Origin: a virus
Taxonomy: Duplodnaviria > Caudoviricetes
DNA length: 64,000 nucleotides
Reading direction: 5' to 3' (one strand)
IMG/VR virus record: IMGVR_UViG_3300013368_000005
Span: 122,591-186,590 of that record
The notes under the pieces are model-generated. The model was given only the letters and a program-made list of their open reading frames with translations. It ran no database searches and had not been told where the DNA came from. Shown piece by piece: positions 1 to 64,000 of this stretch. Within the stretch, counting starts at the first letter, position 1, and each line of letters opens with the position of its first letter. The position numbers were made by a program, and so were the translations under genes.

Positions 1-428
1 ATCTCATGTAAAATTATTGCTAAAATTTCTCTATCATTTATTTTTTCATTAAATAATAATCCTGAAGTTATAAATACTAAACAACTATAATCAACTTCTT
101 TATCATATTTTATCGATTGTTTATCTGCCTTAAGATTTTTCCTAGTGTTGTAAACATCTAATTTATACCCTAAAGGTATTGTAAATGCATTCATAGAGCC
201 GTTGTATTCTATTTGTAAAGAGAATGAACCGAATCCAAAGATTTCTTCCACAATTCTATTGAATTCTAATACTTCTGGCAATGTATTAGCTTTCTTTATT
301 AAGAAATTATCTGATCTTAAGACTGATGCTCTTAGTTCACTTAGAGCCTTTTGCAATTGTTTTATTTCTTTAGTTTCACCAAAATAAACTTCATTTATCG
401 ACTCTTTTTTAATACCGTATATTCCCAT
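1..428 (-). CDS. Partial gene running off the left edge; probable zincin (HExxH) metallopeptidase-like virion protein
   Basis: Not in the ORF track. SD GGAGAGGAGTG precedes ATG at 428. Frame MGIYGIKKESINEVYFG... is open to the edge and ends ...DREILAIILHE(I), the typical lead-in to HExxH. AACA-N6-TA promoter upstream. Confidence 0.6.
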   Translation of the reverse strand, partial: MGIYGIKKESINEVYFGETKEIKQLQKALSELRASVLRSDNFLIKKANTLPEVLEFNRIVEEIFGFGSFSLQIEYNGSMNAFTIPLGYKLDVYNTRKNLKADKQSIKYDKEVDYSCLVFITSGLLFNEKINDREILAIILHE

Positions 429-446
429 ATTTATCACTCCTCTCCA

Positions 447-471
447 TATTTATATGTTAAACATTACAATA
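447..471. promoter_or_regulatory. Back-to-back divergent late-type promoters (TA-N6-TGTT-A-AACA-N6-TA)
   Basis: Two AACA-N6-TA sites (447-458 minus, 460-471 plus) between divergent genes. Confidence 0.7.
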
Positions 472-491
472 ATTATAAGGAGGTATGGAAA

Positions 492-1667
492 ATGAAGAAT
501 ACAGATGCTTTGGTCAAAGAATTATATCCACTAGTGGCTAATAGTTTGGCTAAAAATACAAATAAACTTAAACAGTGTATTGCAAGATTTATAGAAAAAA
601 GATCAAAAGAACTATATGATACATGCCCTTGTGATCGTATATATTACGGGGTCGATGATAAACAAGATTTTTTTAAAACATTAGGTATACAAGAAAGTCA
701 AGTAACAGATATTTTATCCAGAACGTATTATTGGGATATAGCTGCTTTTAACCCTAGAGCGGCTAAAGATGAACTTACTGTTACATTATTAATGGTTGTA
801 AGATATTTTTATCTTAAAAAAATGCAATCAGAATTAGAATTAAGTTCTATATATCTAGCTTTTTCTCCTAAATTTTATACATCTATTCATACTGGTCAAT
901 TTCCTAAATTTTCACCATCTGAATATAGACATATAATGGAATATGTGGTAAATAATCTATTAAACGAAAGATATGACTTAAAAAGTCAAGGAAGTGTATT
1001 TAAGGCTATAAAAAGCATATGTGTAACTTGGCTTAATACCTATGGAGATAAATTAAGAAATTCAGATGATGATGATGCTGTATATATGATTCAACAACTT
1101 CATAATAGAATAAAATCATTTATGAAAAATATTGCAGAAGTGTATTATGAAGCATACAATAATAAAGAGTCATATTTAGTTTATGATAGTGATAATGTAT
1201 CTGAAGATAATTATCATATTGCAGATAACGATTCATTAAGGATAGAACGACATGTTGAAAAAACAATGTCATATATAAACAGCACTAGTGTAGATTATAG
1301 AATATGTAAAATGGCTTCTGATAGTAACGTTAAAACAGATGAAGTTAAGGGTATAATAGAATTAATACTAAATGATAATACAAATGTTGTTTTAATTAAA
1401 GAATTAATAAGACTTATAATAACTGATTATTTTTCAGTAGATAAAATGAAAGATGTGCGAGATGTCAAATTTATATCATATTCTATAACACCAAAACCAA
1501 ATTCAAAAAATCCTATTATATTAAGACAAAAATCTATAATAGAGGCTTGGCTAAATGAAAACTCTCCAGCTTATAGAAAGAGAAAGTCTAGAGAAGCGAC
1601 AAAATCAAGTTATCATAAATCTGTAACAACATATTTTGTATTGCTTATTCATGCAGCCAATAAATAA
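492..1667 (+). CDS. Hypothetical protein, probably virion/head associated, co-transcribed with the vRNAP beta-C fragment
   Basis: Start moved to ATG 492 (SD AAGGAGG); late-type promoter upstream. Confidence 0.6.
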   Translation: MKNTDALVKELYPLVANSLAKNTNKLKQCIARFIEKRSKELYDTCPCDRIYYGVDDKQDFFKTLGIQESQVTDILSRTYYWDIAAFNPRAAKDELTVTLLMVVRYFYLKKMQSELELSSIYLAFSPKFYTSIHTGQFPKFSPSEYRHIMEYVVNNLLNERYDLKSQGSVFKAIKSICVTWLNTYGDKLRNSDDDDAVYMIQQLHNRIKSFMKNIAEVYYEAYNNKESYLVYDSDNVSEDNYHIADNDSLRIERHVEKTMSYINSTSVDYRICKMASDSNVKTDEVKGIIELILNDNTNVVLIKELIRLIITDYFSVDKMKDVRDVKFISYSITPKPNSKNPIILRQKSIIEAWLNENSPAYRKRKSREATKSSYHKSVTTYFVLLIHAANK

Positions 1668-1679
1668 GGAGGAATCATT

Positions 1680-2411
1680 ATGGAAATAACGAAAAAACAG
1701 AGACAAGAAGTAGAAGCTATAGTATATGAAACAATGAATATACTTGATAAGTCAGGAACTAATACAGAATATTATAAAAATAAATTTGCAAGTATGGATG
1801 ATAAACAATTTTTAAAATATGTATCATTAAAATTTCCATACAGATTCCATGTTAAACCCTTTGAAGTAGAACCTACAATGGAAGATGTTTCTAAAGCATG
1901 TGACTTTTTAAATGTACCTCTATTAGAAAAAATTAAATTACCATATCTTTATACAAATAAAGATGGTGTATCGGTAAATTCTAAAGAATGTTTAGTAGGA
2001 TATACACATTTAAAGAAGGTACAACAATTTGTAACTAAGAAAAACTCAATGTCTACAGACATATCCACAAGGGATATGAAGACTGGACTATTAACAGGGT
2101 TTGATAAAAATGGTAAATCATCAGATAGGGAAATAGAATCACTTGCAGTTTTAGGATTAGAAAACACACTAGAAGAATTTTCTAAATATAAGGCAGATTA
2201 TATGGGTGGAAAGAATATTATGTATAATGAAATTAATACAACTGGACAGGTATATTTAAAAGATATGCCAGTAGACCCAGATGATTCATTATCTAAAAAA
2301 TTAACGAATGTGTATCTTTTAGGTGCAGGTATAAATTCCAACTTATTAAATCAAGATTATTATCTTCTTCATACATTAAATAAGAAAAATAGACAGGTTA
2401 CTAGGGTATAA
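1680..2411 (+). CDS. Virion RNA polymerase beta subunit, C-terminal fragment
   Basis: VGYTHLKKVQQFVTKK...GKSSDREIESLAVLGLENTLEEF parallels the RpoB C-terminus (VGYMYMLKLHHLVDDK...[24 protein letters not shown]). Small size and late operon fit the vRNAP beta-C piece of phiKZ-related phages. Confidence 0.75.
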   Translation: MEITKKQRQEVEAIVYETMNILDKSGTNTEYYKNKFASMDDKQFLKYVSLKFPYRFHVKPFEVEPTMEDVSKACDFLNVPLLEKIKLPYLYTNKDGVSVNSKECLVGYTHLKKVQQFVTKKNSMSTDISTRDMKTGLLTGFDKNGKSSDREIESLAVLGLENTLEEFSKYKADYMGGKNIMYNEINTTGQVYLKDMPVDPDDSLSKKLTNVYLLGAGINSNLLNQDYYLLHTLNKKNRQVTRV

Positions 2412-2430
2412 ATTTTGTAAAAAATACTAT

Positions 2431-2444
2431 AATTATATATTATA
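2431..2444 (+). promoter_or_regulatory. Early-type promoter AATTATATATTATA
   Basis: 14-mer recurring upstream of non-structural genes; resembles the phiKZ early TATATTAC motif. Confidence 0.7.
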
Positions 2445-2510
2445 ATACTGTAATAACAAATTAAATATTATAATTATACTAACAGACAATTAAAAGGAGT
2501 TGATTAAATA

Positions 2511-2633
2511 ATGTCTGAAAAAAAAGAATATGGAGTGATAAATGAAATTGCATATTTAGGCAATGAATTTATACCAATGTCAGATGAAGATCAAAAGAAA
2601 TTAAAGAAACAAAAAGGAGATAAAGAGGAGTAA
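2511..2633 (+). CDS. Small hypothetical protein (40 aa, MSEKKEYGVINE...)
   Basis: SD AAGGAG; downstream of early and late-type promoters; followed by a hairpin. Confidence 0.55.
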   Translation: MSEKKEYGVINEIAYLGNEFIPMSDEDQKKLKKQKGDKEE

Positions 2634-2680
2634 AATCCTCTTTATCATCTCAATAATTATCTTAAAGGGGGAAAATAATA

Positions 2681-3454
2681 ATGAAAAACTTAAATAAAAA
2701 ATTATTATTAATAGTGTCGATAATGATGGTATTATTCGGAGGATACATATACCATTATGAAACAAAACTAGCAACTCAAAGAGAAGGATATTTAAAAGAA
2801 ATACAAGCTTTAGAAGTTAAAGCTGAATTAGCAGAAAATGATGCAGCTGCATATAAATTTTTATATGCTCAATCAGATAAAGATATAAATAAAGAACAAG
2901 AGAAGACACAAGCGGTTGTAGCTGAATTAAATTCACTTAAAGAAGAAATTGCTTATTCTAAAGAAATAGAATATCAAAGAGCATCTCGTGGTGCTATGGA
3001 TATGACACCTTTAACAGAATATGCAATACTGTCAGTGCAAGAAATGAATGAATGGATTGCTAGTCAAGCACCATCAAATAGCCCATTCATAGGAGAGGGT
3101 GAAGCTTTCTTAATAGCATCACAAGAATCAGGATTGAGTCCAAAATATATATTAGCTCATGCAGCTTTAGAATCTGAATGGGGTAATTCAGAAATATGTA
3201 GACTAAAGAATAATTTCTTTGGTATAAATGCCACAAATATAAACCCAACAGAAAACGCAAAAGAATTTGATTCGTTTACTAGTGGAATAGTAGAAGGAGC
3301 TAAATGGATAGCTAGAAATTATACTAATAAAGGACAAGATACATTACAGTCTATGATATTCGGTTCTAAGGCATATGCACAATATGACGATGGAAGTCCA
3401 AATGATTCATGGATTGGTAAAGTTGAATCAATAATGTCACATATTAATAAATAA
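2681..3454 (+). CDS. Membrane-anchored GH73 N-acetylglucosaminidase (peptidoglycan hydrolase)
   Basis: N-terminal TM segment, coiled coil, then YILAHAALESEWG...KNNFFGI...YA GH73 motifs. Confidence 0.85.
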   Translation: MKNLNKKLLLIVSIMMVLFGGYIYHYETKLATQREGYLKEIQALEVKAELAENDAAAYKFLYAQSDKDINKEQEKTQAVVAELNSLKEEIAYSKEIEYQRASRGAMDMTPLTEYAILSVQEMNEWIASQAPSNSPFIGEGEAFLIASQESGLSPKYILAHAALESEWGNSEICRLKNNFFGINATNINPTENAKEFDSFTSGIVEGAKWIARNYTNKGQDTLQSMIFGSKAYAQYDDGSPNDSWIGKVESIMSHINK

Positions 3455-3483
3455 TAAATATTAGATTTTAAGGAGGAAATAAA

Positions 3484-4689
3484 ATGAAAATTAAAATTAT
3501 AGGAACAGGTGCATGTGGAAATAAAGCCACTATAGACGTGTTAAAAGAAGATGTTCTATCAAACGAAGATGTACTATTATTAAATAGCACTTTAAGAGAC
3601 ATACCAGAACCTTATAGAAAAGAAGCAATACTGTTTGAAGATTCACCTGGAGGCTGTGGCAAAGAAACGGCAATAGGTGCCGAATTGGCTTATAATTCTC
3701 TTAAAGGAGAAATAGGAGAAAGAATAGAAAAATTGGTAGATGAAAGTACAGATCTTGTTGTCGTAACAGCTTCGTCAGGAGGAGGTACTGGAGCAGGAAG
3801 CTTACCTGAGATAGCTGGATATTGCACACAAGTAATTGGAGTTCCCGTATTATGTTTTATATTTACAGGATTCGAAGATGATGGAAGAGAACTTCAAAAT
3901 ACTATTGAATTATTCCAAAAATTAAATGAAAATTATACAATTCAGGCTATATCTAATAAGAAATTCTTATTAGGAACAAATAATAGATTAAAAGCAGAGA
4001 AACTTGCAAATGATGAATTTGTTAGAAGAATAAGAATTCTTACTGGAATAGATATAGTAGATTCAGAAAGGAATATGGATGAATTTGATTTATTCAAATC
4101 ATCTACTACACCAGGCTTCATGACAATGGGGTATATTGATCTTCCAAAATTAAAAAATGAAGATCAATTTAACAAAGCTTTAATTTCAGTTATTGATAAT
4201 GATAAATCATTAGATACTGAAAAATCAGCAAAAAGATTGGGAGTGATAATAAATTTAAACGAGGAATCACAAGAATTTATAGATTATAGCTTTAGTGCTA
4301 TAAAAGAAAGACTTGGGCATCCTTATGAAATATTTACTCATATTCAATATGATTCTGAACAACCAGAATATGTATCATTTATAGCCTCAGGTATGAAAAT
4401 GCCTATGGATGAATTAAATGCTATATATAATAAATATAAACAAGAATCAAATAAAGTAAACAAAGGAAAAGATGATTTCTTCGAATATGCAGCCAAATTA
4501 AGAGGTAACGATGAGGATGCTATCTTTGATAGTCCAATAAAAAGAGGAAGGAGGAATACAAGTAATAAAGACGATTTCTTTAGTTCTTTTTCAAAGAATA
4601 ATAAAAAATCACCTTCTGTAAAAGAAGATAAAGTATCAAATAATATTAATAATAACGTTACTACAAAATCAAAACTTAGTAAGTATTAG
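3484..4689 (+). CDS. FtsZ/tubulin-family GTPase (PhuZ/TubZ-like)
   Basis: KIIGTGACGNK, GGCGK, signature GGGTGAG, T7-like loop NMDEFD, low-complexity C-terminal tail. Confidence 0.9.
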   Translation: MKIKIIGTGACGNKATIDVLKEDVLSNEDVLLLNSTLRDIPEPYRKEAILFEDSPGGCGKETAIGAELAYNSLKGEIGERIEKLVDESTDLVVVTASSGGGTGAGSLPEIAGYCTQVIGVPVLCFIFTGFEDDGRELQNTIELFQKLNENYTIQAISNKKFLLGTNNRLKAEKLANDEFVRRIRILTGIDIVDSERNMDEFDLFKSSTTPGFMTMGYIDLPKLKNEDQFNKALISVIDNDKSLDTEKSAKRLGVIINLNEESQEFIDYSFSAIKERLGHPYEIFTHIQYDSEQPEYVSFIASGMKMPMDELNAIYNKYKQESNKVNKGKDDFFEYAAKLRGNDEDAIFDSPIKRGRRNTSNKDDFFSSFSKNNKKSPSVKEDKVSNNINNNVTTKSKLSKY

Positions 4690-4702
4690 GAGGTAGTAAA
4701 AT

Positions 4703-5581
4703 ATGTTTGAAGAATTAGAGAGTAAATTACAACAAGAAAAACCATTACAACAAATACCAATAAATGGAGTTTTAGATTCTCCTTTATTCAATCCAGATGG
4801 ATATAGAGAAAAACTAAAACACATAGATGAAATGACTGATAGAGAGTTATATAACTTGCTTAAAGATAATCATGTGACTATTCTAAGTGATTTATTTATG
4901 AATAATAATATGATGTATTTATCATTAATCACAAATAGTAAGTTTCTAACTGCAATGATACAGGTCATGGGAAGTATACCTGATATATCTCACGATATAA
5001 CCGTATTTTGTAATAAACTTGCATACGATTATTTAACATTAGCAGATGTAGAAAAAGACTCATATATAAAACAACTTTTATTTGCATTATCAAAAACGGT
5101 AAATAAAAGAGTTATACCTTCATTATTAGGTATAGGTATTCCAGAAGATTTAGCTTCATATTTAGCATTAGCTAGATATTCTTCTCAGAAAGAAATGGTT
5201 AATGTGAAAAGATTAAATTTAGTAATAATGAATTCATCACAAGAACTAATGACAGAACAAAGAATTGTGTGGATTTATGAAAAATTATTTAACAAAATCA
5301 CAATGTTATTTGAAGCAACAATGTTTGATGTATATAAACAAGAAGAGTTAACTGAAAGTATGGATATAATATATTCAACTATCGGGTTAGCTGTAATAGA
5401 TATATTAAATGGAATGCCTATGGCAGATATAAGAAAGGTGCTTATATCATATGCTGGAGATTATAATGCATTATATATAAACTCAGGTGTTAAATTTTCT
5501 ATAAAGTCTTTATCAGGTGAATATCAAAGGATTTTAGATGTTGTTGAATTGCTTAAAGAAGAACAAATCTATGTTCCTTAA
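4703..5581 (+). CDS. Hypothetical helical protein
   Basis: 292-aa ORF with SD GGAGG, in operon with the tubulin gene. Confidence 0.7.
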   Translation: MFEELESKLQQEKPLQQIPINGVLDSPLFNPDGYREKLKHIDEMTDRELYNLLKDNHVTILSDLFMNNNMMYLSLITNSKFLTAMIQVMGSIPDISHDITVFCNKLAYDYLTLADVEKDSYIKQLLFALSKTVNKRVIPSLLGIGIPEDLASYLALARYSSQKEMVNVKRLNLVIMNSSQELMTEQRIVWIYEKLFNKITMLFEATMFDVYKQEELTESMDIIYSTIGLAVIDILNGMPMADIRKVLISYAGDYNALYINSGVKFSIKSLSGEYQRILDVVELLKEEQIYVP

Positions 5582-5593
5582 GGATTAAATATG

Positions 5594-5627
5594 AGAGATA
5601 CGAGTTTTCGTATCTCTTTATTTTTTA
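5594..5627 (+). terminator. Intrinsic terminator
   Basis: AGAGATACGA-GTTT-TCGTATCTCT followed by a T tract. Confidence 0.75.
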
Positions 5628-5677
5628 TTACATAATTAACTTATTAATAAGGAAAATGTTGAGAAGGAGTGTTATGA

Positions 5678-6919
5678 ATGAGTTTATTAGCATCTAATTT
5701 TAGAGAAAAAGTATCTAAGTTAAAAGATTATAAAATGAAAGTAGAAACTGAATTTCCAGTTGGATATTCAACTGGTTTTTTAAGCTTTGACTTTATGAAT
5801 GGATCAGTTGTACATGCTCAAAAAGAAGGCGAACCAATTAAATATTATTCAGTTGGAATTACTGATGGGTCTATGGTTATGGTTATAGGTAGAGCAGGAT
5901 GTGGTAAAACAACATATTGTATTCAAGCAGCAGCTAATATTATAAGACCATATGAAACATCATGTATATTTCATGATGATATAGAAGGTGGTATTACCGA
6001 AAATAGAAAAGAATTACTTACAGGGTTTTTCGGAGATGAACTTACAAAAAGATATATCGCTAGAAATACAGGTATAACAGCAGAAAATTTCTATGAAAGA
6101 GTTAAAATGGTTAACGACATGAAGCAAGAAGATAGAGAATCATATTCTTATGATACAGGTCTTTATGATTATGTCGGAAATAAGATATTTAAATTAGAAC
6201 CTACTGTATATATTATGGATTCATTAGCACTGTTAACTCCAGAAAAATATGCAGAAGAGGATGAACTTTCAGGTCAAATGTCAACTACAGCAACCGCTAA
6301 AGCAAATGCAATGATATTTAGAAGAATGATACCTTTATTAAAATCTTCTAATATAATATTATTTGTAATTAATCATATAAATCAAAAAGTGGAACTTAAT
6401 ATGTTCTCTAAGACAAAAGCTCAGGTAAACTACTTAAAGGCAGGAGAAACACTTCCAGGTGGAAACACACCTATATATCTTTCAAACTTAATGCTTAGAT
6501 TTGATGATAATACTAAGTTTAAAGAAGGAGAAGGATTTGGAATACCAGGAAATATGGTTGATATATCTTTAGTTAAATCAAGATCAGCAAGAGCAGGTAA
6601 ATCTTGTACATTAGTATTTAACCCTGAAACAGGATACGATATAGAGTTATCATTATTAGTATTATTGAAAGATAATGGTAAAATTAATGGGGCAGGTATA
6701 GGTCTATACGTCGGAGATAGGAATGATTTAAAATTCTCTCAAAAGAAATTTAAAGAAAAGCTATTGAATAATGAAGAATTTAGAAATGTTGTTATGGAGG
6801 AAGTTATGAATGTATTAGTTTCTATGGTAGAAGAACACGATATACAAGAAGAGCAACAGCAAATATCTTCTAATATTACAACTAATATACTTAATAAGTT
6901 AAATGGTATAGCAGCTTAA
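5678..6919 (+). CDS. uvsX: RecA/UvsX-like recombinase
   Basis: STGFLSFD, Walker A GRAGCGKT, Walker B YIMDS, LFVINH, PGG motifs. Confidence 0.85.
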   Translation: MSLLASNFREKVSKLKDYKMKVETEFPVGYSTGFLSFDFMNGSVVHAQKEGEPIKYYSVGITDGSMVMVIGRAGCGKTTYCIQAAANIIRPYETSCIFHDDIEGGITENRKELLTGFFGDELTKRYIARNTGITAENFYERVKMVNDMKQEDRESYSYDTGLYDYVGNKIFKLEPTVYIMDSLALLTPEKYAEEDELSGQMSTTATAKANAMIFRRMIPLLKSSNIILFVINHINQKVELNMFSKTKAQVNYLKAGETLPGGNTPIYLSNLMLRFDDNTKFKEGEGFGIPGNMVDISLVKSRSARAGKSCTLVFNPETGYDIELSLLVLLKDNGKINGAGIGLYVGDRNDLKFSQKKFKEKLLNNEEFRNVVMEEVMNVLVSMVEEHDIQEEQQQISSNITTNILNKLNGIAA

Positions 6920-6929
6920 TATTAGTTAT

Positions 6930-6943
6930 AAATATATATTATA
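6930..6943 (+). promoter_or_regulatory. Early-type promoter (AAATATATATTATA, 1 mismatch)
   Basis: Upstream of RNAP beta-C; followed by a hairpin. Confidence 0.6.
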
Positions 6944-6998
6944 TATATGTAGTAGAAAATCTCTACTACATATATCTTTGTTTAGGGAGGAGAAAGGT

Positions 6999-9227
6999 AT
7001 GTCTAATAATATAACTTTTGCAGAGGATGTTTCAAAAGCCTCTGATCGTATTGACAACTTAGAACAATGTTTAGCTAAAGGACTATTTATGCCTTTTAAC
7101 AGTTCTACCTCTGGGTCTAGAAACTTGCTATTCTCGACACAGTTAGAACACAAATTACCTCTAATGAGAGGTGAAGTACCATTATTAGGAACAGGATATG
7201 AACCATTATTTGGTGAATATTCATCATCGTTTATTAGAACAGATTCCGAATATGATGTCATAGAAAGGGTAGAAAAATTTGGTCAAATTCCAGGTCATCA
7301 CTATTATTTAATAGTGTTTAATAAAAAGAAACAAGAGTTTGATATGATAGAAAGAAAATCATATGAACACATTACCGAATCGTATGGATATCTATACGAT
7401 AATACAAATATAGATAAATATAAATCAGGTTCATCAATATATGAAGGTGAAGTAATTAGAAAGAGTACTAGTTTTGATGAATTCAATAACAGAAAGGATG
7501 GAGTGAATCTTAATACTGGATATATAAGTTGTGAAAAGACCAAAGAAGACGGTATAATTATATGTGAGAGTGCAAGAAGAAAATTAGCATCTCCACTTAT
7601 AAGAAAAATAAAAATTATACAAAATGATAATGACCTTCCTTTGAATATATATGGAAACGATGAACTATATAAATCATTTCCAGATATAGGTGAAGAAACA
7701 TCTAATAAAATATTATGTGCATTAAGAAGGGAAAAGAAAGAAGAATCTTTATTTTCCTTATCATGTACAAGATTGAAAAATATAATGATGTCAGATGAAA
7801 GATTTATAGCTGAGGGAAAGGTTATAGATATAAATGTATTTTGTAATAATCCTGATAATTTAAATTCAGTATATACATCGCAAATAAAATATTATTATGA
7901 TCAACAACAAGTATTCTTAGAAACTTTTGTAAATGCTACAAAGGAAATTGTAGGTAAATATAAATGTAGCTATGCTTTACAAAAGATGCATTATAATTGT
8001 AAAAAGATTTTGGAAGGCGGGCAATATATCCAAGATAAGCCTTTTAGTAATAATGTAATAGAAATAACTTTATTAGAGGAAAGTTTAGTAAATGTAGGGG
8101 ATAAAATATCTAATAGATATGGAGGTAAAGGAGTTGTATCTTGTATACTTCCAGATCATTTAATGCCTAGAATGGATAATGGACAATATATCGAATTGAT
8201 ATATAATTCATCTACATGTGTAAATAGAGGAAACCCAGGACAATTATATGAAACTTCTATAAATCATATAGGAGGAAGAATAGTAGATTTTGTATCAACT
8301 GGTACTTTAGAATTTGCAGATCAAGTTGAAATGTATCTAGGATTCTTACGTCATCTATCTCCAGATTTATCTGCACATATTGAGAACTCCATGCTACAAT
8401 GGAGTGTAGAAGATCAACGTGTATTTATGGAAGGCGTATTTACTGAAGAAGGTATAGCTGTATCGATGAAACCTATATCTGAAGCTATAGACATAGATAA
8501 ATTAAGATCAATATATAAAGAATTTTCTTTTGCTATGCAAAATAAAATTATTATACCACAAAAAGATTCTATGGGAAATATAAGATATATTCCAGCAAGA
8601 AGAGCTATAACTTGTGGTAAACAATATATTTATAGATTAAAACAATATGCAGAAGAGAAATTCTCAGCAGTTTCTCTATCAGCTACAAATATTAAAAATG
8701 AGAATACGAGAAATGCATCTAAGAAAAATTATAAATCTGCTTATTCTAAAACACCAATAAGATTCGGTGAAATGGAACAAGGAGATTTTGGTCACTTAGG
8801 AATGGAGGTAGTTATTGTTAATCTAATGCTTCATTCTACATCACCACATGGTAGAAGATTGGCAGAAGAATTATTAACAGGAGATCCATTTAGTGTTGAT
8901 ATTAAACTTGATGAAGATTCTAAAAATAGATCTGTTGAAGTTAATAATGCTTTTTTAACAACAATGGGGTTAGAATTAGAATTTGTTAAAGTAAGGAAGG
9001 TACAACAAAGACTTATACAAAAATCATTGGTTACTTTTAAACAACCAACTTCTAATAAGTTAGTACAAGGCGTATGGTTTCCTAAGGAATGGGAAAGATT
9101 AGACCCTGTTGAATTTATAGATGGGTTTAAACATAAAGATACAAGAAAATTCTTGGCATTAAAGTCTATGGTAACATTTGGTAAAAAACTAGATGAGGAG
9201 ACTGGTATGTATAAGAAGGAGGATTAA
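6999..9227 (+). CDS. rpoB: Non-virion RNA polymerase beta subunit, C-terminal half
   Basis: EDGIII, VGDKISNRYGGKGVV, NRGNPGQLYE, GKQYIYRLKQ, RFGEME motifs; start at ATG 6999 after SD. Confidence 0.92.
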   Translation: MSNNITFAEDVSKASDRIDNLEQCLAKGLFMPFNSSTSGSRNLLFSTQLEHKLPLMRGEVPLLGTGYEPLFGEYSSSFIRTDSEYDVIERVEKFGQIPGHHYYLIVFNKKKQEFDMIERKSYEHITESYGYLYDNTNIDKYKSGSSIYEGEVIRKSTSFDEFNNRKDGVNLNTGYISCEKTKEDGIIICESARRKLASPLIRKIKIIQNDNDLPLNIYGNDELYKSFPDIGEETSNKILCALRREKKEESLFSLSCTRLKNIMMSDERFIAEGKVIDINVFCNNPDNLNSVYTSQIKYYYDQQQVFLETFVNATKEIVGKYKCSYALQKMHYNCKKILEGGQYIQDKPFSNNVIEITLLEESLVNVGDKISNRYGGKGVVSCILPDHLMPRMDNGQYIELIYNSSTCVNRGNPGQLYETSINHIGGRIVDFVSTGTLEFADQVEMYLGFLRHLSPDLSAHIENSMLQWSVEDQRVFMEGVFTEEGIAVSMKPISEAIDIDKLRSIYKEFSFAMQNKIIIPQKDSMGNIRYIPARRAITCGKQYIYRLKQYAEEKFSAVSLSATNIKNENTRNASKKNYKSAYSKTPIRFGEMEQGDFGHLGMEVVIVNLMLHSTSPHGRRLAEELLTGDPFSVDIKLDEDSKNRSVEVNNAFLTTMGLELEFVKVRKVQQRLIQKSLVTFKQPTSNKLVQGVWFPKEWERLDPVEFIDGFKHKDTRKFLALKSMVTFGKKLDEETGMYKKED

Positions 9228-9231
9228 TTTT

Positions 9232-11541
9232 ATGAATAGTTTAGAGACTTTATGTTATATCGTAGATAATTTACTTAAAAGTAATCTACAAGTGTTAACT
9301 GAAGAAAATATTAAACTAATAAATGAAATAACTGGTGCTGTGTTAAAGTTAACACAGCATTCAGATTATGATATTCAATGTATGGATAAGATATTATTCT
9401 TATCGAATATACTATGGGAAAATACGGATAGAAATAAATTGCCTTTAGATGATGGCATATATGATTTATTAATAGAATTATATAGAAAATATAATCCTAA
9501 TTTTCAAGTTGGAGCACCATCTATACAGTTTATAAATACAAATGGCTTAGATGGAGAAAAATTTGAAATGCAACCATTAGTAAGGTTTATAGAACAAGAT
9601 AAACTAGAAGATATGTTATTTGCAAATCAAATAGTTCCTGCAACTAAATATACTAAATTAGATATACTACAACCAATGATTTCATTCGCAGATACTAATT
9701 ATATATCTAAACGTATAGTAAATCAAAAACAATTGAATCCAAAATTGGTTGGAACTTTAGATAAGTGTAAATTCGTTTTAAATGCTCAAGCAATAGATAA
9801 AGGGGTATTTAATGATTCTAATGTCAAAGTTCTTGAAAGAGATTTCTTTCAAAAACATATACAACAAGGAATATTAGATCCTAATAGAATATTTTCAATG
9901 CTTTTAGAACTTAAATTTGATGGTGTATCGGTTTCAGCAAAAGTATCAAATAAAGTACATCAAGCAATGACAAGAGGAGATGCGAATAATGAAGTAGCAG
10001 CAGATATAACTCCTATTCTATATGACTATAAGTTTCCAAGAGCAACAGGAATTATTCCAGAAAATGAATGTTTTGATATGAAATTCGAAGCTATTATGAC
10101 TTATTATGATCTTTATAGATATAATATAGCTAGAGGGAAGAATTATAAAAATTGTAGAACAGCTATAATTAGCGTGTTTGGTTCATCAGATGCAGCTAAA
10201 TATAGGGATTATATTACATTAATGCCTATAACGACATCTTTAGATATTGATAGATTATCAGAAATGGAGTTCTTAGATAACTATTATCAGACTGGAGAAA
10301 GAATAAGGTATGCAGTCATATCTGGAACTTATATAGAAATATTATTTCAGATTAAAAAATTTGTAGAAGAAGCAGAATATATGAGATCATTTATTCCATA
10401 TATGTATGATGGAATAGTTGCATCATATTTAGATGAAGATTTAATAAATACTCTTGGTAGAGAGAATTCTATTAATAAATATTCTATGGCTATTAAATTT
10501 AATCCTTTAAAGAAACAGACTATATTTAGAGGATATACGTATGAAATAGGTCAAGATGGTAGTGTAACTCCGATGATACATTATGATCCAGTAGAATTTT
10601 ATGGTACAATACATCCTAAATCTACAGGTCATTCTTATGAGAGATTTAAAACATTAGGATTAAGAATAGGAGATATCATAGATGTTGAATATGTAAATGA
10701 CGTAATGCCTTATGTAACTAAACCAATAAATACTCATAATGATAATAATCAAAATGCATTAGAAAATTTTATAACCCACTGTCCATATTGCCAATCTCAA
10801 TTAGTTATATCAGAATCTGGAAGATCTGTATATTGTAAGAATATAGAATGTTCAGGTAGGCATCTATCTAGGATAGTGGGCACATTTGATAAATTAGATA
10901 TTAAAGATTTCTCTGAAGGGCAATTGAAGAAAATAAATAAATATACATTAACAGAATTACTTCAATTGAAATTAGAAGATGTAGAATTTTTGGGAGATCT
11001 TACAAGTACCAAATTTATACAATCTATGAATGAATTATATCATAGAGAGATTTATGATTTTAATCTAGTTGGTGCCTTAGGGTTTACAAGTGTAGCATCT
11101 AAAACTTGGATGTTAATATTGAATAAAATTTCTTTACAAAAAATGATTAAATTATATTCTGAAGATGTTGATCAATTGAGAAATATAATTGTTTCAATTA
11201 AAGGTATAGGTCCTATTACAGCAGATACAATTGTTAATGAATTTGAATTCTTTATGAATGATTTAATAACTATATGTACATTTCCAAATCTCATAATCAC
11301 TGAGGGAATTAAGTTAGGAAAGAAGATAAGATTTACAGGATTTAGAGATAAAGAGTTAGTAACTAAGTTAGCTTCCCTGGGATATGATATAGGTGAAGGT
11401 TCAGTAACAAAAGATACGGATATATTGTTAATTCCTGTATCAACGTATAGTAGTCCAAAAACTAAAAAGGCTGCTAGTTATGGTGTAAATATTGTTCCAA
11501 TAGATGAATTTAGAGCTGATATGGAACAGTATTTAGCGTAA
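9232..11541 (+). CDS. ligA: NAD-dependent DNA ligase
   Basis: ELKFDG adenylation motif, TRGD, YDGIV, AIKF, OB fold, Cys4 zinc finger, HhH (IKGIGP), BRCT; start at ATG 9232 after SD GGAGG. Confidence 0.92.
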   Translation: MNSLETLCYIVDNLLKSNLQVLTEENIKLINEITGAVLKLTQHSDYDIQCMDKILFLSNILWENTDRNKLPLDDGIYDLLIELYRKYNPNFQVGAPSIQFINTNGLDGEKFEMQPLVRFIEQDKLEDMLFANQIVPATKYTKLDILQPMISFADTNYISKRIVNQKQLNPKLVGTLDKCKFVLNAQAIDKGVFNDSNVKVLERDFFQKHIQQGILDPNRIFSMLLELKFDGVSVSAKVSNKVHQAMTRGDANNEVAADITPILYDYKFPRATGIIPENECFDMKFEAIMTYYDLYRYNIARGKNYKNCRTAIISVFGSSDAAKYRDYITLMPITTSLDIDRLSEMEFLDNYYQTGERIRYAVISGTYIEILFQIKKFVEEAEYMRSFIPYMYDGIVASYLDEDLINTLGRENSINKYSMAIKFNPLKKQTIFRGYTYEIGQDGSVTPMIHYDPVEFYGTIHPKSTGHSYERFKTLGLRIGDIIDVEYVNDVMPYVTKPINTHNDNNQNALENFITHCPYCQSQLVISESGRSVYCKNIECSGRHLSRIVGTFDKLDIKDFSEGQLKKINKYTLTELLQLKLEDVEFLGDLTSTKFIQSMNELYHREIYDFNLVGALGFTSVASKTWMLILNKISLQKMIKLYSEDVDQLRNIIVSIKGIGPITADTIVNEFEFFMNDLITICTFPNLIITEGIKLGKKIRFTGFRDKELVTKLASLGYDIGEGSVTKDTDILLIPVSTYSSPKTKKAASYGVNIVPIDEFRADMEQYLA

Positions 11542-11616
11542 ATGGTTAAATTAAATTTTACAAATGAGTAAACTTAATAATAAGAAATAAAAGTTTACTC
11601 ATGTAAAATTCTTTAT

Positions 11617-11630
11617 AATTATATATTATA
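11617..11630 (+). promoter_or_regulatory. Early-type promoter AATTATATATTATA
   Basis: Exact 14-mer copy. Confidence 0.7.
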
Positions 11631-11677
11631 AAGATGTAATAAATAAAAACTTTTTAATTTAAGGGAGGATGTTTTTA

Positions 11678-12274
11678 ATGAACACAAATTTAAAAGAGAG
11701 TACAATAGCAATCGATTACCAACAAGAGGTTAACAATCAAGGATATCTTTGGGACCCAGCAGATACTTTTAAAGTATTTGATTCAGTGATATTAGGAATA
11801 ACAGATTACTTAGCATTAGCTAAATCTAAAAAACAATCAACAGCAGTGGCTATTAATGATTTAAAAGGCAATTTATTATTTGCTGGAATAGTTGCTTACC
11901 ATGAAAACGAAAATGAAGAAATGCCAGGCAACTGGTCTTATGAATTTACATTTGATCCAGAAGATATCAAGGATGCAAAAGTAGTTAATTCAACTGATGG
12001 ACAAATTACTAGATTTGTTCAAACTGCAGCTTCAAATCAATATAATATGTATTTCGGAAATCCAACAATGATTCAAGTTACATTAGAGACTTTCGCAAAT
12101 ACTTTAAAAAGATGGTTAGATCAAAATGCTAGAGAAGGCGAAGAAGTATCAGTAATTGAAGAAGGATTCTTTGTAGCTTCAGCAGTAGTAGAAAATGGTG
12201 AGAAAGTATTTTCCGTAGTACCAGATGGTGCTATGAAAAAGATAATCAAAGATGATGCTGCTATAGAGAAATAA
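11678..12274 (+). CDS. Hypothetical acidic protein, possibly with a tandem HU/IHF-like fold
   Basis: SD GGGAGG; C-half TLETFANTLKRWL...GEEVSVIEEGFF...VVPDGAMKKIIK has an HU-like pattern. Confidence 0.55.
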   Translation: MNTNLKESTIAIDYQQEVNNQGYLWDPADTFKVFDSVILGITDYLALAKSKKQSTAVAINDLKGNLLFAGIVAYHENENEEMPGNWSYEFTFDPEDIKDAKVVNSTDGQITRFVQTAASNQYNMYFGNPTMIQVTLETFANTLKRWLDQNAREGEEVSVIEEGFFVASAVVENGEKVFSVVPDGAMKKIIKDDAAIEK

Positions 12275-12292
12275 AAACATTATTATATCCAA

Positions 12293-12327
12293 AAACTCGT
12301 ATGTTTAAACATACGAGTTTATTTTTA
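12293..12327 (+). terminator. Intrinsic terminator (28-bp perfect palindrome)
   Basis: AAACTCGTATGTTTAAACATACGAGTTT followed by T-rich sequence. Confidence 0.7.
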
Positions 12328-12346
12328 ATGAAAGAGAGGGTTTTTA

Positions 12347-12985
12347 ATGGCTATAGTAAGAAAAGGTAAAGTGTTAGGAAAGATGTATGATGTGATAACT
12401 CCTGAAGAATATTCACAGGAACCTGATATATATAATAATAACTTTACAGCTATTCAAAAAGACAATATATTATACCCAATAAGCAAAACAAGTGCTAAAC
12501 CAGGGTTCTTTGTAAAGAACCAAATTGTATCATTTTTTATCGACCCACCTGAGGAAGAAAGAGAACAGTATTCAGCAGATACAGTTATTGACTTTACTCA
12601 AGTAAGCAATATAAAAGAGATGATTGATAAATCCACATCTTTAGAGGATATAGAAAGAAAGATATTATGTACACCAGATAATATCTATGTTCCTTATATG
12701 GATTCTAAAGATGCACCAGAAGTTAGGGGATTAAAAGAAGCTATCGAAGCTAAACATATAGATTTAGATAAATATGAAGATAGATTCGATGGTAACTATA
12801 ATAATGATAGAAGATTACTTAATAAGAATAATATATCATTAGGTAAATATAGAAAAATATCTGATGCTTTAGATATAAAGGTAACACTAATTTTAGAAGA
12901 TAAGCATCCAAATGTACCTAATCCAATGGGTAAAACAATAACAGTAGAATTAACATCTGGAGGTGATGACTCTAGTGATGAATAA
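12347..12985 (+). CDS. Hypothetical protein with possible C-terminal Cro/C1-type HTH
   Basis: RLLNKNNISLGKYRKISDALDIKVTLIL resembles the end of an Xre HTH; overlaps the RNAP beta-N start. Confidence 0.55.
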   Translation: MAIVRKGKVLGKMYDVITPEEYSQEPDIYNNNFTAIQKDNILYPISKTSAKPGFFVKNQIVSFFIDPPEEEREQYSADTVIDFTQVSNIKEMIDKSTSLEDIERKILCTPDNIYVPYMDSKDAPEVRGLKEAIEAKHIDLDKYEDRFDGNYNNDRRLLNKNNISLGKYRKISDALDIKVTLILEDKHPNVPNPMGKTITVELTSGGDDSSDE

Positions 12986-14699
12986 TATATCACAATATCA
13001 AATAATTAAACAATATAATGATACTCATAGAGAACCATTTAATAATGAATTATTTGTAAGGGATGAAAAAGATATAATCGAATGCCTTCAAAAAGTTATA
13101 CTATCTTGTCAGAGAAATCATTACTTTACATTGAGAGTAGAAAGTTTTAAGATAATAGATAATTATGAAGAAATGATGGCTATACTCGCAAGGAATGAGG
13201 AAGAAGGACTTAAGAATAAAAATAAGAAGAAGGTAAATCAGTATGAATATGTAAACTTAAAAGATACTGATATGGTTCTAATGATAGTCACCTATTATAT
13301 AGAAGCTAAAGGGAAATCACAATATCTTGATGTATATATATTAATACCTAAAATTGTAGATAAATATTACTTTAGAATATATGGTAATTTATATTGTGCT
13401 AGTTTGCAAGTTGTAGATGCTAGTACTTATAATAACAATTATTCTAGTAATGCAAAAAAACAGGTAGTAACAGAAAAGACGACTTTCCAACCTATAAGGA
13501 TATATAGAAATCTGGCTTTACTTACAACGGTAGATGGCGAGGATTTAAAGACAGTTTACTATACATCGCGTATGTTTAATAAGTCATTTTGTGCGTTTAA
13601 ATATATCTTAGCAAGATATGGATTGTACGGAACTATAAACTTTACAGGAATAACATGTATATCTATATTAGATAAAATACCAGATAATAAGGATATGCAT
13701 AATTTATATGTATTCGAAAAGGAAGGTATTTATATATCTATTCCTAAAGAAATATTTGATAATGATTATACAACACAATCTTTAATATTAACTTTATGGA
13801 GTTCTATCCATAAAGATACAAAATATCAAGATTTATTTACACAAGTATATTGGTTAAAATCATTAGGTGGAGAGTTTAATACATTTACACCAGAAAAAGG
13901 ATATGATTTACTAAAATCATTAGAAAATATTTATGATATAATCACTAAGGAAGATTTACACTTACCAGAAGATGTAAAGAAAGATGTATACGGTGTTTTA
14001 TTTTGGTTAATTAGAGAATTTGGTAATCTTAGAAATAAAGATAACCTAGATATTTCTACTAAGAAAGTAAGATGTGCAGAATATATAGCGTCTTTATATG
14101 CTATGAAAATGGCACAAGGTATATATAGACTATCAGATAAACGTACTAATGTATCTATTGAAAGTATTAGGAAAGTTATACTTATAAAACCTACTTTCTT
14201 AATAGAATCTATATCAAGATGTAACTTGGTTAACTATAGAAATTTAGTTAATGACTTGGATGCTTTGACAGCATTAAAGTATACTTATAAGGGTATATCA
14301 GGTATAGGAGAGAAAGGAAATAATTCTGTACCTAAAGCATATAGAAGTATTCATGTGTCACATTTGGGAAGAGTAGATGTAAACTCATCATCTAAATCAG
14401 ACCCAGGTATGTCTGGTCTTATATGTCCATTCACAAAATTATATAATGGTTCATTCTCTGAATTTGAAGAACCAAATACATGGGATGAACAGTTTAGTAG
14501 TTTAATGGATAATTATAAAAAAACAGTTGGCTTAAAAGAATTGATAACATTTAAGAAGAATATATTAGGAGAACAAAATTTAGAAGAGGATGAAAAATTT
14601 GTTGATAGTTGTATAGATAATATGCAAACTTTAATAAATCCAGTCCGCTTTGTTGAAAACACAGCACAATATGTTGTAGAAGATTCTGTAAGTATATAA
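12963..14699 (+). CDS. rpoB: Non-virion RNA polymerase beta subunit, N-terminal half (true start probably 12975 or 12978)
   Basis: YFRIYGNLY...LQ; RSIHVSHLGRVDVNSSSKSDPGMSG matches RpoB [23 protein letters not shown]. Confidence 0.85.
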   Translation: MMTLVMNNISQYQIIKQYNDTHREPFNNELFVRDEKDIIECLQKVILSCQRNHYFTLRVESFKIIDNYEEMMAILARNEEEGLKNKNKKKVNQYEYVNLKDTDMVLMIVTYYIEAKGKSQYLDVYILIPKIVDKYYFRIYGNLYCASLQVVDASTYNNNYSSNAKKQVVTEKTTFQPIRIYRNLALLTTVDGEDLKTVYYTSRMFNKSFCAFKYILARYGLYGTINFTGITCISILDKIPDNKDMHNLYVFEKEGIYISIPKEIFDNDYTTQSLILTLWSSIHKDTKYQDLFTQVYWLKSLGGEFNTFTPEKGYDLLKSLENIYDIITKEDLHLPEDVKKDVYGVLFWLIREFGNLRNKDNLDISTKKVRCAEYIASLYAMKMAQGIYRLSDKRTNVSIESIRKVILIKPTFLIESISRCNLVNYRNLVNDLDALTALKYTYKGISGIGEKGNNSVPKAYRSIHVSHLGRVDVNSSSKSDPGMSGLICPFTKLYNGSFSEFEEPNTWDEQFSSLMDNYKKTVGLKELITFKKNILGEQNLEEDEKFVDSCIDNMQTLINPVRFVENTAQYVVEDSVSI

Positions 14700-14711
14700 A
14701 TCAAAAGGAGG

Positions 14712-14939
14712 TTGATTACTATGGAATACTTTTTATTCTCAGCAAGTCAATTAAAGAAACAAAAAGAAATTGCCGATACATTAGGAAAAACATATTCTCC
14801 AGGAACCGTATTAGTTGGTGGTCAATATAAACAATTTACTGAAAAAGTTACAGACTTAAAGAAGGCAAAATTTTCAGATTACATTATTGTGACTCAAGGT
14901 CCTAAAGGTACTATAAAGTATATAGGGGGCTATAGATAA
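14712..14939 (+). CDS. Small hypothetical protein
   Basis: SD AAGGAGG; coupled to the next gene. Confidence 0.65.
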   Translation: MITMEYFLFSASQLKKQKEIADTLGKTYSPGTVLVGGQYKQFTEKVTDLKKAKFSDYIIVTQGPKGTIKYIGGYR

Positions 14940-15265
14940 TGAAACCACTCGTTACTTTTAAAAATAAAAAAGAATTTAAATGTTTTAATTGTGGTGGAAC
15001 AATAGTAAGAAAAATATCTGAAACTAATAATGTATCTATAGATTCCGAAGGTCATCCTTCGGAATTTGATACATTATATGATGAGTATTATATATGTTCT
15101 AGCTGTGGAGATGATTTAACAGAGTTTGTCAGGAGAGTTAATAATCATTTTTACTTATCAACTAGGGGTTATGATATTCTAGTATCGGATTTAATAGAAA
15201 AAAGAATAGCAGATAATAATATAAATCCGTTTGGACATTATGGAAAGGATGAAGAAAATGAATAG
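14939..15265 (+). CDS. Zinc-ribbon protein
   Basis: CFNC...CSSC; N-terminal MKPLVTF. Confidence 0.7.
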   Translation: MKPLVTFKNKKEFKCFNCGGTIVRKISETNNVSIDSEGHPSEFDTLYDEYYICSSCGDDLTEFVRRVNNHFYLSTRGYDILVSDLIEKRIADNNINPFGHYGKDEENE

Positions 15266-15863
15266 TTATTTCAGTAAAATATTTTCTGGAACTAGACAAA
15301 TCTTTATAAAAAGTCGATTGACAAGACTTAGTACAAAAATTCCAAATACTATAATAAATATTGTCTTTTCACACACAGGAAAAGAAATTGAAGGTACTTG
15401 TGACAGATTTGAAATAGATGGGTTATTTCCTAGTACCGTATTCATAATAAAAGATATATCTAATACTATATTGTATAATGATATATTTATAGTTGGAGAG
15501 CATCGATATATAGTGAATATAATTCCATATAATTTAGATGATGTAGATGATGATTCTTTTGTTATTCACATAAGAAATATTTATAGAAATATATTAAAAA
15601 CATTAACTTTTAACTATGAGTGCATTCATAATGATATAGTTAAAATAGCTGAATTATTATTAACTTATTATACAATAAATGAACTGGTGTATAATATGTC
15701 CATAGAGGACTTTCTATCTATAGATTGGAATATATCCGATGAATCTAAACTTATAGATTCATGTCGTAATGCTATCCAAGATGAAAATAATTTTAGAAAT
15801 GCAGACATAAATAATGTAGAATATCTTTTAGACGATTTAGGAATATTAGATTATCTAAGATAA
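15258..15863 (+). CDS. Hypothetical protein
   Basis: Track ORF 15231; likely start MNSYF after AAGGA. Confidence 0.6.
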   Translation: MNSYFSKIFSGTRQIFIKSRLTRLSTKIPNTIINIVFSHTGKEIEGTCDRFEIDGLFPSTVFIIKDISNTILYNDIFIVGEHRYIVNIIPYNLDDVDDDSFVIHIRNIYRNILKTLTFNYECIHNDIVKIAELLLTYYTINELVYNMSIEDFLSIDWNISDESKLIDSCRNAIQDENNFRNADINNVEYLLDDLGILDYLR

Positions 15864-15904
15864 GGGTCTTCCCTTATCTTTATTTTTTGAGAGGTGAATA
15901 TTAT

Positions 15905-16201
15905 ATGCAAAAAATGATTGAATTTAAGAGACCAGATTATTGTATACACTGTGAAACAGAACGTGCAATAGAGGGTTATGATAAATTTGGAAAACCTATA
16001 AATTATACTTATTTAATAGATCAAAAACAACTTGGTAAAGAAGTAAGTGATAAATTAGATAGAAGAGAAGTTACATTTATGAAGTGCAGAAAATGTAATC
16101 ATGAATTCTTTATAGATTGGAGAACCAAAGATAATATTCCTAAACCCATAAATAGCTTTGTTCCTATAGATTATTTTCTTATATCAAATTATAAATATTA
16201 G
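15905..16201 (+). CDS. Zinc-finger protein
   Basis: CIHC...CRKC; start ATG 15905 after GAGGTG; N-terminal MQKMIEF. Confidence 0.7.
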   Translation: MQKMIEFKRPDYCIHCETERAIEGYDKFGKPINYTYLIDQKQLGKEVSDKLDRREVTFMKCRKCNHEFFIDWRTKDNIPKPINSFVPIDYFLISNYKY

Positions 16202-16245
16202 CATTTTCCCATAGTAATAACTTTATAGTAAAAGGGGATGATTTT

Positions 16246-18954
16246 ATGAGAATTTTATATATGAAGCTTAAAGGATATATAGGTATATATAATGGTTTAG
16301 GATTAGACGAAATAGAAATAGATTTTTCTAAATGTAAAAATAAGATATTAGTAATTAAAGGGAGCAATGGTTCTGGTAAATCTACATTATGGAAAGCAAT
16401 GTCCCATTTACCAGATTCAAATGATCAATTTATACCAAACAAATCAGCATATAAAATATTTATGTTAGAGGATAATGGTATTGTATATAAATTTAAACTG
16501 ATACACGATGTAAAAGTAAATGGTGATAGGCAAACGACCAAAGCATATATAACCAAAGCCTTGCCAGATGGTACTGTATTAGAATTAAATCCAAATGGAA
16601 ATATTAGTAGTTTTAAAGAAATATCTGAATCTGAATTATGCTTGGATGCTAATTTTATAGCATTATCTCAACTCAGTTCATCAGATAGGGGTTTGGCTGA
16701 TAAAAAACCTAGTGAAAGAAAGAAATTCATTGGTAATATTGTTGAAAATATTCAAGTTTATAATAATATGAATAAAACACTAACAAAACGTGGTTCTGTA
16801 TTTAAATCTATGGTAAATAGTTTAATAGGTAAAATAAATAATATAGGAGATGAAGAAGCGTTAAAGAATACATTAGTTTCAATAGAAAATAGAATAAATA
16901 AATTGAATGAGAAAAAAGAATTATGTATTCAAGTAATAGCTAATAATAGATCCAAAGTACAACTACTCGATCCAGATGGGTCTATTCAGGAGTCATATCA
17001 GTCTATATACAATAAACTTGTTAAATGTGATGAAGAATATAAAGAATCCATTGAGAGAATAAATGTATATTTACCCAAAATAGGTTTAAATGAATTAGAT
17101 GAAAATAAGATAAGATCAATTTATAATAATACTAAAAAGGAAATAGATAATTTACTTTTGTTTATAAGAGTTACAGAATCGGATATAAATTCATTATTAA
17201 ATAAGCGAGAAGAAGAAGCTAAAACAATACAATCTAAATCAGCTAAATTGCAATCACTAGAAATGGATATTAATTATAAAGATTTATTAAACTTTATGGA
17301 AGTATGTAACAATAATATTTCTAATTACAATAAGATAATAGATGATATAGGAATAAAAGATATCAATGTTATATCTAAAGAAGAATTTATAATAGGGCTT
17401 AATACACTTAAGGAAGTAAAAGAAATATTGGATATATTTAAATCGTATAGTGATGTATCTATAGTAAATAAATCTATACAATATATCAAGTCTGAAACAT
17501 ATCCAGAGGTAGAAAATATAAGACAAGAAATAGATACATTAAAGGAATTAGTTCAAACTAAATCATCAGATATTCAGTATTATAATCTTCTTAAACAAAC
17601 GTCTAATAAATTAAATCTTCGACCTAGTAATTGTAATATAGATACCTGTGAATTTATTAAAGATGCAGTAGATGCATTCAAAATGGAACCTGATAAAAAT
17701 ATAGATTTAATTACTTCTACTATACAAGAAACTACTAATACAATAAATGTAAAACTCAAAGAATTAGATGAAAATGTTGCTATAGTGGAATGTATAAACT
17801 ATATAAAAAGCATACTAAGAAATTTAAATAAACATGCATCTATATTAAATAAATTACCAGTAGAAAGTATTTATTTTAATAATGAATTATTTCTAAATGC
17901 TTTATCTAATAATTATAAGTTTGACGAAATAGATACTCTGTATAGGTATATAGAATATGCTAATATAATAGAAGAATATAAAATACAGGTTAACAAATTA
18001 GATAGACTTAATAAAGATTATGAAATATATCAAAGCAAAAATGATATAATAAATGAAATAATAAGTGACATAGATAGTTTAAACGATAAACTGAGTTCTA
18101 TTACTATAAAAATTGATGAAAGTAAAGATGAATTGTTAAAATCTAAAGTTATACTATCTAAGCATAAACAAATATTAGGCGATTGTGAATTTATATTAGA
18201 ATTATTATACAAGAAAAAAGAAATAGAGAGTGATAAAAATATATTAATTTCTAATTTTAACTCAATTAAAACTAATATAACTATTATTAAAGAATGTATA
18301 TCTAATATAAATTTAAACGAAGTCGAATTAAACAAAATTAATTCTGAAATAAATCCTATAGTATTAGAAAGAGATACTATAAAACATGGTTTATCATTAC
18401 TTTCAGAATATAATCAAGAAATGGAGATATATTCAAATAAGTTTAATAAAGTAGAAGTAATTAAAAAACATTCTTCTCCTACAAAAGGTATACAAACATT
18501 ATTTATAAATATGTATATGAATAAGACATTAGTAATGGCTAATGAATTACTTCAATTAATGTTCGGGGGAGAATTCATTCTTGGTAACTATATCATAAAT
18601 GAAGATGAATTTAAAATACCATGTATAGGTGAAGGTATTCCAAATGATGATATATCATCTATGTCTACAAGTCAAATATGTATGATATCGATGATACTAT
18701 CTTTTGTATTACTTCAACAATCTTCTACTAAATATAATATATTAAAGCTTGATGAAATAGATGGTGGATTGGATACTGTTAATAGAATTAGGTTTATTAC
18801 AGTATTATTTAAGCTTATAGATGTATTTAATATAGAGCAATCTATAATGATATCTCATAACAATGAACTTAATTTAGATGATTGTGATCTTATTCTTTTA
18901 AAAATGCCAGAAGGGGACACTGTAAATGGTGGAAATGTAATATATAAATATTAA
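16246..18954 (+). CDS. sbcC: SbcC/Rad50-like SMC ATPase
   Basis: Walker A GSNGSGKS, long coiled coil with central Cys pair (CNIDTC), signature MSTSQ, Walker B LKLDEIDGGLD, ISH. Confidence 0.9.
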   Translation: MRILYMKLKGYIGIYNGLGLDEIEIDFSKCKNKILVIKGSNGSGKSTLWKAMSHLPDSNDQFIPNKSAYKIFMLEDNGIVYKFKLIHDVKVNGDRQTTKAYITKALPDGTVLELNPNGNISSFKEISESELCLDANFIALSQLSSSDRGLADKKPSERKKFIGNIVENIQVYNNMNKTLTKRGSVFKSMVNSLIGKINNIGDEEALKNTLVSIENRINKLNEKKELCIQVIANNRSKVQLLDPDGSIQESYQSIYNKLVKCDEEYKESIERINVYLPKIGLNELDENKIRSIYNNTKKEIDNLLLFIRVTESDINSLLNKREEEAKTIQSKSAKLQSLEMDINYKDLLNFMEVCNNNISNYNKIIDDIGIKDINVISKEEFIIGLNTLKEVKEILDIFKSYSDVSIVNKSIQYIKSETYPEVENIRQEIDTLKELVQTKSSDIQYYNLLKQTSNKLNLRPSNCNIDTCEFIKDAVDAFKMEPDKNIDLITSTIQETTNTINVKLKELDENVAIVECINYIKSILRNLNKHASILNKLPVESIYFNNELFLNALSNNYKFDEIDTLYRYIEYANIIEEYKIQVNKLDRLNKDYEIYQSKNDIINEIISDIDSLNDKLSSITIKIDESKDELLKSKVILSKHKQILGDCEFILELLYKKKEIESDKNILISNFNSIKTNITIIKECISNINLNEVELNKINSEINPIVLERDTIKHGLSLLSEYNQEMEIYSNKFNKVEVIKKHSSPTKGIQTLFINMYMNKTLVMANELLQLMFGGEFILGNYIINEDEFKIPCIGEGIPNDDISSMSTSQICMISMILSFVLLQQSSTKYNILKLDEIDGGLDTVNRIRFITVLFKLIDVFNIEQSIMISHNNELNLDDCDLILLKMPEGDTVNGGNVIYKY

Positions 18955-19094
18955 CATAATGATAAGAAGAAGTTCGGTTTACTACACTTTATGTGTATTT
19001 ATATATAGGGCATGTAAGAGTGTTCTTCGTGCCCATCTTTTCATAAATAAATTTCCACCTTAAATATTTATTATTATATCTAACGTGTTGTGAC

Positions 19095-19129
19095 AAAAAA
19101 AAGAAGAGGATTAATTTCCTCTTCTTTTT
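19095..19129. terminator. Bidirectional intrinsic terminator
   Basis: A tract, AAGAAGAGGA / TCCTCTTCTT stem, T tract. Confidence 0.7.
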
Positions 19130-19185
19130 ACTTTTTATATAATATTAAACAAATAAGTAAATATAATCCAAGGGGGATGTAAGAA

Positions 19186-19506
19186 ATGAATGATAAACAA
19201 AAATTATTAAAATTATGTAGAATATGGAATAGTCAACATGAGGAGAAATTCCATATTAATCTAATAAACAATTATGAGGATTTTAGTATATTATTTGGTT
19301 CAAGAATAAGAGGAGTATATAAAGGAATATTTGGGAGATTCACAATATTAAGAGACAATAGAACCGTTTACATTGGCGATAGAGTAGATGATTTTATATA
19401 TATTATAAGTACAGCTTTGATTAGAAAAAATACAGATCTAATTCATTTATTAATGATAGAAAAAATTTTTACAATAAATACTGAGCAAGTTTGTTTCAAT
19501 AATTAA
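19186..19506 (+). CDS. Hypothetical protein
   Basis: SD GGGGG; AACA-N6-TA at 19148. Confidence 0.6.
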   Translation: MNDKQKLLKLCRIWNSQHEEKFHINLINNYEDFSILFGSRIRGVYKGIFGRFTILRDNRTVYIGDRVDDFIYIISTALIRKNTDLIHLLMIEKIFTINTEQVCFNN

Positions 19507-19526
19507 AATAAAAGGAGAGATTAATT

Positions 19527-20273
19527 ATGAAATTCGATACACCTGTAAAAATTAAATTAGCTACGAAGTTTGGAGCTAAAAATAGAAATAATGTGGTTAT
19601 GTTTAGGGAACAATATGAAAATGTTATAAAAAATGACAATATTATAAAAGGAGTTAATGAGACAGGCTATTTATATATTTATGATAGATCTATAGTAGAT
19701 ACTAAAGAATATAGGGATAATGAATTTTCAGGAGCAGACATTAAATATATTGTAGGTAAATTAAAGAGTTTAGATGATATAGACTTAGATAATATGACAA
19801 TGTTAATATATTTTGATAAAGAATATATAGATACATTAGGCGATTTATCAAAATATGTAATAGATATGCATTATTATGCAAAGTGCCATTGGCATAATAA
19901 TATAAATATAATAAGTGATATCTCTATGCTTAAATGCTATACAATGTCATTAGAAGCTCTTTCTGCATATCATGGTGTAGATGTAATCTATCTTGATATA
20001 GACAAAAGATTAACGCATCTTGCTGGTTATAGATTAGGTAGGTCTATTTATAATGAACAAATTAAGGATAAGATTAATGAAAATAATTATTTAAGTATAG
20101 TATTTCCTGATCATGTAGAAAATGTTTTTCGTTCATTTATATTTGGTTTAACTGATAATATCGGTATGAGCTACGAATTGGAGAGACTATCGCTTATAGG
20201 AAAGAGTACTAAAATAATAGATAGTTTTGAAAAACACAAACAAAATGATAAAATGTTAGTAACAGAGGTATAG
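19527..20273 (+). CDS. Hypothetical protein
   Basis: SD AAGGAG; 248 aa. Confidence 0.65.
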   Translation: MKFDTPVKIKLATKFGAKNRNNVVMFREQYENVIKNDNIIKGVNETGYLYIYDRSIVDTKEYRDNEFSGADIKYIVGKLKSLDDIDLDNMTMLIYFDKEYIDTLGDLSKYVIDMHYYAKCHWHNNINIISDISMLKCYTMSLEALSAYHGVDVIYLDIDKRLTHLAGYRLGRSIYNEQIKDKINENNYLSIVFPDHVENVFRSFIFGLTDNIGMSYELERLSLIGKSTKIIDSFEKHKQNDKMLVTEV

Positions 20274-20303
20274 GAATTCCTATACCTCTCTCTTTATTTT
20301 TTT
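20264..20303 (+). terminator. Intrinsic terminator (26-bp perfect palindrome)
   Basis: AGAGGTATAGGAATTCCTATACCTCT followed by a T tract. Confidence 0.7.
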
Positions 20304-20309
20304 ATAAGA

Positions 20310-20443
20310 GCTTGTACATTTTTACAGTATACAAAACATTAAAATATTAATATTTTAATAATATTTAATTAAAAATTTATATACAAAATATAATGTCTTT
20401 ACAAGACAAATGAGCGGATTGTCAAATCTCACTTCGTGAGATT
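20310..20443 (+). repeat. Dispersed structured intergenic element, copy 1 (candidate ncRNA or origin)
   Basis: Shares the GCTTGTACATTTTTACA..TACAAAACATT 5' block and TTGTCAAATCTCACTTCGTGAGATT 3' block with 40739-40881. Confidence 0.8.
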
Positions 20444-20471
20444 ATTTGAGAAAGAGAAGAATAGTATAATA

Positions 20472-20753
20472 CTATTCTTCTAATTTATTCAACATATCTC
20501 TAAACTTTCTTTCATATTTATGTGTACATACTCTAAGTATAGAAGTTAAAACTCTTGTATTATTCTCTAAATGAATACTTCTACTAGGAAATTTACCTTC
20601 TAAGCAACAGTATATAATAATTTTTGCTAGATTAAAATTGGGAACGTGTGTATGACCTTTATTAAATTCTTTATTTTTATTTATTACTAAAAAAGACTTA
20701 TCGTTCATTTTAATTATTCTGTAGTTTTTATTACAGAATACACAGTTACCCAT
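20472..20753 (-). CDS. Small basic hypothetical protein
   Basis: SD AAGGGAG; Cys/His rich (CVFC, HTH). Confidence 0.65.
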   Translation of the reverse strand: MGNCVFCNKNYRIIKMNDKSFLVINKNKEFNKGHTHVPNFNLAKIIIYCCLEGKFPSRSIHLENNTRVLTSILRVCTHKYERKFRDMLNKLEE

Positions 20754-20768
20754 AATACTATCTCCCTT

Positions 20769-21725
20769 CTAATATTCTGCTAATCTATTATCATTTATTA
20801 CTATTAATGGATAAGTAATATCTAAGTTAGTATTCCTTGCAATACCATTTCTTTTATCGATAGATAAATCATCTATAAACATAGAATCTGGTTTAGTTAC
20901 ATTAGGAACACTCTCTCCTGTAGTTACATCCATTACATCAAACCATCTTTGACCTGTAGAACCATCGTATACTACTACAGTCTTTATATTACTGTCTTGT
21001 TCTAATCTCATCATATTTTGAGCTGGTGACATGTTTTGAGCATAATTTGCATAAGGATCTTCTTGGGCTATACCAGTTCTAATTATATTAGATGCAGAAA
21101 TAGGACTTGTAAAATCTGCTACATTCATTGGTATAGATGGTCCATTATAAGTTCCTGATGGTGTATTAATATATGCTTGATATAAGTCCATAATTCTCTT
21201 ATCATCATCAACTTTATCTTCAGACATTTTGAGGTCTTTAATTCTTTTCATGTCCAAGTTATGACAATCTGTAATAGTTTTATTTAACTCTCTGATTGCT
21301 GTAACTTTTGTTCCTATTAGAGTACTAGCAGTACTGGTAAGCATAGCAATATAATCATATTTCTTTTTTAATGTTTTAGAACCTTTAATCAAATCTAATT
21401 CAGTTTTGATATCATTCTGAAAAACATCTATTTGAGCTACTGAATTTCTAAGTAAATTATTCGTTTCTGAATAACTTTCTAAATATGGTTGATTAGATTG
21501 GTATAAAGGTAAATCGGAATCATCTTGATTTGCTAATATTATATCGTTTCCATCACTTAACCTCTTAGTTGATACTGACTTACCTTTCTTTTTCTTCTTT
21601 GTAGATAGGTCCATATCTGAACCTATCAAATCTAACGGAATAGGCTCTGCCTCTGTTGTAAAGAAATCAAAGTTTACTCCACTAGAACCCCCTTTTTCTT
21701 CTTTAAAAGTAACCATTTTCTTCAT
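20769..21725 (-). CDS. Hypothetical coiled-coil protein with N-terminal MKKMVTF motif
   Basis: SD AAGGAGG; AACA-N6-TA at 21746-21757. Confidence 0.7.
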   Translation of the reverse strand: MKKMVTFKEEKGGSSGVNFDFFTTEAEPIPLDLIGSDMDLSTKKKKKGKSVSTKRLSDGNDIILANQDDSDLPLYQSNQPYLESYSETNNLLRNSVAQIDVFQNDIKTELDLIKGSKTLKKKYDYIAMLTSTASTLIGTKVTAIRELNKTITDCHNLDMKRIKDLKMSEDKVDDDKRIMDLYQAYINTPSGTYNGPSIPMNVADFTSPISASNIIRTGIAQEDPYANYAQNMSPAQNMMRLEQDSNIKTVVVYDGSTGQRWFDVMDVTTGESVPNVTKPDSMFIDDLSIDKRNGIARNTNLDITYPLIVINDNRLAEY

Positions 21726-21778
21726 ATATAAAACCTCCTTCTAATTATTGGAATGTTTTACAATTTAATTTCCATTAT

Positions 21779-21792
21779 AATTATATATTATA
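21779..21792 (+). promoter_or_regulatory. Early-type promoter AATTATATATTATA
   Basis: Exact 14-mer heading a cluster of small acidic ORFs. Confidence 0.7.
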
Positions 21793-21851
21793 ATATTGAT
21801 AGTAATATGAACTATCAATACTGTATTTTAAATAAAAGGAGACGATTAATT

Positions 21852-22211
21852 ATGATTAAAATTGGAAATGAATGGATTGAAGAAAGTGAAGAATTTAAAA
21901 ATGAAAAAAGATATTTATGTGTACAAGAAGATAAACTAAAAGAAATAACAAATTACATGGATGAAGGAAAAATAGAATATGAGAAGGCATCTATATATGA
22001 ATTTGCAGCTAAAGAGAGAACTAAAACTCTATTTATAACTATCGATAAGACAGATAAAGTATCAAAAGAACAACGTGATTTTTATTATAAAGAATTATAT
22101 AAAACAATGAGGAATGAGGTTAAATTGACCACTCCATTATTACTGGAATTTTGTCCTCAAGATGAAAATGATATTAACGGTATCGACTATATTAATGAAG
22201 ATTTTAGATAG
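21852..22211 (+). CDS. Early hypothetical protein (paralogue of 23020)
   Basis: Start MIKIGNEW after AAGGAG; shares IEYEKAS with 23020. Confidence 0.7.
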   Translation: MIKIGNEWIEESEEFKNEKRYLCVQEDKLKEITNYMDEGKIEYEKASIYEFAAKERTKTLFITIDKTDKVSKEQRDFYYKELYKTMRNEVKLTTPLLLEFCPQDENDINGIDYINEDFR

Positions 22212-22305
22212 AAAAATAAAAGTCAATCATGAAAGGAATATAAAATATAGGTTACTATTTTTGTAGTAACCTATTATTAATATTAAAAGTAAAGGGAGAT
22301 TAATT

Positions 22306-22443
22306 ATGGAAATAAAACAATATACAAATCTAAATGAAAAAGATAAAATAAAGGTTAAAAAGAATATTAAAGGAAAGGGATCGCCATATCTAATTCAAGA
22401 ATTTATACATCCAATATCTAAATACTTATTTATAATAAAATAG
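22306..22443 (+). CDS. Small hypothetical protein (45 aa, MEIKQYTNL...)
   Basis: SD AAGGGAG; below the ORF-track cutoff. Confidence 0.5.
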   Translation: MEIKQYTNLNEKDKIKVKKNIKGKGSPYLIQEFIHPISKYLFIIK

Positions 22444-22459
22444 AAGGAAGGGTTTTATT

Positions 22460-22681
22460 ATGATTGTAAAAAAGATAACCATTACTAACGAGAGAGGTAA
22501 AATAATAATGAATGAAGTTTTAGAAGAGAATGAACTTCCGTGTCTTTCAGATTTTGATGAGATATTTAGTAATAATGATACAGAAGGATGGATAAAATCC
22601 CTCCATTATGACATATTAAGAAATTTATTAGAAGAAAATCGCATTGATTATTCTGTATTATTTATAGATACAGAAATATAA
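22460..22681 (+). CDS. Small acidic hypothetical protein
   Basis: SD; in the early cluster. Confidence 0.65.
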   Translation: MIVKKITITNERGKIIMNEVLEENELPCLSDFDEIFSNNDTEGWIKSLHYDILRNLLEENRIDYSVLFIDTEI

Positions 22682-22701
22682 ATAAAGGGGAGATATTTAT
22701 T

Positions 22702-23016
22702 ATGACAAAATATATAGGATTAAAAGAACAAGAATTATTAGAAGAAGCAGTTGGCTTATTAAAAGAAACTGGAATCGATTGTGAAGCAAAAAGTGCAATG
22801 CAGTGGATTATAGAAGAACAAGCAGATGATTTAGCATCGCAACAAATAGAAATGAATGATGAAGTAAAAAATAATTTTAAGAATCATCTTCTATTAGCTC
22901 TTGAAAATGAAGAGTATAATGGAGAAGGGTTACTAAATGATGATATAATCCAAGAAGTATATAATAATACAAGAGAGCAATTCGATATTATAGACTCTAT
23001 TATTGAGGAGGAATAA
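22702..23016 (+). CDS. Small acidic hypothetical protein (distant member of the 21852/23020 family)
   Basis: SD GGGGAG; YI..L...GIDCEAKS pattern. Confidence 0.65.
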   Translation: MTKYIGLKEQELLEEAVGLLKETGIDCEAKSAMQWIIEEQADDLASQQIEMNDEVKNNFKNHLLLALENEEYNGEGLLNDDIIQEVYNNTREQFDIIDSIIEEE

Positions 23017-23019
23017 TGT

Positions 23020-23382
23020 ATGATTAGAATACAAAATCATTATATAGAACAAGATGAGAGATTTAAAACATTGCAACAATATATAACAGTGCAGCCCGAA
23101 AATTTGAATAAAGTAACTTCATTCTTAGAGGAAAATAATATAGAATATGAAAAAGCTTCTCTTTCTGAACATGTGTGCAATTCATTAGCAGAAGATCTTA
23201 CACATGAAAGACTTGATGAAGAAACTATAACTAAACAAGAAATGGGGGAATTTCATGAAAATATATATAAGGCAATGATAAAAAATGTATTTTCGGAGGA
23301 TAATTATAATCCTTATAATTATAATTTTGGATATGATATGGAATTGGTTTTAGAAAAGGAGAGAAGTGAAAAATGGAAATAA
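23020..23382 (+). CDS. Early hypothetical protein (paralogue of 21852)
   Basis: MIRIQNHYIE...IEYEKAS. Confidence 0.7.
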   Translation: MIRIQNHYIEQDERFKTLQQYITVQPENLNKVTSFLEENNIEYEKASLSEHVCNSLAEDLTHERLDEETITKQEMGEFHENIYKAMIKNVFSEDNYNPYNYNFGYDMELVLEKERSEKWK

Positions 23383-23690
23383 TGAAAAGAACAACTGATA
23401 GAGGGTTTGATATTATCGAATTCAAAGATTGGTATAATCATTCATGTAGTATTCAGAGAAGTTCATCACAAACAATAGATTCCAATGAGGAAAAAGAAAC
23501 TATATGGTTTGGCATCAATGATGCTGAACCAATAATACTAGCTAGTAAAATAATTAAAGGGGGCACTGGATGGGCTAGTTATCCTATACCTGATGATGTA
23601 TTTATACCAACTCGTATGCATTTAACTAGGGAACAAGTAAAAGAATTGATACCTATATTACAAAAGTTTGTAGATGAGGGCGAGATATAA
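23373..23690 (+). CDS. Phage hypothetical protein
   Basis: TDRGF...CSIQRSS...IWFG...RMHLTREQVKELIPILQKFVDEGE pattern, recalled as common among phage hypotheticals. Confidence 0.7.
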   Translation: MEIMKRTTDRGFDIIEFKDWYNHSCSIQRSSSQTIDSNEEKETIWFGINDAEPIILASKIIKGGTGWASYPIPDDVFIPTRMHLTREQVKELIPILQKFVDEGEI

Positions 23691-23933
23691 AGATACTTGA
23701 TAAATTTATTGAAAACTTCGTTTGTATAAATACACTTATTAGGTTATGGACCTCACGAAAGTGGACATAAAATGCTATGAGAACAAAATAAAGAAGTATG
23801 TATGGAATGGGAATTATTAAAGAATAAAGTATGGCAATCTAAGTATAGAGATTGTAAAGTTATTGAAGTGACTGATATCTTAACAGAAACTACTAAAGAA
23901 GCAGTAAATAAAGTAATATATCTACAGGAGTAG
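23687..23933 (+). pseudogene. Probable decayed small gene (frameshift plus TGA)
   Basis: Coding-like pieces FIENFVCINTLIRLW and GHKML*EQNKEVCMEWELLKNKVWQSKY... lie in different frames. Confidence 0.35.
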
Positions 23934-24058
23934 GATTTTCACTATACTGTAAATAAACTAGCATTAATCGTGCTAGTTTATTTTTTATTTTGTATGCAAC
24001 ATATATATAATGCGTAAAGTGACCACTAAAGGTTAATAAGGAAGAAAGAAGTGATTTT

Positions 24059-26011
24059 ATGTTGCTAAAAAATTATATAGAAGGGTCAGATTTGACATTA
24101 TTAAATACTTATTATTTATATCCACAAAAGAATGAAGAAACAGGAAAATGGAGTAAAGATTCAATCACTCTGATTTATAAAGATAATGTTACGGGACAAA
24201 AACATCATGAAACAATACATGAGCCAGATTATGAATTCTATATGGCAAAACCAGAAGAAATGATTGATCATAATATGCTCTTTATAGAAAAAGAGAAAGT
24301 ACAAAAAATATCATCACCATATAGTAAATTAGAAAAAACAATAGCAGAAGTTACCGACAATCTACCATTTTATTATGATAATATAAAAAATGGTAATAGA
24401 AGAGCAAATCAAAGATTACATGACGATACGAGAATATTTGGTTCTGATAGTAATATAGAAGAGCACTATAGATTTAGATTTGATAATGAATATACAAATA
24501 GCATCATACCTATATCTAAAGCATATTTCGATATAGAAGCAGATACTATTAATATGAAGGGAGATTTCCCAGAGCCAGGAGAGTGTCCAGTAAATGCAGT
24601 AACACTCATTAACGAAGCAACAAATAAAGTTTATGTATTTCTATTAAGAAATCCAAATAATCCTTTAATAGAAGAATTTGAAAAATCTATAAATAATGAT
24701 TTATTTGTAGAATTAAAAGACTTTATAAGAGATTCAGTTGGAGGGTATAAAAAAGAGATAAAATATGGATTAGATAAATTACAATATGAGTTTCTTTTTT
24801 ATGATGAAGAAATAGGTTTATTACAAGAGTTATTTTTAGCAATAAATACATTACAACCAGACTTTATAATGGCATGGAACATGGCATTCGATATGCCATA
24901 TATGATTCAGAGAATTAAAAATTTAGGTTATTCAGCAGAATCTATAATCTGTCATCCAGATTTTGAGGTTAAGGTTTGTAAATATAAAATAGATGAAAAT
25001 GCAGATATATTATCCGAAAGGGGGGATGATGCAACAATTAGTTCTTATACAAAATATATAGATCAATTAATACAATTTGCATCTAGAAGAAAAGGTCAAG
25101 GAGTATTCTCAAACTTTAAATTAGACTCCATAGGAAATCTAACTGTAGGGGTTAAAAAATTAGATTATTCTCATATCACTACTAGTATAGCAAAATTACC
25201 ATATTTAAATTATAAGGTGTTTGTTTTTTATAATATCATAGACGTAATTGTTCAAAAATGTATAGAATCAAAAGTTGGTGATATAGACTATACTTTTAAT
25301 AAATGTCTAATAAATAATACAAGATATAATAAAGCACATAGACAAACTGTATATCTCGTAAATAGAGGAAAAAAAGAGTTTTATACAGATGGGTTTATAA
25401 TGGGAAATAATACAAATAGGAAAAACGCTAAGCCAACAGAAAAATTCCCAGGTGCATTTGTTGCAGACCCAATGAAATTAGATGATTATGCTAAATTAAA
25501 ACGATATGGATTGCCAGTAAACATATTTAATAATTCTGATGACTTTGACTATAAATCACTATATCCAAGTATAATGAGAGAATTTAATATTGCACCTCAT
25601 ACACAAATAGGAAGAATCGATATATTGGATAAGATGTATAACAATGAAGATCCATTTAATAATAAATATTATAATAGAGGTGGAGCATTTATAGAAGATT
25701 TACATTCGGGGGTATTTTTACAATTTGGTCATAGGTGGTTAGGACTAGCACAGTATAGCGATTTATATAAGGATATATTAGAATACTTTACTAAAAGAGC
25801 ATTTAGTGCTAATCCAGTGTTTATGTTTAACGATAAAGGTCAAGTTCCTATGGTTAGATTTAGGCAAGAAGGACAAATGATGAAGATGGTTTCATTTGAT
25901 GAAGGTAAACAAAGAATGGTTTATAAATATTATCAAAAACCAGATTATCAAAATATATATGATAATATAAATAGAAATGGGGTTGCTATAGGTGTTGGTA
26001 CAATTGAATAA
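24059..26011 (+). CDS. Family-B DNA polymerase, N-terminal subunit (3'-5' exonuclease plus motif A)
   Basis: ExoI YFDIEAD, ExoII AWNMAFD, ExoIII YNIID, motif A DFDYKSLYPS; lacks motifs B and C. Confidence 0.9.
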   Translation: MLLKNYIEGSDLTLLNTYYLYPQKNEETGKWSKDSITLIYKDNVTGQKHHETIHEPDYEFYMAKPEEMIDHNMLFIEKEKVQKISSPYSKLEKTIAEVTDNLPFYYDNIKNGNRRANQRLHDDTRIFGSDSNIEEHYRFRFDNEYTNSIIPISKAYFDIEADTINMKGDFPEPGECPVNAVTLINEATNKVYVFLLRNPNNPLIEEFEKSINNDLFVELKDFIRDSVGGYKKEIKYGLDKLQYEFLFYDEEIGLLQELFLAINTLQPDFIMAWNMAFDMPYMIQRIKNLGYSAESIICHPDFEVKVCKYKIDENADILSERGDDATISSYTKYIDQLIQFASRRKGQGVFSNFKLDSIGNLTVGVKKLDYSHITTSIAKLPYLNYKVFVFYNIIDVIVQKCIESKVGDIDYTFNKCLINNTRYNKAHRQTVYLVNRGKKEFYTDGFIMGNNTNRKNAKPTEKFPGAFVADPMKLDDYAKLKRYGLPVNIFNNSDDFDYKSLYPSIMREFNIAPHTQIGRIDILDKMYNNEDPFNNKYYNRGGAFIEDLHSGVFLQFGHRWLGLAQYSDLYKDILEYFTKRAFSANPVFMFNDKGQVPMVRFRQEGQMMKMVSFDEGKQRMVYKYYQKPDYQNIYDNINRNGVAIGVGTIE

Positions 26012-26621
26012 ACAACAATTAAAAGAGTTAATAACCGAAGCAAAAAAAATCAAGTCTGATATAATTTATATCAGACCTGATGGAAATATATATGGTACAG
26101 ATATAAATTTCTTTCATCTAAAATCAAGTACGACATCAATATTGGGTTTTGAATTATGCTATCTGTCTAAAGATATGGATGCTTTTATTAAAAATATAGA
26201 TGATATAGCAGTGGAGAAAATAATTATAAATGGTATAAATATGATAGCAGAAAATGGTGCAGTAGTTCAAGTATTAAATCCATTTTCTATAAATGAAATT
26301 AATAATAAAATTATTAGATTATCATATATGATAAATAATCCAATAATTTATACAAATGAATCATTACAAGAAGATGATGTATTTCAATCTATAATATCTT
26401 TAAAAACGTCGGATGGTTCTACTATATATAAAATTGATTATATTTATATGATGTCTGTATTTAAAACCTTATTACCAATTAATAAAGGAGATAAAGTCTT
26501 ATTAAATATAATTGATATAGGTCAAGAAAGATTTTTATCAAATTTCACTGTAGTAAAAAAGAAAAATGTTATAATAAATATATACTATATTATGAGATAT
26601 TTAAATACATCAAATCGATAA
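25992..26621 (+). CDS. Hypothetical protein overlapping the DNA polymerase gene; candidate sliding clamp
   Basis: GTG start, 209 aa; N-terminal LKELITEAKKIKSDIIYIRPDGNIYGTD resembles a PCNA/gp45-type helix-strand start. Confidence 0.5.
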   Translation: MLVQLNKQQLKELITEAKKIKSDIIYIRPDGNIYGTDINFFHLKSSTTSILGFELCYLSKDMDAFIKNIDDIAVEKIIINGINMIAENGAVVQVLNPFSINEINNKIIRLSYMINNPIIYTNESLQEDDVFQSIISLKTSDGSTIYKIDYIYMMSVFKTLLPINKGDKVLLNIIDIGQERFLSNFTVVKKKNVIINIYYIMRYLNTSNR

Positions 26622-26636
26622 AGATTTGATGTATTT

Positions 26637-26648
26637 AACATCTAATTA
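26637..26648 (+). promoter_or_regulatory. Late-type promoter AACA-N6-TA (portal)
   Basis: AACATCTAATTA. Confidence 0.7.
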
Positions 26649-26680
26649 AGTAATACTAATTATTTAAGGGGGAACTTCAC

Positions 26681-28924
26681 ATGGCTAAAAACAAAGAAAA
26701 TTCTATAAATAAAAACCTTGTGGTCTCGTTAATGAAAAATATACAAGGTAATATACAAAATATATACAGAAATACTCATATAACTTCCACAACGAATATG
26801 AATGATATGAATAGTATAAAGGCATCGATTGATAAATCTATGGATAATATATCTATGAGGAATGTAGATGCTGTCGGTTCTACATCAATATCTTCCTTGT
26901 ATGCAAGAATACAAGATAAAAATGGAGGTAGTATTGCAGATACTAAATTTACTAATGAAGTACAATCAATATTTGAAGATAAAATGCTTACAGATACATT
27001 GGCTATGGCATTCGCAGACAACAAAGATCTAAAAGAATACGATGAAGAAATAGATACAATATGTAAATATATGTCTTCATTAGATGATGCTCTAGAAGCA
27101 AAGAAGGATAATGTTTTATCAGCTGATCACTTTTCTAAGGATTTTTTAAATGCTAGAAACGCTTCTAATATGGATAATATAAATTTATTTAGTAGCAGAA
27201 TAAAAGAAATGAAGAAAAAATATAATCTCTTAGAGTTTTTAGAGGATACTTATGATAATGCTAGTAGATACGGCGAAGACTTTATATATATGGTAGACTA
27301 TAACAAAGCATTAAAAAAATTATTAGCTACAAAAAATAGTTCTATATTACGCTCTAATTTATATTCAACTAATGAGTCTGCTAAAATAAATGATCAAGGA
27401 ATTATAACAGAAACTTTTAGTTTTAAGAATATGTATGATGAAAATAATACATCCGAGAGTGGAAAAACAGACATACCTACAGGGGAATTTAAATGTACAA
27501 TGAATGTTACAGGTATATTAACAGAATCAGTAGAACAGCATCAAAATCTTAAAAATATAATTGAAAAGACGAATAATATACACAAAAAGTTTGATAATAT
27601 ATTTACAGATAAACAAGAATATGACTTAGAAGGTCCAAATAATTCTACATCTTTAGATGGTACTATAGACATGAACAGAAATAATAAAGATAAAGTTGAT
27701 ATTAATGTTCCAGGCTGTATCATAAAGAGAATACCAAGGGAGAATATCATTGTTGTATATATAGATCAAGTATGTCTAGGATATTATTATTTGGAATTTG
27801 ATATGAAAAATATGATTAAAAATGTTTCTTCTTCTGATCCTTTAGTTGGATTTAAAACTGCATTAAATAGAGTTGAAGCTAATAATGATACTAAAGAACA
27901 ATCTTTAAAATTTATAGCTTCTAAATTATCATCATTTATAGATAGACAGTTTATTAATAACAATCAAGATTTAAGAGAAGAAATATATATGATATTAAAG
28001 TATAATGATATTAGTATTAATAGTATGAATGAAGTAAAAATAACTTTTATACCTCCTGAAGATATGGTACATGTATACTTTGAGAAAGACCCAAAAACAA
28101 ATAGAGGTATATCTGATTTACACAAGTCTCTCGTACCAGCTAAATTCTTTGTTTCTTTATATGTAACTACTTGGTTAGGAATTATAACAAGAGGTTATGA
28201 TAAAAGAGTATATTATGTAAAGCAAAATGTAGATACTAATATAGCTAAAGTACTATTAAATACTGTTAATCAAATCAAAAAATCCAACTTTGGAGCTAGA
28301 GAAATTTCTAGTATTAAAACATTATTAAATATAGGTGGCAGATACCAAGATATGATAGTTCCAATGAATGCAACAGGCGAAAGCCCTATGAACTTTGAGA
28401 TTATGCAAGGTCAAAATATAGAAATTAAAACCGAACTATTAGATATGCTAGAACAAATGGCTATAAATTCTACGGATGTACCTTACGATTACGTTCAATC
28501 TAGAAAAAATGTAGACTATGCTGTACGATTAACAATGTCGAGTGGTAAGTTTTTAAGAAAGGTATTTAAAAGGCAATCTAAAACACAAGTCTTCTTTAGT
28601 AGAATATTTACTAAATTATATAATACCGAATACGATGAGAATGATATTATAGAAATAGAATTACCACCACCATCATTCTTAAATCTTATTAATACACAAC
28701 AAGTTATAGCTAGTACTAAAGAACAAGTTATGGAAATTGTTGAAATGGAAGCATCTCAAGAAGAACAAGATGTTCAAGATATGTTTAAAAATAAATTAAT
28801 GAAACATTATTTAGGAGGTCATCTAGATCTTAAAGCAATCGATGATATTAAGAAACAAGCTAAGATGGAAATAACAAAAGAGAGAGATTTAAAAAAGGCT
28901 GAACAAGAAGCGTCTAATAATTAA
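26681..28924 (+). CDS. Portal protein
   Basis: YDNASRYGEDF, RGYDKRVYYV (cf. T4 gp20 RAPERRVFY), STDVPYDY, FLRKVFKRQ; late promoter. Confidence 0.75.
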   Translation: MAKNKENSINKNLVVSLMKNIQGNIQNIYRNTHITSTTNMNDMNSIKASIDKSMDNISMRNVDAVGSTSISSLYARIQDKNGGSIADTKFTNEVQSIFEDKMLTDTLAMAFADNKDLKEYDEEIDTICKYMSSLDDALEAKKDNVLSADHFSKDFLNARNASNMDNINLFSSRIKEMKKKYNLLEFLEDTYDNASRYGEDFIYMVDYNKALKKLLATKNSSILRSNLYSTNESAKINDQGIITETFSFKNMYDENNTSESGKTDIPTGEFKCTMNVTGILTESVEQHQNLKNIIEKTNNIHKKFDNIFTDKQEYDLEGPNNSTSLDGTIDMNRNNKDKVDINVPGCIIKRIPRENIIVVYIDQVCLGYYYLEFDMKNMIKNVSSSDPLVGFKTALNRVEANNDTKEQSLKFIASKLSSFIDRQFINNNQDLREEIYMILKYNDISINSMNEVKITFIPPEDMVHVYFEKDPKTNRGISDLHKSLVPAKFFVSLYVTTWLGIITRGYDKRVYYVKQNVDTNIAKVLLNTVNQIKKSNFGAREISSIKTLLNIGGRYQDMIVPMNATGESPMNFEIMQGQNIEIKTELLDMLEQMAINSTDVPYDYVQSRKNVDYAVRLTMSSGKFLRKVFKRQSKTQVFFSRIFTKLYNTEYDENDIIEIELPPPSFLNLINTQQVIASTKEQVMEIVEMEASQEEQDVQDMFKNKLMKHYLGGHLDLKAIDDIKKQAKMEITKERDLKKAEQEASNN

Positions 28925-28930
28925 AAAACA

Positions 28931-28969
28931 AAATAAAGACTATACGGAAATTCCGTATAGTCTATTTTT
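28931..28969. terminator. Bidirectional terminator between convergent genes
   Basis: AGACTATACGGAA-A-TTCCGTATAGTCT. Confidence 0.75.
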
Positions 28970-29756
28970 ATCTTTTTGTAGGTATTTTCTGAGTACCAGT
29001 ATACTCAAAGTTACTAGAATCAAGAGTAATCTTATTAGGATTTTCTGTAGAATTCATCCAGTCTAAAGCAGCTTGTGCTTTTTGGTATATCACTTCTCCT
29101 TTTACAGGGAAGCAGTTAAATTCAACACTTAACTCTTTATTTCCTATCTCTCCTTTTTCAGAGTTATAAATATTAGTCTCAGCTGTAGTTGGCTGACCAG
29201 CTAATAGTAAATAAGATTTTTCTATTTTTCTAAATGTGTTATCAGTAACACCATATAGTAATATAAAAGTCTCATTTTCATAACCGTCTTCTAATTTACC
29301 TTGCTCAATTAAGCCATGATAAGTCTTAACTTGAGTTCTTGGATCTTTAATCCCAGTAAGGAATAATTCATGAAGTTTAGTTATAGTAGAACCACTCTTC
29401 TCAAAGAATCTCATTTGAACTTGAGAAGCAGACTGCTCCATTACTTTACTTATAATATTTAATGTAGAAATACCATTAGTATTATCTAATGTCTCAGATG
29501 TAATATTTTCTATTCCATCTAAACCTCTAAATTCATATTCTAGAATATGTGTATAGTTATCTAAAAGATTCCTATATTCTGTATTCTCTGAAGCAAGCAT
29601 TTCTAAAAATTTAGGTACTTGGCAAACTATTAAAAAGGAGTAGCCTGTTTCATAGTTATTGAATTGAGCCAAATTACCAAAGTCAGTAACACCTTGCATA
29701 AGCTTATATTGTGTTAAGTTTCTTGGTTGTTTAGTTCCTGAGAACATTGAAGCCAT
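28968..29756 (-). CDS. Tail tube protein (probable)
   Basis: Directly downstream of the sheath gene; size and beta-rich pattern fit jumbo-phage tube proteins. Confidence 0.6.
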   Translation of the reverse strand: MASMFSGTKQPRNLTQYKLMQGVTDFGNLAQFNNYETGYSFLIVCQVPKFLEMLASENTEYRNLLDNYTHILEYEFRGLDGIENITSETLDNTNGISTLNIISKVMEQSASQVQMRFFEKSGSTITKLHELFLTGIKDPRTQVKTYHGLIEQGKLEDGYENETFILLYGVTDNTFRKIEKSYLLLAGQPTTAETNIYNSEKGEIGNKELSVEFNCFPVKGEVIYQKAQAALDWMNSTENPNKITLDSSNFEYTGTQKIPTKR

Positions 29757-29770
29757 TATTCAGCACCTCC

Positions 29771-31612
29771 TTAATTAAATGCGTAAACTTTAAAGTACTC
29801 TGTTTGAACGAAGTCTTTAAATTTAACGTGAATTGCAGCATAGTAAACTTTGTTAGCTATCATAGTTTCATCTTTTAGATATTCTAATTTTAACGTAACA
29901 AAGTTATTTGAATATTTATCAAGTACAGATTGACAATCTTCTTGGTATTTTTCTAAGTCTTGACCAGTAATAAAACTGTATCTAATCTTAGGACATCTAG
30001 TCCTTAATGCCTTAACTACTTCTTGTATAGCCAATACGTTATTAGCATAAGAGAATTGAGAATCTAACTCTTGAGAAGTATAAAGAGTTTCAACAGTTAA
30101 TACACCATCTATATAACTAGCATAGTTAACTCTTAAATCTTCTAATAATTCTTTTTGATTATAAGATGGAGTTATTTTTGGTAAGAAATTTACTGTTCCT
30201 TCTATAGCTTCATTTATAACCATATTGTGAAGTTGTCCAGCTATTGGACGACTCCTTCCATTTCTAAAGTGTTCTATCAACAATCTGGATAAACTGTAAG
30301 TTATTGTTACAGGTATTTGTTTCTTAGTAAATGGATCTAAGATATCATATGAAGTAAGATAAGTTAAATTAAACTTATTTTTCATATATTCAGAAACTGC
30401 TGATTTGATTTCTTCAAATGTACGAATACCAATACCTATATCTCTTAAGAATATAGCATCTTCTCTAAATGTAGCTAATTTTTCTATTTCTTTTTTTACT
30501 TCTAGAGGATAGTTAGCATCCATTATAAGATCTATTTTGTAGTTATCTAAATCATATATTTCATTTGAGAATTCTCCATTAAAGAATTTCTTTAATTCAT
30601 TTGTATAAGCTTGAGTTCCAAATGGTATTTCATTAAATAAACCATTAGAACCATGTTCTAAATCTATTCCATAAGCATATGAAAGATTTATAGCATCTTC
30701 AGACTCTAAATCTACTTTAATATTACTCATAGCATTAGAATTTCTTTCTTTACCAAATAGTATATCTTGATTTAAGCAATAATCAAAATCATTTTTGCTT
30801 ATTTCAGCAACTTTAGATAAGAACTTAACTAAATTAGCTTCAAACATTACACAATCTAATTGATTAGATGTAGATTTTATTACAGTTTGAATAGATCTAT
30901 TTGTGCCAGCTTCTATTATATCTGGATTCATAGTAAATATAAGGGTCTCTATTTTATTAGAGTTCTCAATTACTTGGAATTCATATTTCATATATCCAGC
31001 TTGCTTAGAATTATTGTAATCTGGTGATACTCTAATTCTCTTTTGACTTAACCCTCTACCATTATCTGTTACTACAAATAAAGGATAAGTAAATGTTCCA
31101 GTAGCACCTACTTCATCGAGCATAGCTTCAATAGAAGTTTCTACAGTATCTATTTTCTTAGCACCTTCTACAGCATTACATGTATAAGATACATTAGCAA
31201 TAGTAATCATTAATGGTGTATTACCTGTTACAGTTGTAGTTTCTTGTCCAGAAACACTATCTGTATATAATAATTCTCCAGCAGGATTTTTCTTCTGAAC
31301 TTCTTCAGATTTAACTTTAGCAACTACTGCTAAGTTTGCAAGTGTAGAGTCTTCAGCTACTACCCTTTTTGCTAATATAGTACCACCATTAGCTATGATA
31401 TTATTAGCTTGTAATAATGGTTGACCATGTTTTATAAATGATATATCTGTTCCGTATAGTTTGTAAAATAAATCACCTTTTACTGTTCTTAATTCTTCAG
31501 GACCTTTAGATGAACTAAATGCAGTTAAGAACAATGGTTCTGATACTTCAGGTTTAGTTATCACAGGACTTGTAGAATTGTCAATTAATTCAAATATAGT
31601 TGACGGAATCAT
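29771..31612 (-). CDS. Contractile tail sheath protein
   Basis: N-terminal SSKGPEE..FYKLYG, KRVV; C-terminal sheath domain (DANYP, RVNY, acidic/basic terminal strands). Confidence 0.8.
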   Translation of the reverse strand: MIPSTIFELIDNSTSPVITKPEVSEPLFLTAFSSSKGPEELRTVKGDLFYKLYGTDISFIKHGQPLLQANNIIANGGTILAKRVVAEDSTLANLAVVAKVKSEEVQKKNPAGELLYTDSVSGQETTTVTGNTPLMITIANVSYTCNAVEGAKKIDTVETSIEAMLDEVGATGTFTYPLFVVTDNGRGLSQKRIRVSPDYNNSKQAGYMKYEFQVIENSNKIETLIFTMNPDIIEAGTNRSIQTVIKSTSNQLDCVMFEANLVKFLSKVAEISKNDFDYCLNQDILFGKERNSNAMSNIKVDLESEDAINLSYAYGIDLEHGSNGLFNEIPFGTQAYTNELKKFFNGEFSNEIYDLDNYKIDLIMDANYPLEVKKEIEKLATFREDAIFLRDIGIGIRTFEEIKSAVSEYMKNKFNLTYLTSYDILDPFTKKQIPVTITYSLSRLLIEHFRNGRSRPIAGQLHNMVINEAIEGTVNFLPKITPSYNQKELLEDLRVNYASYIDGVLTVETLYTSQELDSQFSYANNVLAIQEVVKALRTRCPKIRYSFITGQDLEKYQEDCQSVLDKYSNNFVTLKLEYLKDETMIANKVYYAAIHVKFKDFVQTEYFKVYAFN

Positions 31613-31650
31613 ATAAGTTACCTCCTTTTATTATTTATAAATTATAACCT

Positions 31651-31662
31651 TATTCATATGTT
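31651..31662 (-). promoter_or_regulatory. Late-type promoter AACA-N6-TA (sheath-tube operon)
   Basis: AACATATGAATA on the minus strand. Confidence 0.7.
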
Positions 31663-31670
31663 ATATTGCA

Positions 31671-32393
31671 TTAAGTCGTTAGTAACTTTTCCAATGGGGT
31701 GTATTTTGGATTTTCATTTAACATAGCATACATCAATGATTCATCCCAATTTTCACTAGTAATAGATGCAGAAGGTGAAACATATTTAGGAATAGATTTA
31801 ACACTTATACCACTATATGCATTCATATCTTTCATATTTGTATGCCTAAATAGGACTTTAGGGTTATTTATATCTCTGAAGGATTCTGATATCATAATAC
31901 CAAATAACTGTGCGGTTATACCATAGTCAGCTCCATTCAAACGAATATTCTCTAAAAAATAATTTTGTATTTCATTATATGGTATTGTATTTGGAAGCTT
32001 ACCACTATTAAATATTTTAAAAAATTCTTCAGCATTGTCTACCATTTGTGGAACTTTAACGGATACTATAACTTGATCACCTTGTTTAAATTTTAATAAT
32101 CTGTAATCTTGTTCTGGTGAATTTTTAGTCAATTTTACATTTTTAGATTTCTCCATTTCGCTTGGTCTTGCTAAGAATACTGTAGGAAATCTAAATTGTT
32201 TTAACCCAGAACTTTTTCCTTTTTCATCAAAGACAGCATAGTCTAATACTCCTATTAAATTTACATAATCGCCTACCATTAATGCAAATTTTCTTTCAAA
32301 ATACATCTCAGGAACATAGAAAACTAGTTCCCCTTTTTGATTAAATAATAAAGAATCTTTATCCCTCTTAAGAAATTTTGGTACATCATACAT
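31671..32393 (-). CDS. Virion RNA polymerase beta' subunit, C-terminal fragment (probable)
   Basis: IQNYFLENIRLNGADYGITAQLFGIMISE and GISVKSIPKYVSPSASITSENWDESLMYA parallel the RpoC C-terminus ([51 protein letters not shown]); late promoter at 32409-32420. Confidence 0.65.
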   Translation of the reverse strand: MYDVPKFLKRDKDSLLFNQKGELVFYVPEMYFERKFALMVGDYVNLIGVLDYAVFDEKGKSSGLKQFRFPTVFLARPSEMEKSKNVKLTKNSPEQDYRLLKFKQGDQVIVSVKVPQMVDNAEEFFKIFNSGKLPNTIPYNEIQNYFLENIRLNGADYGITAQLFGIMISESFRDINNPKVLFRHTNMKDMNAYSGISVKSIPKYVSPSASITSENWDESLMYAMLNENPKYTPLEKLLTT

Positions 32394-32444
32394 AATTTAT
32401 CATCTCCTTATTCTATTGTTATATTTGTAAATTTGGCAAAAAAT

Positions 32445-32472
32445 AAAAGCGTAGGTATTATCCTACGCTTTT
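32445..32472. terminator. Intrinsic terminator
   Basis: AAAAGCGTAGG / CCTACGCTTTT. Confidence 0.7.
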
Positions 32473-32474
32473 TA

Positions 32475-32882
32475 TTAAATAAAATTATCATGTCTGTGAA
32501 GCATTATTAAATAATCATATGGTTCAAGTATATCTTTATACTCCTCATAAAACTGTTCAGATAGATCCTGGTATCTACATAATAAGTTTGGAGCTATCCT
32601 TTTAAAATGTTTTCTTAAAAAGATTTCCGATAATCTATGATGCCTACATAATAAATTTAAGTCAAATTTATCAATATATTTTTCTATAAAGTTTTCAGAT
32701 AAATTATGTTGATATCTAGCCACTCTACTAAAATCTAATTTGTCTAAATTTTCCTCTAATAAATTTTCTGGAAATTCTTCTCTAACTCTTAATGCTGTAC
32801 ACCAATCTATAGTACCATTAGATATCTCTTCTTCTAGTTCCTTTACTGACATCGTGTTATAATCTTTAATTAAACTTTCCAT
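32475..32882 (-). CDS. Short helical-repeat protein (about 22-aa LSExF units)
   Basis: RYQHNLSENFIEKY / RHHRLSEIFLRKH / RYQDLSEQFYEEY. Confidence 0.7.
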   Translation of the reverse strand: MESLIKDYNTMSVKELEEEISNGTIDWCTALRVREEFPENLLEENLDKLDFSRVARYQHNLSENFIEKYIDKFDLNLLCRHHRLSEIFLRKHFKRIAPNLLCRYQDLSEQFYEEYKDILEPYDYLIMLHRHDNFI

Positions 32883-32906
32883 AATTTAAGCCCCCCTAAT
32901 ATTTAA

Positions 32907-33239
32907 TTATTTTTTCATATATTTATATACTTTATAATTCAAATACATGAAGAATATTATGTCTAATAAACATATTAAAATAGCAATAATCATTAATAAA
33001 TTCATATTTGATATTGCTGCTATCATATTACGTGTTATAAATGTATTAAGAAATGGTATAATACATACTTCAATAAATAAAATAACCCATAACTTAATTA
33101 ATAATTCAATATGACCATTATACAATGCAATAAATGAACAAGTTGCAGCAACCAGAATAGATACTACTCCAATTGAATACATAGTGATTAATAATGTGAC
33201 AAATACTCCAAAAATCCCTGCCAAAAAATCAAAATTCAT
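32907..33239 (-). CDS. Small membrane protein (about 3 TM)
   Basis: Hydrophobic; SD GGGGG; early promoter upstream. Confidence 0.7.
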   Translation of the reverse strand: MNFDFLAGIFGVFVTLLITMYSIGVVSILVAATCSFIALYNGHIELLIKLWVILFIEVCIIPFLNTFITRNMIAAISNMNLLMIIAILICLLDIIFFMYLNYKVYKYMKK

Positions 33240-33284
33240 GTTTATCCCCCTTTTTTAATTTTAATAATACTCTTTTTCCATAAT

Positions 33285-33298
33285 TATAATATATAATT
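33285..33298 (-). promoter_or_regulatory. Early-type promoter AATTATATATTATA
   Basis: Exact 14-mer on the minus strand. Confidence 0.7.
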
Positions 33299-33318
33299 TA
33301 GTTTTGTTTTATAATTAA

Positions 33319-33642
33319 TTATATATCTTTTTTATCATCTTCATATATATATTTATTATTATTTAATAACTTTGACATATAATATAAATTTAAAGATATT
33401 ATAAGTATCTTTAAAAATAAATATAATATATTTTGGTTACATACTATAGTTATCAACAATAGCCCTATTGTACTAATAATAATAAATATTATATAATCTC
33501 TTAAAAATCGTTTATTTATAGTAATAGAAAGCATGGATGGTATGGTATAAAATAGGTCTATCCCTATACTAATTATTAATACCCAACTTAATGTAATTAT
33601 GCCTAAATATATTACACTGATTATTCCGTTTATTGAATTCAT
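33319..33642 (-). CDS. Small membrane protein (about 3 TM)
   Basis: Hydrophobic; overlaps the stop of the upstream gene. Confidence 0.65.
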   Translation of the reverse strand: MNSINGIISVIYLGIITLSWVLIISIGIDLFYTIPSMLSITINKRFLRDYIIFIIISTIGLLLITIVCNQNILYLFLKILIISLNLYYMSKLLNNNKYIYEDDKKDI

Positions 33643-33965
33643 TTCTGCACATCCTCCTTATTATTTATATATTTATCATGTATTAATATATTATAATAAC
33701 CAAATTTATATATTGCAATTGAAATAATAATTTGCAATAACCCCATTTTAATTGGTGATGTTGTAGTAAGTGTCCCATTAAAATATTTCCACATTGTAAC
33801 AACTAAAAGTATCTGTAATATTATAGCTACACATTGTACAAATGCTAATAATTTAAATTTAGATATATAATGTAAGTCATATATAAGCATAAGTATGTTT
33901 ATCAAAGATGAAATTAAAGATTGAACTATTAACATTATGGTAAGAAATACTATAATCTTATTCAT
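33639..33965 (-). CDS. Small membrane protein (about 3 TM)
   Basis: Hydrophobic; SD AAGGAGG. Confidence 0.7.
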   Translation of the reverse strand: MNKIIVFLTIMLIVQSLISSLINILMLIYDLHYISKFKLLAFVQCVAIILQILLVVTMWKYFNGTLTTTSPIKMGLLQIIISIAIYKFGYYNILIHDKYINNKEDVQK

Positions 33966-33989
33966 AATTTATTACCTCCTTATATAATA

Positions 33990-34022
33990 AATACACCAAT
34001 ATGCAATGCATATTGGTGTATT
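33990..34022. terminator. Intrinsic terminator
   Basis: AATACACCAATATGCA-A-TGCATATTGGTGTATT. Confidence 0.65.
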
Positions 34023-34028
34023 CTTTGT

Positions 34029-34445
34029 TTATACAGATTGCCAAGATATCAGTCTAACTGTTTCTTCTTTAGTCAAGTATACATTTTTCTCAACATCTGG
34101 TAAATTGGTTAATATTGTTATCGCTCTTACATAATTAACAGATATTGTTCTTAAATCTGTATTATAATCTTTAGAACAATCAAGTCCTATTGAAAACTTT
34201 GTTGCAGAAGGGATTAAAGAATTGTTAATATCCATGTCTTTCCATATATTTCTTATCACTCCTACCACAGTAGTGAATTTGGTACAATCTCTATCAATAT
34301 AGCTTATTTCAATTAAATCACCCTCTGAAATAATTGTTTGTATAGGTTCTATTAATCCAATTTTAGAAATAGATATTTTTAATTGATTAATAAGTTCAGC
34401 TTCTATAGTTAGTATAACTTCTGAACTCTCTATTATATTATCCAT
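34029..34445 (-). CDS. Hypothetical protein
   Basis: SD AAGGAG. Confidence 0.65.
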   Translation of the reverse strand: MDNIIESSEVILTIEAELINQLKISISKIGLIEPIQTIISEGDLIEISYIDRDCTKFTTVVGVIRNIWKDMDINNSLIPSATKFSIGLDCSKDYNTDLRTISVNYVRAITILTNLPDVEKNVYLTKEETVRLISWQSV

Positions 34446-34477
34446 AAGACCAACTCCTTTCTTACTATAATGTGGAG

Positions 34478-35623
34478 TTATTGTTTATTATTAAGCTCTA
34501 AATCAGCTTTATTTTTAATAAGTTCTAAAACCTCTTTAATATTTTTAATTAGCTCAATATAATATTGATTGTCCATTTGTAGATGTTCAAGCATTAATAT
34601 ATTATTTATAGTGTAGTACATAAATGTATGATCCACTGGATTATCACTCTTCATATTTAATGAAATCCTGCATATTAATACTATGATTTTTTCGATATCT
34701 TCCTTAGTATATTTTTCAGGAAGGTGTCTATCTAAAGCCTTTGCTATTAGGTTGATATCTTTTATTTTAAATTTAGAGTTTGCATATTTATAGTTAAAAT
34801 CAGAACAATATTTTTTATATTTTCTAATTTCTTTATCTAATCTTTTACCTGCTAAGAGATTTTCTTTTAAAGCATTTTTTAATGCTGTAAATTCTCGAGC
34901 TGTTTTATGCATATTTGCTATTTCTCTAAACTGTTTTGCTTTTACTGGATGTTTTTCCTCTATCATTTGAGCTTTCTTTTCCAATTCAACTTCCAAGAAG
35001 TCTATTTCATGCTCTGCATACATATCTACCAATCCTGGAATATCCAATTCTTTTCTTAAAGCCTCCTGAAAATCTATGAATGTATCTTCAGTTCTTATCT
35101 GATTCATAAAAAATTCGAATAAATCCTTAGCTGCTCTATTTACAATTCGTAAGTCAGTTGTTCCAGCTAATTGATAAGCCATTTGAACCATAGGAGTTGG
35201 TAATTCTGATAATAAATTAATCTTTTCTTTATTATTTGTCTTTTGCATTACTCCTAATAATTTTATCACATCATCATCAGAGAGGTCTAATCCGTCTTTT
35301 ATATTACTCTTTAATTCTTCACTATTTAAAAGTTTTTCATTTATTTTTTCTTCAGTTACCTGCTCTACAATATCAGATAATGAAACATCTGCATTTCCTG
35401 GAGCCGATTGAGAAAAGTCTTTTTCTCCAGTATTTGGATTAACGCAAACATATCCTTCTTGTGATATAATACCATCTTTTTGTATAGTATTAAATGGGAA
35501 CGGTGTATCATCTTCTTGGATCTCTCTAAGATGTTTTACTTCATCAGGGAGATTTTCTCCCAAAACTTCTGATACTATTTCTACTTGTTCATCTGTTAAT
35601 TGAATTCCTTTTCTTTCTTCCAT
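34478..35623 (-). CDS. Hypothetical protein, probably virion/morphogenesis
   Basis: 381 aa; late operon next to terminase. Confidence 0.6.
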   Translation of the reverse strand: MEERKGIQLTDEQVEIVSEVLGENLPDEVKHLREIQEDDTPFPFNTIQKDGIISQEGYVCVNPNTGEKDFSQSAPGNADVSLSDIVEQVTEEKINEKLLNSEELKSNIKDGLDLSDDDVIKLLGVMQKTNNKEKINLLSELPTPMVQMAYQLAGTTDLRIVNRAAKDLFEFFMNQIRTEDTFIDFQEALRKELDIPGLVDMYAEHEIDFLEVELEKKAQMIEEKHPVKAKQFREIANMHKTAREFTALKNALKENLLAGKRLDKEIRKYKKYCSDFNYKYANSKFKIKDINLIAKALDRHLPEKYTKEDIEKIIVLICRISLNMKSDNPVDHTFMYYTINNILMLEHLQMDNQYYIELIKNIKEVLELIKNKADLELNNKQ

Positions 35624-35636
35624 AATAAAAATCCTC

Positions 35637-36416
35637 CTAAATATTATTTATATTTATATCTTCAGACATTGATAGTTTTTGTATACTCAATCTTATGTCT
35701 GTTATTAGTATTGGTCTAAATTGACTTTGCATAAATCCAGATATATGATATTTAAAAAAGTCATGTACAGGTTGTATAGTATTCTCTAAAAATTTAACTA
35801 TATTTTTATTATCATATATACAATTTAATAAAGTATTCATATCTATATCAAATACGAATATACTATTAATTACAAATTCTAAATTTGCATTTATTATAGC
35901 AATTTTAGAATTTTTATATGTTTTCTTATTGTATATTGTAGTGGTATCTTTTGATCTTTTTAAATCATTTAATTCTAAATAATCGTATAAATAGTTCTTT
36001 TCTTTCATAATATAATTTGTAAAGAAAAGAACTACGTTATTTTTAAAGTCTGACACTAAAAAACTATATAGATAATATGCTATAGAATAATAATCCTCAT
36101 TATCTAAATTTTGATTTAATTGTAAATTATATTCTCTACAGAGAATATCTATTATTTCTTTATAAGTTTCTTCCCTTGTTTGTTTAATATTTTGTAGATC
36201 TAATTCCGATGTATAAATTGACATCAGTTGTTTAAATCTGTTCTCGTAAGCTGCTACTATATTTGGCATACCTATTTGGTAATATTCTGTTTTTCGTGTT
36301 ATATTATCTTTTATCACATTAAATAAAAACTCACTATTAAAATGTGATAATATTATAGAAACCTCATTTTCTGTATTAATATTATATGTGTTATTTGCTG
36401 CTAAAAAACCACTCAT
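35637..36416 (-). CDS. Hypothetical protein, probably virion structural
   Basis: Late promoter at 36446-36457; adjacent to terminase. Confidence 0.6.
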   Translation of the reverse strand: MSGFLAANNTYNINTENEVSIILSHFNSEFLFNVIKDNITRKTEYYQIGMPNIVAAYENRFKQLMSIYTSELDLQNIKQTREETYKEIIDILCREYNLQLNQNLDNEDYYSIAYYLYSFLVSDFKNNVVLFFTNYIMKEKNYLYDYLELNDLKRSKDTTTIYNKKTYKNSKIAIINANLEFVINSIFVFDIDMNTLLNCIYDNKNIVKFLENTIQPVHDFFKYHISGFMQSQFRPILITDIRLSIQKLSMSEDININNI

Positions 36417-36505
36417 TGAAACTTCCCCCTCATCAATCTTGAATTTACTCTATTGTTATCTAACAGATAGATTTTGACATAGAGGTTGTCCTCTATGTCA
36501 ATCTT

Positions 36506-38656
36506 CTATCCTACATCTTGTTCATCTTCATTAAAATTTGTATATATATCATTAGGTATAGTATACATACTGTTATCATTTAAAGTTTGGGGATCTACAT
36601 GGAATTTATCTATATATGCTTGTCTTCCGACTTTACTCATTAATATATCATTCATTGCCTGTCTATCTTTTGCTTCTTCTTGTTGCATCCATGTTTCATA
36701 CGCTACCGACTTAGAGGAATTGAGATATTCCAATTGTTGTTTAATTTCATCAGAAGTACCTTCATTCATTTCAAGTTCTGGCATGACATCATCATATTTA
36801 TCTTCTAATTTTATGATTGCTTCTTCAGCATCTTCATCTGTTTTAATAGATGATTTTTGAATACCCCATCTTTCCATTACATCTCTGCCCTCATACCAAA
36901 TGTATAAAGCCATTAAATAAGAAAATATTTGGTCATCATGTCCATTACTAGTATGCTCTACTCTTCCATTTTTCTTAACTTCTAGAGTTTGTAATTCATT
37001 AAATATATTAGGAGATATAAATTTATCTTTATGATGTTCCATTCTTTGCCTCAATATATCTATTAATGTTTCTCTAACTACTTTTGTGGAGTCCAATCCA
37101 TATACTTTTGTTTTTTGGATCTTTTTACTTATAGTATTTCCTCCACCAAAACGTTCTTCTACTACCTTATCTTTTATTTCAAAGAATAGATTCTTTTTAA
37201 TGCTTGTAGAAACTAATTTAGCTAATACTGATGCCCCATATCCGCCGTTACGCTCAATGTTTACAACAGCATTAGGCATATATTTTGTAACTAATTCATG
37301 AATTACACTAGCCAAATCAATTGTATTAATATAGTTACAATTGAAATCGGCTACAACCCGTGTGGTTCTAGAATCAACAATAGTTATAGCAGAAGCATCT
37401 CTTCTATATCCTCCAGATACGTCAACACCTACTAATGGCGGATATTTTAAGTTCATTTCTTCATATATATCAAATTTATAGAATCTGTTTAGTATAATAC
37501 TTCTAATCGGTTGTTTAACAAGACTTTTTACTATATCTAAATCTTCTTTTCTAAATGGAGAGTTATCAGATGCCGCAGCCCATTCAAGAAGAACTTCACG
37601 CCTAATAGCAGCCCAGTCTTTTTGCATATCGATAACGATACTCTTAAACCATTCTTCATCTCTTCCTAATTGTTGGTAAGTATATCTTATATAGACAAAT
37701 GAAGAATCTTTATTTTTAGATAATAATTCCATCAATTGTTCTTTAGGCATATCATACCAACTCTCATCAAACTTAGTTGCATTTTCCTTCATGATATATG
37801 CATCATTACCCATTTCAGTAGTCATATCACCTGGTGTCGTAGTGATAATGATTCCATGAGGGGATCTATTATTTTTTGCGTTCATAGATGCAGTTTTAAA
37901 TGCAGGAACAGCTGCAAGATATATAATTTTATTATAAGGTATAAATGCAAACTCATCGTACCATATTCTAGGTATAGTAAGTCCTCTTCCTAAACTATTA
38001 GCATTTACCTTATTTCTAGCAGATGCTAATGTTTTAATTCTGTTACCATTCATTGGGTGTTCTAAAGATTCAACGTTTTCCTTATTTTTAATTTTTTTAC
38101 CATCAGGAGCAAATCCTTCTGTCATCCTTAAATATTTAGGTAAAGCATCTCTTATATCTTTTAAACGTCGTAAGTTAAGTTTCGAGTCATCAAATTTCTT
38201 ATTTACAAATACCATTTCGGAACTTGTAGCAGCAAATTGATATTCATACAGAACTCTGCATATGATTCCTATAGTTTTACCAAACTGTCTTGGCAATTCT
38301 GCAAATATATTCATATTATGAACTATACAGAAGTTCATAGCTAAGTTTCCTCTATGAAGTTGATATCTAGAACCACTGTCAGCAGCAGCTCCTTCTTGTG
38401 GTATTATTACAATTTCCCTTAAGAAATACCAATAGTTACTTAAACATTCACGCAATATTTTCCTTTTCATAAATTCATTAAGCTTAGGATCACGTGGATT
38501 AATAGCAGCTAAATCTGGATCTAATAATGCTAAGAAAAAAGCATTATTTGTAATCCCTTTATCTTTTAAAAATAAATACATATCCCTAAAAGATTTATTG
38601 GTAGTTTCAAAATGATAGTAGATTCTTTGTACTGCAGAGTTATTATAATCTACCAT
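36506..38656 (-). CDS. terL: Terminase large subunit
   Basis: Walker A PRQFGKT, Walker B IWYDE, coupling motif TTTP, RNase H-like nuclease VGVDVSGG, NIERN, HDD. Confidence 0.92.
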   Translation of the reverse strand: MVDYNNSAVQRIYYHFETTNKSFRDMYLFLKDKGITNNAFFLALLDPDLAAINPRDPKLNEFMKRKILRECLSNYWYFLREIVIIPQEGAAADSGSRYQLHRGNLAMNFCIVHNMNIFAELPRQFGKTIGIICRVLYEYQFAATSSEMVFVNKKFDDSKLNLRRLKDIRDALPKYLRMTEGFAPDGKKIKNKENVESLEHPMNGNRIKTLASARNKVNANSLGRGLTIPRIWYDEFAFIPYNKIIYLAAVPAFKTASMNAKNNRSPHGIIITTTPGDMTTEMGNDAYIMKENATKFDESWYDMPKEQLMELLSKNKDSSFVYIRYTYQQLGRDEEWFKSIVIDMQKDWAAIRREVLLEWAAASDNSPFRKEDLDIVKSLVKQPIRSIILNRFYKFDIYEEMNLKYPPLVGVDVSGGYRRDASAITIVDSRTTRVVADFNCNYINTIDLASVIHELVTKYMPNAVVNIERNGGYGASVLAKLVSTSIKKNLFFEIKDKVVEERFGGGNTISKKIQKTKVYGLDSTKVVRETLIDILRQRMEHHKDKFISPNIFNELQTLEVKKNGRVEHTSNGHDDQIFSYLMALYIWYEGRDVMERWGIQKSSIKTDEDAEEAIIKLEDKYDDVMPELEMNEGTSDEIKQQLEYLNSSKSVAYETWMQQEEAKDRQAMNDILMSKVGRQAYIDKFHVDPQTLNDNSMYTIPNDIYTNFNEDEQDVG

Positions 38657-38756
38657 TTATAGCACCTCCTTTGTTATTATTAATGTTGATATTTATAATA
38701 TGACTAAAAGTATTTAATTGAATATAACATTCAATTAAAATAAAAGGAGGGATTTC

Positions 38757-39020
38757 ATGGAATTTATTAATTTTATTTTAGAAAACAACCTAGTTGTAGT
38801 TGTAGTATTATACATCATAGGTATGATGCTTAAAGGAACAGAAAAAGTTCTCAACAAATATATCCCATTAATACTATTGCCTATAGGTATTGCATTAACT
38901 ATGGGAGTTATGCGAACTATATCTGTAGATGGTATAATACAAGGCATACTAGTAACAGGTACAGCAGTATATGCAGACCAAATTGTAAAACAACTTGGTA
39001 AAAATGAGGAGCAGAGATAA
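38757..39020 (+). CDS. Holin
   Basis: 87 aa with TM helices, NKYIPLILL...IIQGILVTG motif; upstream of the amidase; late promoter at 38726. Confidence 0.85.
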   Translation: MEFINFILENNLVVVVVLYIIGMMLKGTEKVLNKYIPLILLPIGIALTMGVMRTISVDGIIQGILVTGTAVYADQIVKQLGKNEEQR

Positions 39021-39086
39021 TTAAACTAGAGCAATGGTTAATTCCATTGCTCTCCTCTTTTTTTATTTGTAAAAGTCTACATATAT

Positions 39087-39100
39087 AATTATATATTATA
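39087..39100 (+). promoter_or_regulatory. Early-type promoter within an inverted repeat
   Basis: TCTACATATATAA...TTATATATGTAGA arms overlap AATTATATATTATA. Confidence 0.65.
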
Positions 39101-39165
39101 TATGTAGAGAGTTAATAGGAAATTACTATAAATTAAAAAATTGAGAAAAAGGGGAGAAATTGAAA

Positions 39166-39309
39166 ATGTCACGTTGTATAGATTTGAGCTGTCAGATAGA
39201 TAGGAGAAGTTATGAGCATAGGAAGTTTGACACTAAAGACAAGGAACAAGATATAAAAAATGCTTTAAATGCTATAAATAATCTATTATCTAAATATAAA
39301 GAAAAATAA
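39166..39309 (+). CDS. Small early protein (47 aa, MSRCIDLSCQ...)
   Basis: SD GGGGAG, own early promoter, small terminator hairpin after. Confidence 0.55.
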   Translation: MSRCIDLSCQIDRRSYEHRKFDTKDKEQDIKNALNAINNLLSKYKEK

Positions 39310-39377
39310 ACAGTAAACCTGTTTATTTTTTGTAATTAGAACATTACATTAAATAAAAAAGAAAGGAAGTAGGTATT

Positions 39378-40667
39378 ATGAAAATTCAAAAGATTGCTGT
39401 TAGAGGCGGTCATAATTATCAAGCCGCAGGTGCAGTTGGTATTATGAATGAAGTAACAGAAGATAGACAAGTGTATCCTGCTGTAATTAGATCTCTAAGA
39501 AAAGTAGGATTCGATGTTTTAGATGTTACTCCAGGAAACATGGATGTATCAAGTGATTTAGTTTATGGTGTTAGAAGAGCCAATGAATGGGGAGCAGATT
39601 TATTTATTTCTATACATTTTAATAAAGCTTACAATCATTATGATGGTAAAATCGGTACAGAAAGTTATGTTCATGATGCAGGAAGTACACAAGTAGCTCT
39701 AAGGATTAATGATAAATTGGTATCAGTAGGATTCGTAGGAGATAATGGCAGACCTAGAGGAGTTAAAGTAAATTCTGGCTATTATGAATTAAACAGTACA
39801 GATATGGTTGCTATTATAGTAGAGGTTTGTTTCTTAGAAGCAACTGGGGATGTAGCTCTTTATAGAAAACTAGGTCCAGATGCTATTGGGGAGCTTATAG
39901 CTGAAGGTATAGCAAATATGGAGATAGATGCTGCAAAACCATTACTACCAACCGTAGACACTAACTATGATGAATTATATAGAGTTAGAAGAACATGGAC
40001 AGATGTTGAAGGACAAAAAGGTGCTTATGGTAATCTTGAAAATGCTAAAAAAGCTGCAGATGGAAATCCAGGTTATAAAGTATTTAACAAAAAAGGCACT
40101 CAAGTATATCCAGCAACAAATTCAAATACCAATGCAGATGATGCTGCTCCATATAGAGTTAGAACTAGTTGGTCTAACTCAGGTTCACAAAAAGGTGCAT
40201 TCAGTATTTTAAATAATGCTATAAGTTCTGCTAAAGAACATGGTTCATCTTATAAAGTATATGATAGAACAGGCAAAACTGTTTATCCAAGTACATCTAC
40301 TCCATCAAACCCATCTATTATAACTTCTGGTCCAAATCCAACTATAGTATGGTCAGGTAAAAAAGATGATACTATAAAGGAATTACAAAAAATATTAAAA
40401 GATAAAGGTCGTTCTATATCTGTAAATGGTATATCAGACACTGCTCTTTATAATATATTAAAAGATAGTTATACAATAGAATTATTTGATAGAGGTCCAT
40501 TAACTAAATGGGTACAAGATAGATTAAATGCTCAAGGATACAACTGTGGATTTGCTGATGGGTATGCCGAACAAGCTACTATGGATGGTATTCAGAGAAT
40601 GCAATCTAAATATAAACTTGGTTTAGGTTTCTTAGGAGGTACAGATTGGTATTACTTATTAAAATAA
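39378..40667 (+). CDS. Endolysin: N-acetylmuramoyl-L-alanine amidase (Amidase_3) with cell-wall binding repeats
   Basis: GGH...E, SIHFN, IIVEVCF; two YRVR..W....QKGA repeats; C-terminal PG-binding-like domains. Confidence 0.9.
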   Translation: MKIQKIAVRGGHNYQAAGAVGIMNEVTEDRQVYPAVIRSLRKVGFDVLDVTPGNMDVSSDLVYGVRRANEWGADLFISIHFNKAYNHYDGKIGTESYVHDAGSTQVALRINDKLVSVGFVGDNGRPRGVKVNSGYYELNSTDMVAIIVEVCFLEATGDVALYRKLGPDAIGELIAEGIANMEIDAAKPLLPTVDTNYDELYRVRRTWTDVEGQKGAYGNLENAKKAADGNPGYKVFNKKGTQVYPATNSNTNADDAAPYRVRTSWSNSGSQKGAFSILNNAISSAKEHGSSYKVYDRTGKTVYPSTSTPSNPSIITSGPNPTIVWSGKKDDTIKELQKILKDKGRSISVNGISDTALYNILKDSYTIELFDRGPLTKWVQDRLNAQGYNCGFADGYAEQATMDGIQRMQSKYKLGLGFLGGTDWYYLLK

Positions 40668-40738
40668 GTAATAAAAAGTATTTAAAATAGGTGGTTTATT
40701 TTTTCCACCTATTTTATTTTTGTCTCATATTTAGATAG

Positions 40739-40881
40739 GCTTGTACATTTTTACAAAGTACAAAACATTTAAATATTTATATTTAAATTATATAAATTTA
40801 ATATATAAAAACAATAGATGTAAATATTCATGTTTCTACAATACATGATGAGAAGGTTGTCAAATCTCACTTCGTGAGATT
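40739..40881 (+). repeat. Dispersed structured intergenic element, copy 2
   Basis: Homologous to 20310-20443. Confidence 0.8.
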
Positions 40882-40994
40882 TTAAAGGATGAAGTAAATA
40901 GAATTTTTTTATTTACTTTTTACACTTGTCCAAACAATTTATTAATTTACATATTTATCCTAGATAAATATATTTTTTAAGGGGGAAATTAACT

Positions 40995-43865
40995 ATGAAG
41001 ATTACAGAACAAGGAATGAATATACTAGTAGAAAAGGAATATTTCAAAAAGGGAGAAACAGAATGGGAACACTTAGTAGATAGAGTTGCACATACTATTT
41101 CTAATGCAGAACCTACTACAGAATTGAGAAAAACAGTAAGAGATAAAATAAATAAAGCTATGAATAGAATGGAATTTTGTTTTAGTTCACCAGCTTTAAT
41201 TAATGCTAATCCAGATGTGAATAATCCAGGACAATATAGTTCATGTTTTATAATAGGGATAAAAGATGATTTAATGTCTATTATGGAGGCTGTACCAAGA
41301 ATGGCTAAAATATTTCAAAAAGCAGGTGGAGTAGGAGTATCTAATATATCTATACTAAGACCAGCTAAAACTACTGTAGAAAAAAGCAATGGGTATAGTT
41401 GCGGTCCTCTAGGATTTATGGAAATATATAATACTACAGCAGAAGTTATGACAAGAGAAAATAAATCAAAAAGAGGAGCATTAAAAATAAATATGGATAT
41501 CTGGCATCCAGATATCATAGATTTTATTAATTGTAAAAACGAAGATGGTAAATTACCATTAATGAATATATCTGTTTCTGCATATGATGATTTTGAAGAG
41601 GCAGTAGAAAAAAATGCAGATTGGGATTTAATATTTCCTGATTTTGAAACTATGGATAAGAAAGTATATGATAAAGAATGGAACGGAGATATATATGCTT
41701 GGAGAGAAAAAGGATATCCTATAAAAGTATATAAAACTGTAAAAGCTAGAGAATTAAAAAGAATGGCAGATGAAGCGATGTGGAAAAGAGGAGAGCCAGG
41801 GTGGAATTATCAATCTAGAATGAATAATGATAATAAAAATAAACACATTGGCACTATAATATATACAAACCCATGTAATGAATTCTCAAACTTAATAGAT
41901 ACAAGCTGTACATTAGGAAGTATAAATTTTATGACTTGTATATCCATTAGTAAAAAGGATGGAAAACCTTACGTAAACTATAGAAAGTTTAAAAAACTAA
42001 TAAAAGACGGAGTTAGATGGTTAGATGATATGGTATCTGTTAATAAATTACCATTATCGGAAATCCAAGAAATGTCTGATAAAATAAGAGCAATTGGATT
42101 GGGTATAATGGGATTTGGTACTTCACTATTTAAATTAGGTATTCGTTATGGAAGTAAAGAATGTATAAACTTTATTAACGAAATAGGAACTGTATTATAT
42201 GATACTGCATTAAAAGCATCAATGGAACTAGCAGATGAAAAAGGAGTATATCCTGCTTGGAAAGGAAGCGAATGGGAAAAACAAGGAATCAAAGTAAGAA
42301 ACTCTAATTTTATATCTATTGCACCAAATGGAACAATATCAACACTTGCAGGGGTTTCTGGAGGAATAGAACCAGAGTTTGCTCTTGTATATTGGAGAAG
42401 AACTAATAATGGTAATAGTTATCCATTCTTAAATCCTATATTCTTAGAAGCTATAGAAGCAATAGGTTTGGATAAAAACATTATACTCGAAAAGGTTCAA
42501 AATAATCATGGTTCTTGCCAAGGTATAGATGAAATACCACAAGAAATCCAAGATGTATTTGTTACTGCACATGATATAACTCCTGAGGAGCATATAAAAG
42601 TTGTAGGAGCATGGCAACAGCATACGGATTTATCTATTTCTAAAACGATAAACTTCAAGAATGATGCAACTGTAGAAGATATAAGCGATATAATCATGCA
42701 AGGATGGAAAGCTGGATGTAAAGGGTTGGCTGTATATAGAGATGGTAGTAGAAAGTTTCAAACACTTTCATCAACTAAGCAAGATGAGGATAGTGATATA
42801 ACTACACAAGTTATCAATATGGTAAAAGATTTGTCTGAAAGTGAGAAAATGGATATTATAAATAAGATACTACCTTCCAATAATATATCCGTTGAAAATA
42901 TTGAAGTTGGCGAAATTGGAAATCTAGAAGAATTATTAGTTGAAAATGAAAATAAATGTGCTACATGTACAGGAAATGCTTGTGGAAAACACGATCCAGT
43001 AGAATTATTAGGAGTAGATTATTCCACTAAAAAAAATAGCGATCATAGTGCTATAAATATAGCAGCACCAGAAATGAATACTGTAAGTAGAAAGGATTTT
43101 GGAGAAAAGTTAGCAGGGAATACTTATACTAGAGAGTCTGCATGTGGAAAATTTTATGTAACTTTAAACAGAGATCCTAGGAATGGAAAAATAATTGAAA
43201 CGTTTGTTAATGTAAAAAATGGGTTATGTAAATCTAATGTTGATGCTAATACTAGATTAATTTCATTATGTCTGAGAAATGATATTCCAATGGAAGATGT
43301 AATTGAGCAATTAAAAGGTATATCTTGTGCAGCATGTACTAATACACTAGCTAAAGGAAACAAAAAAATTGATGGTATATCTTGTCCAGATATTATGGCT
43401 AAATTATTAGAAAAAGAGTTGCAAATAGCAAAAAATAAACAACAAAAGAAAACAGTTGAATTTAATGAATTAGAAGAACCTTTATTTATAAATAAAGTAC
43501 AAAATGAAAGAGGTTTTTCAAATATAGTAAAAGAAACAACAGAGGCTATAAAAGAATACGCTTCAGATAGATTTGTAATGAATAATCCATTAGGAATAAA
43601 ACTAGACAATAAACCTACAACAGTAGAAGCAGCAAAATCTAAAGTATTCTATAACGCAGTTAAAAATAATCTTAATAAAGATAATAAAATATCACCAGCA
43701 GAATTAGATAGAATAAATTTAATGGAAAGATGCTATATTGCACCTTATGAAAAAGAAAAATCTAGAGAAGAATTATTAGCAGAGGGTATTTGTCCAGATT
43801 GTGGAAATGAACTTCCTCCTGGAAGATGTATACAATGTGTTCACTGTGGGTTTGCCACTTGTTAA
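40995..43865 (+). CDS. nrdJ: Class II (B12-dependent) ribonucleotide reductase with TSCPD and Zn-ribbon C-terminus
   Basis: SSCF, GGVG, TNPCNE, CTLGSIN, IAPNGTIS, SISKTIN, YRDGSR, SCPD, terminal CxxC motifs. Confidence 0.9.
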   Translation: MKITEQGMNILVEKEYFKKGETEWEHLVDRVAHTISNAEPTTELRKTVRDKINKAMNRMEFCFSSPALINANPDVNNPGQYSSCFIIGIKDDLMSIMEAVPRMAKIFQKAGGVGVSNISILRPAKTTVEKSNGYSCGPLGFMEIYNTTAEVMTRENKSKRGALKINMDIWHPDIIDFINCKNEDGKLPLMNISVSAYDDFEEAVEKNADWDLIFPDFETMDKKVYDKEWNGDIYAWREKGYPIKVYKTVKARELKRMADEAMWKRGEPGWNYQSRMNNDNKNKHIGTIIYTNPCNEFSNLIDTSCTLGSINFMTCISISKKDGKPYVNYRKFKKLIKDGVRWLDDMVSVNKLPLSEIQEMSDKIRAIGLGIMGFGTSLFKLGIRYGSKECINFINEIGTVLYDTALKASMELADEKGVYPAWKGSEWEKQGIKVRNSNFISIAPNGTISTLAGVSGGIEPEFALVYWRRTNNGNSYPFLNPIFLEAIEAIGLDKNIILEKVQNNHGSCQGIDEIPQEIQDVFVTAHDITPEEHIKVVGAWQQHTDLSISKTINFKNDATVEDISDIIMQGWKAGCKGLAVYRDGSRKFQTLSSTKQDEDSDITTQVINMVKDLSESEKMDIINKILPSNNISVENIEVGEIGNLEELLVENENKCATCTGNACGKHDPVELLGVDYSTKKNSDHSAINIAAPEMNTVSRKDFGEKLAGNTYTRESACGKFYVTLNRDPRNGKIIETFVNVKNGLCKSNVDANTRLISLCLRNDIPMEDVIEQLKGISCAACTNTLAKGNKKIDGISCPDIMAKLLEKELQIAKNKQQKKTVEFNELEEPLFINKVQNERGFSNIVKETTEAIKEYASDRFVMNNPLGIKLDNKPTTVEAAKSKVFYNAVKNNLNKDNKISPAELDRINLMERCYIAPYEKEKSREELLAEGICPDCGNELPPGRCIQCVHCGFATC

Positions 43866-43873
43866 TAAAAAAT

Positions 43874-43905
43874 AAAGAGAAGAGGAAATTCCTCTTCTCT
43901 TTTTT
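43874..43905. terminator. Bidirectional terminator
   Basis: AAAGAGAAGAGGAA-A-TTCCTCTTCTCTTT between convergent genes. Confidence 0.75.
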
Positions 43906-43916
43906 CCCTTACTAAT

Positions 43917-44252
43917 TTAAAAGTCCTTTATCTTTTGGTAGCCTTTATCTTTTATTTCTCGAATAGAGATTAATGTATCTTCCAACTTATTTATTATATT
44001 ATTGCTTAAATCTATTTCAATATATTCTAAAAAATCTACTATCTCTCCTACTTTTCTTATTTCTGATTTTATTATTCTTCTTTTCTTAAATTCAAATATA
44101 CTAGTAGCACTAAGATTCATATTATAATATAACAACATATCTATTGCAACGCTTCTAATTTCTAACATATATAATTTAACAATTGATCGTTTAGCATCAA
44201 TATCATTATTATGTTTCTTATAATATTCTATTGCTCTCATAAGATCTGACAT
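43917..44252 (-). CDS. Small helical protein (paralogue family)
   Basis: SIFEFKKRRIIKSE resembles SKFNFRLKRILKKE of the neighbour. Confidence 0.65.
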   Translation of the reverse strand: MSDLMRAIEYYKKHNNDIDAKRSIVKLYMLEIRSVAIDMLLYYNMNLSATSIFEFKKRRIIKSEIRKVGEIVDFLEYIEIDLSNNIINKLEDTLISIREIKDKGYQKIKDF

Positions 44253-44272
44253 ATTATTCTTTCCTTCTTTCT

Positions 44273-44620
44273 TTATATATTATAAGTATCTTTACATTTT
44301 TTATTCTCATTTCGAAATCTAAATATTGCTTTATCTCTTATATCCATGAGTATTTCTCTACTTTCATCTAATAGTTGTCTAGTTATCTCTTCTTCAGTGA
44401 TAGTACGTGCATGTAACATAATATCAGAAACCATATTATTTTCTTTCTTCAGGATTCTTTTTAATCTAAAATTAAATTTACTAATACTAGAATATGTTAT
44501 AGTATTAAAAGATAGAGTAATAGCTCCTAATTCAAATACTGTTTCTTTATAAAGTGATAATAAAAATGTCTTATCGCTTTCTAAATATTTATTATAATCA
44601 TCATTATTTCTTATTTTCAT
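44273..44620 (-). CDS. Small helical protein (paralogue family)
   Basis: MKIRNNDDYNKYL resembles MIIKNEEDYDKYI. Confidence 0.65.
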   Translation of the reverse strand: MKIRNNDDYNKYLESDKTFLLSLYKETVFELGAITLSFNTITYSSISKFNFRLKRILKKENNMVSDIMLHARTITEEEITRQLLDESREILMDIRDKAIFRFRNENKKCKDTYNI

Positions 44621-44647
44621 AAATATCCCCCTAATATAAATATTATT

Positions 44648-44980
44648 TTATTGAAGTTTAATACGGTTTCCCAATAAATCTATATAATTATAAAAATTTT
44701 CTAAAGAATTATATTCATTTAATATATCTGGCAAAATCTCTTCTAAATTATTCAATACATAATTAAATGATTTATTTAATCTTCTATACATACGCATAAG
44801 CTTTATAGAAATTACAAACATTTTTATTTTCATTATTATATTTAAGTCTAAATAGGTTGATTTAACTACATTATAAGAACTATTTGTTTTTTGCATTAAA
44901 TCTAATAATTTAGATTTAATTTTAGTTAAATATATGTCGTATATATATTTATCGTAATCTTCTTCATTTTTAATAATCAT
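44648..44980 (-). CDS. Small helical protein (paralogue family)
   Basis: Coupled to the upstream gene. Confidence 0.65.
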   Translation of the reverse strand: MIIKNEEDYDKYIYDIYLTKIKSKLLDLMQKTNSSYNVVKSTYLDLNIIMKIKMFVISIKLMRMYRRLNKSFNYVLNNLEEILPDILNEYNSLENFYNYIDLLGNRIKLQ

Positions 44981-45309
44981 TATTCGTCTACCCCCTCTAT
45001 CATATCATTTAATGCCAATTGGATATTTAAACATGAGATAAATAAACCATCTAATTTATCTTCTATATCAGTTATACCTTTTAATCCATCTATTACAAAC
45101 TTAATATAGTCTGTAGATTCCCTATTAATAACATTTATACGATTTGTAAATTCAATAAAAATATCTGTTTGTGGTTCTATTTCAATTAGATATCTTTCTA
45201 ATTTTTTACAAACATCTATTATTGCATTGAATTGTTCAATTTGATTTTTATATTTTTCCTTTCTTAAATCCTTTATTTCAGTAATCATTATTTTATCCCC
45301 CTTAAACAT
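44980..45309 (-). CDS. Small helical hypothetical protein
   Basis: First gene after the early promoter; start possibly MITEI after AAGGGG. Confidence 0.65.
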   Translation of the reverse strand: MFKGDKIMITEIKDLRKEKYKNQIEQFNAIIDVCKKLERYLIEIEPQTDIFIEFTNRINVINRESTDYIKFVIDGLKGITDIEDKLDGLFISCLNIQLALNDMIEGVDE

Positions 45310-45348
45310 ACTTTTGACCTATAGAGTTTATTCTCTATAGGTCATTGA

Positions 45349-45362
45349 TATAATATATAATT
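45349..45362 (-). promoter_or_regulatory. Early-type promoter AATTATATATTATA
   Basis: Exact 14-mer on the minus strand, followed by a hairpin at 45315-45344. Confidence 0.7.
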
Positions 45363-45366
45363 AAAA

Positions 45367-46236
45367 TTAATTTATAGTATATTCATTCATAAATGATTTA
45401 ATATCTGCATTAATATTGATAAAATCCCTTTCTATTGTATTATCAGGAATATTTAATTTATTGTATCCATAATTGAATTCAAGTAATAATATTTTTTCAT
45501 TAACAAATGATTCTAGTATAGCTTTCTTTATATTAATATTAAGTATCATTGGTGAATATGGTATTATAGTATAATTCTTTTTAATAAATGTAGTCAATAA
45601 ATTAGATCTTACTTTAGTATCTGTTACTATTAATTGGCTACTTGCAAGTTCATGTATATTTATTGCTGAAGTATTATTATTATAATTATCAAACCATATT
45701 AATCTACATGGATCTTTAGATTTATATTTTATACCAGATAGAATATTTTTAATACTTTTTATTTTCTGAAAATACTCTGGAAGCAAGTTGTACATTTCTG
45801 TTAACTTTGATTTGATAGAATTAAAATCCTGTACTGTATTTTCAAATATATTTACATCAAATATATAATCACTAAACAATCTGTTATACAAAATATAAGA
45901 TAAAATTGTTGTTGTTTTACCTGGATGCTGCCTTATTGCATTAACAAGGCAATTATTACCTTGGTGAAGTGCAGTAAGTAAGTTTATTCTTAAATTATTT
46001 GGAATAAAACTATTTCCTTCATCCAGAGGAATTGGAATATTTAAAACTTTATAATAGAAAAAATCTGCATCTTTTCTACATATATTAATTATAATCTCCT
46101 TTTGTTCCTCGGTTAAATTTGGGTTTGAGCAGTCAACTAGATTATATAAAACATCTAAGTCTTTATGCTCAAATTTAATCCCAAATTCTAAAGCTTGTTT
46201 TTCAAATGTTCGCATAAATGCAATATAATTATTCAT
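45367..46236 (-). CDS. Degenerate terminase-ATPase paralogue without nuclease domain
   Basis: Collinear with the TerL N-half: NPNLTEEQKEIII..C, IRQHPGKT, IWFDNY, YGYNKL; late promoter at 46269-46280. Confidence 0.7.
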   Translation of the reverse strand: MNNYIAFMRTFEKQALEFGIKFEHKDLDVLYNLVDCSNPNLTEEQKEIIINICRKDADFFYYKVLNIPIPLDEGNSFIPNNLRINLLTALHQGNNCLVNAIRQHPGKTTTILSYILYNRLFSDYIFDVNIFENTVQDFNSIKSKLTEMYNLLPEYFQKIKSIKNILSGIKYKSKDPCRLIWFDNYNNNTSAINIHELASSQLIVTDTKVRSNLLTTFIKKNYTIIPYSPMILNINIKKAILESFVNEKILLLEFNYGYNKLNIPDNTIERDFININADIKSFMNEYTIN

Positions 46237-46295
46237 AATTTATTATCCCCCTTGGATTTTTTTATATTTATATGAATGTTTTGCATTTATTTAAT

Positions 46296-46589
46296 TTATA
46301 CAAGTCTCTCCAATACAGTGATTCTTATATGTCTATATTCTAAAACTGTCATTTTTATATTTATTACATCCATCATAGCAGAAGAGGAAATTAATGTGAG
46401 CTTATCATAATTCTTATTAATGAGCTTATCAATTTCCTCCAATGCTTCCCTACTATTTTTTGCTATCTCCTTTAACTTAACATCTGAAGAATTTATAATT
46501 AATTTATTATGCTCATTTATTTCTGTCTTTGTTAATTCAATTACTTCATCTACTATTTTTTCTAATTCTTGAATTTCTTTAACCATCAT
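46296..46589 (-). CDS. Small helical hypothetical protein
   Basis: SD GGAGG. Confidence 0.6.
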   Translation of the reverse strand: MMVKEIQELEKIVDEVIELTKTEINEHNKLIINSSDVKLKEIAKNSREALEEIDKLINKNYDKLTLISSSAMMDVINIKMTVLEYRHIRITVLERLV

Positions 46590-46787
46590 TTGTAATTCCT
46601 CCCTTTTTATTTAGTAATTGTTTTTTTACATATAAGTTAGTTATCTTGTGAATGTAAATATATGGAATTACTTATGTTTGGGACAAGCTAAAAACATAAT
46701 AATCAAATAAACATATATATAAGAAGGGAAGGAGGATAAGAAATATGTTTAAATATAAATTTTTAATTAATAATGGAGGTGAAAATT

Positions 46788-48356
46788 ATGCTTCAATATG
46801 TAGATAAATATAGTGCTGGTGAATATCCATTCGGAATAACATTAGACAATCAAGATAATGTATATATTGTGGAATATAATAGTCATATATTAACAAAATA
46901 TGATTCGAATAAACAAAAACTTGCAGAATTTGGTACTCGTGGTATCATTAAAACTGATAATTATGGTTTACAAAAGCCTAGAGCTGTTGCAGTTGATCTA
47001 ATTGGAAATGTATATGTTGCAGATACTTATAATCATAGAGTCATTAAATTAAATTCTAACCTCGAATATGTATCTCAATTTGGAATAACCAATCAAGGTA
47101 AAAATGATAATACTGGATTACTTCATCCATCTGGCGTAACGGTGGATTCAATTGGAAATGTATATGTTGCAGATTATAATAATCATAGATTAGTTAAATT
47201 AAATTCTAATATGCAATATGTATCACAATTTGGTATTACATTATTAGCTGAAAGTGATACATCTGGATTAACTCTGCCAGGTGGATTATCTATTGATATA
47301 CACGATAATATATACGTAACTGATGGTACTACTGCGAATAGAATTATGAAGATAAATTCTATTACAATGAATTATATATCTCATGTAAATGTTTCTGTTA
47401 CAACCAATTATACTACTTCTGGAAGCGATATATTAACAGTGGCTGTGGATAAAAAAGGATTTATATACACTGCCGATCCTACCAATTATGTGGTATGTAA
47501 ATTTGATAGTAATTTACAATATATAGAAGAATTCAAATCTGATTCAGTTAAAGGTATATATTTAAAAAAAGTTTCAGGTATAGCTATAGATTCAGAAGGT
47601 TATGTTAACGTTGCAGATTATAATAACTGTGAAATATTTAGATTAGGTCGTGTTAAATCATTTATAAAGTTTTCTCCTATAGAAATAGAAAAACGCAAAA
47701 TAATTCAAGATGAACTTATAGCAAAACAAGGTCAAGTTATATTTTGCCCAGATTCTAAGCAAATGTATGTAGATGGAAGAGAGGGAAGATTTAAAGTATC
47801 AGACATAGAGTTTTTACAAACAGAACGAGATTTAGATTTTGTTAATACAAATGACTATAATGCTGATGGTAAATTTTATTTTATAAAGCAGAATGGAAGC
47901 GTATATATATACTCAGATGGATGGAATAAATTAATATCCAATGATGCTGTAAAAAAACTTGCTGTTTTATATCTCGGTACTAATAGATTGAAATTAGGAT
48001 ACCAACCTATGGTGATTGCTCCTGGAGAAAATATGATTATAGACTCAATTTGGGCAATTGCAGATATTCCTGGATCTACAAAACAAACTAAATTACAGTT
48101 ATCAATTGGAAATATGAACGATACTGGAGAGATATTATGGGAAGATCCTATAAATTTCCAAGATTCTACTATTATCTTTGAACCTAACGCATATCTATCA
48201 ACAGTTGCTCAAGGATTAAATTATAATATAAATTCTACAAGTCTAATAAAAATAGTTGTATTAGATACAGATATTAATATTAAAGGTATAACCATTAATA
48301 TTAACCTATTAACAATCCCTGAGTATAATATCACATATGCTCCTACACCATCTTAA
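46788..48356 (+). CDS. NHL-repeat beta-propeller protein, probably tail associated
   Basis: Repeated P.GVAVD..GNVYVAD..NHR units; late promoter at 46710; start MLQYV after GGAGGTG. Confidence 0.8.
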   Translation: MLQYVDKYSAGEYPFGITLDNQDNVYIVEYNSHILTKYDSNKQKLAEFGTRGIIKTDNYGLQKPRAVAVDLIGNVYVADTYNHRVIKLNSNLEYVSQFGITNQGKNDNTGLLHPSGVTVDSIGNVYVADYNNHRLVKLNSNMQYVSQFGITLLAESDTSGLTLPGGLSIDIHDNIYVTDGTTANRIMKINSITMNYISHVNVSVTTNYTTSGSDILTVAVDKKGFIYTADPTNYVVCKFDSNLQYIEEFKSDSVKGIYLKKVSGIAIDSEGYVNVADYNNCEIFRLGRVKSFIKFSPIEIEKRKIIQDELIAKQGQVIFCPDSKQMYVDGREGRFKVSDIEFLQTERDLDFVNTNDYNADGKFYFIKQNGSVYIYSDGWNKLISNDAVKKLAVLYLGTNRLKLGYQPMVIAPGENMIIDSIWAIADIPGSTKQTKLQLSIGNMNDTGEILWEDPINFQDSTIIFEPNAYLSTVAQGLNYNINSTSLIKIVVLDTDINIKGITININLLTIPEYNITYAPTPS

Positions 48357-48420
48357 ATTATATAAATAATACTGTTTTAATTTTAACAATATAGTAATTA
48401 AAAATAAGGAGGTATGCTTA

Positions 48421-49050
48421 ATGGCAACACAAGGAAAACCAATTATCTCTTGGTGGTGGGACTACATGGAGAGTGAAGTTAAGAAATACGATTATGCAGG
48501 ACAAAAAGGCGGTATTGGTACTAAAAATCAATGGGATATCGGAGTTGTAAGAGCTGGTAATGAAGCAACAGTAGATGAAACACTTCAGACTTTCTATATT
48601 TGGAATAATAAATCTGGTGTAACTGCTGTACAAAATATGACTAATTGCGAATTAACAATAAGAGATGGTAACTATACAGATGGAAGCTATCATGAAGGTA
48701 ATGCTGATTCCCCTCTAGTTACTGGAAGATGGATTGAGGCTAGAACATTTAAATCAGTAAAAGATAGTACTGGAACTGAAACACCAAGTAGCTGGACTCC
48801 AATTGGATTATCAGATTTAGGAGCGATAGCTAAAATTAATTTTGAAGCTCTAGGAGATGGAACCACAGGTTCAGTAGATACATTCCAAGCAAATGAAATT
48901 TCAGGGGCTGTAAATACTGGTACATTTGATTCACAAACAGATAAAAACAATTATGCTAAAGTTCAAATGAGATTAAAAGTACCAGCAGATGCTGAAGCTG
49001 GAGAAGTTGCATTTATAGCAAGAATTTATTATTCTTCAAGAGTAGTATAA
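48421..49050 (+). CDS. Probable virion structural protein
   Basis: Own late promoter (48385), SD AAGGAGG and terminator; G/T/A rich. Confidence 0.6.
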   Translation: MATQGKPIISWWWDYMESEVKKYDYAGQKGGIGTKNQWDIGVVRAGNEATVDETLQTFYIWNNKSGVTAVQNMTNCELTIRDGNYTDGSYHEGNADSPLVTGRWIEARTFKSVKDSTGTETPSSWTPIGLSDLGAIAKINFEALGDGTTGSVDTFQANEISGAVNTGTFDSQTDKNNYAKVQMRLKVPADAEAGEVAFIARIYYSSRVV

Positions 49051-49053
49051 CAT

Positions 49054-49093
49054 TAATGTAGCAGAGAAATCTGCTACATTATCATTTTTTTTT
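49054..49093 (+). terminator. Intrinsic terminator
   Basis: TAATGTAGCAGA-GAAA-TCTGCTACATTA followed by a T tract. Confidence 0.7.
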
Positions 49094-49114
49094 ATATATA
49101 AGGGAGGAATATTT

Positions 49115-49705
49115 ATGATGATGAATTGGTTTTCTATAAGTAATGGAAAAACTATTAAAGAAGGTGAAGGATTTTTAGTAGAACGAGAGACATTAGAGAG
49201 ATTCGGAATACAATTAACAGATGATAAAAATAACGGAAGAGAAGTATATTATAGCGTAGAAACTGGAGAATTTATTTTATCGGAAACTGAAAGAATTGGT
49301 ATTTTACTTGAAATATTTGAAGATGAGATAGAAGAACAAATAAACACAAGAAAAGTAATAGAAAAAATTAATCTAACTAATAATAGTCAAATTAAATATA
49401 ATGATTGTATAGCTTTTCAAAATTCATATATGGATATAAACAATCCTAAAGTAAAACATCCAGTATTAAGAGGTTATAGTTTTGGATATAAAACTCAATT
49501 AGAATATAATAATTATAGATTTAATATTCAACCGTTATTAGTTTTAAATATGGGTGAAAAATTAATGTTCTCTATTAAATTATTATCAAATAAAAAACTA
49601 CAAGGAAGAATTATTATTACATTAAATGGGGAATTATATAGTCATAGTGATATATTTGAATTGGAAGAAAATATATCATCAAAAAATATCGATATAGTAT
49701 TATAA
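49115..49705 (+). CDS. Hypothetical protein (tail cluster)
   Basis: SD GGAGG. Confidence 0.65.
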   Translation: MMMNWFSISNGKTIKEGEGFLVERETLERFGIQLTDDKNNGREVYYSVETGEFILSETERIGILLEIFEDEIEEQINTRKVIEKINLTNNSQIKYNDCIAFQNSYMDINNPKVKHPVLRGYSFGYKTQLEYNNYRFNIQPLLVLNMGEKLMFSIKLLSNKKLQGRIIITLNGELYSHSDIFELEENISSKNIDIVL

Positions 49706-49799
49706 AATAATAATGCATAGTTTAATAGCTATGCATTATCAATCTGTCAAATTATATATTTTAACATTATAATAACTCAAACAAGGAGATGATGATAAA

Positions 49800-51977
49800 A
49801 TGATAAAATATAATGGCATTATAACAACTTTAGATAATGCTTTTCCGTATAATACAGCGTATGGAAATCCTCCAAAAATAACAAATAATGAATTAATATT
49901 AGGTACACAAGCAGGTCAAGCCCATCAAGGATCGAGTGTAATATTAAACAGTCTTCCAGAATTTATAGTAGAAGATGGGCTTAAAATAGAAATAGATTTA
50001 AACTGTTCTGGATATTATATGACTTCGTCTAACCTTGTAATATCTTTATTACAAAGAAATACATCGTATAGTGGATATGATGTATATGGTATATCAACTT
50101 TAGCTAAATTAATTAGTGCTACTTTTTCAAGAGAAGATCCTAGTAAATTTAGTAAAATTATTATAGAAGTTGTTAGTGTAGTTAATAAGACATTTAATGT
50201 GTATGACCAAAATAATAATATTATTAAAGAATGGAATGGAGACTCATCTAGTTATTCTGGAATAAATAAATCTATGGCTACAAGTGTAGGAGGGAAATCT
50301 GCTGTACTACACATAGGTGTAGGAGCATATAATTATGAAGCTAATTATATTATAAAAAATATAAAAGTAATACAATCAGATCATATAACTATAAATACTA
50401 GTTTGCAAAGTTCATATTCATTACCACCACTCATAAATATATCATCAGCTACTGCACAACAATTGTTAGTAAAATCTGGTGATAATATTATTGTAAATAA
50501 ACAGGGTATAGCAGGATTCAATTATAATATAAATTTTGATAAAATATGGGATTTATATAATGATGGCGATGTTATAAATACAGGTATAAATAATGATGAA
50601 GTAAAAATACAATTTAATAAATCGTATATTAAAAAAGAATTATATAATAATGTATATACTAATAAAGATATAGTTATAGATTATACTATAAATCCGTCCT
50701 ATAATGATTCTAATATAGCTTTACAATATATTTATAATATCACTTTAGACGGAGAGGTATTATTATATCAAAATACGTTAACAGATCAAATAACACAATC
50801 TTCAATATCTGTACCTTATAATAAATTAATAAAAGCTGACTATAAAGATATAATAGATAGGAATTTGGTAATAAATAAAACTAATAATAGTACGGGAGAA
50901 ATAATTAGTTTTAATATACCTATAAAAATAAATCCTAAAAGATTATTTAGTAAATATTTTAATGGTACTACTAACTATATTACTATTAAAAATTGGACTA
51001 AACCTTTATCTGAATTAGTGATACAAGTAGTAAAGAAATCTTCAACAGATAGCGATTTTATTGTATCTACTGATAATACTTTAGTATCTTTATCTGGAAC
51101 TGATTTAAAAATTGGTGGGATATCTTCATTTATTGGTAATATATATGAAGTAAGAGTATGGGGAAAAAGTAAGGAACAATCATATACTTATGATCAGTTA
51201 TATGGTGACGAAGAAGGATTATATGCTTTATATAGATTAAACGAGTATAATTCAAAAAATATATATGATAGTACTATAAATAAATTACATGGTGTTTATA
51301 CTGGAAATTTATTAAACCAAGATATAGTACCAAGTAATAGTAATTATCTAACAACTATTAACTCTTCTATTGATATAAATGATATTGTACAACAAAAAGA
51401 AGATTATGAATATAATTATTCTATTCAGTGTAAAAAGGCATCATATAGAAATGTAAATATTGGAGTTAATGAGATATCGTTACCTTTAAATAATTTATCT
51501 ATATTACAAAATCTATTTATAAAGAGAGATTCATGGGATTACGATAGTAATTATACAGTTGGACAATCATTAACACAGCCAGAAAGAGGTTGGAAGAGAA
51601 TAGACGATCGAAATACTAATATAAAATATGGAAGTTATTACTATCCAACTGCACCTTTAGGGGCTTATAACGATACAGTATATCATAATGAAAAAAGTTC
51701 ATATATACAATTTAAGTTTAAAGGCAGAGGGTTAAGAGTTATAGCACAAACTGGATCTAGTTATAAATGTGATAATATAAAAATAACTATAGATAGTGAT
51801 ATATATTATTTCAATACTATGTCATACAATGTTAGACAGTGTATTGTATTCGAAAAAATATTGCCAAATACAATACACACTGTTACGGTAGATACTAGAG
51901 AATACAAATTATATTATACATTTGATTTTGATGCTATAGACATAAATGAAGATGGTTATATGATACCAATATCTTAA
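49800..51977 (+). CDS. Putative tail fibre / receptor-binding protein (paralogue of 52003)
   Basis: Beta rich; shared central module; truncated LamG-like segment; C-terminal GWKRIDD...DAIDI domain; late promoter at 49763. Confidence 0.6.
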   Translation: MIKYNGIITTLDNAFPYNTAYGNPPKITNNELILGTQAGQAHQGSSVILNSLPEFIVEDGLKIEIDLNCSGYYMTSSNLVISLLQRNTSYSGYDVYGISTLAKLISATFSREDPSKFSKIIIEVVSVVNKTFNVYDQNNNIIKEWNGDSSSYSGINKSMATSVGGKSAVLHIGVGAYNYEANYIIKNIKVIQSDHITINTSLQSSYSLPPLINISSATAQQLLVKSGDNIIVNKQGIAGFNYNINFDKIWDLYNDGDVINTGINNDEVKIQFNKSYIKKELYNNVYTNKDIVIDYTINPSYNDSNIALQYIYNITLDGEVLLYQNTLTDQITQSSISVPYNKLIKADYKDIIDRNLVINKTNNSTGEIISFNIPIKINPKRLFSKYFNGTTNYITIKNWTKPLSELVIQVVKKSSTDSDFIVSTDNTLVSLSGTDLKIGGISSFIGNIYEVRVWGKSKEQSYTYDQLYGDEEGLYALYRLNEYNSKNIYDSTINKLHGVYTGNLLNQDIVPSNSNYLTTINSSIDINDIVQQKEDYEYNYSIQCKKASYRNVNIGVNEISLPLNNLSILQNLFIKRDSWDYDSNYTVGQSLTQPERGWKRIDDRNTNIKYGSYYYPTAPLGAYNDTVYHNEKSSYIQFKFKGRGLRVIAQTGSSYKCDNIKITIDSDIYYFNTMSYNVRQCIVFEKILPNTIHTVTVDTREYKLYYTFDFDAIDINEDGYMIPIS

Positions 51978-52002
51978 TAAATAATAGAGGAGTTGAAATA
52001 AC

Positions 52003-54462
52003 ATGAGTACTATATTAAAATCAACAGAAATCATAAATATTACAGCGTCAGTACCGTCTTTTAGCAGTGCGTTTCAACCATATCACTTTAAGGATTCATC
52101 TGGATTTGTAGCTGCTAGAGATCAGTCATTTCCAATATATTTATTCTTTGATACTAGTATAAAAGTATTACCAGATCGTATATCATTTTTATCTGTATAT
52201 ACAGCTGGGTATGAAGCTATAAAAAACTTTGAATTACAAGCATCAGACACTGGTTTATTTACTGGAGAAGAAGTTGTATTACTAGCTGCTATGCATCCAG
52301 ATGCAAATAGTAGTGCTGTTACTTATAATATCACAAATAATAATATTAAATATAATCATTTTAGACTTAAATTCATAGATTATTATACTGGTAATGGTGG
52401 TGGAGAAATAGTTATAAAAGAGTTTAAAATGTATAGAAATAATAATATAGTAGGAGATTCTATAACTAGTCCTGAAACTGGATGGAAAAGGATAGATGAT
52501 AGTGAAATTGGAAATAATTTTATAAATGGGGAATATTTAATAAATTCTAATATGTATAATGGTTCATTTCTAATGATGAATGGTGAAGGTTCAAAAGAAA
52601 TATCATTTAAATTTAAAGGTACTAAACTTAGATTAATATCAGAATGGTATGCAAATAGATCTCAAAATATAAAAATAGATATAGATAATCTACCAACAGA
52701 AACATTTTCTCAATATATAGCTAGCGGAAATCCATTTCAGGTTATAGGATATGAGAAAGAAGGATTAGAAGATATTGTCCATGATGTAAAGATATATTCC
52801 AATGATTTATACTCATTGGATGCTATAGATTTAGATGAAAGTGGATATATAGATAGTTTTTTCATAGGATGTAGTGTTATAAACAATGCTAATTTCCCAT
52901 CATTGTTAGATATAACATTTTCTAAAAATATTACATCATTAAATATATTAATAAATAATGAATCTAAATTGCTATTATCTGGTATAAATATTAATTTATA
53001 TAAATATAATTTAGATAAAATATGGGATGAGTTATTATATGATACTAATTATAATATAATTGTATCTACAGATAAAGGAGACAGTAATGTTTATACTATA
53101 ATTAAACCATCTCCAGAAATTTCTTTATATAATAATATATATACTAATAAAGATATAACTGTCAATTATACTATAAATCCATCATATGATAATACAAATA
53201 CCCCATTATTATACACATATAATATATCTCTAGATGGAGAATTATTATCAGCATCTGATGAATCATCTAATCAACAAATTTCATCATCTATAACTATACC
53301 TTATAATAAATTAATAAAAGGTAATTATACATTTATAACTGATAGAAATTTAATATTTAGTAAATTAAATTCAGATGGTCAGACTATTAATTTTAATATA
53401 CCTATAAGAATAAATCCAAGAAGAATGTTTAGTAAATATTTCAATGGAGTTAATAGTAATATAACTATTAAAAATTGGACCAAACCTTTATCTGAATTAG
53501 TGATACAAGTAGTAAAAAAATCATCTATAGATAGTAATTTTATAGTAATAACAGATAATACTTTAGTGTCTTTGGTTGGAAGTGAATTAAAGATAGGCGG
53601 AATATCAACATTTACTGGCAATATATATGAAGTAAGAATATGGGAGAAAGGATTCGAACAACCTTATACTTATGATCAATTATATGGTAATGAATATAAA
53701 CTATATGCATTATATACGTTAAATGAATACAATTCTAAAAATATATATGATAATTGTGGCAAGTTTCATGGAACTTACACTGGAGAATTAATAAATCAAG
53801 ATATTGTTCCAAATAATATTAGCCATCTTACTATACCTATTATAGATTGTGAAAATGGTATAGTTAAACAAAAAGAAGATTATTCTTACGAATATAATAT
53901 AGAATCTCCAAAGAGTTACTTTTTTAATTCGCTTAATAATAAAAATAATGTAGTTATTGATCATATAGAAATAAACATTCCTAATAAAATAATAAATATT
54001 AATAAATTATTAATAAGAAAACCATTTGATACTAATTTTAAAGTAGGAGATATTATATTGCAACCCGAATTTGGTTGGAAACGAATAGATGATAGAGATG
54101 CAAATATCATTTATAGTAAATCTACTCGTACAAATATATCATCTGCATATAATAATACTTGCACTCAAGTAGATAATACAATTACAACTACTATTAAATT
54201 TTCATTTTTCGGTTCTATATTAAGAATTATAGGTAGAACATATCCAACATACCCAGCTGGATTAGAAATTAATATAGATAATAGTATTGTGGAAACATTC
54301 ACATCTGTCGGTTCAGATAAATGGCAAGTTATATTATATCAAAATATAAATTTAAGTAAAGATATACACAATGTATCTATAACATGTCCTGTTAATAATC
54401 TAGGATTTACTTTAGATGCTATAGATATAAATCAAGATGGTTACTTATTACCAATATCTTAA
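52003..54462 (+). CDS. Putative tail fibre / receptor-binding protein (paralogue of 49800)
   Basis: N-terminal discoidin-like region (KNFELQAS...FRLKF...IKEFKMY); two GWKRIDD...DAID domains; shared core. Confidence 0.6.
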   Translation: MSTILKSTEIINITASVPSFSSAFQPYHFKDSSGFVAARDQSFPIYLFFDTSIKVLPDRISFLSVYTAGYEAIKNFELQASDTGLFTGEEVVLLAAMHPDANSSAVTYNITNNNIKYNHFRLKFIDYYTGNGGGEIVIKEFKMYRNNNIVGDSITSPETGWKRIDDSEIGNNFINGEYLINSNMYNGSFLMMNGEGSKEISFKFKGTKLRLISEWYANRSQNIKIDIDNLPTETFSQYIASGNPFQVIGYEKEGLEDIVHDVKIYSNDLYSLDAIDLDESGYIDSFFIGCSVINNANFPSLLDITFSKNITSLNILINNESKLLLSGININLYKYNLDKIWDELLYDTNYNIIVSTDKGDSNVYTIIKPSPEISLYNNIYTNKDITVNYTINPSYDNTNTPLLYTYNISLDGELLSASDESSNQQISSSITIPYNKLIKGNYTFITDRNLIFSKLNSDGQTINFNIPIRINPRRMFSKYFNGVNSNITIKNWTKPLSELVIQVVKKSSIDSNFIVITDNTLVSLVGSELKIGGISTFTGNIYEVRIWEKGFEQPYTYDQLYGNEYKLYALYTLNEYNSKNIYDNCGKFHGTYTGELINQDIVPNNISHLTIPIIDCENGIVKQKEDYSYEYNIESPKSYFFNSLNNKNNVVIDHIEINIPNKIININKLLIRKPFDTNFKVGDIILQPEFGWKRIDDRDANIIYSKSTRTNISSAYNNTCTQVDNTITTTIKFSFFGSILRIIGRTYPTYPAGLEINIDNSIVETFTSVGSDKWQVILYQNINLSKDIHNVSITCPVNNLGFTLDAIDINQDGYLLPIS

Positions 54463-54468
54463 TAATAT

Positions 54469-54500
54469 AAATACATACTTACATATGTAAGTATGTATTT
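54469..54500. terminator. 32-bp perfect palindrome (terminator)
   Basis: AAATACATACTTACATATGTAAGTATGTATTT, immediately before the late promoter at 54502. Confidence 0.65.
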
Positions 54501-54539
54501 TAACATTATATTAATTAAATAAAGGAGAGGTGATTAATA

Positions 54540-55964
54540 ATGTCAGAATGTTTATTTAAAGCTGGTACAACGTATTATTCATTAAATTCTAATGGTGAAA
54601 TAATATATTCAGATATAATGCCAGAAAAATTTGTTTTTAATTCTTATGATTATTTTATAAGAACAGATGTTAAAATATCTAAATCTAGTATATCTACATC
54701 TACTTTAGCCACTTTAACATCAAATAAATATCCGTTAAAAAATAAATATTATACATCAATAACTTCAGTTACATCTAATATTAATACTAAATTTATTATT
54801 CAAGATGGAACAAAATTATATTCTATCAACCCACTTACATTGATAAAAGATAACGGGGATATAACTATAGATGATATAGCTACACATGGGCAAACAACTG
54901 TAATATTAAATAAAGATGAAATTAAATCATTATCAGAATCTGCTGTTTTATTATCATATGTAGATACTTCAGAAGGGTTGCAATCCAATGCTATTTTTGA
55001 TATAAGTCTTAATAGAAGTTTCTTATGTGCGTTAGACCAATCAGATGTTAAATTTTTATATTACAATTTAGATGCACCTTTATTAGATACTGTTGAAATA
55101 TGTGGATTAGAAAAATCCAGTTTCAGTTATTCGGTAAATATAGATAGTTCTGTAGATCCATTAATATCTGAAACTGTAAACGATGATGTAGACTCTAGCG
55201 TAATTATACCATCTAGTCAATTTACAACTTCTGAAAATCCATATCATGTAAATATACAAGTTATAGATGAAAAATTAAAAACGTATAGTAAAACTACTAC
55301 ATTATCTTTACAAAATACCGAGCCTAATATATTGGTAACTATGATTAATATGATTGCAAGAATTGATTTCAACGATCCAGATCAAAATAGAATTAAGTAT
55401 AAGGTTTTTTTAAATGGTGAACAAATAGCACCAAGTGTAGGAGAATGGACTGAATTAATTACTACACCAACATATTTTACAACTAGATTCAAGTCTAATG
55501 AGATAATAGTTGGGGGTAATAATATATTAAGAGTAGTAGCTGAAGATGAATATGGTAAACAAGGTCAAGTTATTTACAACTTTATAGGAGAATTATCTGG
55601 TTTATTATTTATAGATGAAAATAATAATGTGTGCTCAGATGATTTAGGAAATATTATCAGAGCATTTGATATGGGTAAAATCAATGCAGGAAGGACTAGT
55701 GAAACTAAGCTTGTTAAAGTCAAAAATACATGCGGGTACGATGTTATAAATGCTAGTATCCAAATAGAAGCACTAAATCCAGATTCAAAGTATACAGTAT
55801 ATATTTCCAAGGAAAATAATCCATTTATAGATTCTAATAATTTAACTATATCTAAAATAGCAAATAATACAGAAGATTATTTTTATGTAAAAGTAGTTAC
55901 TAATCCCGAAATAGAGTACGGCGGAAACTTCTATATAAACGTTCAATCTGAACCATCTAGATAG
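54540..55964 (+). CDS. Probable virion tail-associated protein with Ig-like strands
   Basis: Late promoter; DPDQNRIKYKVFLNG...RVVAEDEYG. Confidence 0.6.
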   Translation: MSECLFKAGTTYYSLNSNGEIIYSDIMPEKFVFNSYDYFIRTDVKISKSSISTSTLATLTSNKYPLKNKYYTSITSVTSNINTKFIIQDGTKLYSINPLTLIKDNGDITIDDIATHGQTTVILNKDEIKSLSESAVLLSYVDTSEGLQSNAIFDISLNRSFLCALDQSDVKFLYYNLDAPLLDTVEICGLEKSSFSYSVNIDSSVDPLISETVNDDVDSSVIIPSSQFTTSENPYHVNIQVIDEKLKTYSKTTTLSLQNTEPNILVTMINMIARIDFNDPDQNRIKYKVFLNGEQIAPSVGEWTELITTPTYFTTRFKSNEIIVGGNNILRVVAEDEYGKQGQVIYNFIGELSGLLFIDENNNVCSDDLGNIIRAFDMGKINAGRTSETKLVKVKNTCGYDVINASIQIEALNPDSKYTVYISKENNPFIDSNNLTISKIANNTEDYFYVKVVTNPEIEYGGNFYINVQSEPSR

Positions 55965-55975
55965 GGGGGATTAGA

Positions 55976-57874
55976 ATGATAGAATTTTCTCAATACAATG
56001 AGAGTACAATAGAATCAGCTAGATCTGAATATCAATTTACCACTTGGTGGGATAGCTTTATAAGCGGTAGAGCCGAAATAAGATCTAAAGCTACAATAGA
56101 TGATAGTTTTAAAGGAAATGCTTTTATATATAAGGAAAAACAATCTCTTTTAAAATTTGCAATGGGAGTAAGATCTTTATCTAGAATACAAAACAATGAA
56201 TTAATTATACAAGATACCTATGTATCCACATTAATGCCTTCTGTATCTTTTGGAGATTCTAGTTTTATCAAAATAGGTGTGGATAAATCTAATAAATATA
56301 GATCATTATTAGATTTTGATATTTCTTCTGCAAAAGGTAAATATATCACAAAAGCTAATTTAGTATTGTTTTCACAAGATAAAAGAACTCTCACAGTGGA
56401 TGTTTCATTGGCAGATAATGAATGGAAGGAAAATTCTATAACATGGAATTATCATCCTAACAAACTACAATCTGCACCATCAACACGAGTAACGCTTGAT
56501 GGAACTGTTACCAATAAATTCTCTATAGATTTAAAACCTTTTATTAAACACTATGAAGATAATAGTTTAGACTTTTCTTCTTTTAATGGTGTTATACTAA
56601 CATCTAATGAATTAGAATCTAATTATAAAACATTTTTATCAAAAGAATATTCTAATGCAGGTTTAAGACCTTATGTTTATATAGAATATTTAGACCCAGA
56701 TACATTTATAAATGAAGATGAAATAATCAAAGGGTATGCAATGATTCATGGTTCAAGAACTTACTCTGATGAATTAAAAGGTAAAGCTTATATAGATAGA
56801 GAAGACATGTATAGCAAAATTAAATGTACAGCTTACATTAAACCTGAGAAAATAGACGGTAAAGCTAGTATATCTGTCATAAATGATATATTAAAAGCTA
56901 AATCATTTATAGTATATGAAGATAGAAGTCTTAATGGAAAAGCAGAGATATATGGATTTAATATAGATGATACATTATCATGTAAAGCCTTAATACCTCC
57001 AGATAAAATTAAATGTAAAGCTAGAATAATAGTAAATAGTAATATTAATGGTAAAGCCACAATCTATGGTTCTGGAATGAATGATGAATTACATGCATTA
57101 TCCAATATCGTTGCTAATGATAATCAGATGAAGGGTAATGCAATAATTAAGTATTTTGATGAATCAATACAAGGTAAAGCATTGATTAGAGATTTATTAA
57201 TAGATGCTCAAATGTATGCAAAAGCTGATATTATTGCCAGTAGTACTATGCAAGGAACAGCATCTATTAGATACGATGATGCTATATCAGCAACAAGTAC
57301 TATTAAAGCTATAAATGATACATTAACAGGTAGTGTATTTATTAAACATGAAAACCAGATACAAGCTAAGTCTATAATTAAAGCTATGAATAACGATTTA
57401 AAAGGTTTAGCTGCTATTACAGTAGAAAGTATAGTAGGTACTGTTTCAGTACAGAGTACAAGTGATATACAAGCAAAATCAACTATTATGGCAATAAATA
57501 ATATTTTAGGGTTATCTTCTATACAAATTTCAGAAAAAGGTATAGACGGATTAGCTGATATTATAGTTATAAACGTAAATGATGACTTAAAGGGTATAGC
57601 TGAAATTAGAGAGATATCAAGTGAATTTAATGGTAAAGCAACTATTATAGGTGTAAATGAAACATTATCTGGTATAGTATCTATAGGACTGGAAGAAAGA
57701 GGAATAACTGGTAAGGTATTAATCCAATCATTAGATTCAATAACTTGTACATGTAATATCATTAGTAACAATGATGAATTTAAAGCGACTGCTATTATTA
57801 ATTGTCAAGAAAAAGGTATTACTGGTAAAGCTATTATAGAATCAGACGATGGGATGTTCTGGTTTATTATGTAA
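55976..57874 (+). CDS. DNRLRE/CBM96-like domain protein with C-terminal beta repeats (tail fibre-like)
   Basis: QDTYVS, RSLLDFDIS, ITWN, RPYVYIEY; then many 11-14 aa (I/L)xGKAxI repeats. Confidence 0.7.
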   Translation: MIEFSQYNESTIESARSEYQFTTWWDSFISGRAEIRSKATIDDSFKGNAFIYKEKQSLLKFAMGVRSLSRIQNNELIIQDTYVSTLMPSVSFGDSSFIKIGVDKSNKYRSLLDFDISSAKGKYITKANLVLFSQDKRTLTVDVSLADNEWKENSITWNYHPNKLQSAPSTRVTLDGTVTNKFSIDLKPFIKHYEDNSLDFSSFNGVILTSNELESNYKTFLSKEYSNAGLRPYVYIEYLDPDTFINEDEIIKGYAMIHGSRTYSDELKGKAYIDREDMYSKIKCTAYIKPEKIDGKASISVINDILKAKSFIVYEDRSLNGKAEIYGFNIDDTLSCKALIPPDKIKCKARIIVNSNINGKATIYGSGMNDELHALSNIVANDNQMKGNAIIKYFDESIQGKALIRDLLIDAQMYAKADIIASSTMQGTASIRYDDAISATSTIKAINDTLTGSVFIKHENQIQAKSIIKAMNNDLKGLAAITVESIVGTVSVQSTSDIQAKSTIMAINNILGLSSIQISEKGIDGLADIIVINVNDDLKGIAEIREISSEFNGKATIIGVNETLSGIVSIGLEERGITGKVLIQSLDSITCTCNIISNNDEFKATAIINCQEKGITGKAIIESDDGMFWFIM

Positions 57875-57885
57875 AATGATATATC

Positions 57886-57922
57886 AAAAAAAAGAGAGAA
57901 GTAGCATTTGCTACTTCTCTTT
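57886..57922. terminator. Bidirectional terminator
   Basis: AGAGAAGTAGCA-TT-TGCTACTTCTCT between convergent genes. Confidence 0.75.
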
Positions 57923-57929
57923 GTACTTT

Positions 57930-60062
57930 TTACAATTTTAATATATTTGTATAATTATTATTATCATTTCCTCTATAAATATTAAGTTGTTCTATTGGGA
58001 AATGTTTTGCATTATCATTTATAATAGTTTTATAATCTATAAATTCTGTTAGCCATTTTGGAATTTCTACATTCTTTGGAACTGCAACACAATCGATTCC
58101 AGATGCATAATCTTTTTGTTTCATTAATTCAGTTAATTTTTGAAACAATTCTGGTTCTTCTATTTCAAAATGTGTAATTTTTTTAGGGTTTATAATTACT
58201 TTAAGCAAATCTATACCATTTCTAGATGATAAATCTATTGCTTCTAAGCCTTCATCTTTTATAGCATTCCAAACTATTGAAGCTTTTATACCTTGAATTC
58301 TCATAGGATTTTCATAGTTATTTATAGATTTTATTGTAACTGGTTTATAAAATTTCTTTTCACCACTCTCAAGAGATCGATATATTTCATTTTCGAATTT
58401 AGCTAATTCTTTTATAAGTCTTAATTCATCTATTTCGTCACAAGTTAATACTTCTTCGTACATAATCTCTTGTAATCTCTCTTGGGTTCTCTTATTTAGA
58501 TTTGATTTACCCATCATAAGACCTTTTATGTCTTGTTGTTTACCTTTAGGAACTATATTTCCTTCTTGAAGTTCTTGTATACTTGCATAATTTTTTTTTA
58601 CATCCATTAATAATATTCTTTTGAATAAAAATTCATTTTTCATTATTAATAAACATTTTTTATTTTTATCATAAGAATTAGAATGCATAGTGAATTTTTC
58701 CATATAATCATTTATCACATTGCCTATGCAATACGCTAATATATTTATTATAGAGTATCTTACCCCTTCTTGTGGGATAATTTTAATTGGATTAATAGCT
58801 TTACTCATTTGAACAATCTCATCTTGGTAGAAATCGTAATCTACTGGTTCATCTAAAATCTCAACCATTTTTTGACCATCTATTAAATCCCCAAATTCAT
58901 CTTTTTCTAGAAATCCGACCATAGGAACCATTTCATGCTTGATTTTTAAATCTATATTTTGTATTTTTTCAAATACAAATCTATACCATGCATCTAAAGA
59001 TATTATACAACTATCAGTATCTGTTATTATACAAACTTTCCTAATCATATTATCATATCTATCCAATCTATCAATAATTTGATGAGAGTAGTATACATAT
59101 TCCATTATAATATCATTAAGTTCGTCTAGTTCTACACTTATTTCTTTCGGTGGTTTATTAGGGTCTAGAAATGGAGATTCTAATTTACTAAGTATATATA
59201 TTAAAGCTCTTTCCATAGATTTGTTTTCCATAAATGAAAATAAGTTATTTTTATAATATAATCTATTTAAATCTTGTTGGGTTAAATTACATATTATTCC
59301 CCAAACTATATCCATATCTTCCTCTGATGGAATATAATTAAATCCACTTGTAGTCATTAATTTATAGAAGCATTCTGCATGAGTTATATTTTCATCTAGT
59401 ATAAGTCTATCGTCATATTTTCTATGCTCCTGACATACATTATCTATATAAGTAACTATTTCATCTAATGAACCGAAAAGTACGTTATTCGCTAAGAACA
59501 TTTCAAATTGTAAACCAGCCGCTGATATACAAGCTCTTCCTTGAGTAGTAACAGAAGCTGCAACATGAAGATTATAGTATAAACAACTATACATTCCGCA
59601 TGCACCATAGAATCCATTGGCATCAATTTTTGCTAGTAATTGCAACAAATTGAATTTTTCAAATTCCTCAGAACCTTTTGGATACTTAAACATTTCTTTC
59701 TTATAAATATTTCTACCTTCCATAAATGTTTCAAGGAGTTTAGCTATTGGGTTTGGAGCTTCAGCATGTTTCTTAAACATGACTCCATAAGGCGTAATAA
59801 TTGGTTCTCTTGTCATAACATATTCCGCTAAATGCAATACATCTATATTAATCTGCTTATGTTTATAATTATTATCTATTACTGCTTTTCCATTTTTCAT
59901 TCTTGAAATAATAGAATAATCTAAAGCATCTATTAATTCATCATTTGATAATGTTGGAAATGAAAGTTTTAATAACCTCATTGCCACCTTTTTATATTCG
60001 TTTACAATCTTCATTTCAAGTATTTCTTTTTGTGAATCATTAAATTTATTAAATGAACTCAT
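57930..60062 (-). CDS. Family-B DNA polymerase, C-terminal subunit (motifs B and C)
   Basis: Motif B KIDANGFYG, VTTQGR, motif C TDTDS, KKNY, IKG. Confidence 0.9.
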   Translation of the reverse strand: MSSFNKFNDSQKEILEMKIVNEYKKVAMRLLKLSFPTLSNDELIDALDYSIISRMKNGKAVIDNNYKHKQINIDVLHLAEYVMTREPIITPYGVMFKKHAEAPNPIAKLLETFMEGRNIYKKEMFKYPKGSEEFEKFNLLQLLAKIDANGFYGACGMYSCLYYNLHVAASVTTQGRACISAAGLQFEMFLANNVLFGSLDEIVTYIDNVCQEHRKYDDRLILDENITHAECFYKLMTTSGFNYIPSEEDMDIVWGIICNLTQQDLNRLYYKNNLFSFMENKSMERALIYILSKLESPFLDPNKPPKEISVELDELNDIIMEYVYYSHQIIDRLDRYDNMIRKVCIITDTDSCIISLDAWYRFVFEKIQNIDLKIKHEMVPMVGFLEKDEFGDLIDGQKMVEILDEPVDYDFYQDEIVQMSKAINPIKIIPQEGVRYSIINILAYCIGNVINDYMEKFTMHSNSYDKNKKCLLIMKNEFLFKRILLMDVKKNYASIQELQEGNIVPKGKQQDIKGLMMGKSNLNKRTQERLQEIMYEEVLTCDEIDELRLIKELAKFENEIYRSLESGEKKFYKPVTIKSINNYENPMRIQGIKASIVWNAIKDEGLEAIDLSSRNGIDLLKVIINPKKITHFEIEEPELFQKLTELMKQKDYASGIDCVAVPKNVEIPKWLTEFIDYKTIINDNAKHFPIEQLNIYRGNDNNNYTNILKL

Positions 60063-60214
60063 CTTACCATCTCTCCTTGCTTTAAATCAATTACTTATAT
60101 GTTTATGGGTAATTATAATGATACAATAGACTTAATTCGATAGTATTCTTATTGAATATATTAACATTTAATTAAATTATAAATTTATAAATATATTTGT
60201 TAGGAGGAATAAAT

Positions 60215-60631
60215 ATGTCAATATTCGGAGGAAATGTCTACGGGACTTCAATGGAAGATGATTTAAAAAATCCAAATGAACTTTTAGAAAGTTATATCTA
60301 CGATGAAGTATCTAGATTACCTGATGATAAAAGAGAACAATTCGTTAAAGAACATGGTACTGTTATGTGTGAGGCTGGTTTAATAGGAAAGAGAACTTTA
60401 GTTAGATTAAGCAAGGGTGACGACTTAGAAAGAAGATTAGGTATGGCTGCTCTTCAAATAGCTAAAGATAATGATGATCCTCTTTTTGCTCAACTTTCTA
60501 AAATTAGAACTAGAGAAAGAGAACTATTGGAAAAAATTAATACTAAGTATATGTCTAAAGCATCTAAAGCTGCTAAGATTGGACAAAAACAATACTTAAA
60601 AACAAAAATACCTTCAGGATTTATGAGATAA
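60215..60631 (+). CDS. Hypothetical protein, probably virion head associated
   Basis: Start MSIFGG after GGAGG; own late promoter (60163) and terminator; acidic N-terminus, basic C-terminus. Confidence 0.6.
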   Translation: MSIFGGNVYGTSMEDDLKNPNELLESYIYDEVSRLPDDKREQFVKEHGTVMCEAGLIGKRTLVRLSKGDDLERRLGMAALQIAKDNDDPLFAQLSKIRTRERELLEKINTKYMSKASKAAKIGQKQYLKTKIPSGFMR

Positions 60632-60635
60632 TCCA

Positions 60636-60665
60636 AAAGAGTAATAGCAATTGCTATTACTCTTT
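60636..60665. terminator. 30-bp perfect palindrome (terminator)
   Basis: AAAGAGTAATAGCAATTGCTATTACTCTTT. Confidence 0.7.
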
Positions 60666-60677
60666 AAACTTTGTTAA

Positions 60678-60746
60678 AATTATATATTATATATGTAATA
60701 AAGAAAGGAGTTATTAGGAATTTAAATGTATTAAAACATTTAATTA
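60678..60746 (+). promoter_or_regulatory. Tandem early (60678-60691) and late (60735-60746) promoters of RNAP beta'-C
   Basis: AATTATATATTATA then AACATTTAATTA. Confidence 0.7.
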
Positions 60747-60772
60747 AATACGTAATTTAGGGAGGATTAATT

Positions 60773-62896
60773 ATGTTATATTTAGAGAATTATGGACCAT
60801 ATGCCGAATTGGTTCAAAAAAGGAGAATGGTAATAGATGTAAATTCTATTACCATTAATAACTGGCAAATGCATTTTGACTCAGTATTAAATATAATGAG
60901 AGATGCAATAGAAACAGACTTAATGAATAATGCATTTATCACTATTCAATTCGCACCTGGAATTGATTGTGAATTAACTGTACCAGATTATTGGTTTAAT
61001 ATACTAATGTGGTATTTATTAGTAAGAACTAATAAAAGAATAGAACCTAGACATATATTCTTTAATGAAAATATGACTAGAAGAGATATAAAGAATTATG
61101 TTGATGAATTCTTTATAGAAGAAAATAGAACTTCTTATGAAAATATAGAATTAAATAATATAATAGATGATTGCTTAACTGAATTTAACCGTATAGATGA
61201 ATTTGCATTCTTCTTGGCAAATACAATAAATCTTGAAGATTTTATAGACTTAATGAATAATGTCCCAAGATTTGATCAATTAATACATTCAGATTTATCA
61301 AATGTTCCATTAGATGAAGTTAAATCAGAAGGTTTAAAACTTACCGATGAAGCAATAAGTATTATAAAGAATTCAGAACACTGTCTATCAAATTTCTTTA
61401 GAGCAGGGGAAGGCGTTAACAAGAAACAGTTTAAAGAATTTGCAATAAATACGGGAACTAAACCAGATGGTAACGGCGGTGCATTCCCTGTAGTAGTAAA
61501 TACAAATTTATTAACAGGTGGAGCAAATGATACTGCTTCATTCTTAATTGAATCAGCTACAGGTAGAACAGCACAAACAATAGTTGAAGGAAACGTTGGA
61601 CCTTCAGGATATTTCGCTAGATTGTTAGGGTTAAATGCTACAGATACATTTATAAATCCTAATCCAAATTATATTTGTAATACAAAAAACTTTCAGATTA
61701 TAGAGATTAAAAACGATTTAATTTTAAATAAATTTGAAAATAGATATTATAGATTGAACCCTAATGGAGTTGAATATAAACTTACTAAAAAAGATAGACA
61801 TTTAATAGGAAAAACACTATATTTCCGTTCACCTATGACATGTGCATCAATGGCTGAAGGTCATGGAATATGCTACAGATGTTATGGGGATTTAGCTCAC
61901 ACTAATAAAGACATTGCTATAGGAAAGATGTCTTCAGAGATACTAGCATCTGTATTTACTCAGATGATGTTATCCGCTAAACACTTATTAGAATCTTCTA
62001 TTAAATCAATGACATGGAATAAAGAATTCGGAGATTTATTTGAAGTTGAATTTAACTTTGTAAAATTAAATAGCGATTTTGATTTTTCTGGATATAAAAT
62101 ATTAATGGATGCTGATAGTATAACTCCAGATAGCGAAGATGAAGATCAATTACAATGTGATTTTAATGAACATGTAACTTCATTTGATGTATTATTTCCT
62201 AATGGTGTAATAGTAAATATGCATACTGCTGAATTAGATTTAATATATTTAACACCAGAAATTACAGAATATATTAGAGAAACAGCAACTAAATTAGATG
62301 GAAAAATAACTATAGATCTAGGAAAATTATCAGAGTTTGATGTTCCGTTATTCGCATTAAAGATTCAAAATGATGATATGTCAAAAGCACTTGAAAGGGT
62401 TAAAAATAAATTTGATAAAGTTGATACTATAAAGCAAGAAGATAGAAATTCATTATTGCAATCATTAATGGAAGTAGTAATAGATATAGGTTTAGATATA
62501 TTATCTGTACATTGTGAAGTATTATTAGCAATGCAGTTGAGAAATGTTGATGATATATTAGATTTACCACAATGGCAATATCCAGATGAACCTTATAAAA
62601 TGTTGACATTAAGGCAATCTCTTGATAAACATCCATCGGTTACTATATCTTTAAGTTTTGAGAAAATAGGAAAATTATTATACAACCCATTAACATTCAG
62701 AAAGAATAAAGCATCATTTATGGATTTATTCTTCATGGAACAACCTCAAATGTATTTAGCTAATAAAGCAGAGATTCAGAAATCTAAAGCAGATGATTTT
62801 GGAATGAAGAAAATGATTTATTTTAAAGAACCAGAAGAATTAAACACTGTAGATATAGATGATTTGGATGATTTAGATATAGTAGAAGAAATATAA
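60773..62896 (+). CDS. rpoC: Non-virion RNA polymerase beta' subunit, C-terminal half
   Basis: Bridge helix GRTAQ...SGYFARLL, Zn site RSPMTC...ICYRCYG, trigger loop TQMMLSAKH, VHCEVLL, SLSFE. Confidence 0.92.
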   Translation: MLYLENYGPYAELVQKRRMVIDVNSITINNWQMHFDSVLNIMRDAIETDLMNNAFITIQFAPGIDCELTVPDYWFNILMWYLLVRTNKRIEPRHIFFNENMTRRDIKNYVDEFFIEENRTSYENIELNNIIDDCLTEFNRIDEFAFFLANTINLEDFIDLMNNVPRFDQLIHSDLSNVPLDEVKSEGLKLTDEAISIIKNSEHCLSNFFRAGEGVNKKQFKEFAINTGTKPDGNGGAFPVVVNTNLLTGGANDTASFLIESATGRTAQTIVEGNVGPSGYFARLLGLNATDTFINPNPNYICNTKNFQIIEIKNDLILNKFENRYYRLNPNGVEYKLTKKDRHLIGKTLYFRSPMTCASMAEGHGICYRCYGDLAHTNKDIAIGKMSSEILASVFTQMMLSAKHLLESSIKSMTWNKEFGDLFEVEFNFVKLNSDFDFSGYKILMDADSITPDSEDEDQLQCDFNEHVTSFDVLFPNGVIVNMHTAELDLIYLTPEITEYIRETATKLDGKITIDLGKLSEFDVPLFALKIQNDDMSKALERVKNKFDKVDTIKQEDRNSLLQSLMEVVIDIGLDILSVHCEVLLAMQLRNVDDILDLPQWQYPDEPYKMLTLRQSLDKHPSVTISLSFEKIGKLLYNPLTFRKNKASFMDLFFMEQPQMYLANKAEIQKSKADDFGMKKMIYFKEPEELNTVDIDDLDDLDIVEEI

Positions 62897-62903
62897 TAAG
62901 AGA

Positions 62904-62940
62904 AAAAGAGTAGAGGATATACCTCTACTCTTTTATTTTT
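62904..62940. terminator. Bidirectional terminator
   Basis: AAAAGAGTAGAGG / CCTCTACTCTTTT. Confidence 0.75.
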
Positions 62941-63373
62941 TTCTTCTTTTATTTTTATAATTCTTTTCTAAATCTAACCATTCATATATAGTTTCTAATT
63001 TAGCTTTAACACCTGGATTTTTATTAACCTTTTCCTCTTCTAATAATTTTCTAAGATTTACCATCATGCTTTCAAACATAATATCTATATCTTCAATTAC
63101 ATCTTCTGAAGAGTAATCATCGGTTCCTTTAAGAATTTTAAATTCACCTTCATCTGTTTTTAATATGTCATAGGCTTCCATTAAGTCTAATGGCTGTTCA
63201 TCGTATGTTAAACCTATTTCAGCAATAACATCTACATATGAATCTAATTGATCATAGTATTTTGATGTCAATTCATGATATATTTCAAAATCATGCCCCT
63301 TTATTTTCCAATGTAAGATTTTAAAATTATGACTATAATAAATAAATATAGCCATCATTTTCTTAAAATTCAT
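62933..63373 (-). CDS. dps: Dps/ferritin-like protein
   Basis: HWKIKGHDFEIYHELTSKYYDQLDSYVDVIAE matches the Dps signature HWxxxG..F...H.......D..AE. Confidence 0.8.
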   Translation of the reverse strand: MNFKKMMAIFIYYSHNFKILHWKIKGHDFEIYHELTSKYYDQLDSYVDVIAEIGLTYDEQPLDLMEAYDILKTDEGEFKILKGTDDYSSEDVIEDIDIMFESMMVNLRKLLEEEKVNKNPGVKAKLETIYEWLDLEKNYKNKRRKK

Positions 63374-63438
63374 TATTAATTCCTCCTTTATATTCTATAT
63401 TATTAATATGTTTATATTTTGAAAAAGTTATTAATAAT

Positions 63439-63452
63439 AATTATATATTATA
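63439..63452 (+). promoter_or_regulatory. Early-type promoter AATTATATATTATA
   Basis: Exact 14-mer. Confidence 0.7.
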
Positions 63453-63476
63453 TAAATAGTCGGGGGTGAAGAAATT

Positions 63477-63842
63477 ATGAAAAGAAAGAAAAATGCTGTT
63501 ATAAGAATTTGTAAAAGAGGTCAAACTGAAAGGAGGTTCAATACAAATATAAATGGAGACTTCTATACTTGTAATAAAACATACAGAGAAAGTCTAAATT
63601 TTATTTTATTATGGGAACCTAGTGAAAGATTAAAAATCTGGGTTAACAAATTCTGTAAGGATTATGCTTTAATTTTAAAGCATGAAAATGTTGAAGTAAA
63701 ATTTAACTACCCGAGAGACTTTGAAGATTTAGCAGCATACATTCTAGACAAGATATCATACAACGGTGCCAACCGAGATGTGATATTAAATTCTAATAAT
63801 TATAAATTATTAGAGAGATTGTTAGAATTGAATAATTTCTAG
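63477..63842 (+). CDS. Early hypothetical protein
   Basis: SD GGGGGTG; early promoter. Confidence 0.65.
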   Translation: MKRKKNAVIRICKRGQTERRFNTNINGDFYTCNKTYRESLNFILLWEPSERLKIWVNKFCKDYALILKHENVEVKFNYPRDFEDLAAYILDKISYNGANRDVILNSNNYKLLERLLELNNF

Positions 63843-63904
63843 TAGTTAAGCAGATTTACGGTATTACGTATCTAGCTTTTAAACATAAGAGGGGAGGAAT
63901 AAAT

Positions 63905-64000
63905 ATGTCAAATTTAGTTTCATCAAAAGCCCTACATATTTTGACAAATTTAATTACATGTTGGAGTGTTTTTATGAATTCCAAAAATATGTCGGGAATC
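63905..64000 (+). CDS. Partial hypothetical gene running off the right edge
   Basis: SD GGGGAGG then ATG; MSNLVSSKALHI... open to the edge. Confidence 0.5.
   Translation, partial: MSNLVSSKALHILTNLITCWSVFMNSKNMSGI

Follow-up and report, generated by a model that had tools for sequence, protein, structure and literature searches.

The DNA analyzed here comes from an uncultured AR9-like jumbo phage (genome G000) and comprises the window, which is the whole stretch of 64,000 nt to which the coordinates refer, and 122.6 kb of the same contig outside it. The comparison set consisted of four near-complete relatives (G001, G003, G004 and G005) and three further contigs (the L105, L106 and L107 lineages). 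The window encodes both halves of a split B-family DNA polymerase. The exonuclease half, PolB-N (24059-26011, plus strand; Pfam DNA_pol_B_exo1), shares 31% identity with AR9 gp131, whose end corresponds to residue 568. The PolB-N tail, from about residue 580, is missing in AR9 and translates into three tandem peptide tags, VPMVRF, MKMVSF and QRMVYK (25844-25927, plus strand), spaced by ~12 residues. The palm, fingers and thumb half, PolB-C (57930-60062, minus strand; Pfam divDNApol and DNA_pol_B), has a ~70-aa insertion after motif C (DTDS), also missing in AR9, with the tags VPMVGF and QKMVEI (58857-58928, minus strand), which brings the split polymerase to five tags. The NAD-dependent (LigA-type) DNA ligase (9193-11541, plus strand; Pfam ligase adenylation, OB and Zn domains) carries QPLVRF (9571-9588, plus strand) in an insertion missing in AR9 and a second insertion tag, QPMISF (9670-9687, plus strand).

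Three RNA polymerase (RNAP) subunits have similar tails. The beta-C subunit (6978-9227, plus strand) matches the AR9 non-virion RNAP chain 7S00_C with an E value of 1.3e-88; the alignment stops at residue 671, and the tail beyond the aligned core (residues 672-749) contains KSLVTF (9021-9038, plus strand) and KSMVTF (9162-9179, plus strand). Beta-N (12963-14699, plus strand) is 29% identical to AR9_83356-84846, which is shorter by 82 aa, and its tail has two weaker tags, KELITF and NPVRF (14535-14651, plus strand). Beta'-C (60773-62896, plus strand) has 29% identity to AR9_127805-129700, the end of which matches residue 651, and its tail has the tag KKMIYF (62807-62824, plus strand). The initial annotation had placed tags on RNAP tails, and these tails are real; their carriers can now be specified as the non-virion RNAP subunits.

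At the N-termini, tags were found in a 108-aa zinc-ribbon protein (MKPLVTF, 14939-14959, plus strand), in another zinc-ribbon protein of 104 aa, or 98 aa from the tag's Met (MQKMIEF, 15905-15925, plus strand), and in a 318-aa protein of unassigned function, the gene of which is transcribed divergently from PolB-N (MKKMVTF, 21705-21725, minus strand). All eleven stretches that the initial annotation had listed translate exactly as written. Further tagged proteins are SbcD, a DnaB-like helicase, the Dam methyltransferase and, with a tag seen in relatives, an SF2 helicase. The tagged set amounts to at least a dozen proteins acting on phage DNA; one short hydrophobic motif is thus common to several unrelated clients, the replicative polymerase among them.

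Using a non-overlapping ORF set of 19.7 k aa, we found 12 matches of [KPS][ML][VI].F in the window versus 2.65 +/- 1.6 expected from 2000 within-protein shuffles, and 12 matches were reached in 0/2000 shuffles. For [KP]M[VI].F, the count was 7 versus 0.36 expected. Since the pattern had been picked after looking, it was tested on sequence that the earlier reader never saw. The 122.6 kb outside the window contained 5 more xPM[VI]xF tags versus ~0.2 expected, which together with the window count confirms the recurrence described in the initial annotation and shows it to be stronger than stated there. Four of the five lay at most 10 residues from a protein end, namely, the C-end of the DnaB-like helicase and the N-ends of SbcD and of two proteins of 273 and 136 aa. 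Among 17,410 gapped three-residue patterns in an unbiased scan, MV.F ranked first for terminal enrichment (8 termini versus 5 interior sites; p 2e-7). The flanks of the tags were more polar than the background (0.64 versus 0.56; P 2e-4). Because the tag codons differ synonymously between copies, the repeat is at the peptide level and is not a DNA repeat. With the AR9 orthologues and the 7S00 core as references, the tags were located outside the catalytic cores, either in loop insertions or at the ends of the proteins.

It is hardly credible that the tags arose by chance or represent a structural strand that is common in a proteome of AT-rich, K/I/F-rich composition. The pattern was defined post hoc, and ~4 of the 22 genome-wide regex matches are chance or structural, but this explanation is rejected by shuffling, by the hold-out sequence, by the unbiased scan and by the matrix across genomes described below, and the tags lie in lineage-specific additions outside conserved cores. 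The matches set aside as chance or structural include the N-end of a thymidylate-kinase-like protein, a site without conservation in the portal-vertex homologue (26681-28924), a pair of sites within a 451-aa ORF and a structural strand in one virion protein, conserved in all lineages.

The tag was present in 9 of 16 nucleic-acid enzymes and in 0 of 9 virion proteins (Fisher p 0.008), in agreement with the proposed preference for DNA and RNA enzymes. The statement that the motif was unseen in virion proteins holds for true tags, but not for the bare pattern, which matches in the portal-vertex homologue and the virion protein just mentioned. Likewise, the description of the tag as a mark of the phage's DNA and RNA enzymes fits the polymerase, ligase, RNAP and others, but UvsX, SbcC, the Dda helicase, both topoisomerase II subunits and RNase H are untagged. 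Nucleotide-metabolism enzymes, including ribonucleotide reductase, are also without the tag. Judged from sequence, a client spectrum of polymerase, ligase, nuclease and methylase, with no virion or nucleotide-metabolism proteins, would fit a sliding clamp.

We compared the tag positions in the relatives. In a single alignment column of the beta'-C tail, GMKKMIYFKE of G000 is replaced by GLKPLFYKIE (G001), GLINPLITVE (G003), IKKPLYKIV (G004) and KIVAIRRVRE (G005). The PolB-N tail of the relatives has, at the same place, two or three tandem copies of each one's own motif: LFHK[FI] three times in G001, VVIRR/KVVRR/QVITR in G005, SPFKKV/KPLFKY in G004 and NLFRE/KPLFVK/RPLFHR in L105. The PolB-C insertion has NPFKVI and SPFIPL in G004 and EIVKKV and IPVVTRD in G005, and the column of the first ligase tag has RLFEKI (G001), CPLVKL (G004) and LIKVVER (G005). 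For beta-C, the first tag corresponds to NPMYSV in G004 and HVISRV in G005, and the second to KPVFSKY and RVINRI, respectively; the G001 beta-C tail is a split-off piece with KPLFRKI. The beta-N orthologues have tails with LIPLFHKIE (G001), EVVMRLEG (G005) and ASLFTYNV (G004). Orthologues of the 104-aa zinc-ribbon protein begin with MKRLFHKIRE (G001) and MADELINPLL (G003), and those of the 318-aa protein have DLIDPLEIV (G003), LIQVVTRAE (G005), LIRLMTPI (G001), IQPVTF (L106) and PMAFF (L107) at the N-end. For the 108-aa zinc-ribbon protein, no orthologue was found in the relatives by BLAST.

The versions of the tag across genomes are [KQ]PM[VI]xF, PLFxKI, LIDPL, KPLFK[IY] and VVxR[VE]. In a specificity matrix of five genomes, each was enriched only for its own motif: the diagonal counts (all/terminal, observed versus expected) were 22/9 versus 7.5/1.1, 17/10 versus 4.2/0.6, 12/11 versus 0.7/0.1, 10/2 versus 1.5/0.2 and 24/11 versus 13.5/2.0, while the off-diagonal counts were mostly at or below expectation, with one about twice expectation. 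Seven related lineages have differing private motifs at the same termini and insertions. In orthologues, positional homology covers the C-end of the helicase and the N-end of SbcD, the tails of the three RNAP subunits (beta-N, beta-C and beta'-C), the triple array of PolB-N, the insertions in PolB-C and the ligase, and the N-termini of the 318-aa, 136-aa and zinc-ribbon proteins; three additional lineages show the same positional pattern for the PolB-N tail and its neighbour. The AR9 orthologues are without the tagged tails and insertions. Conservation in relatives, a check named in the initial annotation, applies to the positions but not to the motif, which is replaced by private versions. 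Such turnover at fixed positions is hard to explain other than by a common, co-evolving binding partner. The comparative evidence strongly supports one receptor that would read a common tag on replication and transcription proteins.

Could the partner belong to the host? Phage proteins often hijack the beta clamp DnaN, and DnaN, SSB or a chaperone could bind the tags, with the differences between lineages mirroring differing hosts. The tags are short and hydrophobic, often have Q or K before them and are loosely like QL[SD]LF-type motifs. Nevertheless, this appears quite improbable: the codes are radically different between sister phages (acidic LIDPL, basic VVKRV and aromatic PMVxF), whereas bacterial clamp-binding motifs are conserved across phyla, QL[SD]LF is fitted by no tag, and the phages have their own clamp-fold protein beside the polymerase.

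That protein, of 209 aa, is encoded at 25992-26621 (plus strand), with a start that overlaps the PolB-N stop by 20 nt, and we propose it as the receptor on the basis of its predicted fold and its gene linkage. The AF2 model, built from a 103-sequence alignment, has a pLDDT of 96 and a pTM of 0.90, and the top Foldseek matches are all DNA sliding clamps. In VIA-align, the best match is T4 gp45 (6drt_A; Z 10.9, 184 of 209 residues aligned, rmsd 4.1), followed by 1czd_A (10.7) and RB69 1b77_A (10.6). The full-length matches are 1czd, 1b77, PCNA and 9-1-1 and include peptide-bound gp45 entries. The model predicts two topologically repeated clamp domains per protomer, as in the gp45/PCNA type, for a protein that had already been singled out in the initial annotation. 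The family is unannotated and has 599 representatives. The gp45, PCNA and beta-clamp families (PF02916, PF00705 and PF00712) have no match in the genome, none of the 103 family members has a Pfam hit, and the family profile found nothing among PDB sequences.

The clamp gene follows PolB-N in all eight lineages examined, overlapping or abutting its end in seven and lying close behind it in the eighth. It is among the fastest-evolving syntenic genes (20 to 31% identity versus 44 to 53% for PolB-N), as would be expected of a receptor with shifting specificity. In cultured AR9-like phages, an ORF of 238-277 aa lies in the syntenic position, yet the tagged tails are absent; since this ORF may be a clamp, the co-occurrence of clamp and tag is weak evidence.

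With a probability of roughly 0.55, we read the tag as a clamp-docking code that reaches also the non-virion RNAP core subunits. The most likely receptor is a T4 gp45-like sliding clamp, previously unrecognised, encoded beside the polymerase gene. The tag, x-[KQ]-[PKS]-[ML]-[VI]-x-F-(K), would have been gained as terminal tails or loop insertions, and its hydrophobic residues would insert into a pocket on the face of this very divergent two-domain clamp, which would be translationally coupled to PolB-N and may form a ring. The tags would tether the polymerase to the clamp for processivity and bring the ligase, nuclease, helicases, methylase and phage RNAP to clamp-loaded, replicating DNA, in a manner close to that of T4 gp45 and its LDFLF-type clients (gp43, the ligase gp30, gp33 and gp55); tethering of RNAP could couple late transcription to replication. 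Rapid co-evolution of tag and receptor would then give each lineage its private code.

Several observations weigh against clamp docking. Among clamp clients, a helicase and several core subunits of RNAP are unusual, and a tag of its own on each subunit of a split enzyme is seen more typically with targeting signals. None of the tags matches a known clamp-binding consensus (PIP box, QL[SD]LF or LDFLF). A search for a clamp loader (PF13177) in G000 and the four near-complete relatives gave nothing significant, with sub-threshold P-loop matches in G000 and G001 and none in G003 to G005, although divergent loaders could escape it. The only AAA protein seen (G000, 74655-75809) is BCS1-like, not RFC-like.

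The tags could instead be an address label, by which a phage import or targeting factor (a compartment gate, a translocase or a cytoskeleton-linked scaffold) concentrates enzymes at phage DNA. Each chain of the two split enzymes, polymerase and RNAP, has its own tag, as a per-chain sorting signal predicts, the tags occur at N-ends, C-ends or loops, the AAA ATPase has a BCS1_N-like N-part, and lineage-private codes are possible for sorting signals with a dedicated receptor. The tagged set also resembles the cargo of chimallivirus nucleus import (PicA/Imp), which separates enzymes of replication and transcription, the non-virion RNAP among them, from other proteins in a jumbo phage and depends on the chimallin shell. 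To our knowledge, no linear signal for phage-nucleus import has been described. We regard this explanation as unlikely: the same DNA is acted on by UvsX, SbcC, Dda, RNase H and both subunits of topoisomerase II, none of which is tagged, and the three evenly spaced copies in the polymerase tail and the polymerase-linked clamp gene are better explained by clamp docking. In addition, AR9-like phages are reported to be without chimallin (PMC13282480).

Another clade-specific phage protein, for example, a conserved one of 200 to 320 aa, might also be the receptor, or the tags might be homotypic stickers that condense a factory without any receptor; we consider this unlikely as well. The clade has 21 core proteins without a BLAST-level AR9 homologue, several of them inside the tagged gene cluster (such as 11669-12274 and 12347-12985), but a fitting fold and a fitting genomic linkage are combined in the clamp only. 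For stickers, more than 12 proteins would have to be changed in concert, which is less easily achieved than drift against a tolerant pocket. Among the three hubs named by the initial annotation (clamp, import factor and scaffold), it is the clamp that gains most; the single hub has comparative support, and we infer the identity of the receptor.

The nearest parallel to clamp docking is T4, in which gp45 is bound by an LDFLF motif at the C-end of the polymerase, within an internal loop inserted in the ligase and on the RNAP-associated gp33; the clamp-binding motif of RB69 differs from that of T4 (PMC6212786). As in T4, one motif here recurs at the end of the polymerase, in an insertion inside the ligase and on the transcription machinery, and it varies between related phages. 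The clamp protomer has two domains and ~210 to 230 aa in both cases, with Z scores of 10.6 to 10.9 for the structural matches to T4 and RB69 gp45. Unlike in T4, sequence similarity to gp45 is absent from the Pfam searches, a gp44/62-type loader was not found, the tags are unrelated to LDFLF, and the polymerase is split and has five tags. The clientele is also wider (two helicases, SbcD, Dam and zinc-ribbon proteins), and the tags are on catalytic subunits of the phage multisubunit RNAP, whereas those of T4 are on small adaptor proteins. The terminal or loop peptide common to polymerase, ligase, nucleases and DNA methyltransferase is also like the PCNA PIP box and the beta-clamp QL[SD]LF motif. 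Clients with these motifs dock one hydrophobic pocket, and their consensus is stable over very long evolutionary distances, whereas at least 8 distinct codes occur here within one phage clade.

A split B-family polymerase with a clamp-fold accessory protein, in an RNAP-encoding jumbo lineage thought to be clamp-less, is also found in PhiKZ. Its Rhc is a clamp-derived, non-ring processivity subunit that contacts the polymerase by a large surface (thumb and palm), not by a peptide; it is an RNase H fusion without ring-forming elements, and no peptide motif is reported (PMC13648687). The protein here could likewise be a non-ring, Rhc-like DNA-binding subunit, which would count against clamp docking; unlike Rhc, it is free-standing with a full two-domain fold, RNase H has a gene of its own, and the proteins carry a peptide code. 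A 533-aa protein of Ralstonia phage RP12, named 'ribonuclease H', was among the structural matches.

The 64-kb window is the final part of a 186,590-bp IMG/VR contig (26.6% G+C), which was ~75% complete by CheckV and carries the IMG/VR label provirus. The split B-family DNA polymerase of this genome (G000) shared 31% identity with its counterpart in Bacillus phage AR9/PBS1 and 26 to 29% with those in Staphylococcus jumbo phages, and its RNA polymerase (RNAP) beta-C fragment matched chain 7S00_C of the solved AR9 non-virion RNAP with an E value of 1e-88. Since the polymerase and the beta-C fragment both pointed to AR9, G000 is, as judged from these similarities, a distant and uncultured AR9-like jumbo phage. 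A blastn search of the polymerase region against phages returned zero matches.

The initial annotation had reported that a short peptide, [KPS][ML][VI].F, recurs on the DNA and RNA enzymes of this phage. All of the peptides it listed were found where it had placed them, and the pattern was indeed enriched, with 12 matches in the window proteome compared with 2.65 ± 1.6 after within-protein shuffling. The tighter pattern [KP]M[VI].F was found 7 times against 0.36 expected. Since the pattern had been derived from the window, we tested it on the remaining contig sequence and found five further xPM[VI]xF sites (~0.2 expected), which lay in a DnaB-like helicase (position 601 of 610), in SbcD (position 3), in two proteins of no known function (positions 8 and 9), and in a 157-aa protein (position 42). 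M[VI]x[FY] was also seen at three C-ends, those of a Dam methyltransferase and of proteins of 270 and 61 aa. When 17,410 gapped three-residue patterns were scanned without bias, MV.F came out as the pattern most enriched in the terminal 18 residues (p 2e-7).

The flanks of the tags were more polar than background, and the codons of the copies varied synonymously. Because the codons differ between copies, an origin of the tags from DNA repeats was ruled out. A capsid-targeting signal was likewise ruled out because the carriers are non-virion enzymes, and no observation supported a protease site or degron. About 4 of the 22 regular-expression matches in G000 were chance or structural, including the N-end of a thymidylate-kinase-like protein and a virion-protein strand kept in all lineages. 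The ORF at contig positions 35817-36626 begins MKGKLIVFEGLD, as is usual for the first strand and P-loop lead-in of the thymidylate-kinase type, and is a false positive. The peptide DPLVGF in the product of 26681-28924, a 747-aa homologue of AR9 gp127 and the MarsHill "portal vertex protein" (PHROG virion structural protein), was attributed to chance, as a single match in an unconserved stretch where the relatives have no motif of their own.

Whole genomes were compared with four related IMG/VR genomes (G001, G003, G004, and G005; 91 to 100% complete, 39 to 53% protein identity), which were reached through the helicase and PolB-N, the N-terminal polymerase half. The G000 motif was not enriched in any of the four. 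The same places were tagged in all four relatives, each with its own motif, namely [KP]L[FM]xKI in G001, [DE]LI[DN]PL in G003, KP[LF][FY][KR][IVY] in G004, and a hydrophobic residue followed by xV[VI]xR[VE] in G005. In a five-by-five matrix of motifs and genomes, enrichment was seen on the diagonal alone, where all and terminal matches numbered 22 and 9 in G000 (7.5 and 1.1 expected), 17 and 10 in G001 (4.2 and 0.6), 12 and 11 in G003 (0.7 and 0.1), 10 and 2 in G004 (1.5 and 0.2), and 24 and 11 in G005 (13.5 and 2.0). The unbiased terminal scan, which is independent of motif choice, gave L..PL, I.PL, and DPL as top patterns in G003 and VI.R in G005.

The private motifs occupied homologous positions. 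In the tail of the RNAP beta'-C subunit, a single alignment column held GMKKMIYFKE, GLKPLFYKIE, GLINPLITVE, IKKPLYKIV, and KIVAIRRVRE in the five genomes, and positional homology was found likewise at the helicase C-end, the SbcD N-end, the beta-N and beta-C tails, the N-ends of a zinc-ribbon, a 318-aa, and a 136-aa protein, and the C-end of a 220-aa protein. An N-terminal insertion in the ligase and an insertion after motif C in PolB-C, the other polymerase half, carried each lineage's own motif and were missing in AR9. The PolB-N tail had two to three tandem copies ~12 residues apart in G000, G001, G004, and G005. An SF2 (XPB-like) helicase was tagged in the relatives; its gene falls past the end of the G000 contig. 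On the sequences compared, this evidence is decisive, and chance recurrence of the peptide is excluded. The G001 beta-C gene was found in two pieces ~2 kb apart (contig 218654-220444 and 222434-222865), probably through an intron or homing-endonuclease insertion, and its 143-aa C-terminal piece holds both tags. PolB-C is also shortened or split in G003 and G005.

The AR9 orthologues were shorter by 50 to 100 residues and had no tagged tails, and AR9 had no enriched terminal motif. The C-terminal tip of SSB is DDDIPF, and the AR9 DnaB-like helicase (NC_031039 3583-5268) has a similar end, ...DSGIPF; no shared terminal motif besides this type of helicase end was seen in AR9.

As the initial annotation had noted for this phage, virion proteins were free of the tag, and terminase, sheath, portal-vertex, and other virion proteins were untagged in all lineages. 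UvsX, SbcC, Dda helicase, both topoisomerase II subunits, RNase H, and ribonucleotide reductase also had no tag in any lineage. If the tag sorted proteins to a compartment or translocase, several DNA enzymes would be left without an address; that reading, which has no positive support, fits the tagging of individual subunits and the presence of a candidate tubulin and a BCS1-like AAA protein. The candidate tubulin/FtsZ-family gene (window 3484-4689) matched only a PHROG family of unknown function and carries no tag. The 384-aa AAA ATPase (G000 contig 74655-75809; PF00004, E 2e-27), kept in G001 and G004, has a weakly BCS1_N-like N-terminal part and is not RFC-like; it could be relevant to such targeting or be an odd clamp loader. 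Binding of the tags to a host hub is unlikely, given that the codes diverge strongly between sister phages.

The product of 25992-26621 (+) had been singled out as a possible hub. This 209-aa ORF overlaps the stop codon of PolB-N (24059-26011), has a syntenic counterpart of 173 to 277 aa in all four relatives, and had no Pfam or PHROG match. An exhaustive profile search recovered a family of 599 representatives at E <= 1e-3, and an AlphaFold2 model built with a 103-member alignment reached a pLDDT of 96 and a pTM of 0.90 (pLDDT 43 with a 5-sequence alignment). The top Foldseek matches of the model in the PDB were all DNA sliding clamps. VIA-align placed it closest to the gp45 clamps of T4 (6drt_A, a ligase-peptide complex, Z 10.9 over 184 residues; 1czd_A, Z 10.7) and RB69 (1b77_A, Z 10.6), followed by PCNA, 9-1-1, and beta clamps. 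BFVD matches were led by uncharacterised myovirus proteins of the same family (TM 0.72 to 0.78). Annotated phage clamps came next, and the matches also included a 533-aa protein labelled "ribonuclease H" from the PhiKZ-like phage RP12. An ESM-atlas feature search had given a weak hint of clamp families (score 0.86), which was subsequently supported by the fold. The hub candidate thus gained a predicted gp45/PCNA-like clamp fold, and its role as the receptor is suggested by that fold and by gene linkage.

The clamp gene lay directly after the split polymerase gene at every locus whose context could be examined. Three more family members from unrelated samples were each directly 3' of, and overlapping, a PolB-N gene whose tail held two to three tandem copies of another motif (KPLFxK, IxPVxF, or a hydrophobic residue followed by xFF), and at two of these three loci a divergent neighbour resembling the 318-aa protein began with the matching motif. 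A word-indexed homologue search with the clamp found only itself, tblastn against 50,697 phage records gave zero matches, and the family profile gave only noise-level matches among PDB sequences. Searches of G000 and the relatives with Pfam clamp families and one clamp-loader family gave nothing significant. HMMER did not detect the family in cultured AR9-like phages, and hhalign against the syntenic 238- to 277-aa ORFs of AR9, MarsHill, BpSp, and phiR1-37 gave a probability of 0.2%; these negatives are not taken as evidence that AR9 lacks the clamp. A co-folding run that paired the clamp (103-row alignment) with the C-terminal 35 residues of the helicase, without controls, scored 0.00, which weighs neither way.

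The closest known system is that of T4, whose gp45 has a hydrophobic pocket that is bound by LDFLF motifs located at the C-end of the polymerase, in a flexible loop of the ligase that is an insertion, and on gp33, which associates with RNAP; the RB69 peptide differs from that of T4 (PMC6212786). Because three ingredients of T4 are also present in G000, namely a gp45-like fold, a private hydrophobic peptide that sits at the end of the polymerase and within a ligase insertion, and a connection with transcription, we read the tags as probable clamp-docking peptides with the clamp as their putative receptor (probability about 0.55). The pocket of the clamp would then dock the tags of polymerase, ligase, and transcription proteins, as gp45 docks LDFLF. 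Alternatively, another phage protein could be the receptor, or the tags could self-associate as stickers. We would class the finding as a variant of the gp45-type clamp and peptide system. What sets it apart is a broader clientele, rapid code turnover, and the fact that three catalytic subunits of a multisubunit phage RNAP bear tags themselves. In PhiKZ, neither a ring nor a peptide code is needed for a clamp-derived protein to function (PMC13648687).

A wider and rather doubtful reading is that the tags, beyond serving processivity, form an orthogonal addressing system, in which every lineage would tie all of its DNA-transaction proteins, the catalytic subunits of its own multisubunit RNAP among them, to one fast-evolving receptor and code diversification would be driven. 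A diversified code would keep out co-infecting relatives, host decoys, and defence proteins. Were the clamp the receptor of such a system, a cellular-type RNAP would be connected to a sliding clamp directly in late transcription, with no adaptor proteins between them; if not, the tag would represent the first linear signal that sorts proteins to a phage replication compartment.

Earlier comparative work counted the PhiKZ/AR9 type of jumbo phage among those with no classical sliding clamp (PMC7824862, PMC13648687), and no description of the tag network or the clamp family was found in the literature searched. The results provide a large unannotated family of gp45-like clamps, in 599 representative clusters, with a list of probable clients. 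The tags offer a handle for annotating uncharacterised proteins as replisome or transcription partners, on whether a phage multisubunit RNAP is tethered to DNA under replication in the manner of T4 late transcription, and on the joint change of an interaction code in a hub and a dozen clients. At least eight distinct codes were found within one clade, and the polymerase tail adjoins the putative receptor gene; therefore, hundreds of natural tag/receptor pairs should be obtainable from metagenomes.

The G000 RNase H (contig 45649-46389; PF00075, E 6e-13) is untagged, free-standing, and far from the polymerase, whereas that of PhiKZ is fused to a clamp-derived domain and the AR9 "RNase H" gene follows PolB-N. 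Acidic C-terminal tails occur on phage single-stranded-DNA-binding proteins, and the tagged 136-aa protein (G000 contig 111883-112293), whose C-terminal tail is strongly acidic in every lineage, may be the SSB of this system. The 318-aa protein (window 20769-21725, minus strand), which had no family match, and its orthologues carry the tag at the N-end, followed by a low-complexity linker that varies and a C-terminal domain of 240 aa that is conserved. Its gene is always divergent from PolB-N, and the protein is a candidate for a replisome component that is otherwise missing, for instance a primase or loader.

Follow-up and report, generated by a model that had tools for sequence, protein, structure and literature searches.

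The 209-residue protein encoded directly behind the N-terminal half of a split family-B DNA polymerase, in the 64,000-nucleotide stretch of phage DNA analysed here (the window), is strongly supported by its predicted structure as a divergent DNA-clamp-fold protein, and it is very probably a polymerase accessory protein of that fold. The way of working that we favour, at slightly less than an even chance, is that of a subunit which gives the split polymerase processivity and a docking site without needing a loader, similar to the clamp domain of PhiKZ Rhc or to HSV UL42. The two genes and their immediate surroundings are as follows.

23951–23983, plus strand: terminator-like hairpin upstream of PolB-N, from a consensus scan only
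24059–26011, plus strand: PolB-N (DNAP-N), exonuclease and motif A half of the split family-B DNA polymerase (Pfam DNA_pol_B_exo1 and DNA_pol_B; phrog_3011)
25992–26621, plus strand: clamp-fold gene, 209 aa, GTG start; domain 1 at about residues 1–95, domain 2 at about 96–209
26004–26006, plus strand: alternative TTG start, giving the 205-aa form of the database gene call

The gene, its family and its neighbourhood

An open reading frame check bears out the overlap with the end of the polymerase gene that had been read from the sequence: the two genes share 20 nt, with the clamp-fold frame at +1 relative to PolB-N, whose stop codon lies at 26009–26011. The GTG at 25992 is preferred over the TTG at 26004 because homologues with ATG starts have 5–7 strand-like residues ahead of helix 1, the same as the GTG form, and because an identical 20-nt overlap with PolB-N is found in one relative. 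The hairpin, if it acts as a terminator, would make PolB-N and the clamp-fold gene one separate unit.

A word-based homologue search returned only the query protein itself, and an exhaustive HMMER search (E ≤ 1e-3) was required to obtain the family, which comprises 236 homologous metagenomic cluster representatives. The gene stands between PolB-N and the portal gene in all seven relatives examined, in each case directly after PolB-N, with an overlap of 1–38 nt in five and abutting in two. SbcC belongs to the same conserved block, and an opposite-strand gene of 314–325 aa adjoins PolB-N in the relatives. PolB-N of the window is 31% identical to AR9 g132.

At the level of sequence the family is isolated. 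Neither Pfam nor PHROGs gave a match for the 209-aa protein or one common to 103 family members, tblastn of the protein against 50,697 phage records returned nothing, and a profile search against PDB sequences found no clamp, the best match being a sphingomyelinase at the level of noise (E 0.41). Profiles for PCNA (PF00705/PCNA_N) and the beta clamp (PF00712/DNA_pol3_beta) gave no genome match at a threshold of E ≤ 1 but did match in control genomes, and the gp45 Pfam family DNA_PPF likewise had no match in the genome. Comparison of the family's half-1 profile with that of half 2 gave no signal of internal duplication; undetectable internal duplication is usual among clamps.

A predicted DNA clamp fold

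The AlphaFold2 model of the protein, built on 103 homologues (pLDDT 96, pTM 0.90), consists of two clamp-type domains made of β-α-β-β-β units, with the full pattern in domain 1 and a reduced one in domain 2. A VIA structural search against 48,161 PDB representatives placed sliding clamps and viral processivity factors at all of ranks 1–39, with coverage of residues 1–209, before the first unrelated fold dropped to Z 4.3. These 39 structures include gp45, 9-1-1, beta clamps, PCNA, UL44, UL42, PF-8 and BMRF1. T4 gp45 is at rank 1 (Z 10.7, rmsd 4.1, 185 of 209 residues, 13% identity in the structural alignment), and 9-1-1, PCNA and the beta clamps follow at Z 8–10, above the non-ring herpesvirus factors UL44 (Z 7.1) and UL42 (Z 6.5). 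Foldseek gave 133 PDB matches at E ≤ 1e-3, of which all among the matches listed are clamps; on BFVD uncharacterised Myoviridae proteins rank best, ahead of gp45-type, beta and PCNA clamps. The BFVD matches with lengths of 255 and 259 aa possibly correspond to the proteins of BpSp and of a Staphylococcus phage.

The model, together with the VIA and Foldseek results, thus displays the tandem two-unit domains, arranged as a curved arc with sheets outside and helices inside, that characterise the DNA clamp fold superfamily. The original prediction of a divergent clamp-fold protein is in this way strongly supported by the model and three structural searches, and much of its detail stands: the helix LKELITEAKKIK is present as model helix 7–18, and the terminal INIYYIM forms a strand (194–202). 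The division into two halves, each opening with a helix, also holds, with the split near residue 95, except that the second half opens with helix 97–113; the segment FQSIISLK (129–135), which had been taken as its start, is helical but forms the second helix of domain 2. A three-copy complex prediction with the alignment scored 0.00, which is evidence neither for nor against a ring.

A putative docking motif on potential clients

Short peptides of the form [KQ][PKS][ML][VI]xF occur 12 times, compared with 0.9 ± 1.0 expected from shuffles, and mostly lie within 10 residues of a protein terminus. The proteins that carry the motif include both polymerase halves, the ligase and two RNA polymerase (RNAP) subunits.

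25844–25930, plus strand: tail of PolB-N with tandem docking motifs VPMVRF and MKMVSF and a degenerate third, QRMVYKY (motif scan)
57930–60062, minus strand: PolB-C (DNAP-C), the other polymerase half, with internal VPMVGF (phrog_2927 and phrog_262, DNA polymerase; motif)
6978–9227, plus strand: orthologue of AR9 g089, the non-virion RNAP beta C-terminal subunit (nvRNAP beta-C), with an extra tail (homology; motif)
9021–9038 and 9162–9179, plus strand: KSLVTF and KSMVTF in the nvRNAP beta-C tail
9193–11541, plus strand: NAD-dependent DNA ligase with QPLVRF (9571–9588) and QPMISF (9670–9687) (Pfam/PHROG; motif)
60773–62896, plus strand: RNAP beta-type subunit with KKMIYF near the C-terminus (62807–62824) (phrog_3015; motif)
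20769–21725, minus strand: conserved 318-aa gene, divergent from PolB-N, whose product starts MKKMVTF (ORF; motif)

The densest array is that of PolB-N, and the PolB-N proteins of relatives carry 2–4 tandem copies of their own motif in the same place. In the nvRNAP beta-C orthologue, both motifs are located past residue 671, where homology to AR9 stops. The relative G001 lacks [KQ][PKS][ML][VI]xF altogether and has LFxK[FILV] instead (21 copies versus 4.9 ± 2.4 expected). Five orthologous pairs of the window phage and G001 each have their own motif at the same place; the relative's ligase has its motif at the equivalent position, and the orthologue of the RNAP beta-type subunit at 60773–62896 ends KPLFYKI. 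The presence of a different motif at the same positions fits a single receptor that co-evolves with its clients. Clamps are the classic receptors for short peptides of this kind, and it is reasonable to regard the clamp-fold protein as the best local candidate for the common receptor. The case for a T4-like coupling between replication and late transcription comes solely from the motifs in the nvRNAP beta-C orthologue and in the second RNAP beta-type subunit.

Clamp loader candidates

A search for a clamp-loader AAA+ protein, proposed together with the original prediction, recovered no RFC-type loader in this record, which is 75% complete, or in G001, which is 100% complete. The sole AAA+ protein here and its G001 orthologue are Cdc48/BCS1-like, with the AAA module (residues 204–330) located behind a 200-aa N-domain and with no collar. 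This protein was rejected as a loader on the basis of its architecture and its closest solved relatives, Cdc48/VCP and BCS1; its weak PHROG matches to 'clamp loader' families involve the generic AAA core only. MarsHill has no match to phrog_168.

A proposed loader-free subunit of the split polymerase

According to the reading that we favour, a stand-alone two-domain clamp-fold protein would be co-produced with PolB-N and would need no loader, acting as a processivity subunit that binds the DNA duplex as it emerges from the polymerase. Its hydrophobic pocket would be the receptor for the private motif [KQ][PKS][ML][VI]xF, and binding of the motif would keep PolB-N, through its tandem copies, attached to replicating DNA along with ligase, late RNA polymerase and further proteins. 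The fold, the conservation of the family, the synteny and overlap with PolB-N, the lack of an RFC-type loader, and the enrichment and co-variation of the motif all argue for this arrangement. DNA binding, polymerase stimulation, peptide binding and the oligomeric state are properties that we infer for the protein. Several points count against this reading: no sequence-level link connects the family to any clamp family or to Rhc, ring-forming gp45 outscores the non-ring UL42 and UL44, the genome record is no more than 75% complete, and the argument from short family members, given below, is drawn from an alignment and not from a model.

A close functional parallel would be Rhc (PhiKZ gp155, phrog_3265). 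In the PhiKZ split polymerase DNAP-N+C, a single clamp-derived Rhc domain contacts both thumb and product duplex and stimulates synthesis (PMC13648687), and Rhc of phage Goslar is also required for late transcription (PMC13648698). Both systems combine a clamp module with a split DNAP-N/DNAP-C in a jumbo phage that has multisubunit RNAPs and no loader; holding of the product duplex is likely to be a further common feature, and a link to late transcription a possible one (PMC13648687, PMC13648698). They differ in that the window protein stands alone, with all of its 209 aa in the clamp fold, whereas Rhc is a C-terminal domain of about 280 aa in an RNase H fusion. The window phage encodes its RNase H separately, as a 246-aa protein that has no clamp domain and matches phrog_3265 in its RNase H part only. 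The window gene, in addition, is joined to the DNAP-N gene, and its model aligns with nearly all of gp45, whereas Rhc is reported to be without ring-forming elements. Comparison of the family profile with PhiKZ gp155 by hhalign gave a probability of 0.3%, and thus no sequence relation to Rhc. The herpesvirus factors UL42, UL44, BMRF1 and PF-8 share the clamp fold, all having been recovered by VIA (Z 5.7–7.1), and function free of a loader as monomers or dimers on the viral polymerase; they differ from the window protein in their larger size, in coming from viruses of eukaryotes and in having, for the most part, one client only, and their scores are below those of the ring clamps.

Alternative explanations

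A serious possibility, at well under an even chance, is a true sliding clamp of the gp45/PCNA type, a closed homotrimeric ring around DNA whose three peptide pockets would hold polymerase, ligase and late RNAP, as in the T4 model. Such a ring would get onto DNA by threading over its ends, by opening itself, or with the help of an unrecognised or host loader. The best structural match, T4 gp45, spans both domains, ring clamps outscore the non-ring herpesvirus factors, and at 209 aa the protein is close to the 228 aa of gp45. The T4/RB69 protein (PDB 6drt chain A) binds polymerase, ligase, gp33 and gp55 via one hydrophobic patch per protomer (PMC7892883); the short peptides of the window phage are found on a similar range of potential clients (PolB, ligase, RNAP subunits). 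A hub that serves numerous clients, and the three motifs in tandem on PolB-N (two clear, the third degenerate; 2–4 in relatives), would be explained by a trimeric ring no less well than by a loader-free subunit. Differences from gp45 are the lack of a DNA_PPF or gp45-slide_C match, the position of the motifs on the PolB-N tail and not at the C-terminus of the polymerase thumb, and the variation of the motif between the two related phages compared genome-wide. Moreover, gp45 depends on the gp44/62 loader, whereas no gp44/62-type or RFC-like loader was found in this record or in the complete relative, and the clamp derivative at work in the related chimalliviruses is not a ring (PMC13648687). 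The family also contains short forms of 168–179 aa (about 10% of the representatives listed) that in the alignment appear to lack some 30 residues in the second half of domain 1; since part of domain 1 appears to be missing, they are hard to reconcile with a closed six-domain ring.

It is unlikely that the clamp fold serves a different main function, such as a 9-1-1-like scaffold for repair or recombination together with the nearby SbcCD-type nuclease, a late-transcription factor, or a decoy for clients of the host beta clamp. The Rad9/Rad1/Hus1 chains nearly match the score of gp45 (Z 10.1 and 8.8), SbcC is encoded within the same block, and the transcription role of Goslar Rhc is separable from replication (PMC13648698). 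All the same, the clamp-fold gene overlaps or abuts PolB-N in every relative seen, and the densest motif array is on PolB-N. Bacterial beta-clamp motifs are of the QLxLF type, which the motif loosely resembles, but its change between related phages points to a receptor made by the phage and not by the host.

That the reading frame is a chance or non-coding one, or that a programmed frameshift joins its product to PolB-N, as its +1 overlap and non-ATG start might suggest, is practically negligible, because the 236 homologous representatives and the gene order kept in seven of seven contexts, along with the confidently predicted fold, speak against chance, and the relatives' own ATG starts, variable overlaps (five cases) and stop-then-start arrangements (two cases) leave no conserved shift site and led us to reject a fusion.

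Implications for AR9-like phages

On the basis of comparative genomics, jumbo phages of the PhiKZ/AR9 type have been said to be without a classical sliding clamp (PMC7824862), and it was only in October 2026 that the clamp-derived domain of Rhc was shown to serve the chimallivirus split polymerase (PMC13648687, PMC13648698). The family described here would be a candidate to fill this gap among AR9-like phages, in a free-standing, polymerase-gene-linked and loader-free form. A broader proposal, which we consider somewhat doubtful but viable, is that in AR9-like jumbo phages one loader-free clamp-fold protein, whose gene overlaps the polymerase gene, reads a fast-changing, lineage-specific six-residue tag on polymerase, ligase, late RNA polymerase and other enzymes, with receptor and tags changing together, and so physically couples replication, repair and late transcription on the phage DNA. 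If the protein does read the terminal motif found across the genome, it would offer a compact system for following joint change of the docking code in a hub and some ten clients, and a test of whether clamp-coupled late transcription, as in T4, also occurs in phages that encode multisubunit RNA polymerases themselves. In practical terms, 236 clusters of 'hypothetical' proteins gain a testable annotation.

The hypothetical proteins AR9 g129, BpSp gp205 and MarsHill gp139 occupy the same slot in a SbcC / PolB-N / x / portal / sheath block. Pairwise and profile comparisons of the family with AR9 g129, AR9 g131, MarsHill gp139 and BpSp gp205 were insignificant, a word search found no wider homologues of AR9 g129, and the AlphaFold2 model of AR9 g129 is unreliable (pLDDT 48), so that g129 is no more than a candidate homologue of the window family. 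AR9 g129 and BpSp gp205 are homologous to each other (33% identity, E 4e-29), and a protein-atlas feature search with g129 touches, as a lead only, a cluster in which 10% of the members have gp45-slide_C (score 0.91).

A conserved gene between polymerase and portal

The 64-kb window forms the end of an IMG/VR phage record of 186.6 kb (GC 27%; CheckV completeness 75%), and the phage is distantly related to Bacillus phage AR9/PBS1 and the Staphylococcus jumbo phages. The DNAP-N half of its split family-B DNA polymerase (PolB-N) is 31% identical to AR9 g132, and the block of SbcC, small genes, PolB-N, one intervening gene, portal, virion protein and tail sheath has the same gene order in AR9, BpSp and MarsHill. 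The record is labelled 'provirus' in IMG/VR, yet with two RNAP subunit sets and a split PolB its genes match those of an AR9-like jumbo phage of virulent type.

The open reading frame that the original prediction had placed across the PolB-N stop codon is present:

25992-26621, plus strand, clamp-fold gene, GTG start, 209 aa

The overlap is 20 nt, in the +1 frame. A public gene call uses TTG 26004 instead, giving 205 aa. Because homologues with unambiguous ATG starts carry 5-7 strand-like residues ahead of the first helix, and one has an identical 20-nt overlap, the 209-aa form is the better call. An exhaustive HMMER search over 1.8 billion cluster representatives returned 236 homologues at E<=1e-3 (47 at E<=1e-10), mostly 195-225 aa long; Pfam, PHROGs, PDB sequences and 50,697 phage records gave zero matches. 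A 230-kb contig elsewhere encodes the same protein. Genomic context was inspected in seven relatives (loci L003 and L009-L014): PolB-N (~647 aa) lies immediately 5' of the homologue in all seven, the homologue overlapping its end by 1-38 nt in five and following 1-6 nt downstream in two, and the portal gene lies 3' wherever the contig reaches far enough. On the basis of this context the frame is a conserved gene, probably translationally coupled to PolB-N, and a frameshift extension of PolB-N is rejected by the conserved order and variable overlap or abutment. An inverted repeat of 15 pairs, with a T-run after it on the minus strand, lies at codons 20-30 of the gene (window 26049-26081) and was scored as terminator-like. 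It may act as an antisense terminator or have arisen by chance, the DNA being AT-rich.

Predicted fold

An AlphaFold2 model from a 103-sequence alignment (pLDDT 96, pTM 0.90) shows the textbook clamp pattern in domain 1, strand-helix-three strands twice over, and a reduced version in domain 2. Foldseek against the PDB gave 133 matches at E<=1e-3, and among the matches listed all are beta clamp, 9-1-1 or PCNA chains. VIA, an independent all-against-representatives structural search, placed T4 gp45 first (Z 10.7, rmsd 4.1 Å, 185/209 residues), with sliding clamps or viral processivity factors filling ranks 1-39 and Z falling to 4.3 at the next fold. The best BFVD matches are uncharacterised gut 'Myoviridae sp.' proteins (TM 0.74-0.81); after these come clamps of the gp45, beta and PCNA types, together with a single 'Ribonuclease HI' of 557 aa. 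These searches with the model support the divergent DNA-clamp fold originally proposed, and the objection named with that proposal, a predicted fold of another kind, fails. The amphipathic helix and terminal strand cited for it both occur in the model, but domain 2 starts near residue 96, with helix 97-113, and not at FQSIISLK.

Terminal motifs and their candidate receptor

In the non-overlapping ORF set of the record, there are 12 copies of the putative docking motif [KQ][PKS][ML][VI]xF, the count in 300 residue shuffles being 0.9 +/- 1.0 (maximum 5). Most copies lie within 10 residues of a terminus and two within a ligase insertion. Carriers include the NAD-ligase, the orthologue of AR9 g089 (non-virion RNAP beta-C), with two copies on a tail past the AR9-homologous region, and another RNAP beta-type subunit; the PolB-N tail counts through looser forms. 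The related, 100%-complete phage G001, whose PolB-N is 53% identical, has zero copies of this motif and 21 of LFxK[FILV] (4.9 +/- 2.4 expected), likewise at termini. Each genome's own motif occupies the same site in five orthologous pairs: PolB-N tail, ligase, RNAP beta subunit, a 610-aa protein and a 104-aa protein. The 610-aa pair is the cleanest C-terminal tag swap, the protein (G000:C1:107252-109084, outside the window) ending ...QPMVTFKRDVA and its 51% identical orthologue ...IRLFQKIS. In six further relatives the PolB-N tail has a hydrophobic-x-F/Y motif of some kind repeated in tandem, with 2-4 copies each.

Such enrichment, with the swap between relatives, calls for a single receptor that co-evolves with its peptides. 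Binding peptides of this sort is a classic role of clamps: a single hydrophobic patch on each gp45 protomer receives polymerase, ligase, gp33 and gp55 (PMC7892883). By analogy we infer binding by the clamp-fold protein, the obvious candidate. Between the two phages only its C-terminal half aligns (36% over 89 residues; median orthologue identity 40%).

A 318-aa gene of no known family (window 20769-21725, minus strand) begins MKKMVTF, with the motif at residue 2; wherever a relative's contig shows enough of the surroundings, a counterpart of 314-325 aa lies next to PolB-N in divergent orientation. A 273-aa gene without family match (G000:C1:46905-47726), next but one to RNase HI, has KPMVKF at residue 7. 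A 578-aa protein (window 12963-14699, plus strand) matches phrog_2943 ('polymerase') and no Pfam family, and was ruled out as the PolB-C half; it lacks the motif, whereas its G001 orthologue ends in IPLFHKI.

Search for a clamp loader and proposed mode of action

The genome search for a clamp-loader AAA+ protein, which the original prediction had proposed, found none in the 75%-complete record, whose only AAA+ ATPase lies outside the window:

G000:C1:74655-75809 (L006:892-2046), AAA+ ATPase, 384 aa

Its AAA module (residues 204-330) follows a 200-aa, weakly BCS1_N-like N-domain, its nearest solved relatives are Cdc48/VCP and BCS1, and among PHROGs it best matches phrog_7485, a family of unknown function. 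Module position and kinship rule it out as a loader. It is conserved in G001 and AR9; G001 yielded only this orthologue, and MarsHill gave zero clamp-loader matches.

The split PhiKZ polymerase (DNAP-N+C) is boosted by a single copy of Rhc, a fusion of RNase H with a clamp-derived domain, which binds thumb and product duplex and lacks ring-forming elements (2026 preprint, PMC13648687); Goslar Rhc has a separable late-transcription role (2026 preprint, PMC13648698). In the window phage, by contrast, the clamp module stands alone beside DNAP-N, and RNase HI is a separate gene outside the window:

G000:C1:45649-46389 (L005:1426-2166), RNase HI, 246 aa, no clamp part

RNase HI matches the Rhc family (phrog_3265) in its RNase H part only, and the clamp-fold protein has no sequence similarity to PhiKZ gp155. 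Its predicted function resembles that of gp45, Rhc and HSV-1 UL42, but it falls outside their sequence families: profile matches failed, and there is no loader and no RNase H fusion.

We tentatively favour a processivity and docking subunit that would work without loader or ring, because no loader was found even in the complete G001, Rhc provides a sister-group precedent for a non-ring clamp derivative, and family members of 168-179 aa appear, from the alignment only, to lack ~30 residues of domain 1. A closed trimer ring is only somewhat less probable: the top structural match is ring-forming gp45 over nearly the full length, the putative clients are many and PolB-N bears tandem motifs. Some other role for the clamp-fold protein is improbable.

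A classical sliding clamp is lacking in this jumbo-phage group according to Iyer et al. (PMC7824862), and our literature searches turned up no report of a free-standing clamp in AR9-like phages. The link to AR9 g129, BpSp gp205 and MarsHill gp139, hypothetical proteins between PolB-N and portal, is a possible one that consists of shared gene position and a weak protein-atlas lead, the AlphaFold2 model of g129 being unusable as evidence for homology. In AR9 (L001:7676-8519), g131 (DnaQ-like exonuclease) and g130 (small membrane protein) separate PolB-N from g129; the window has no counterparts of these, and the clamp gene directly overlaps PolB-N.
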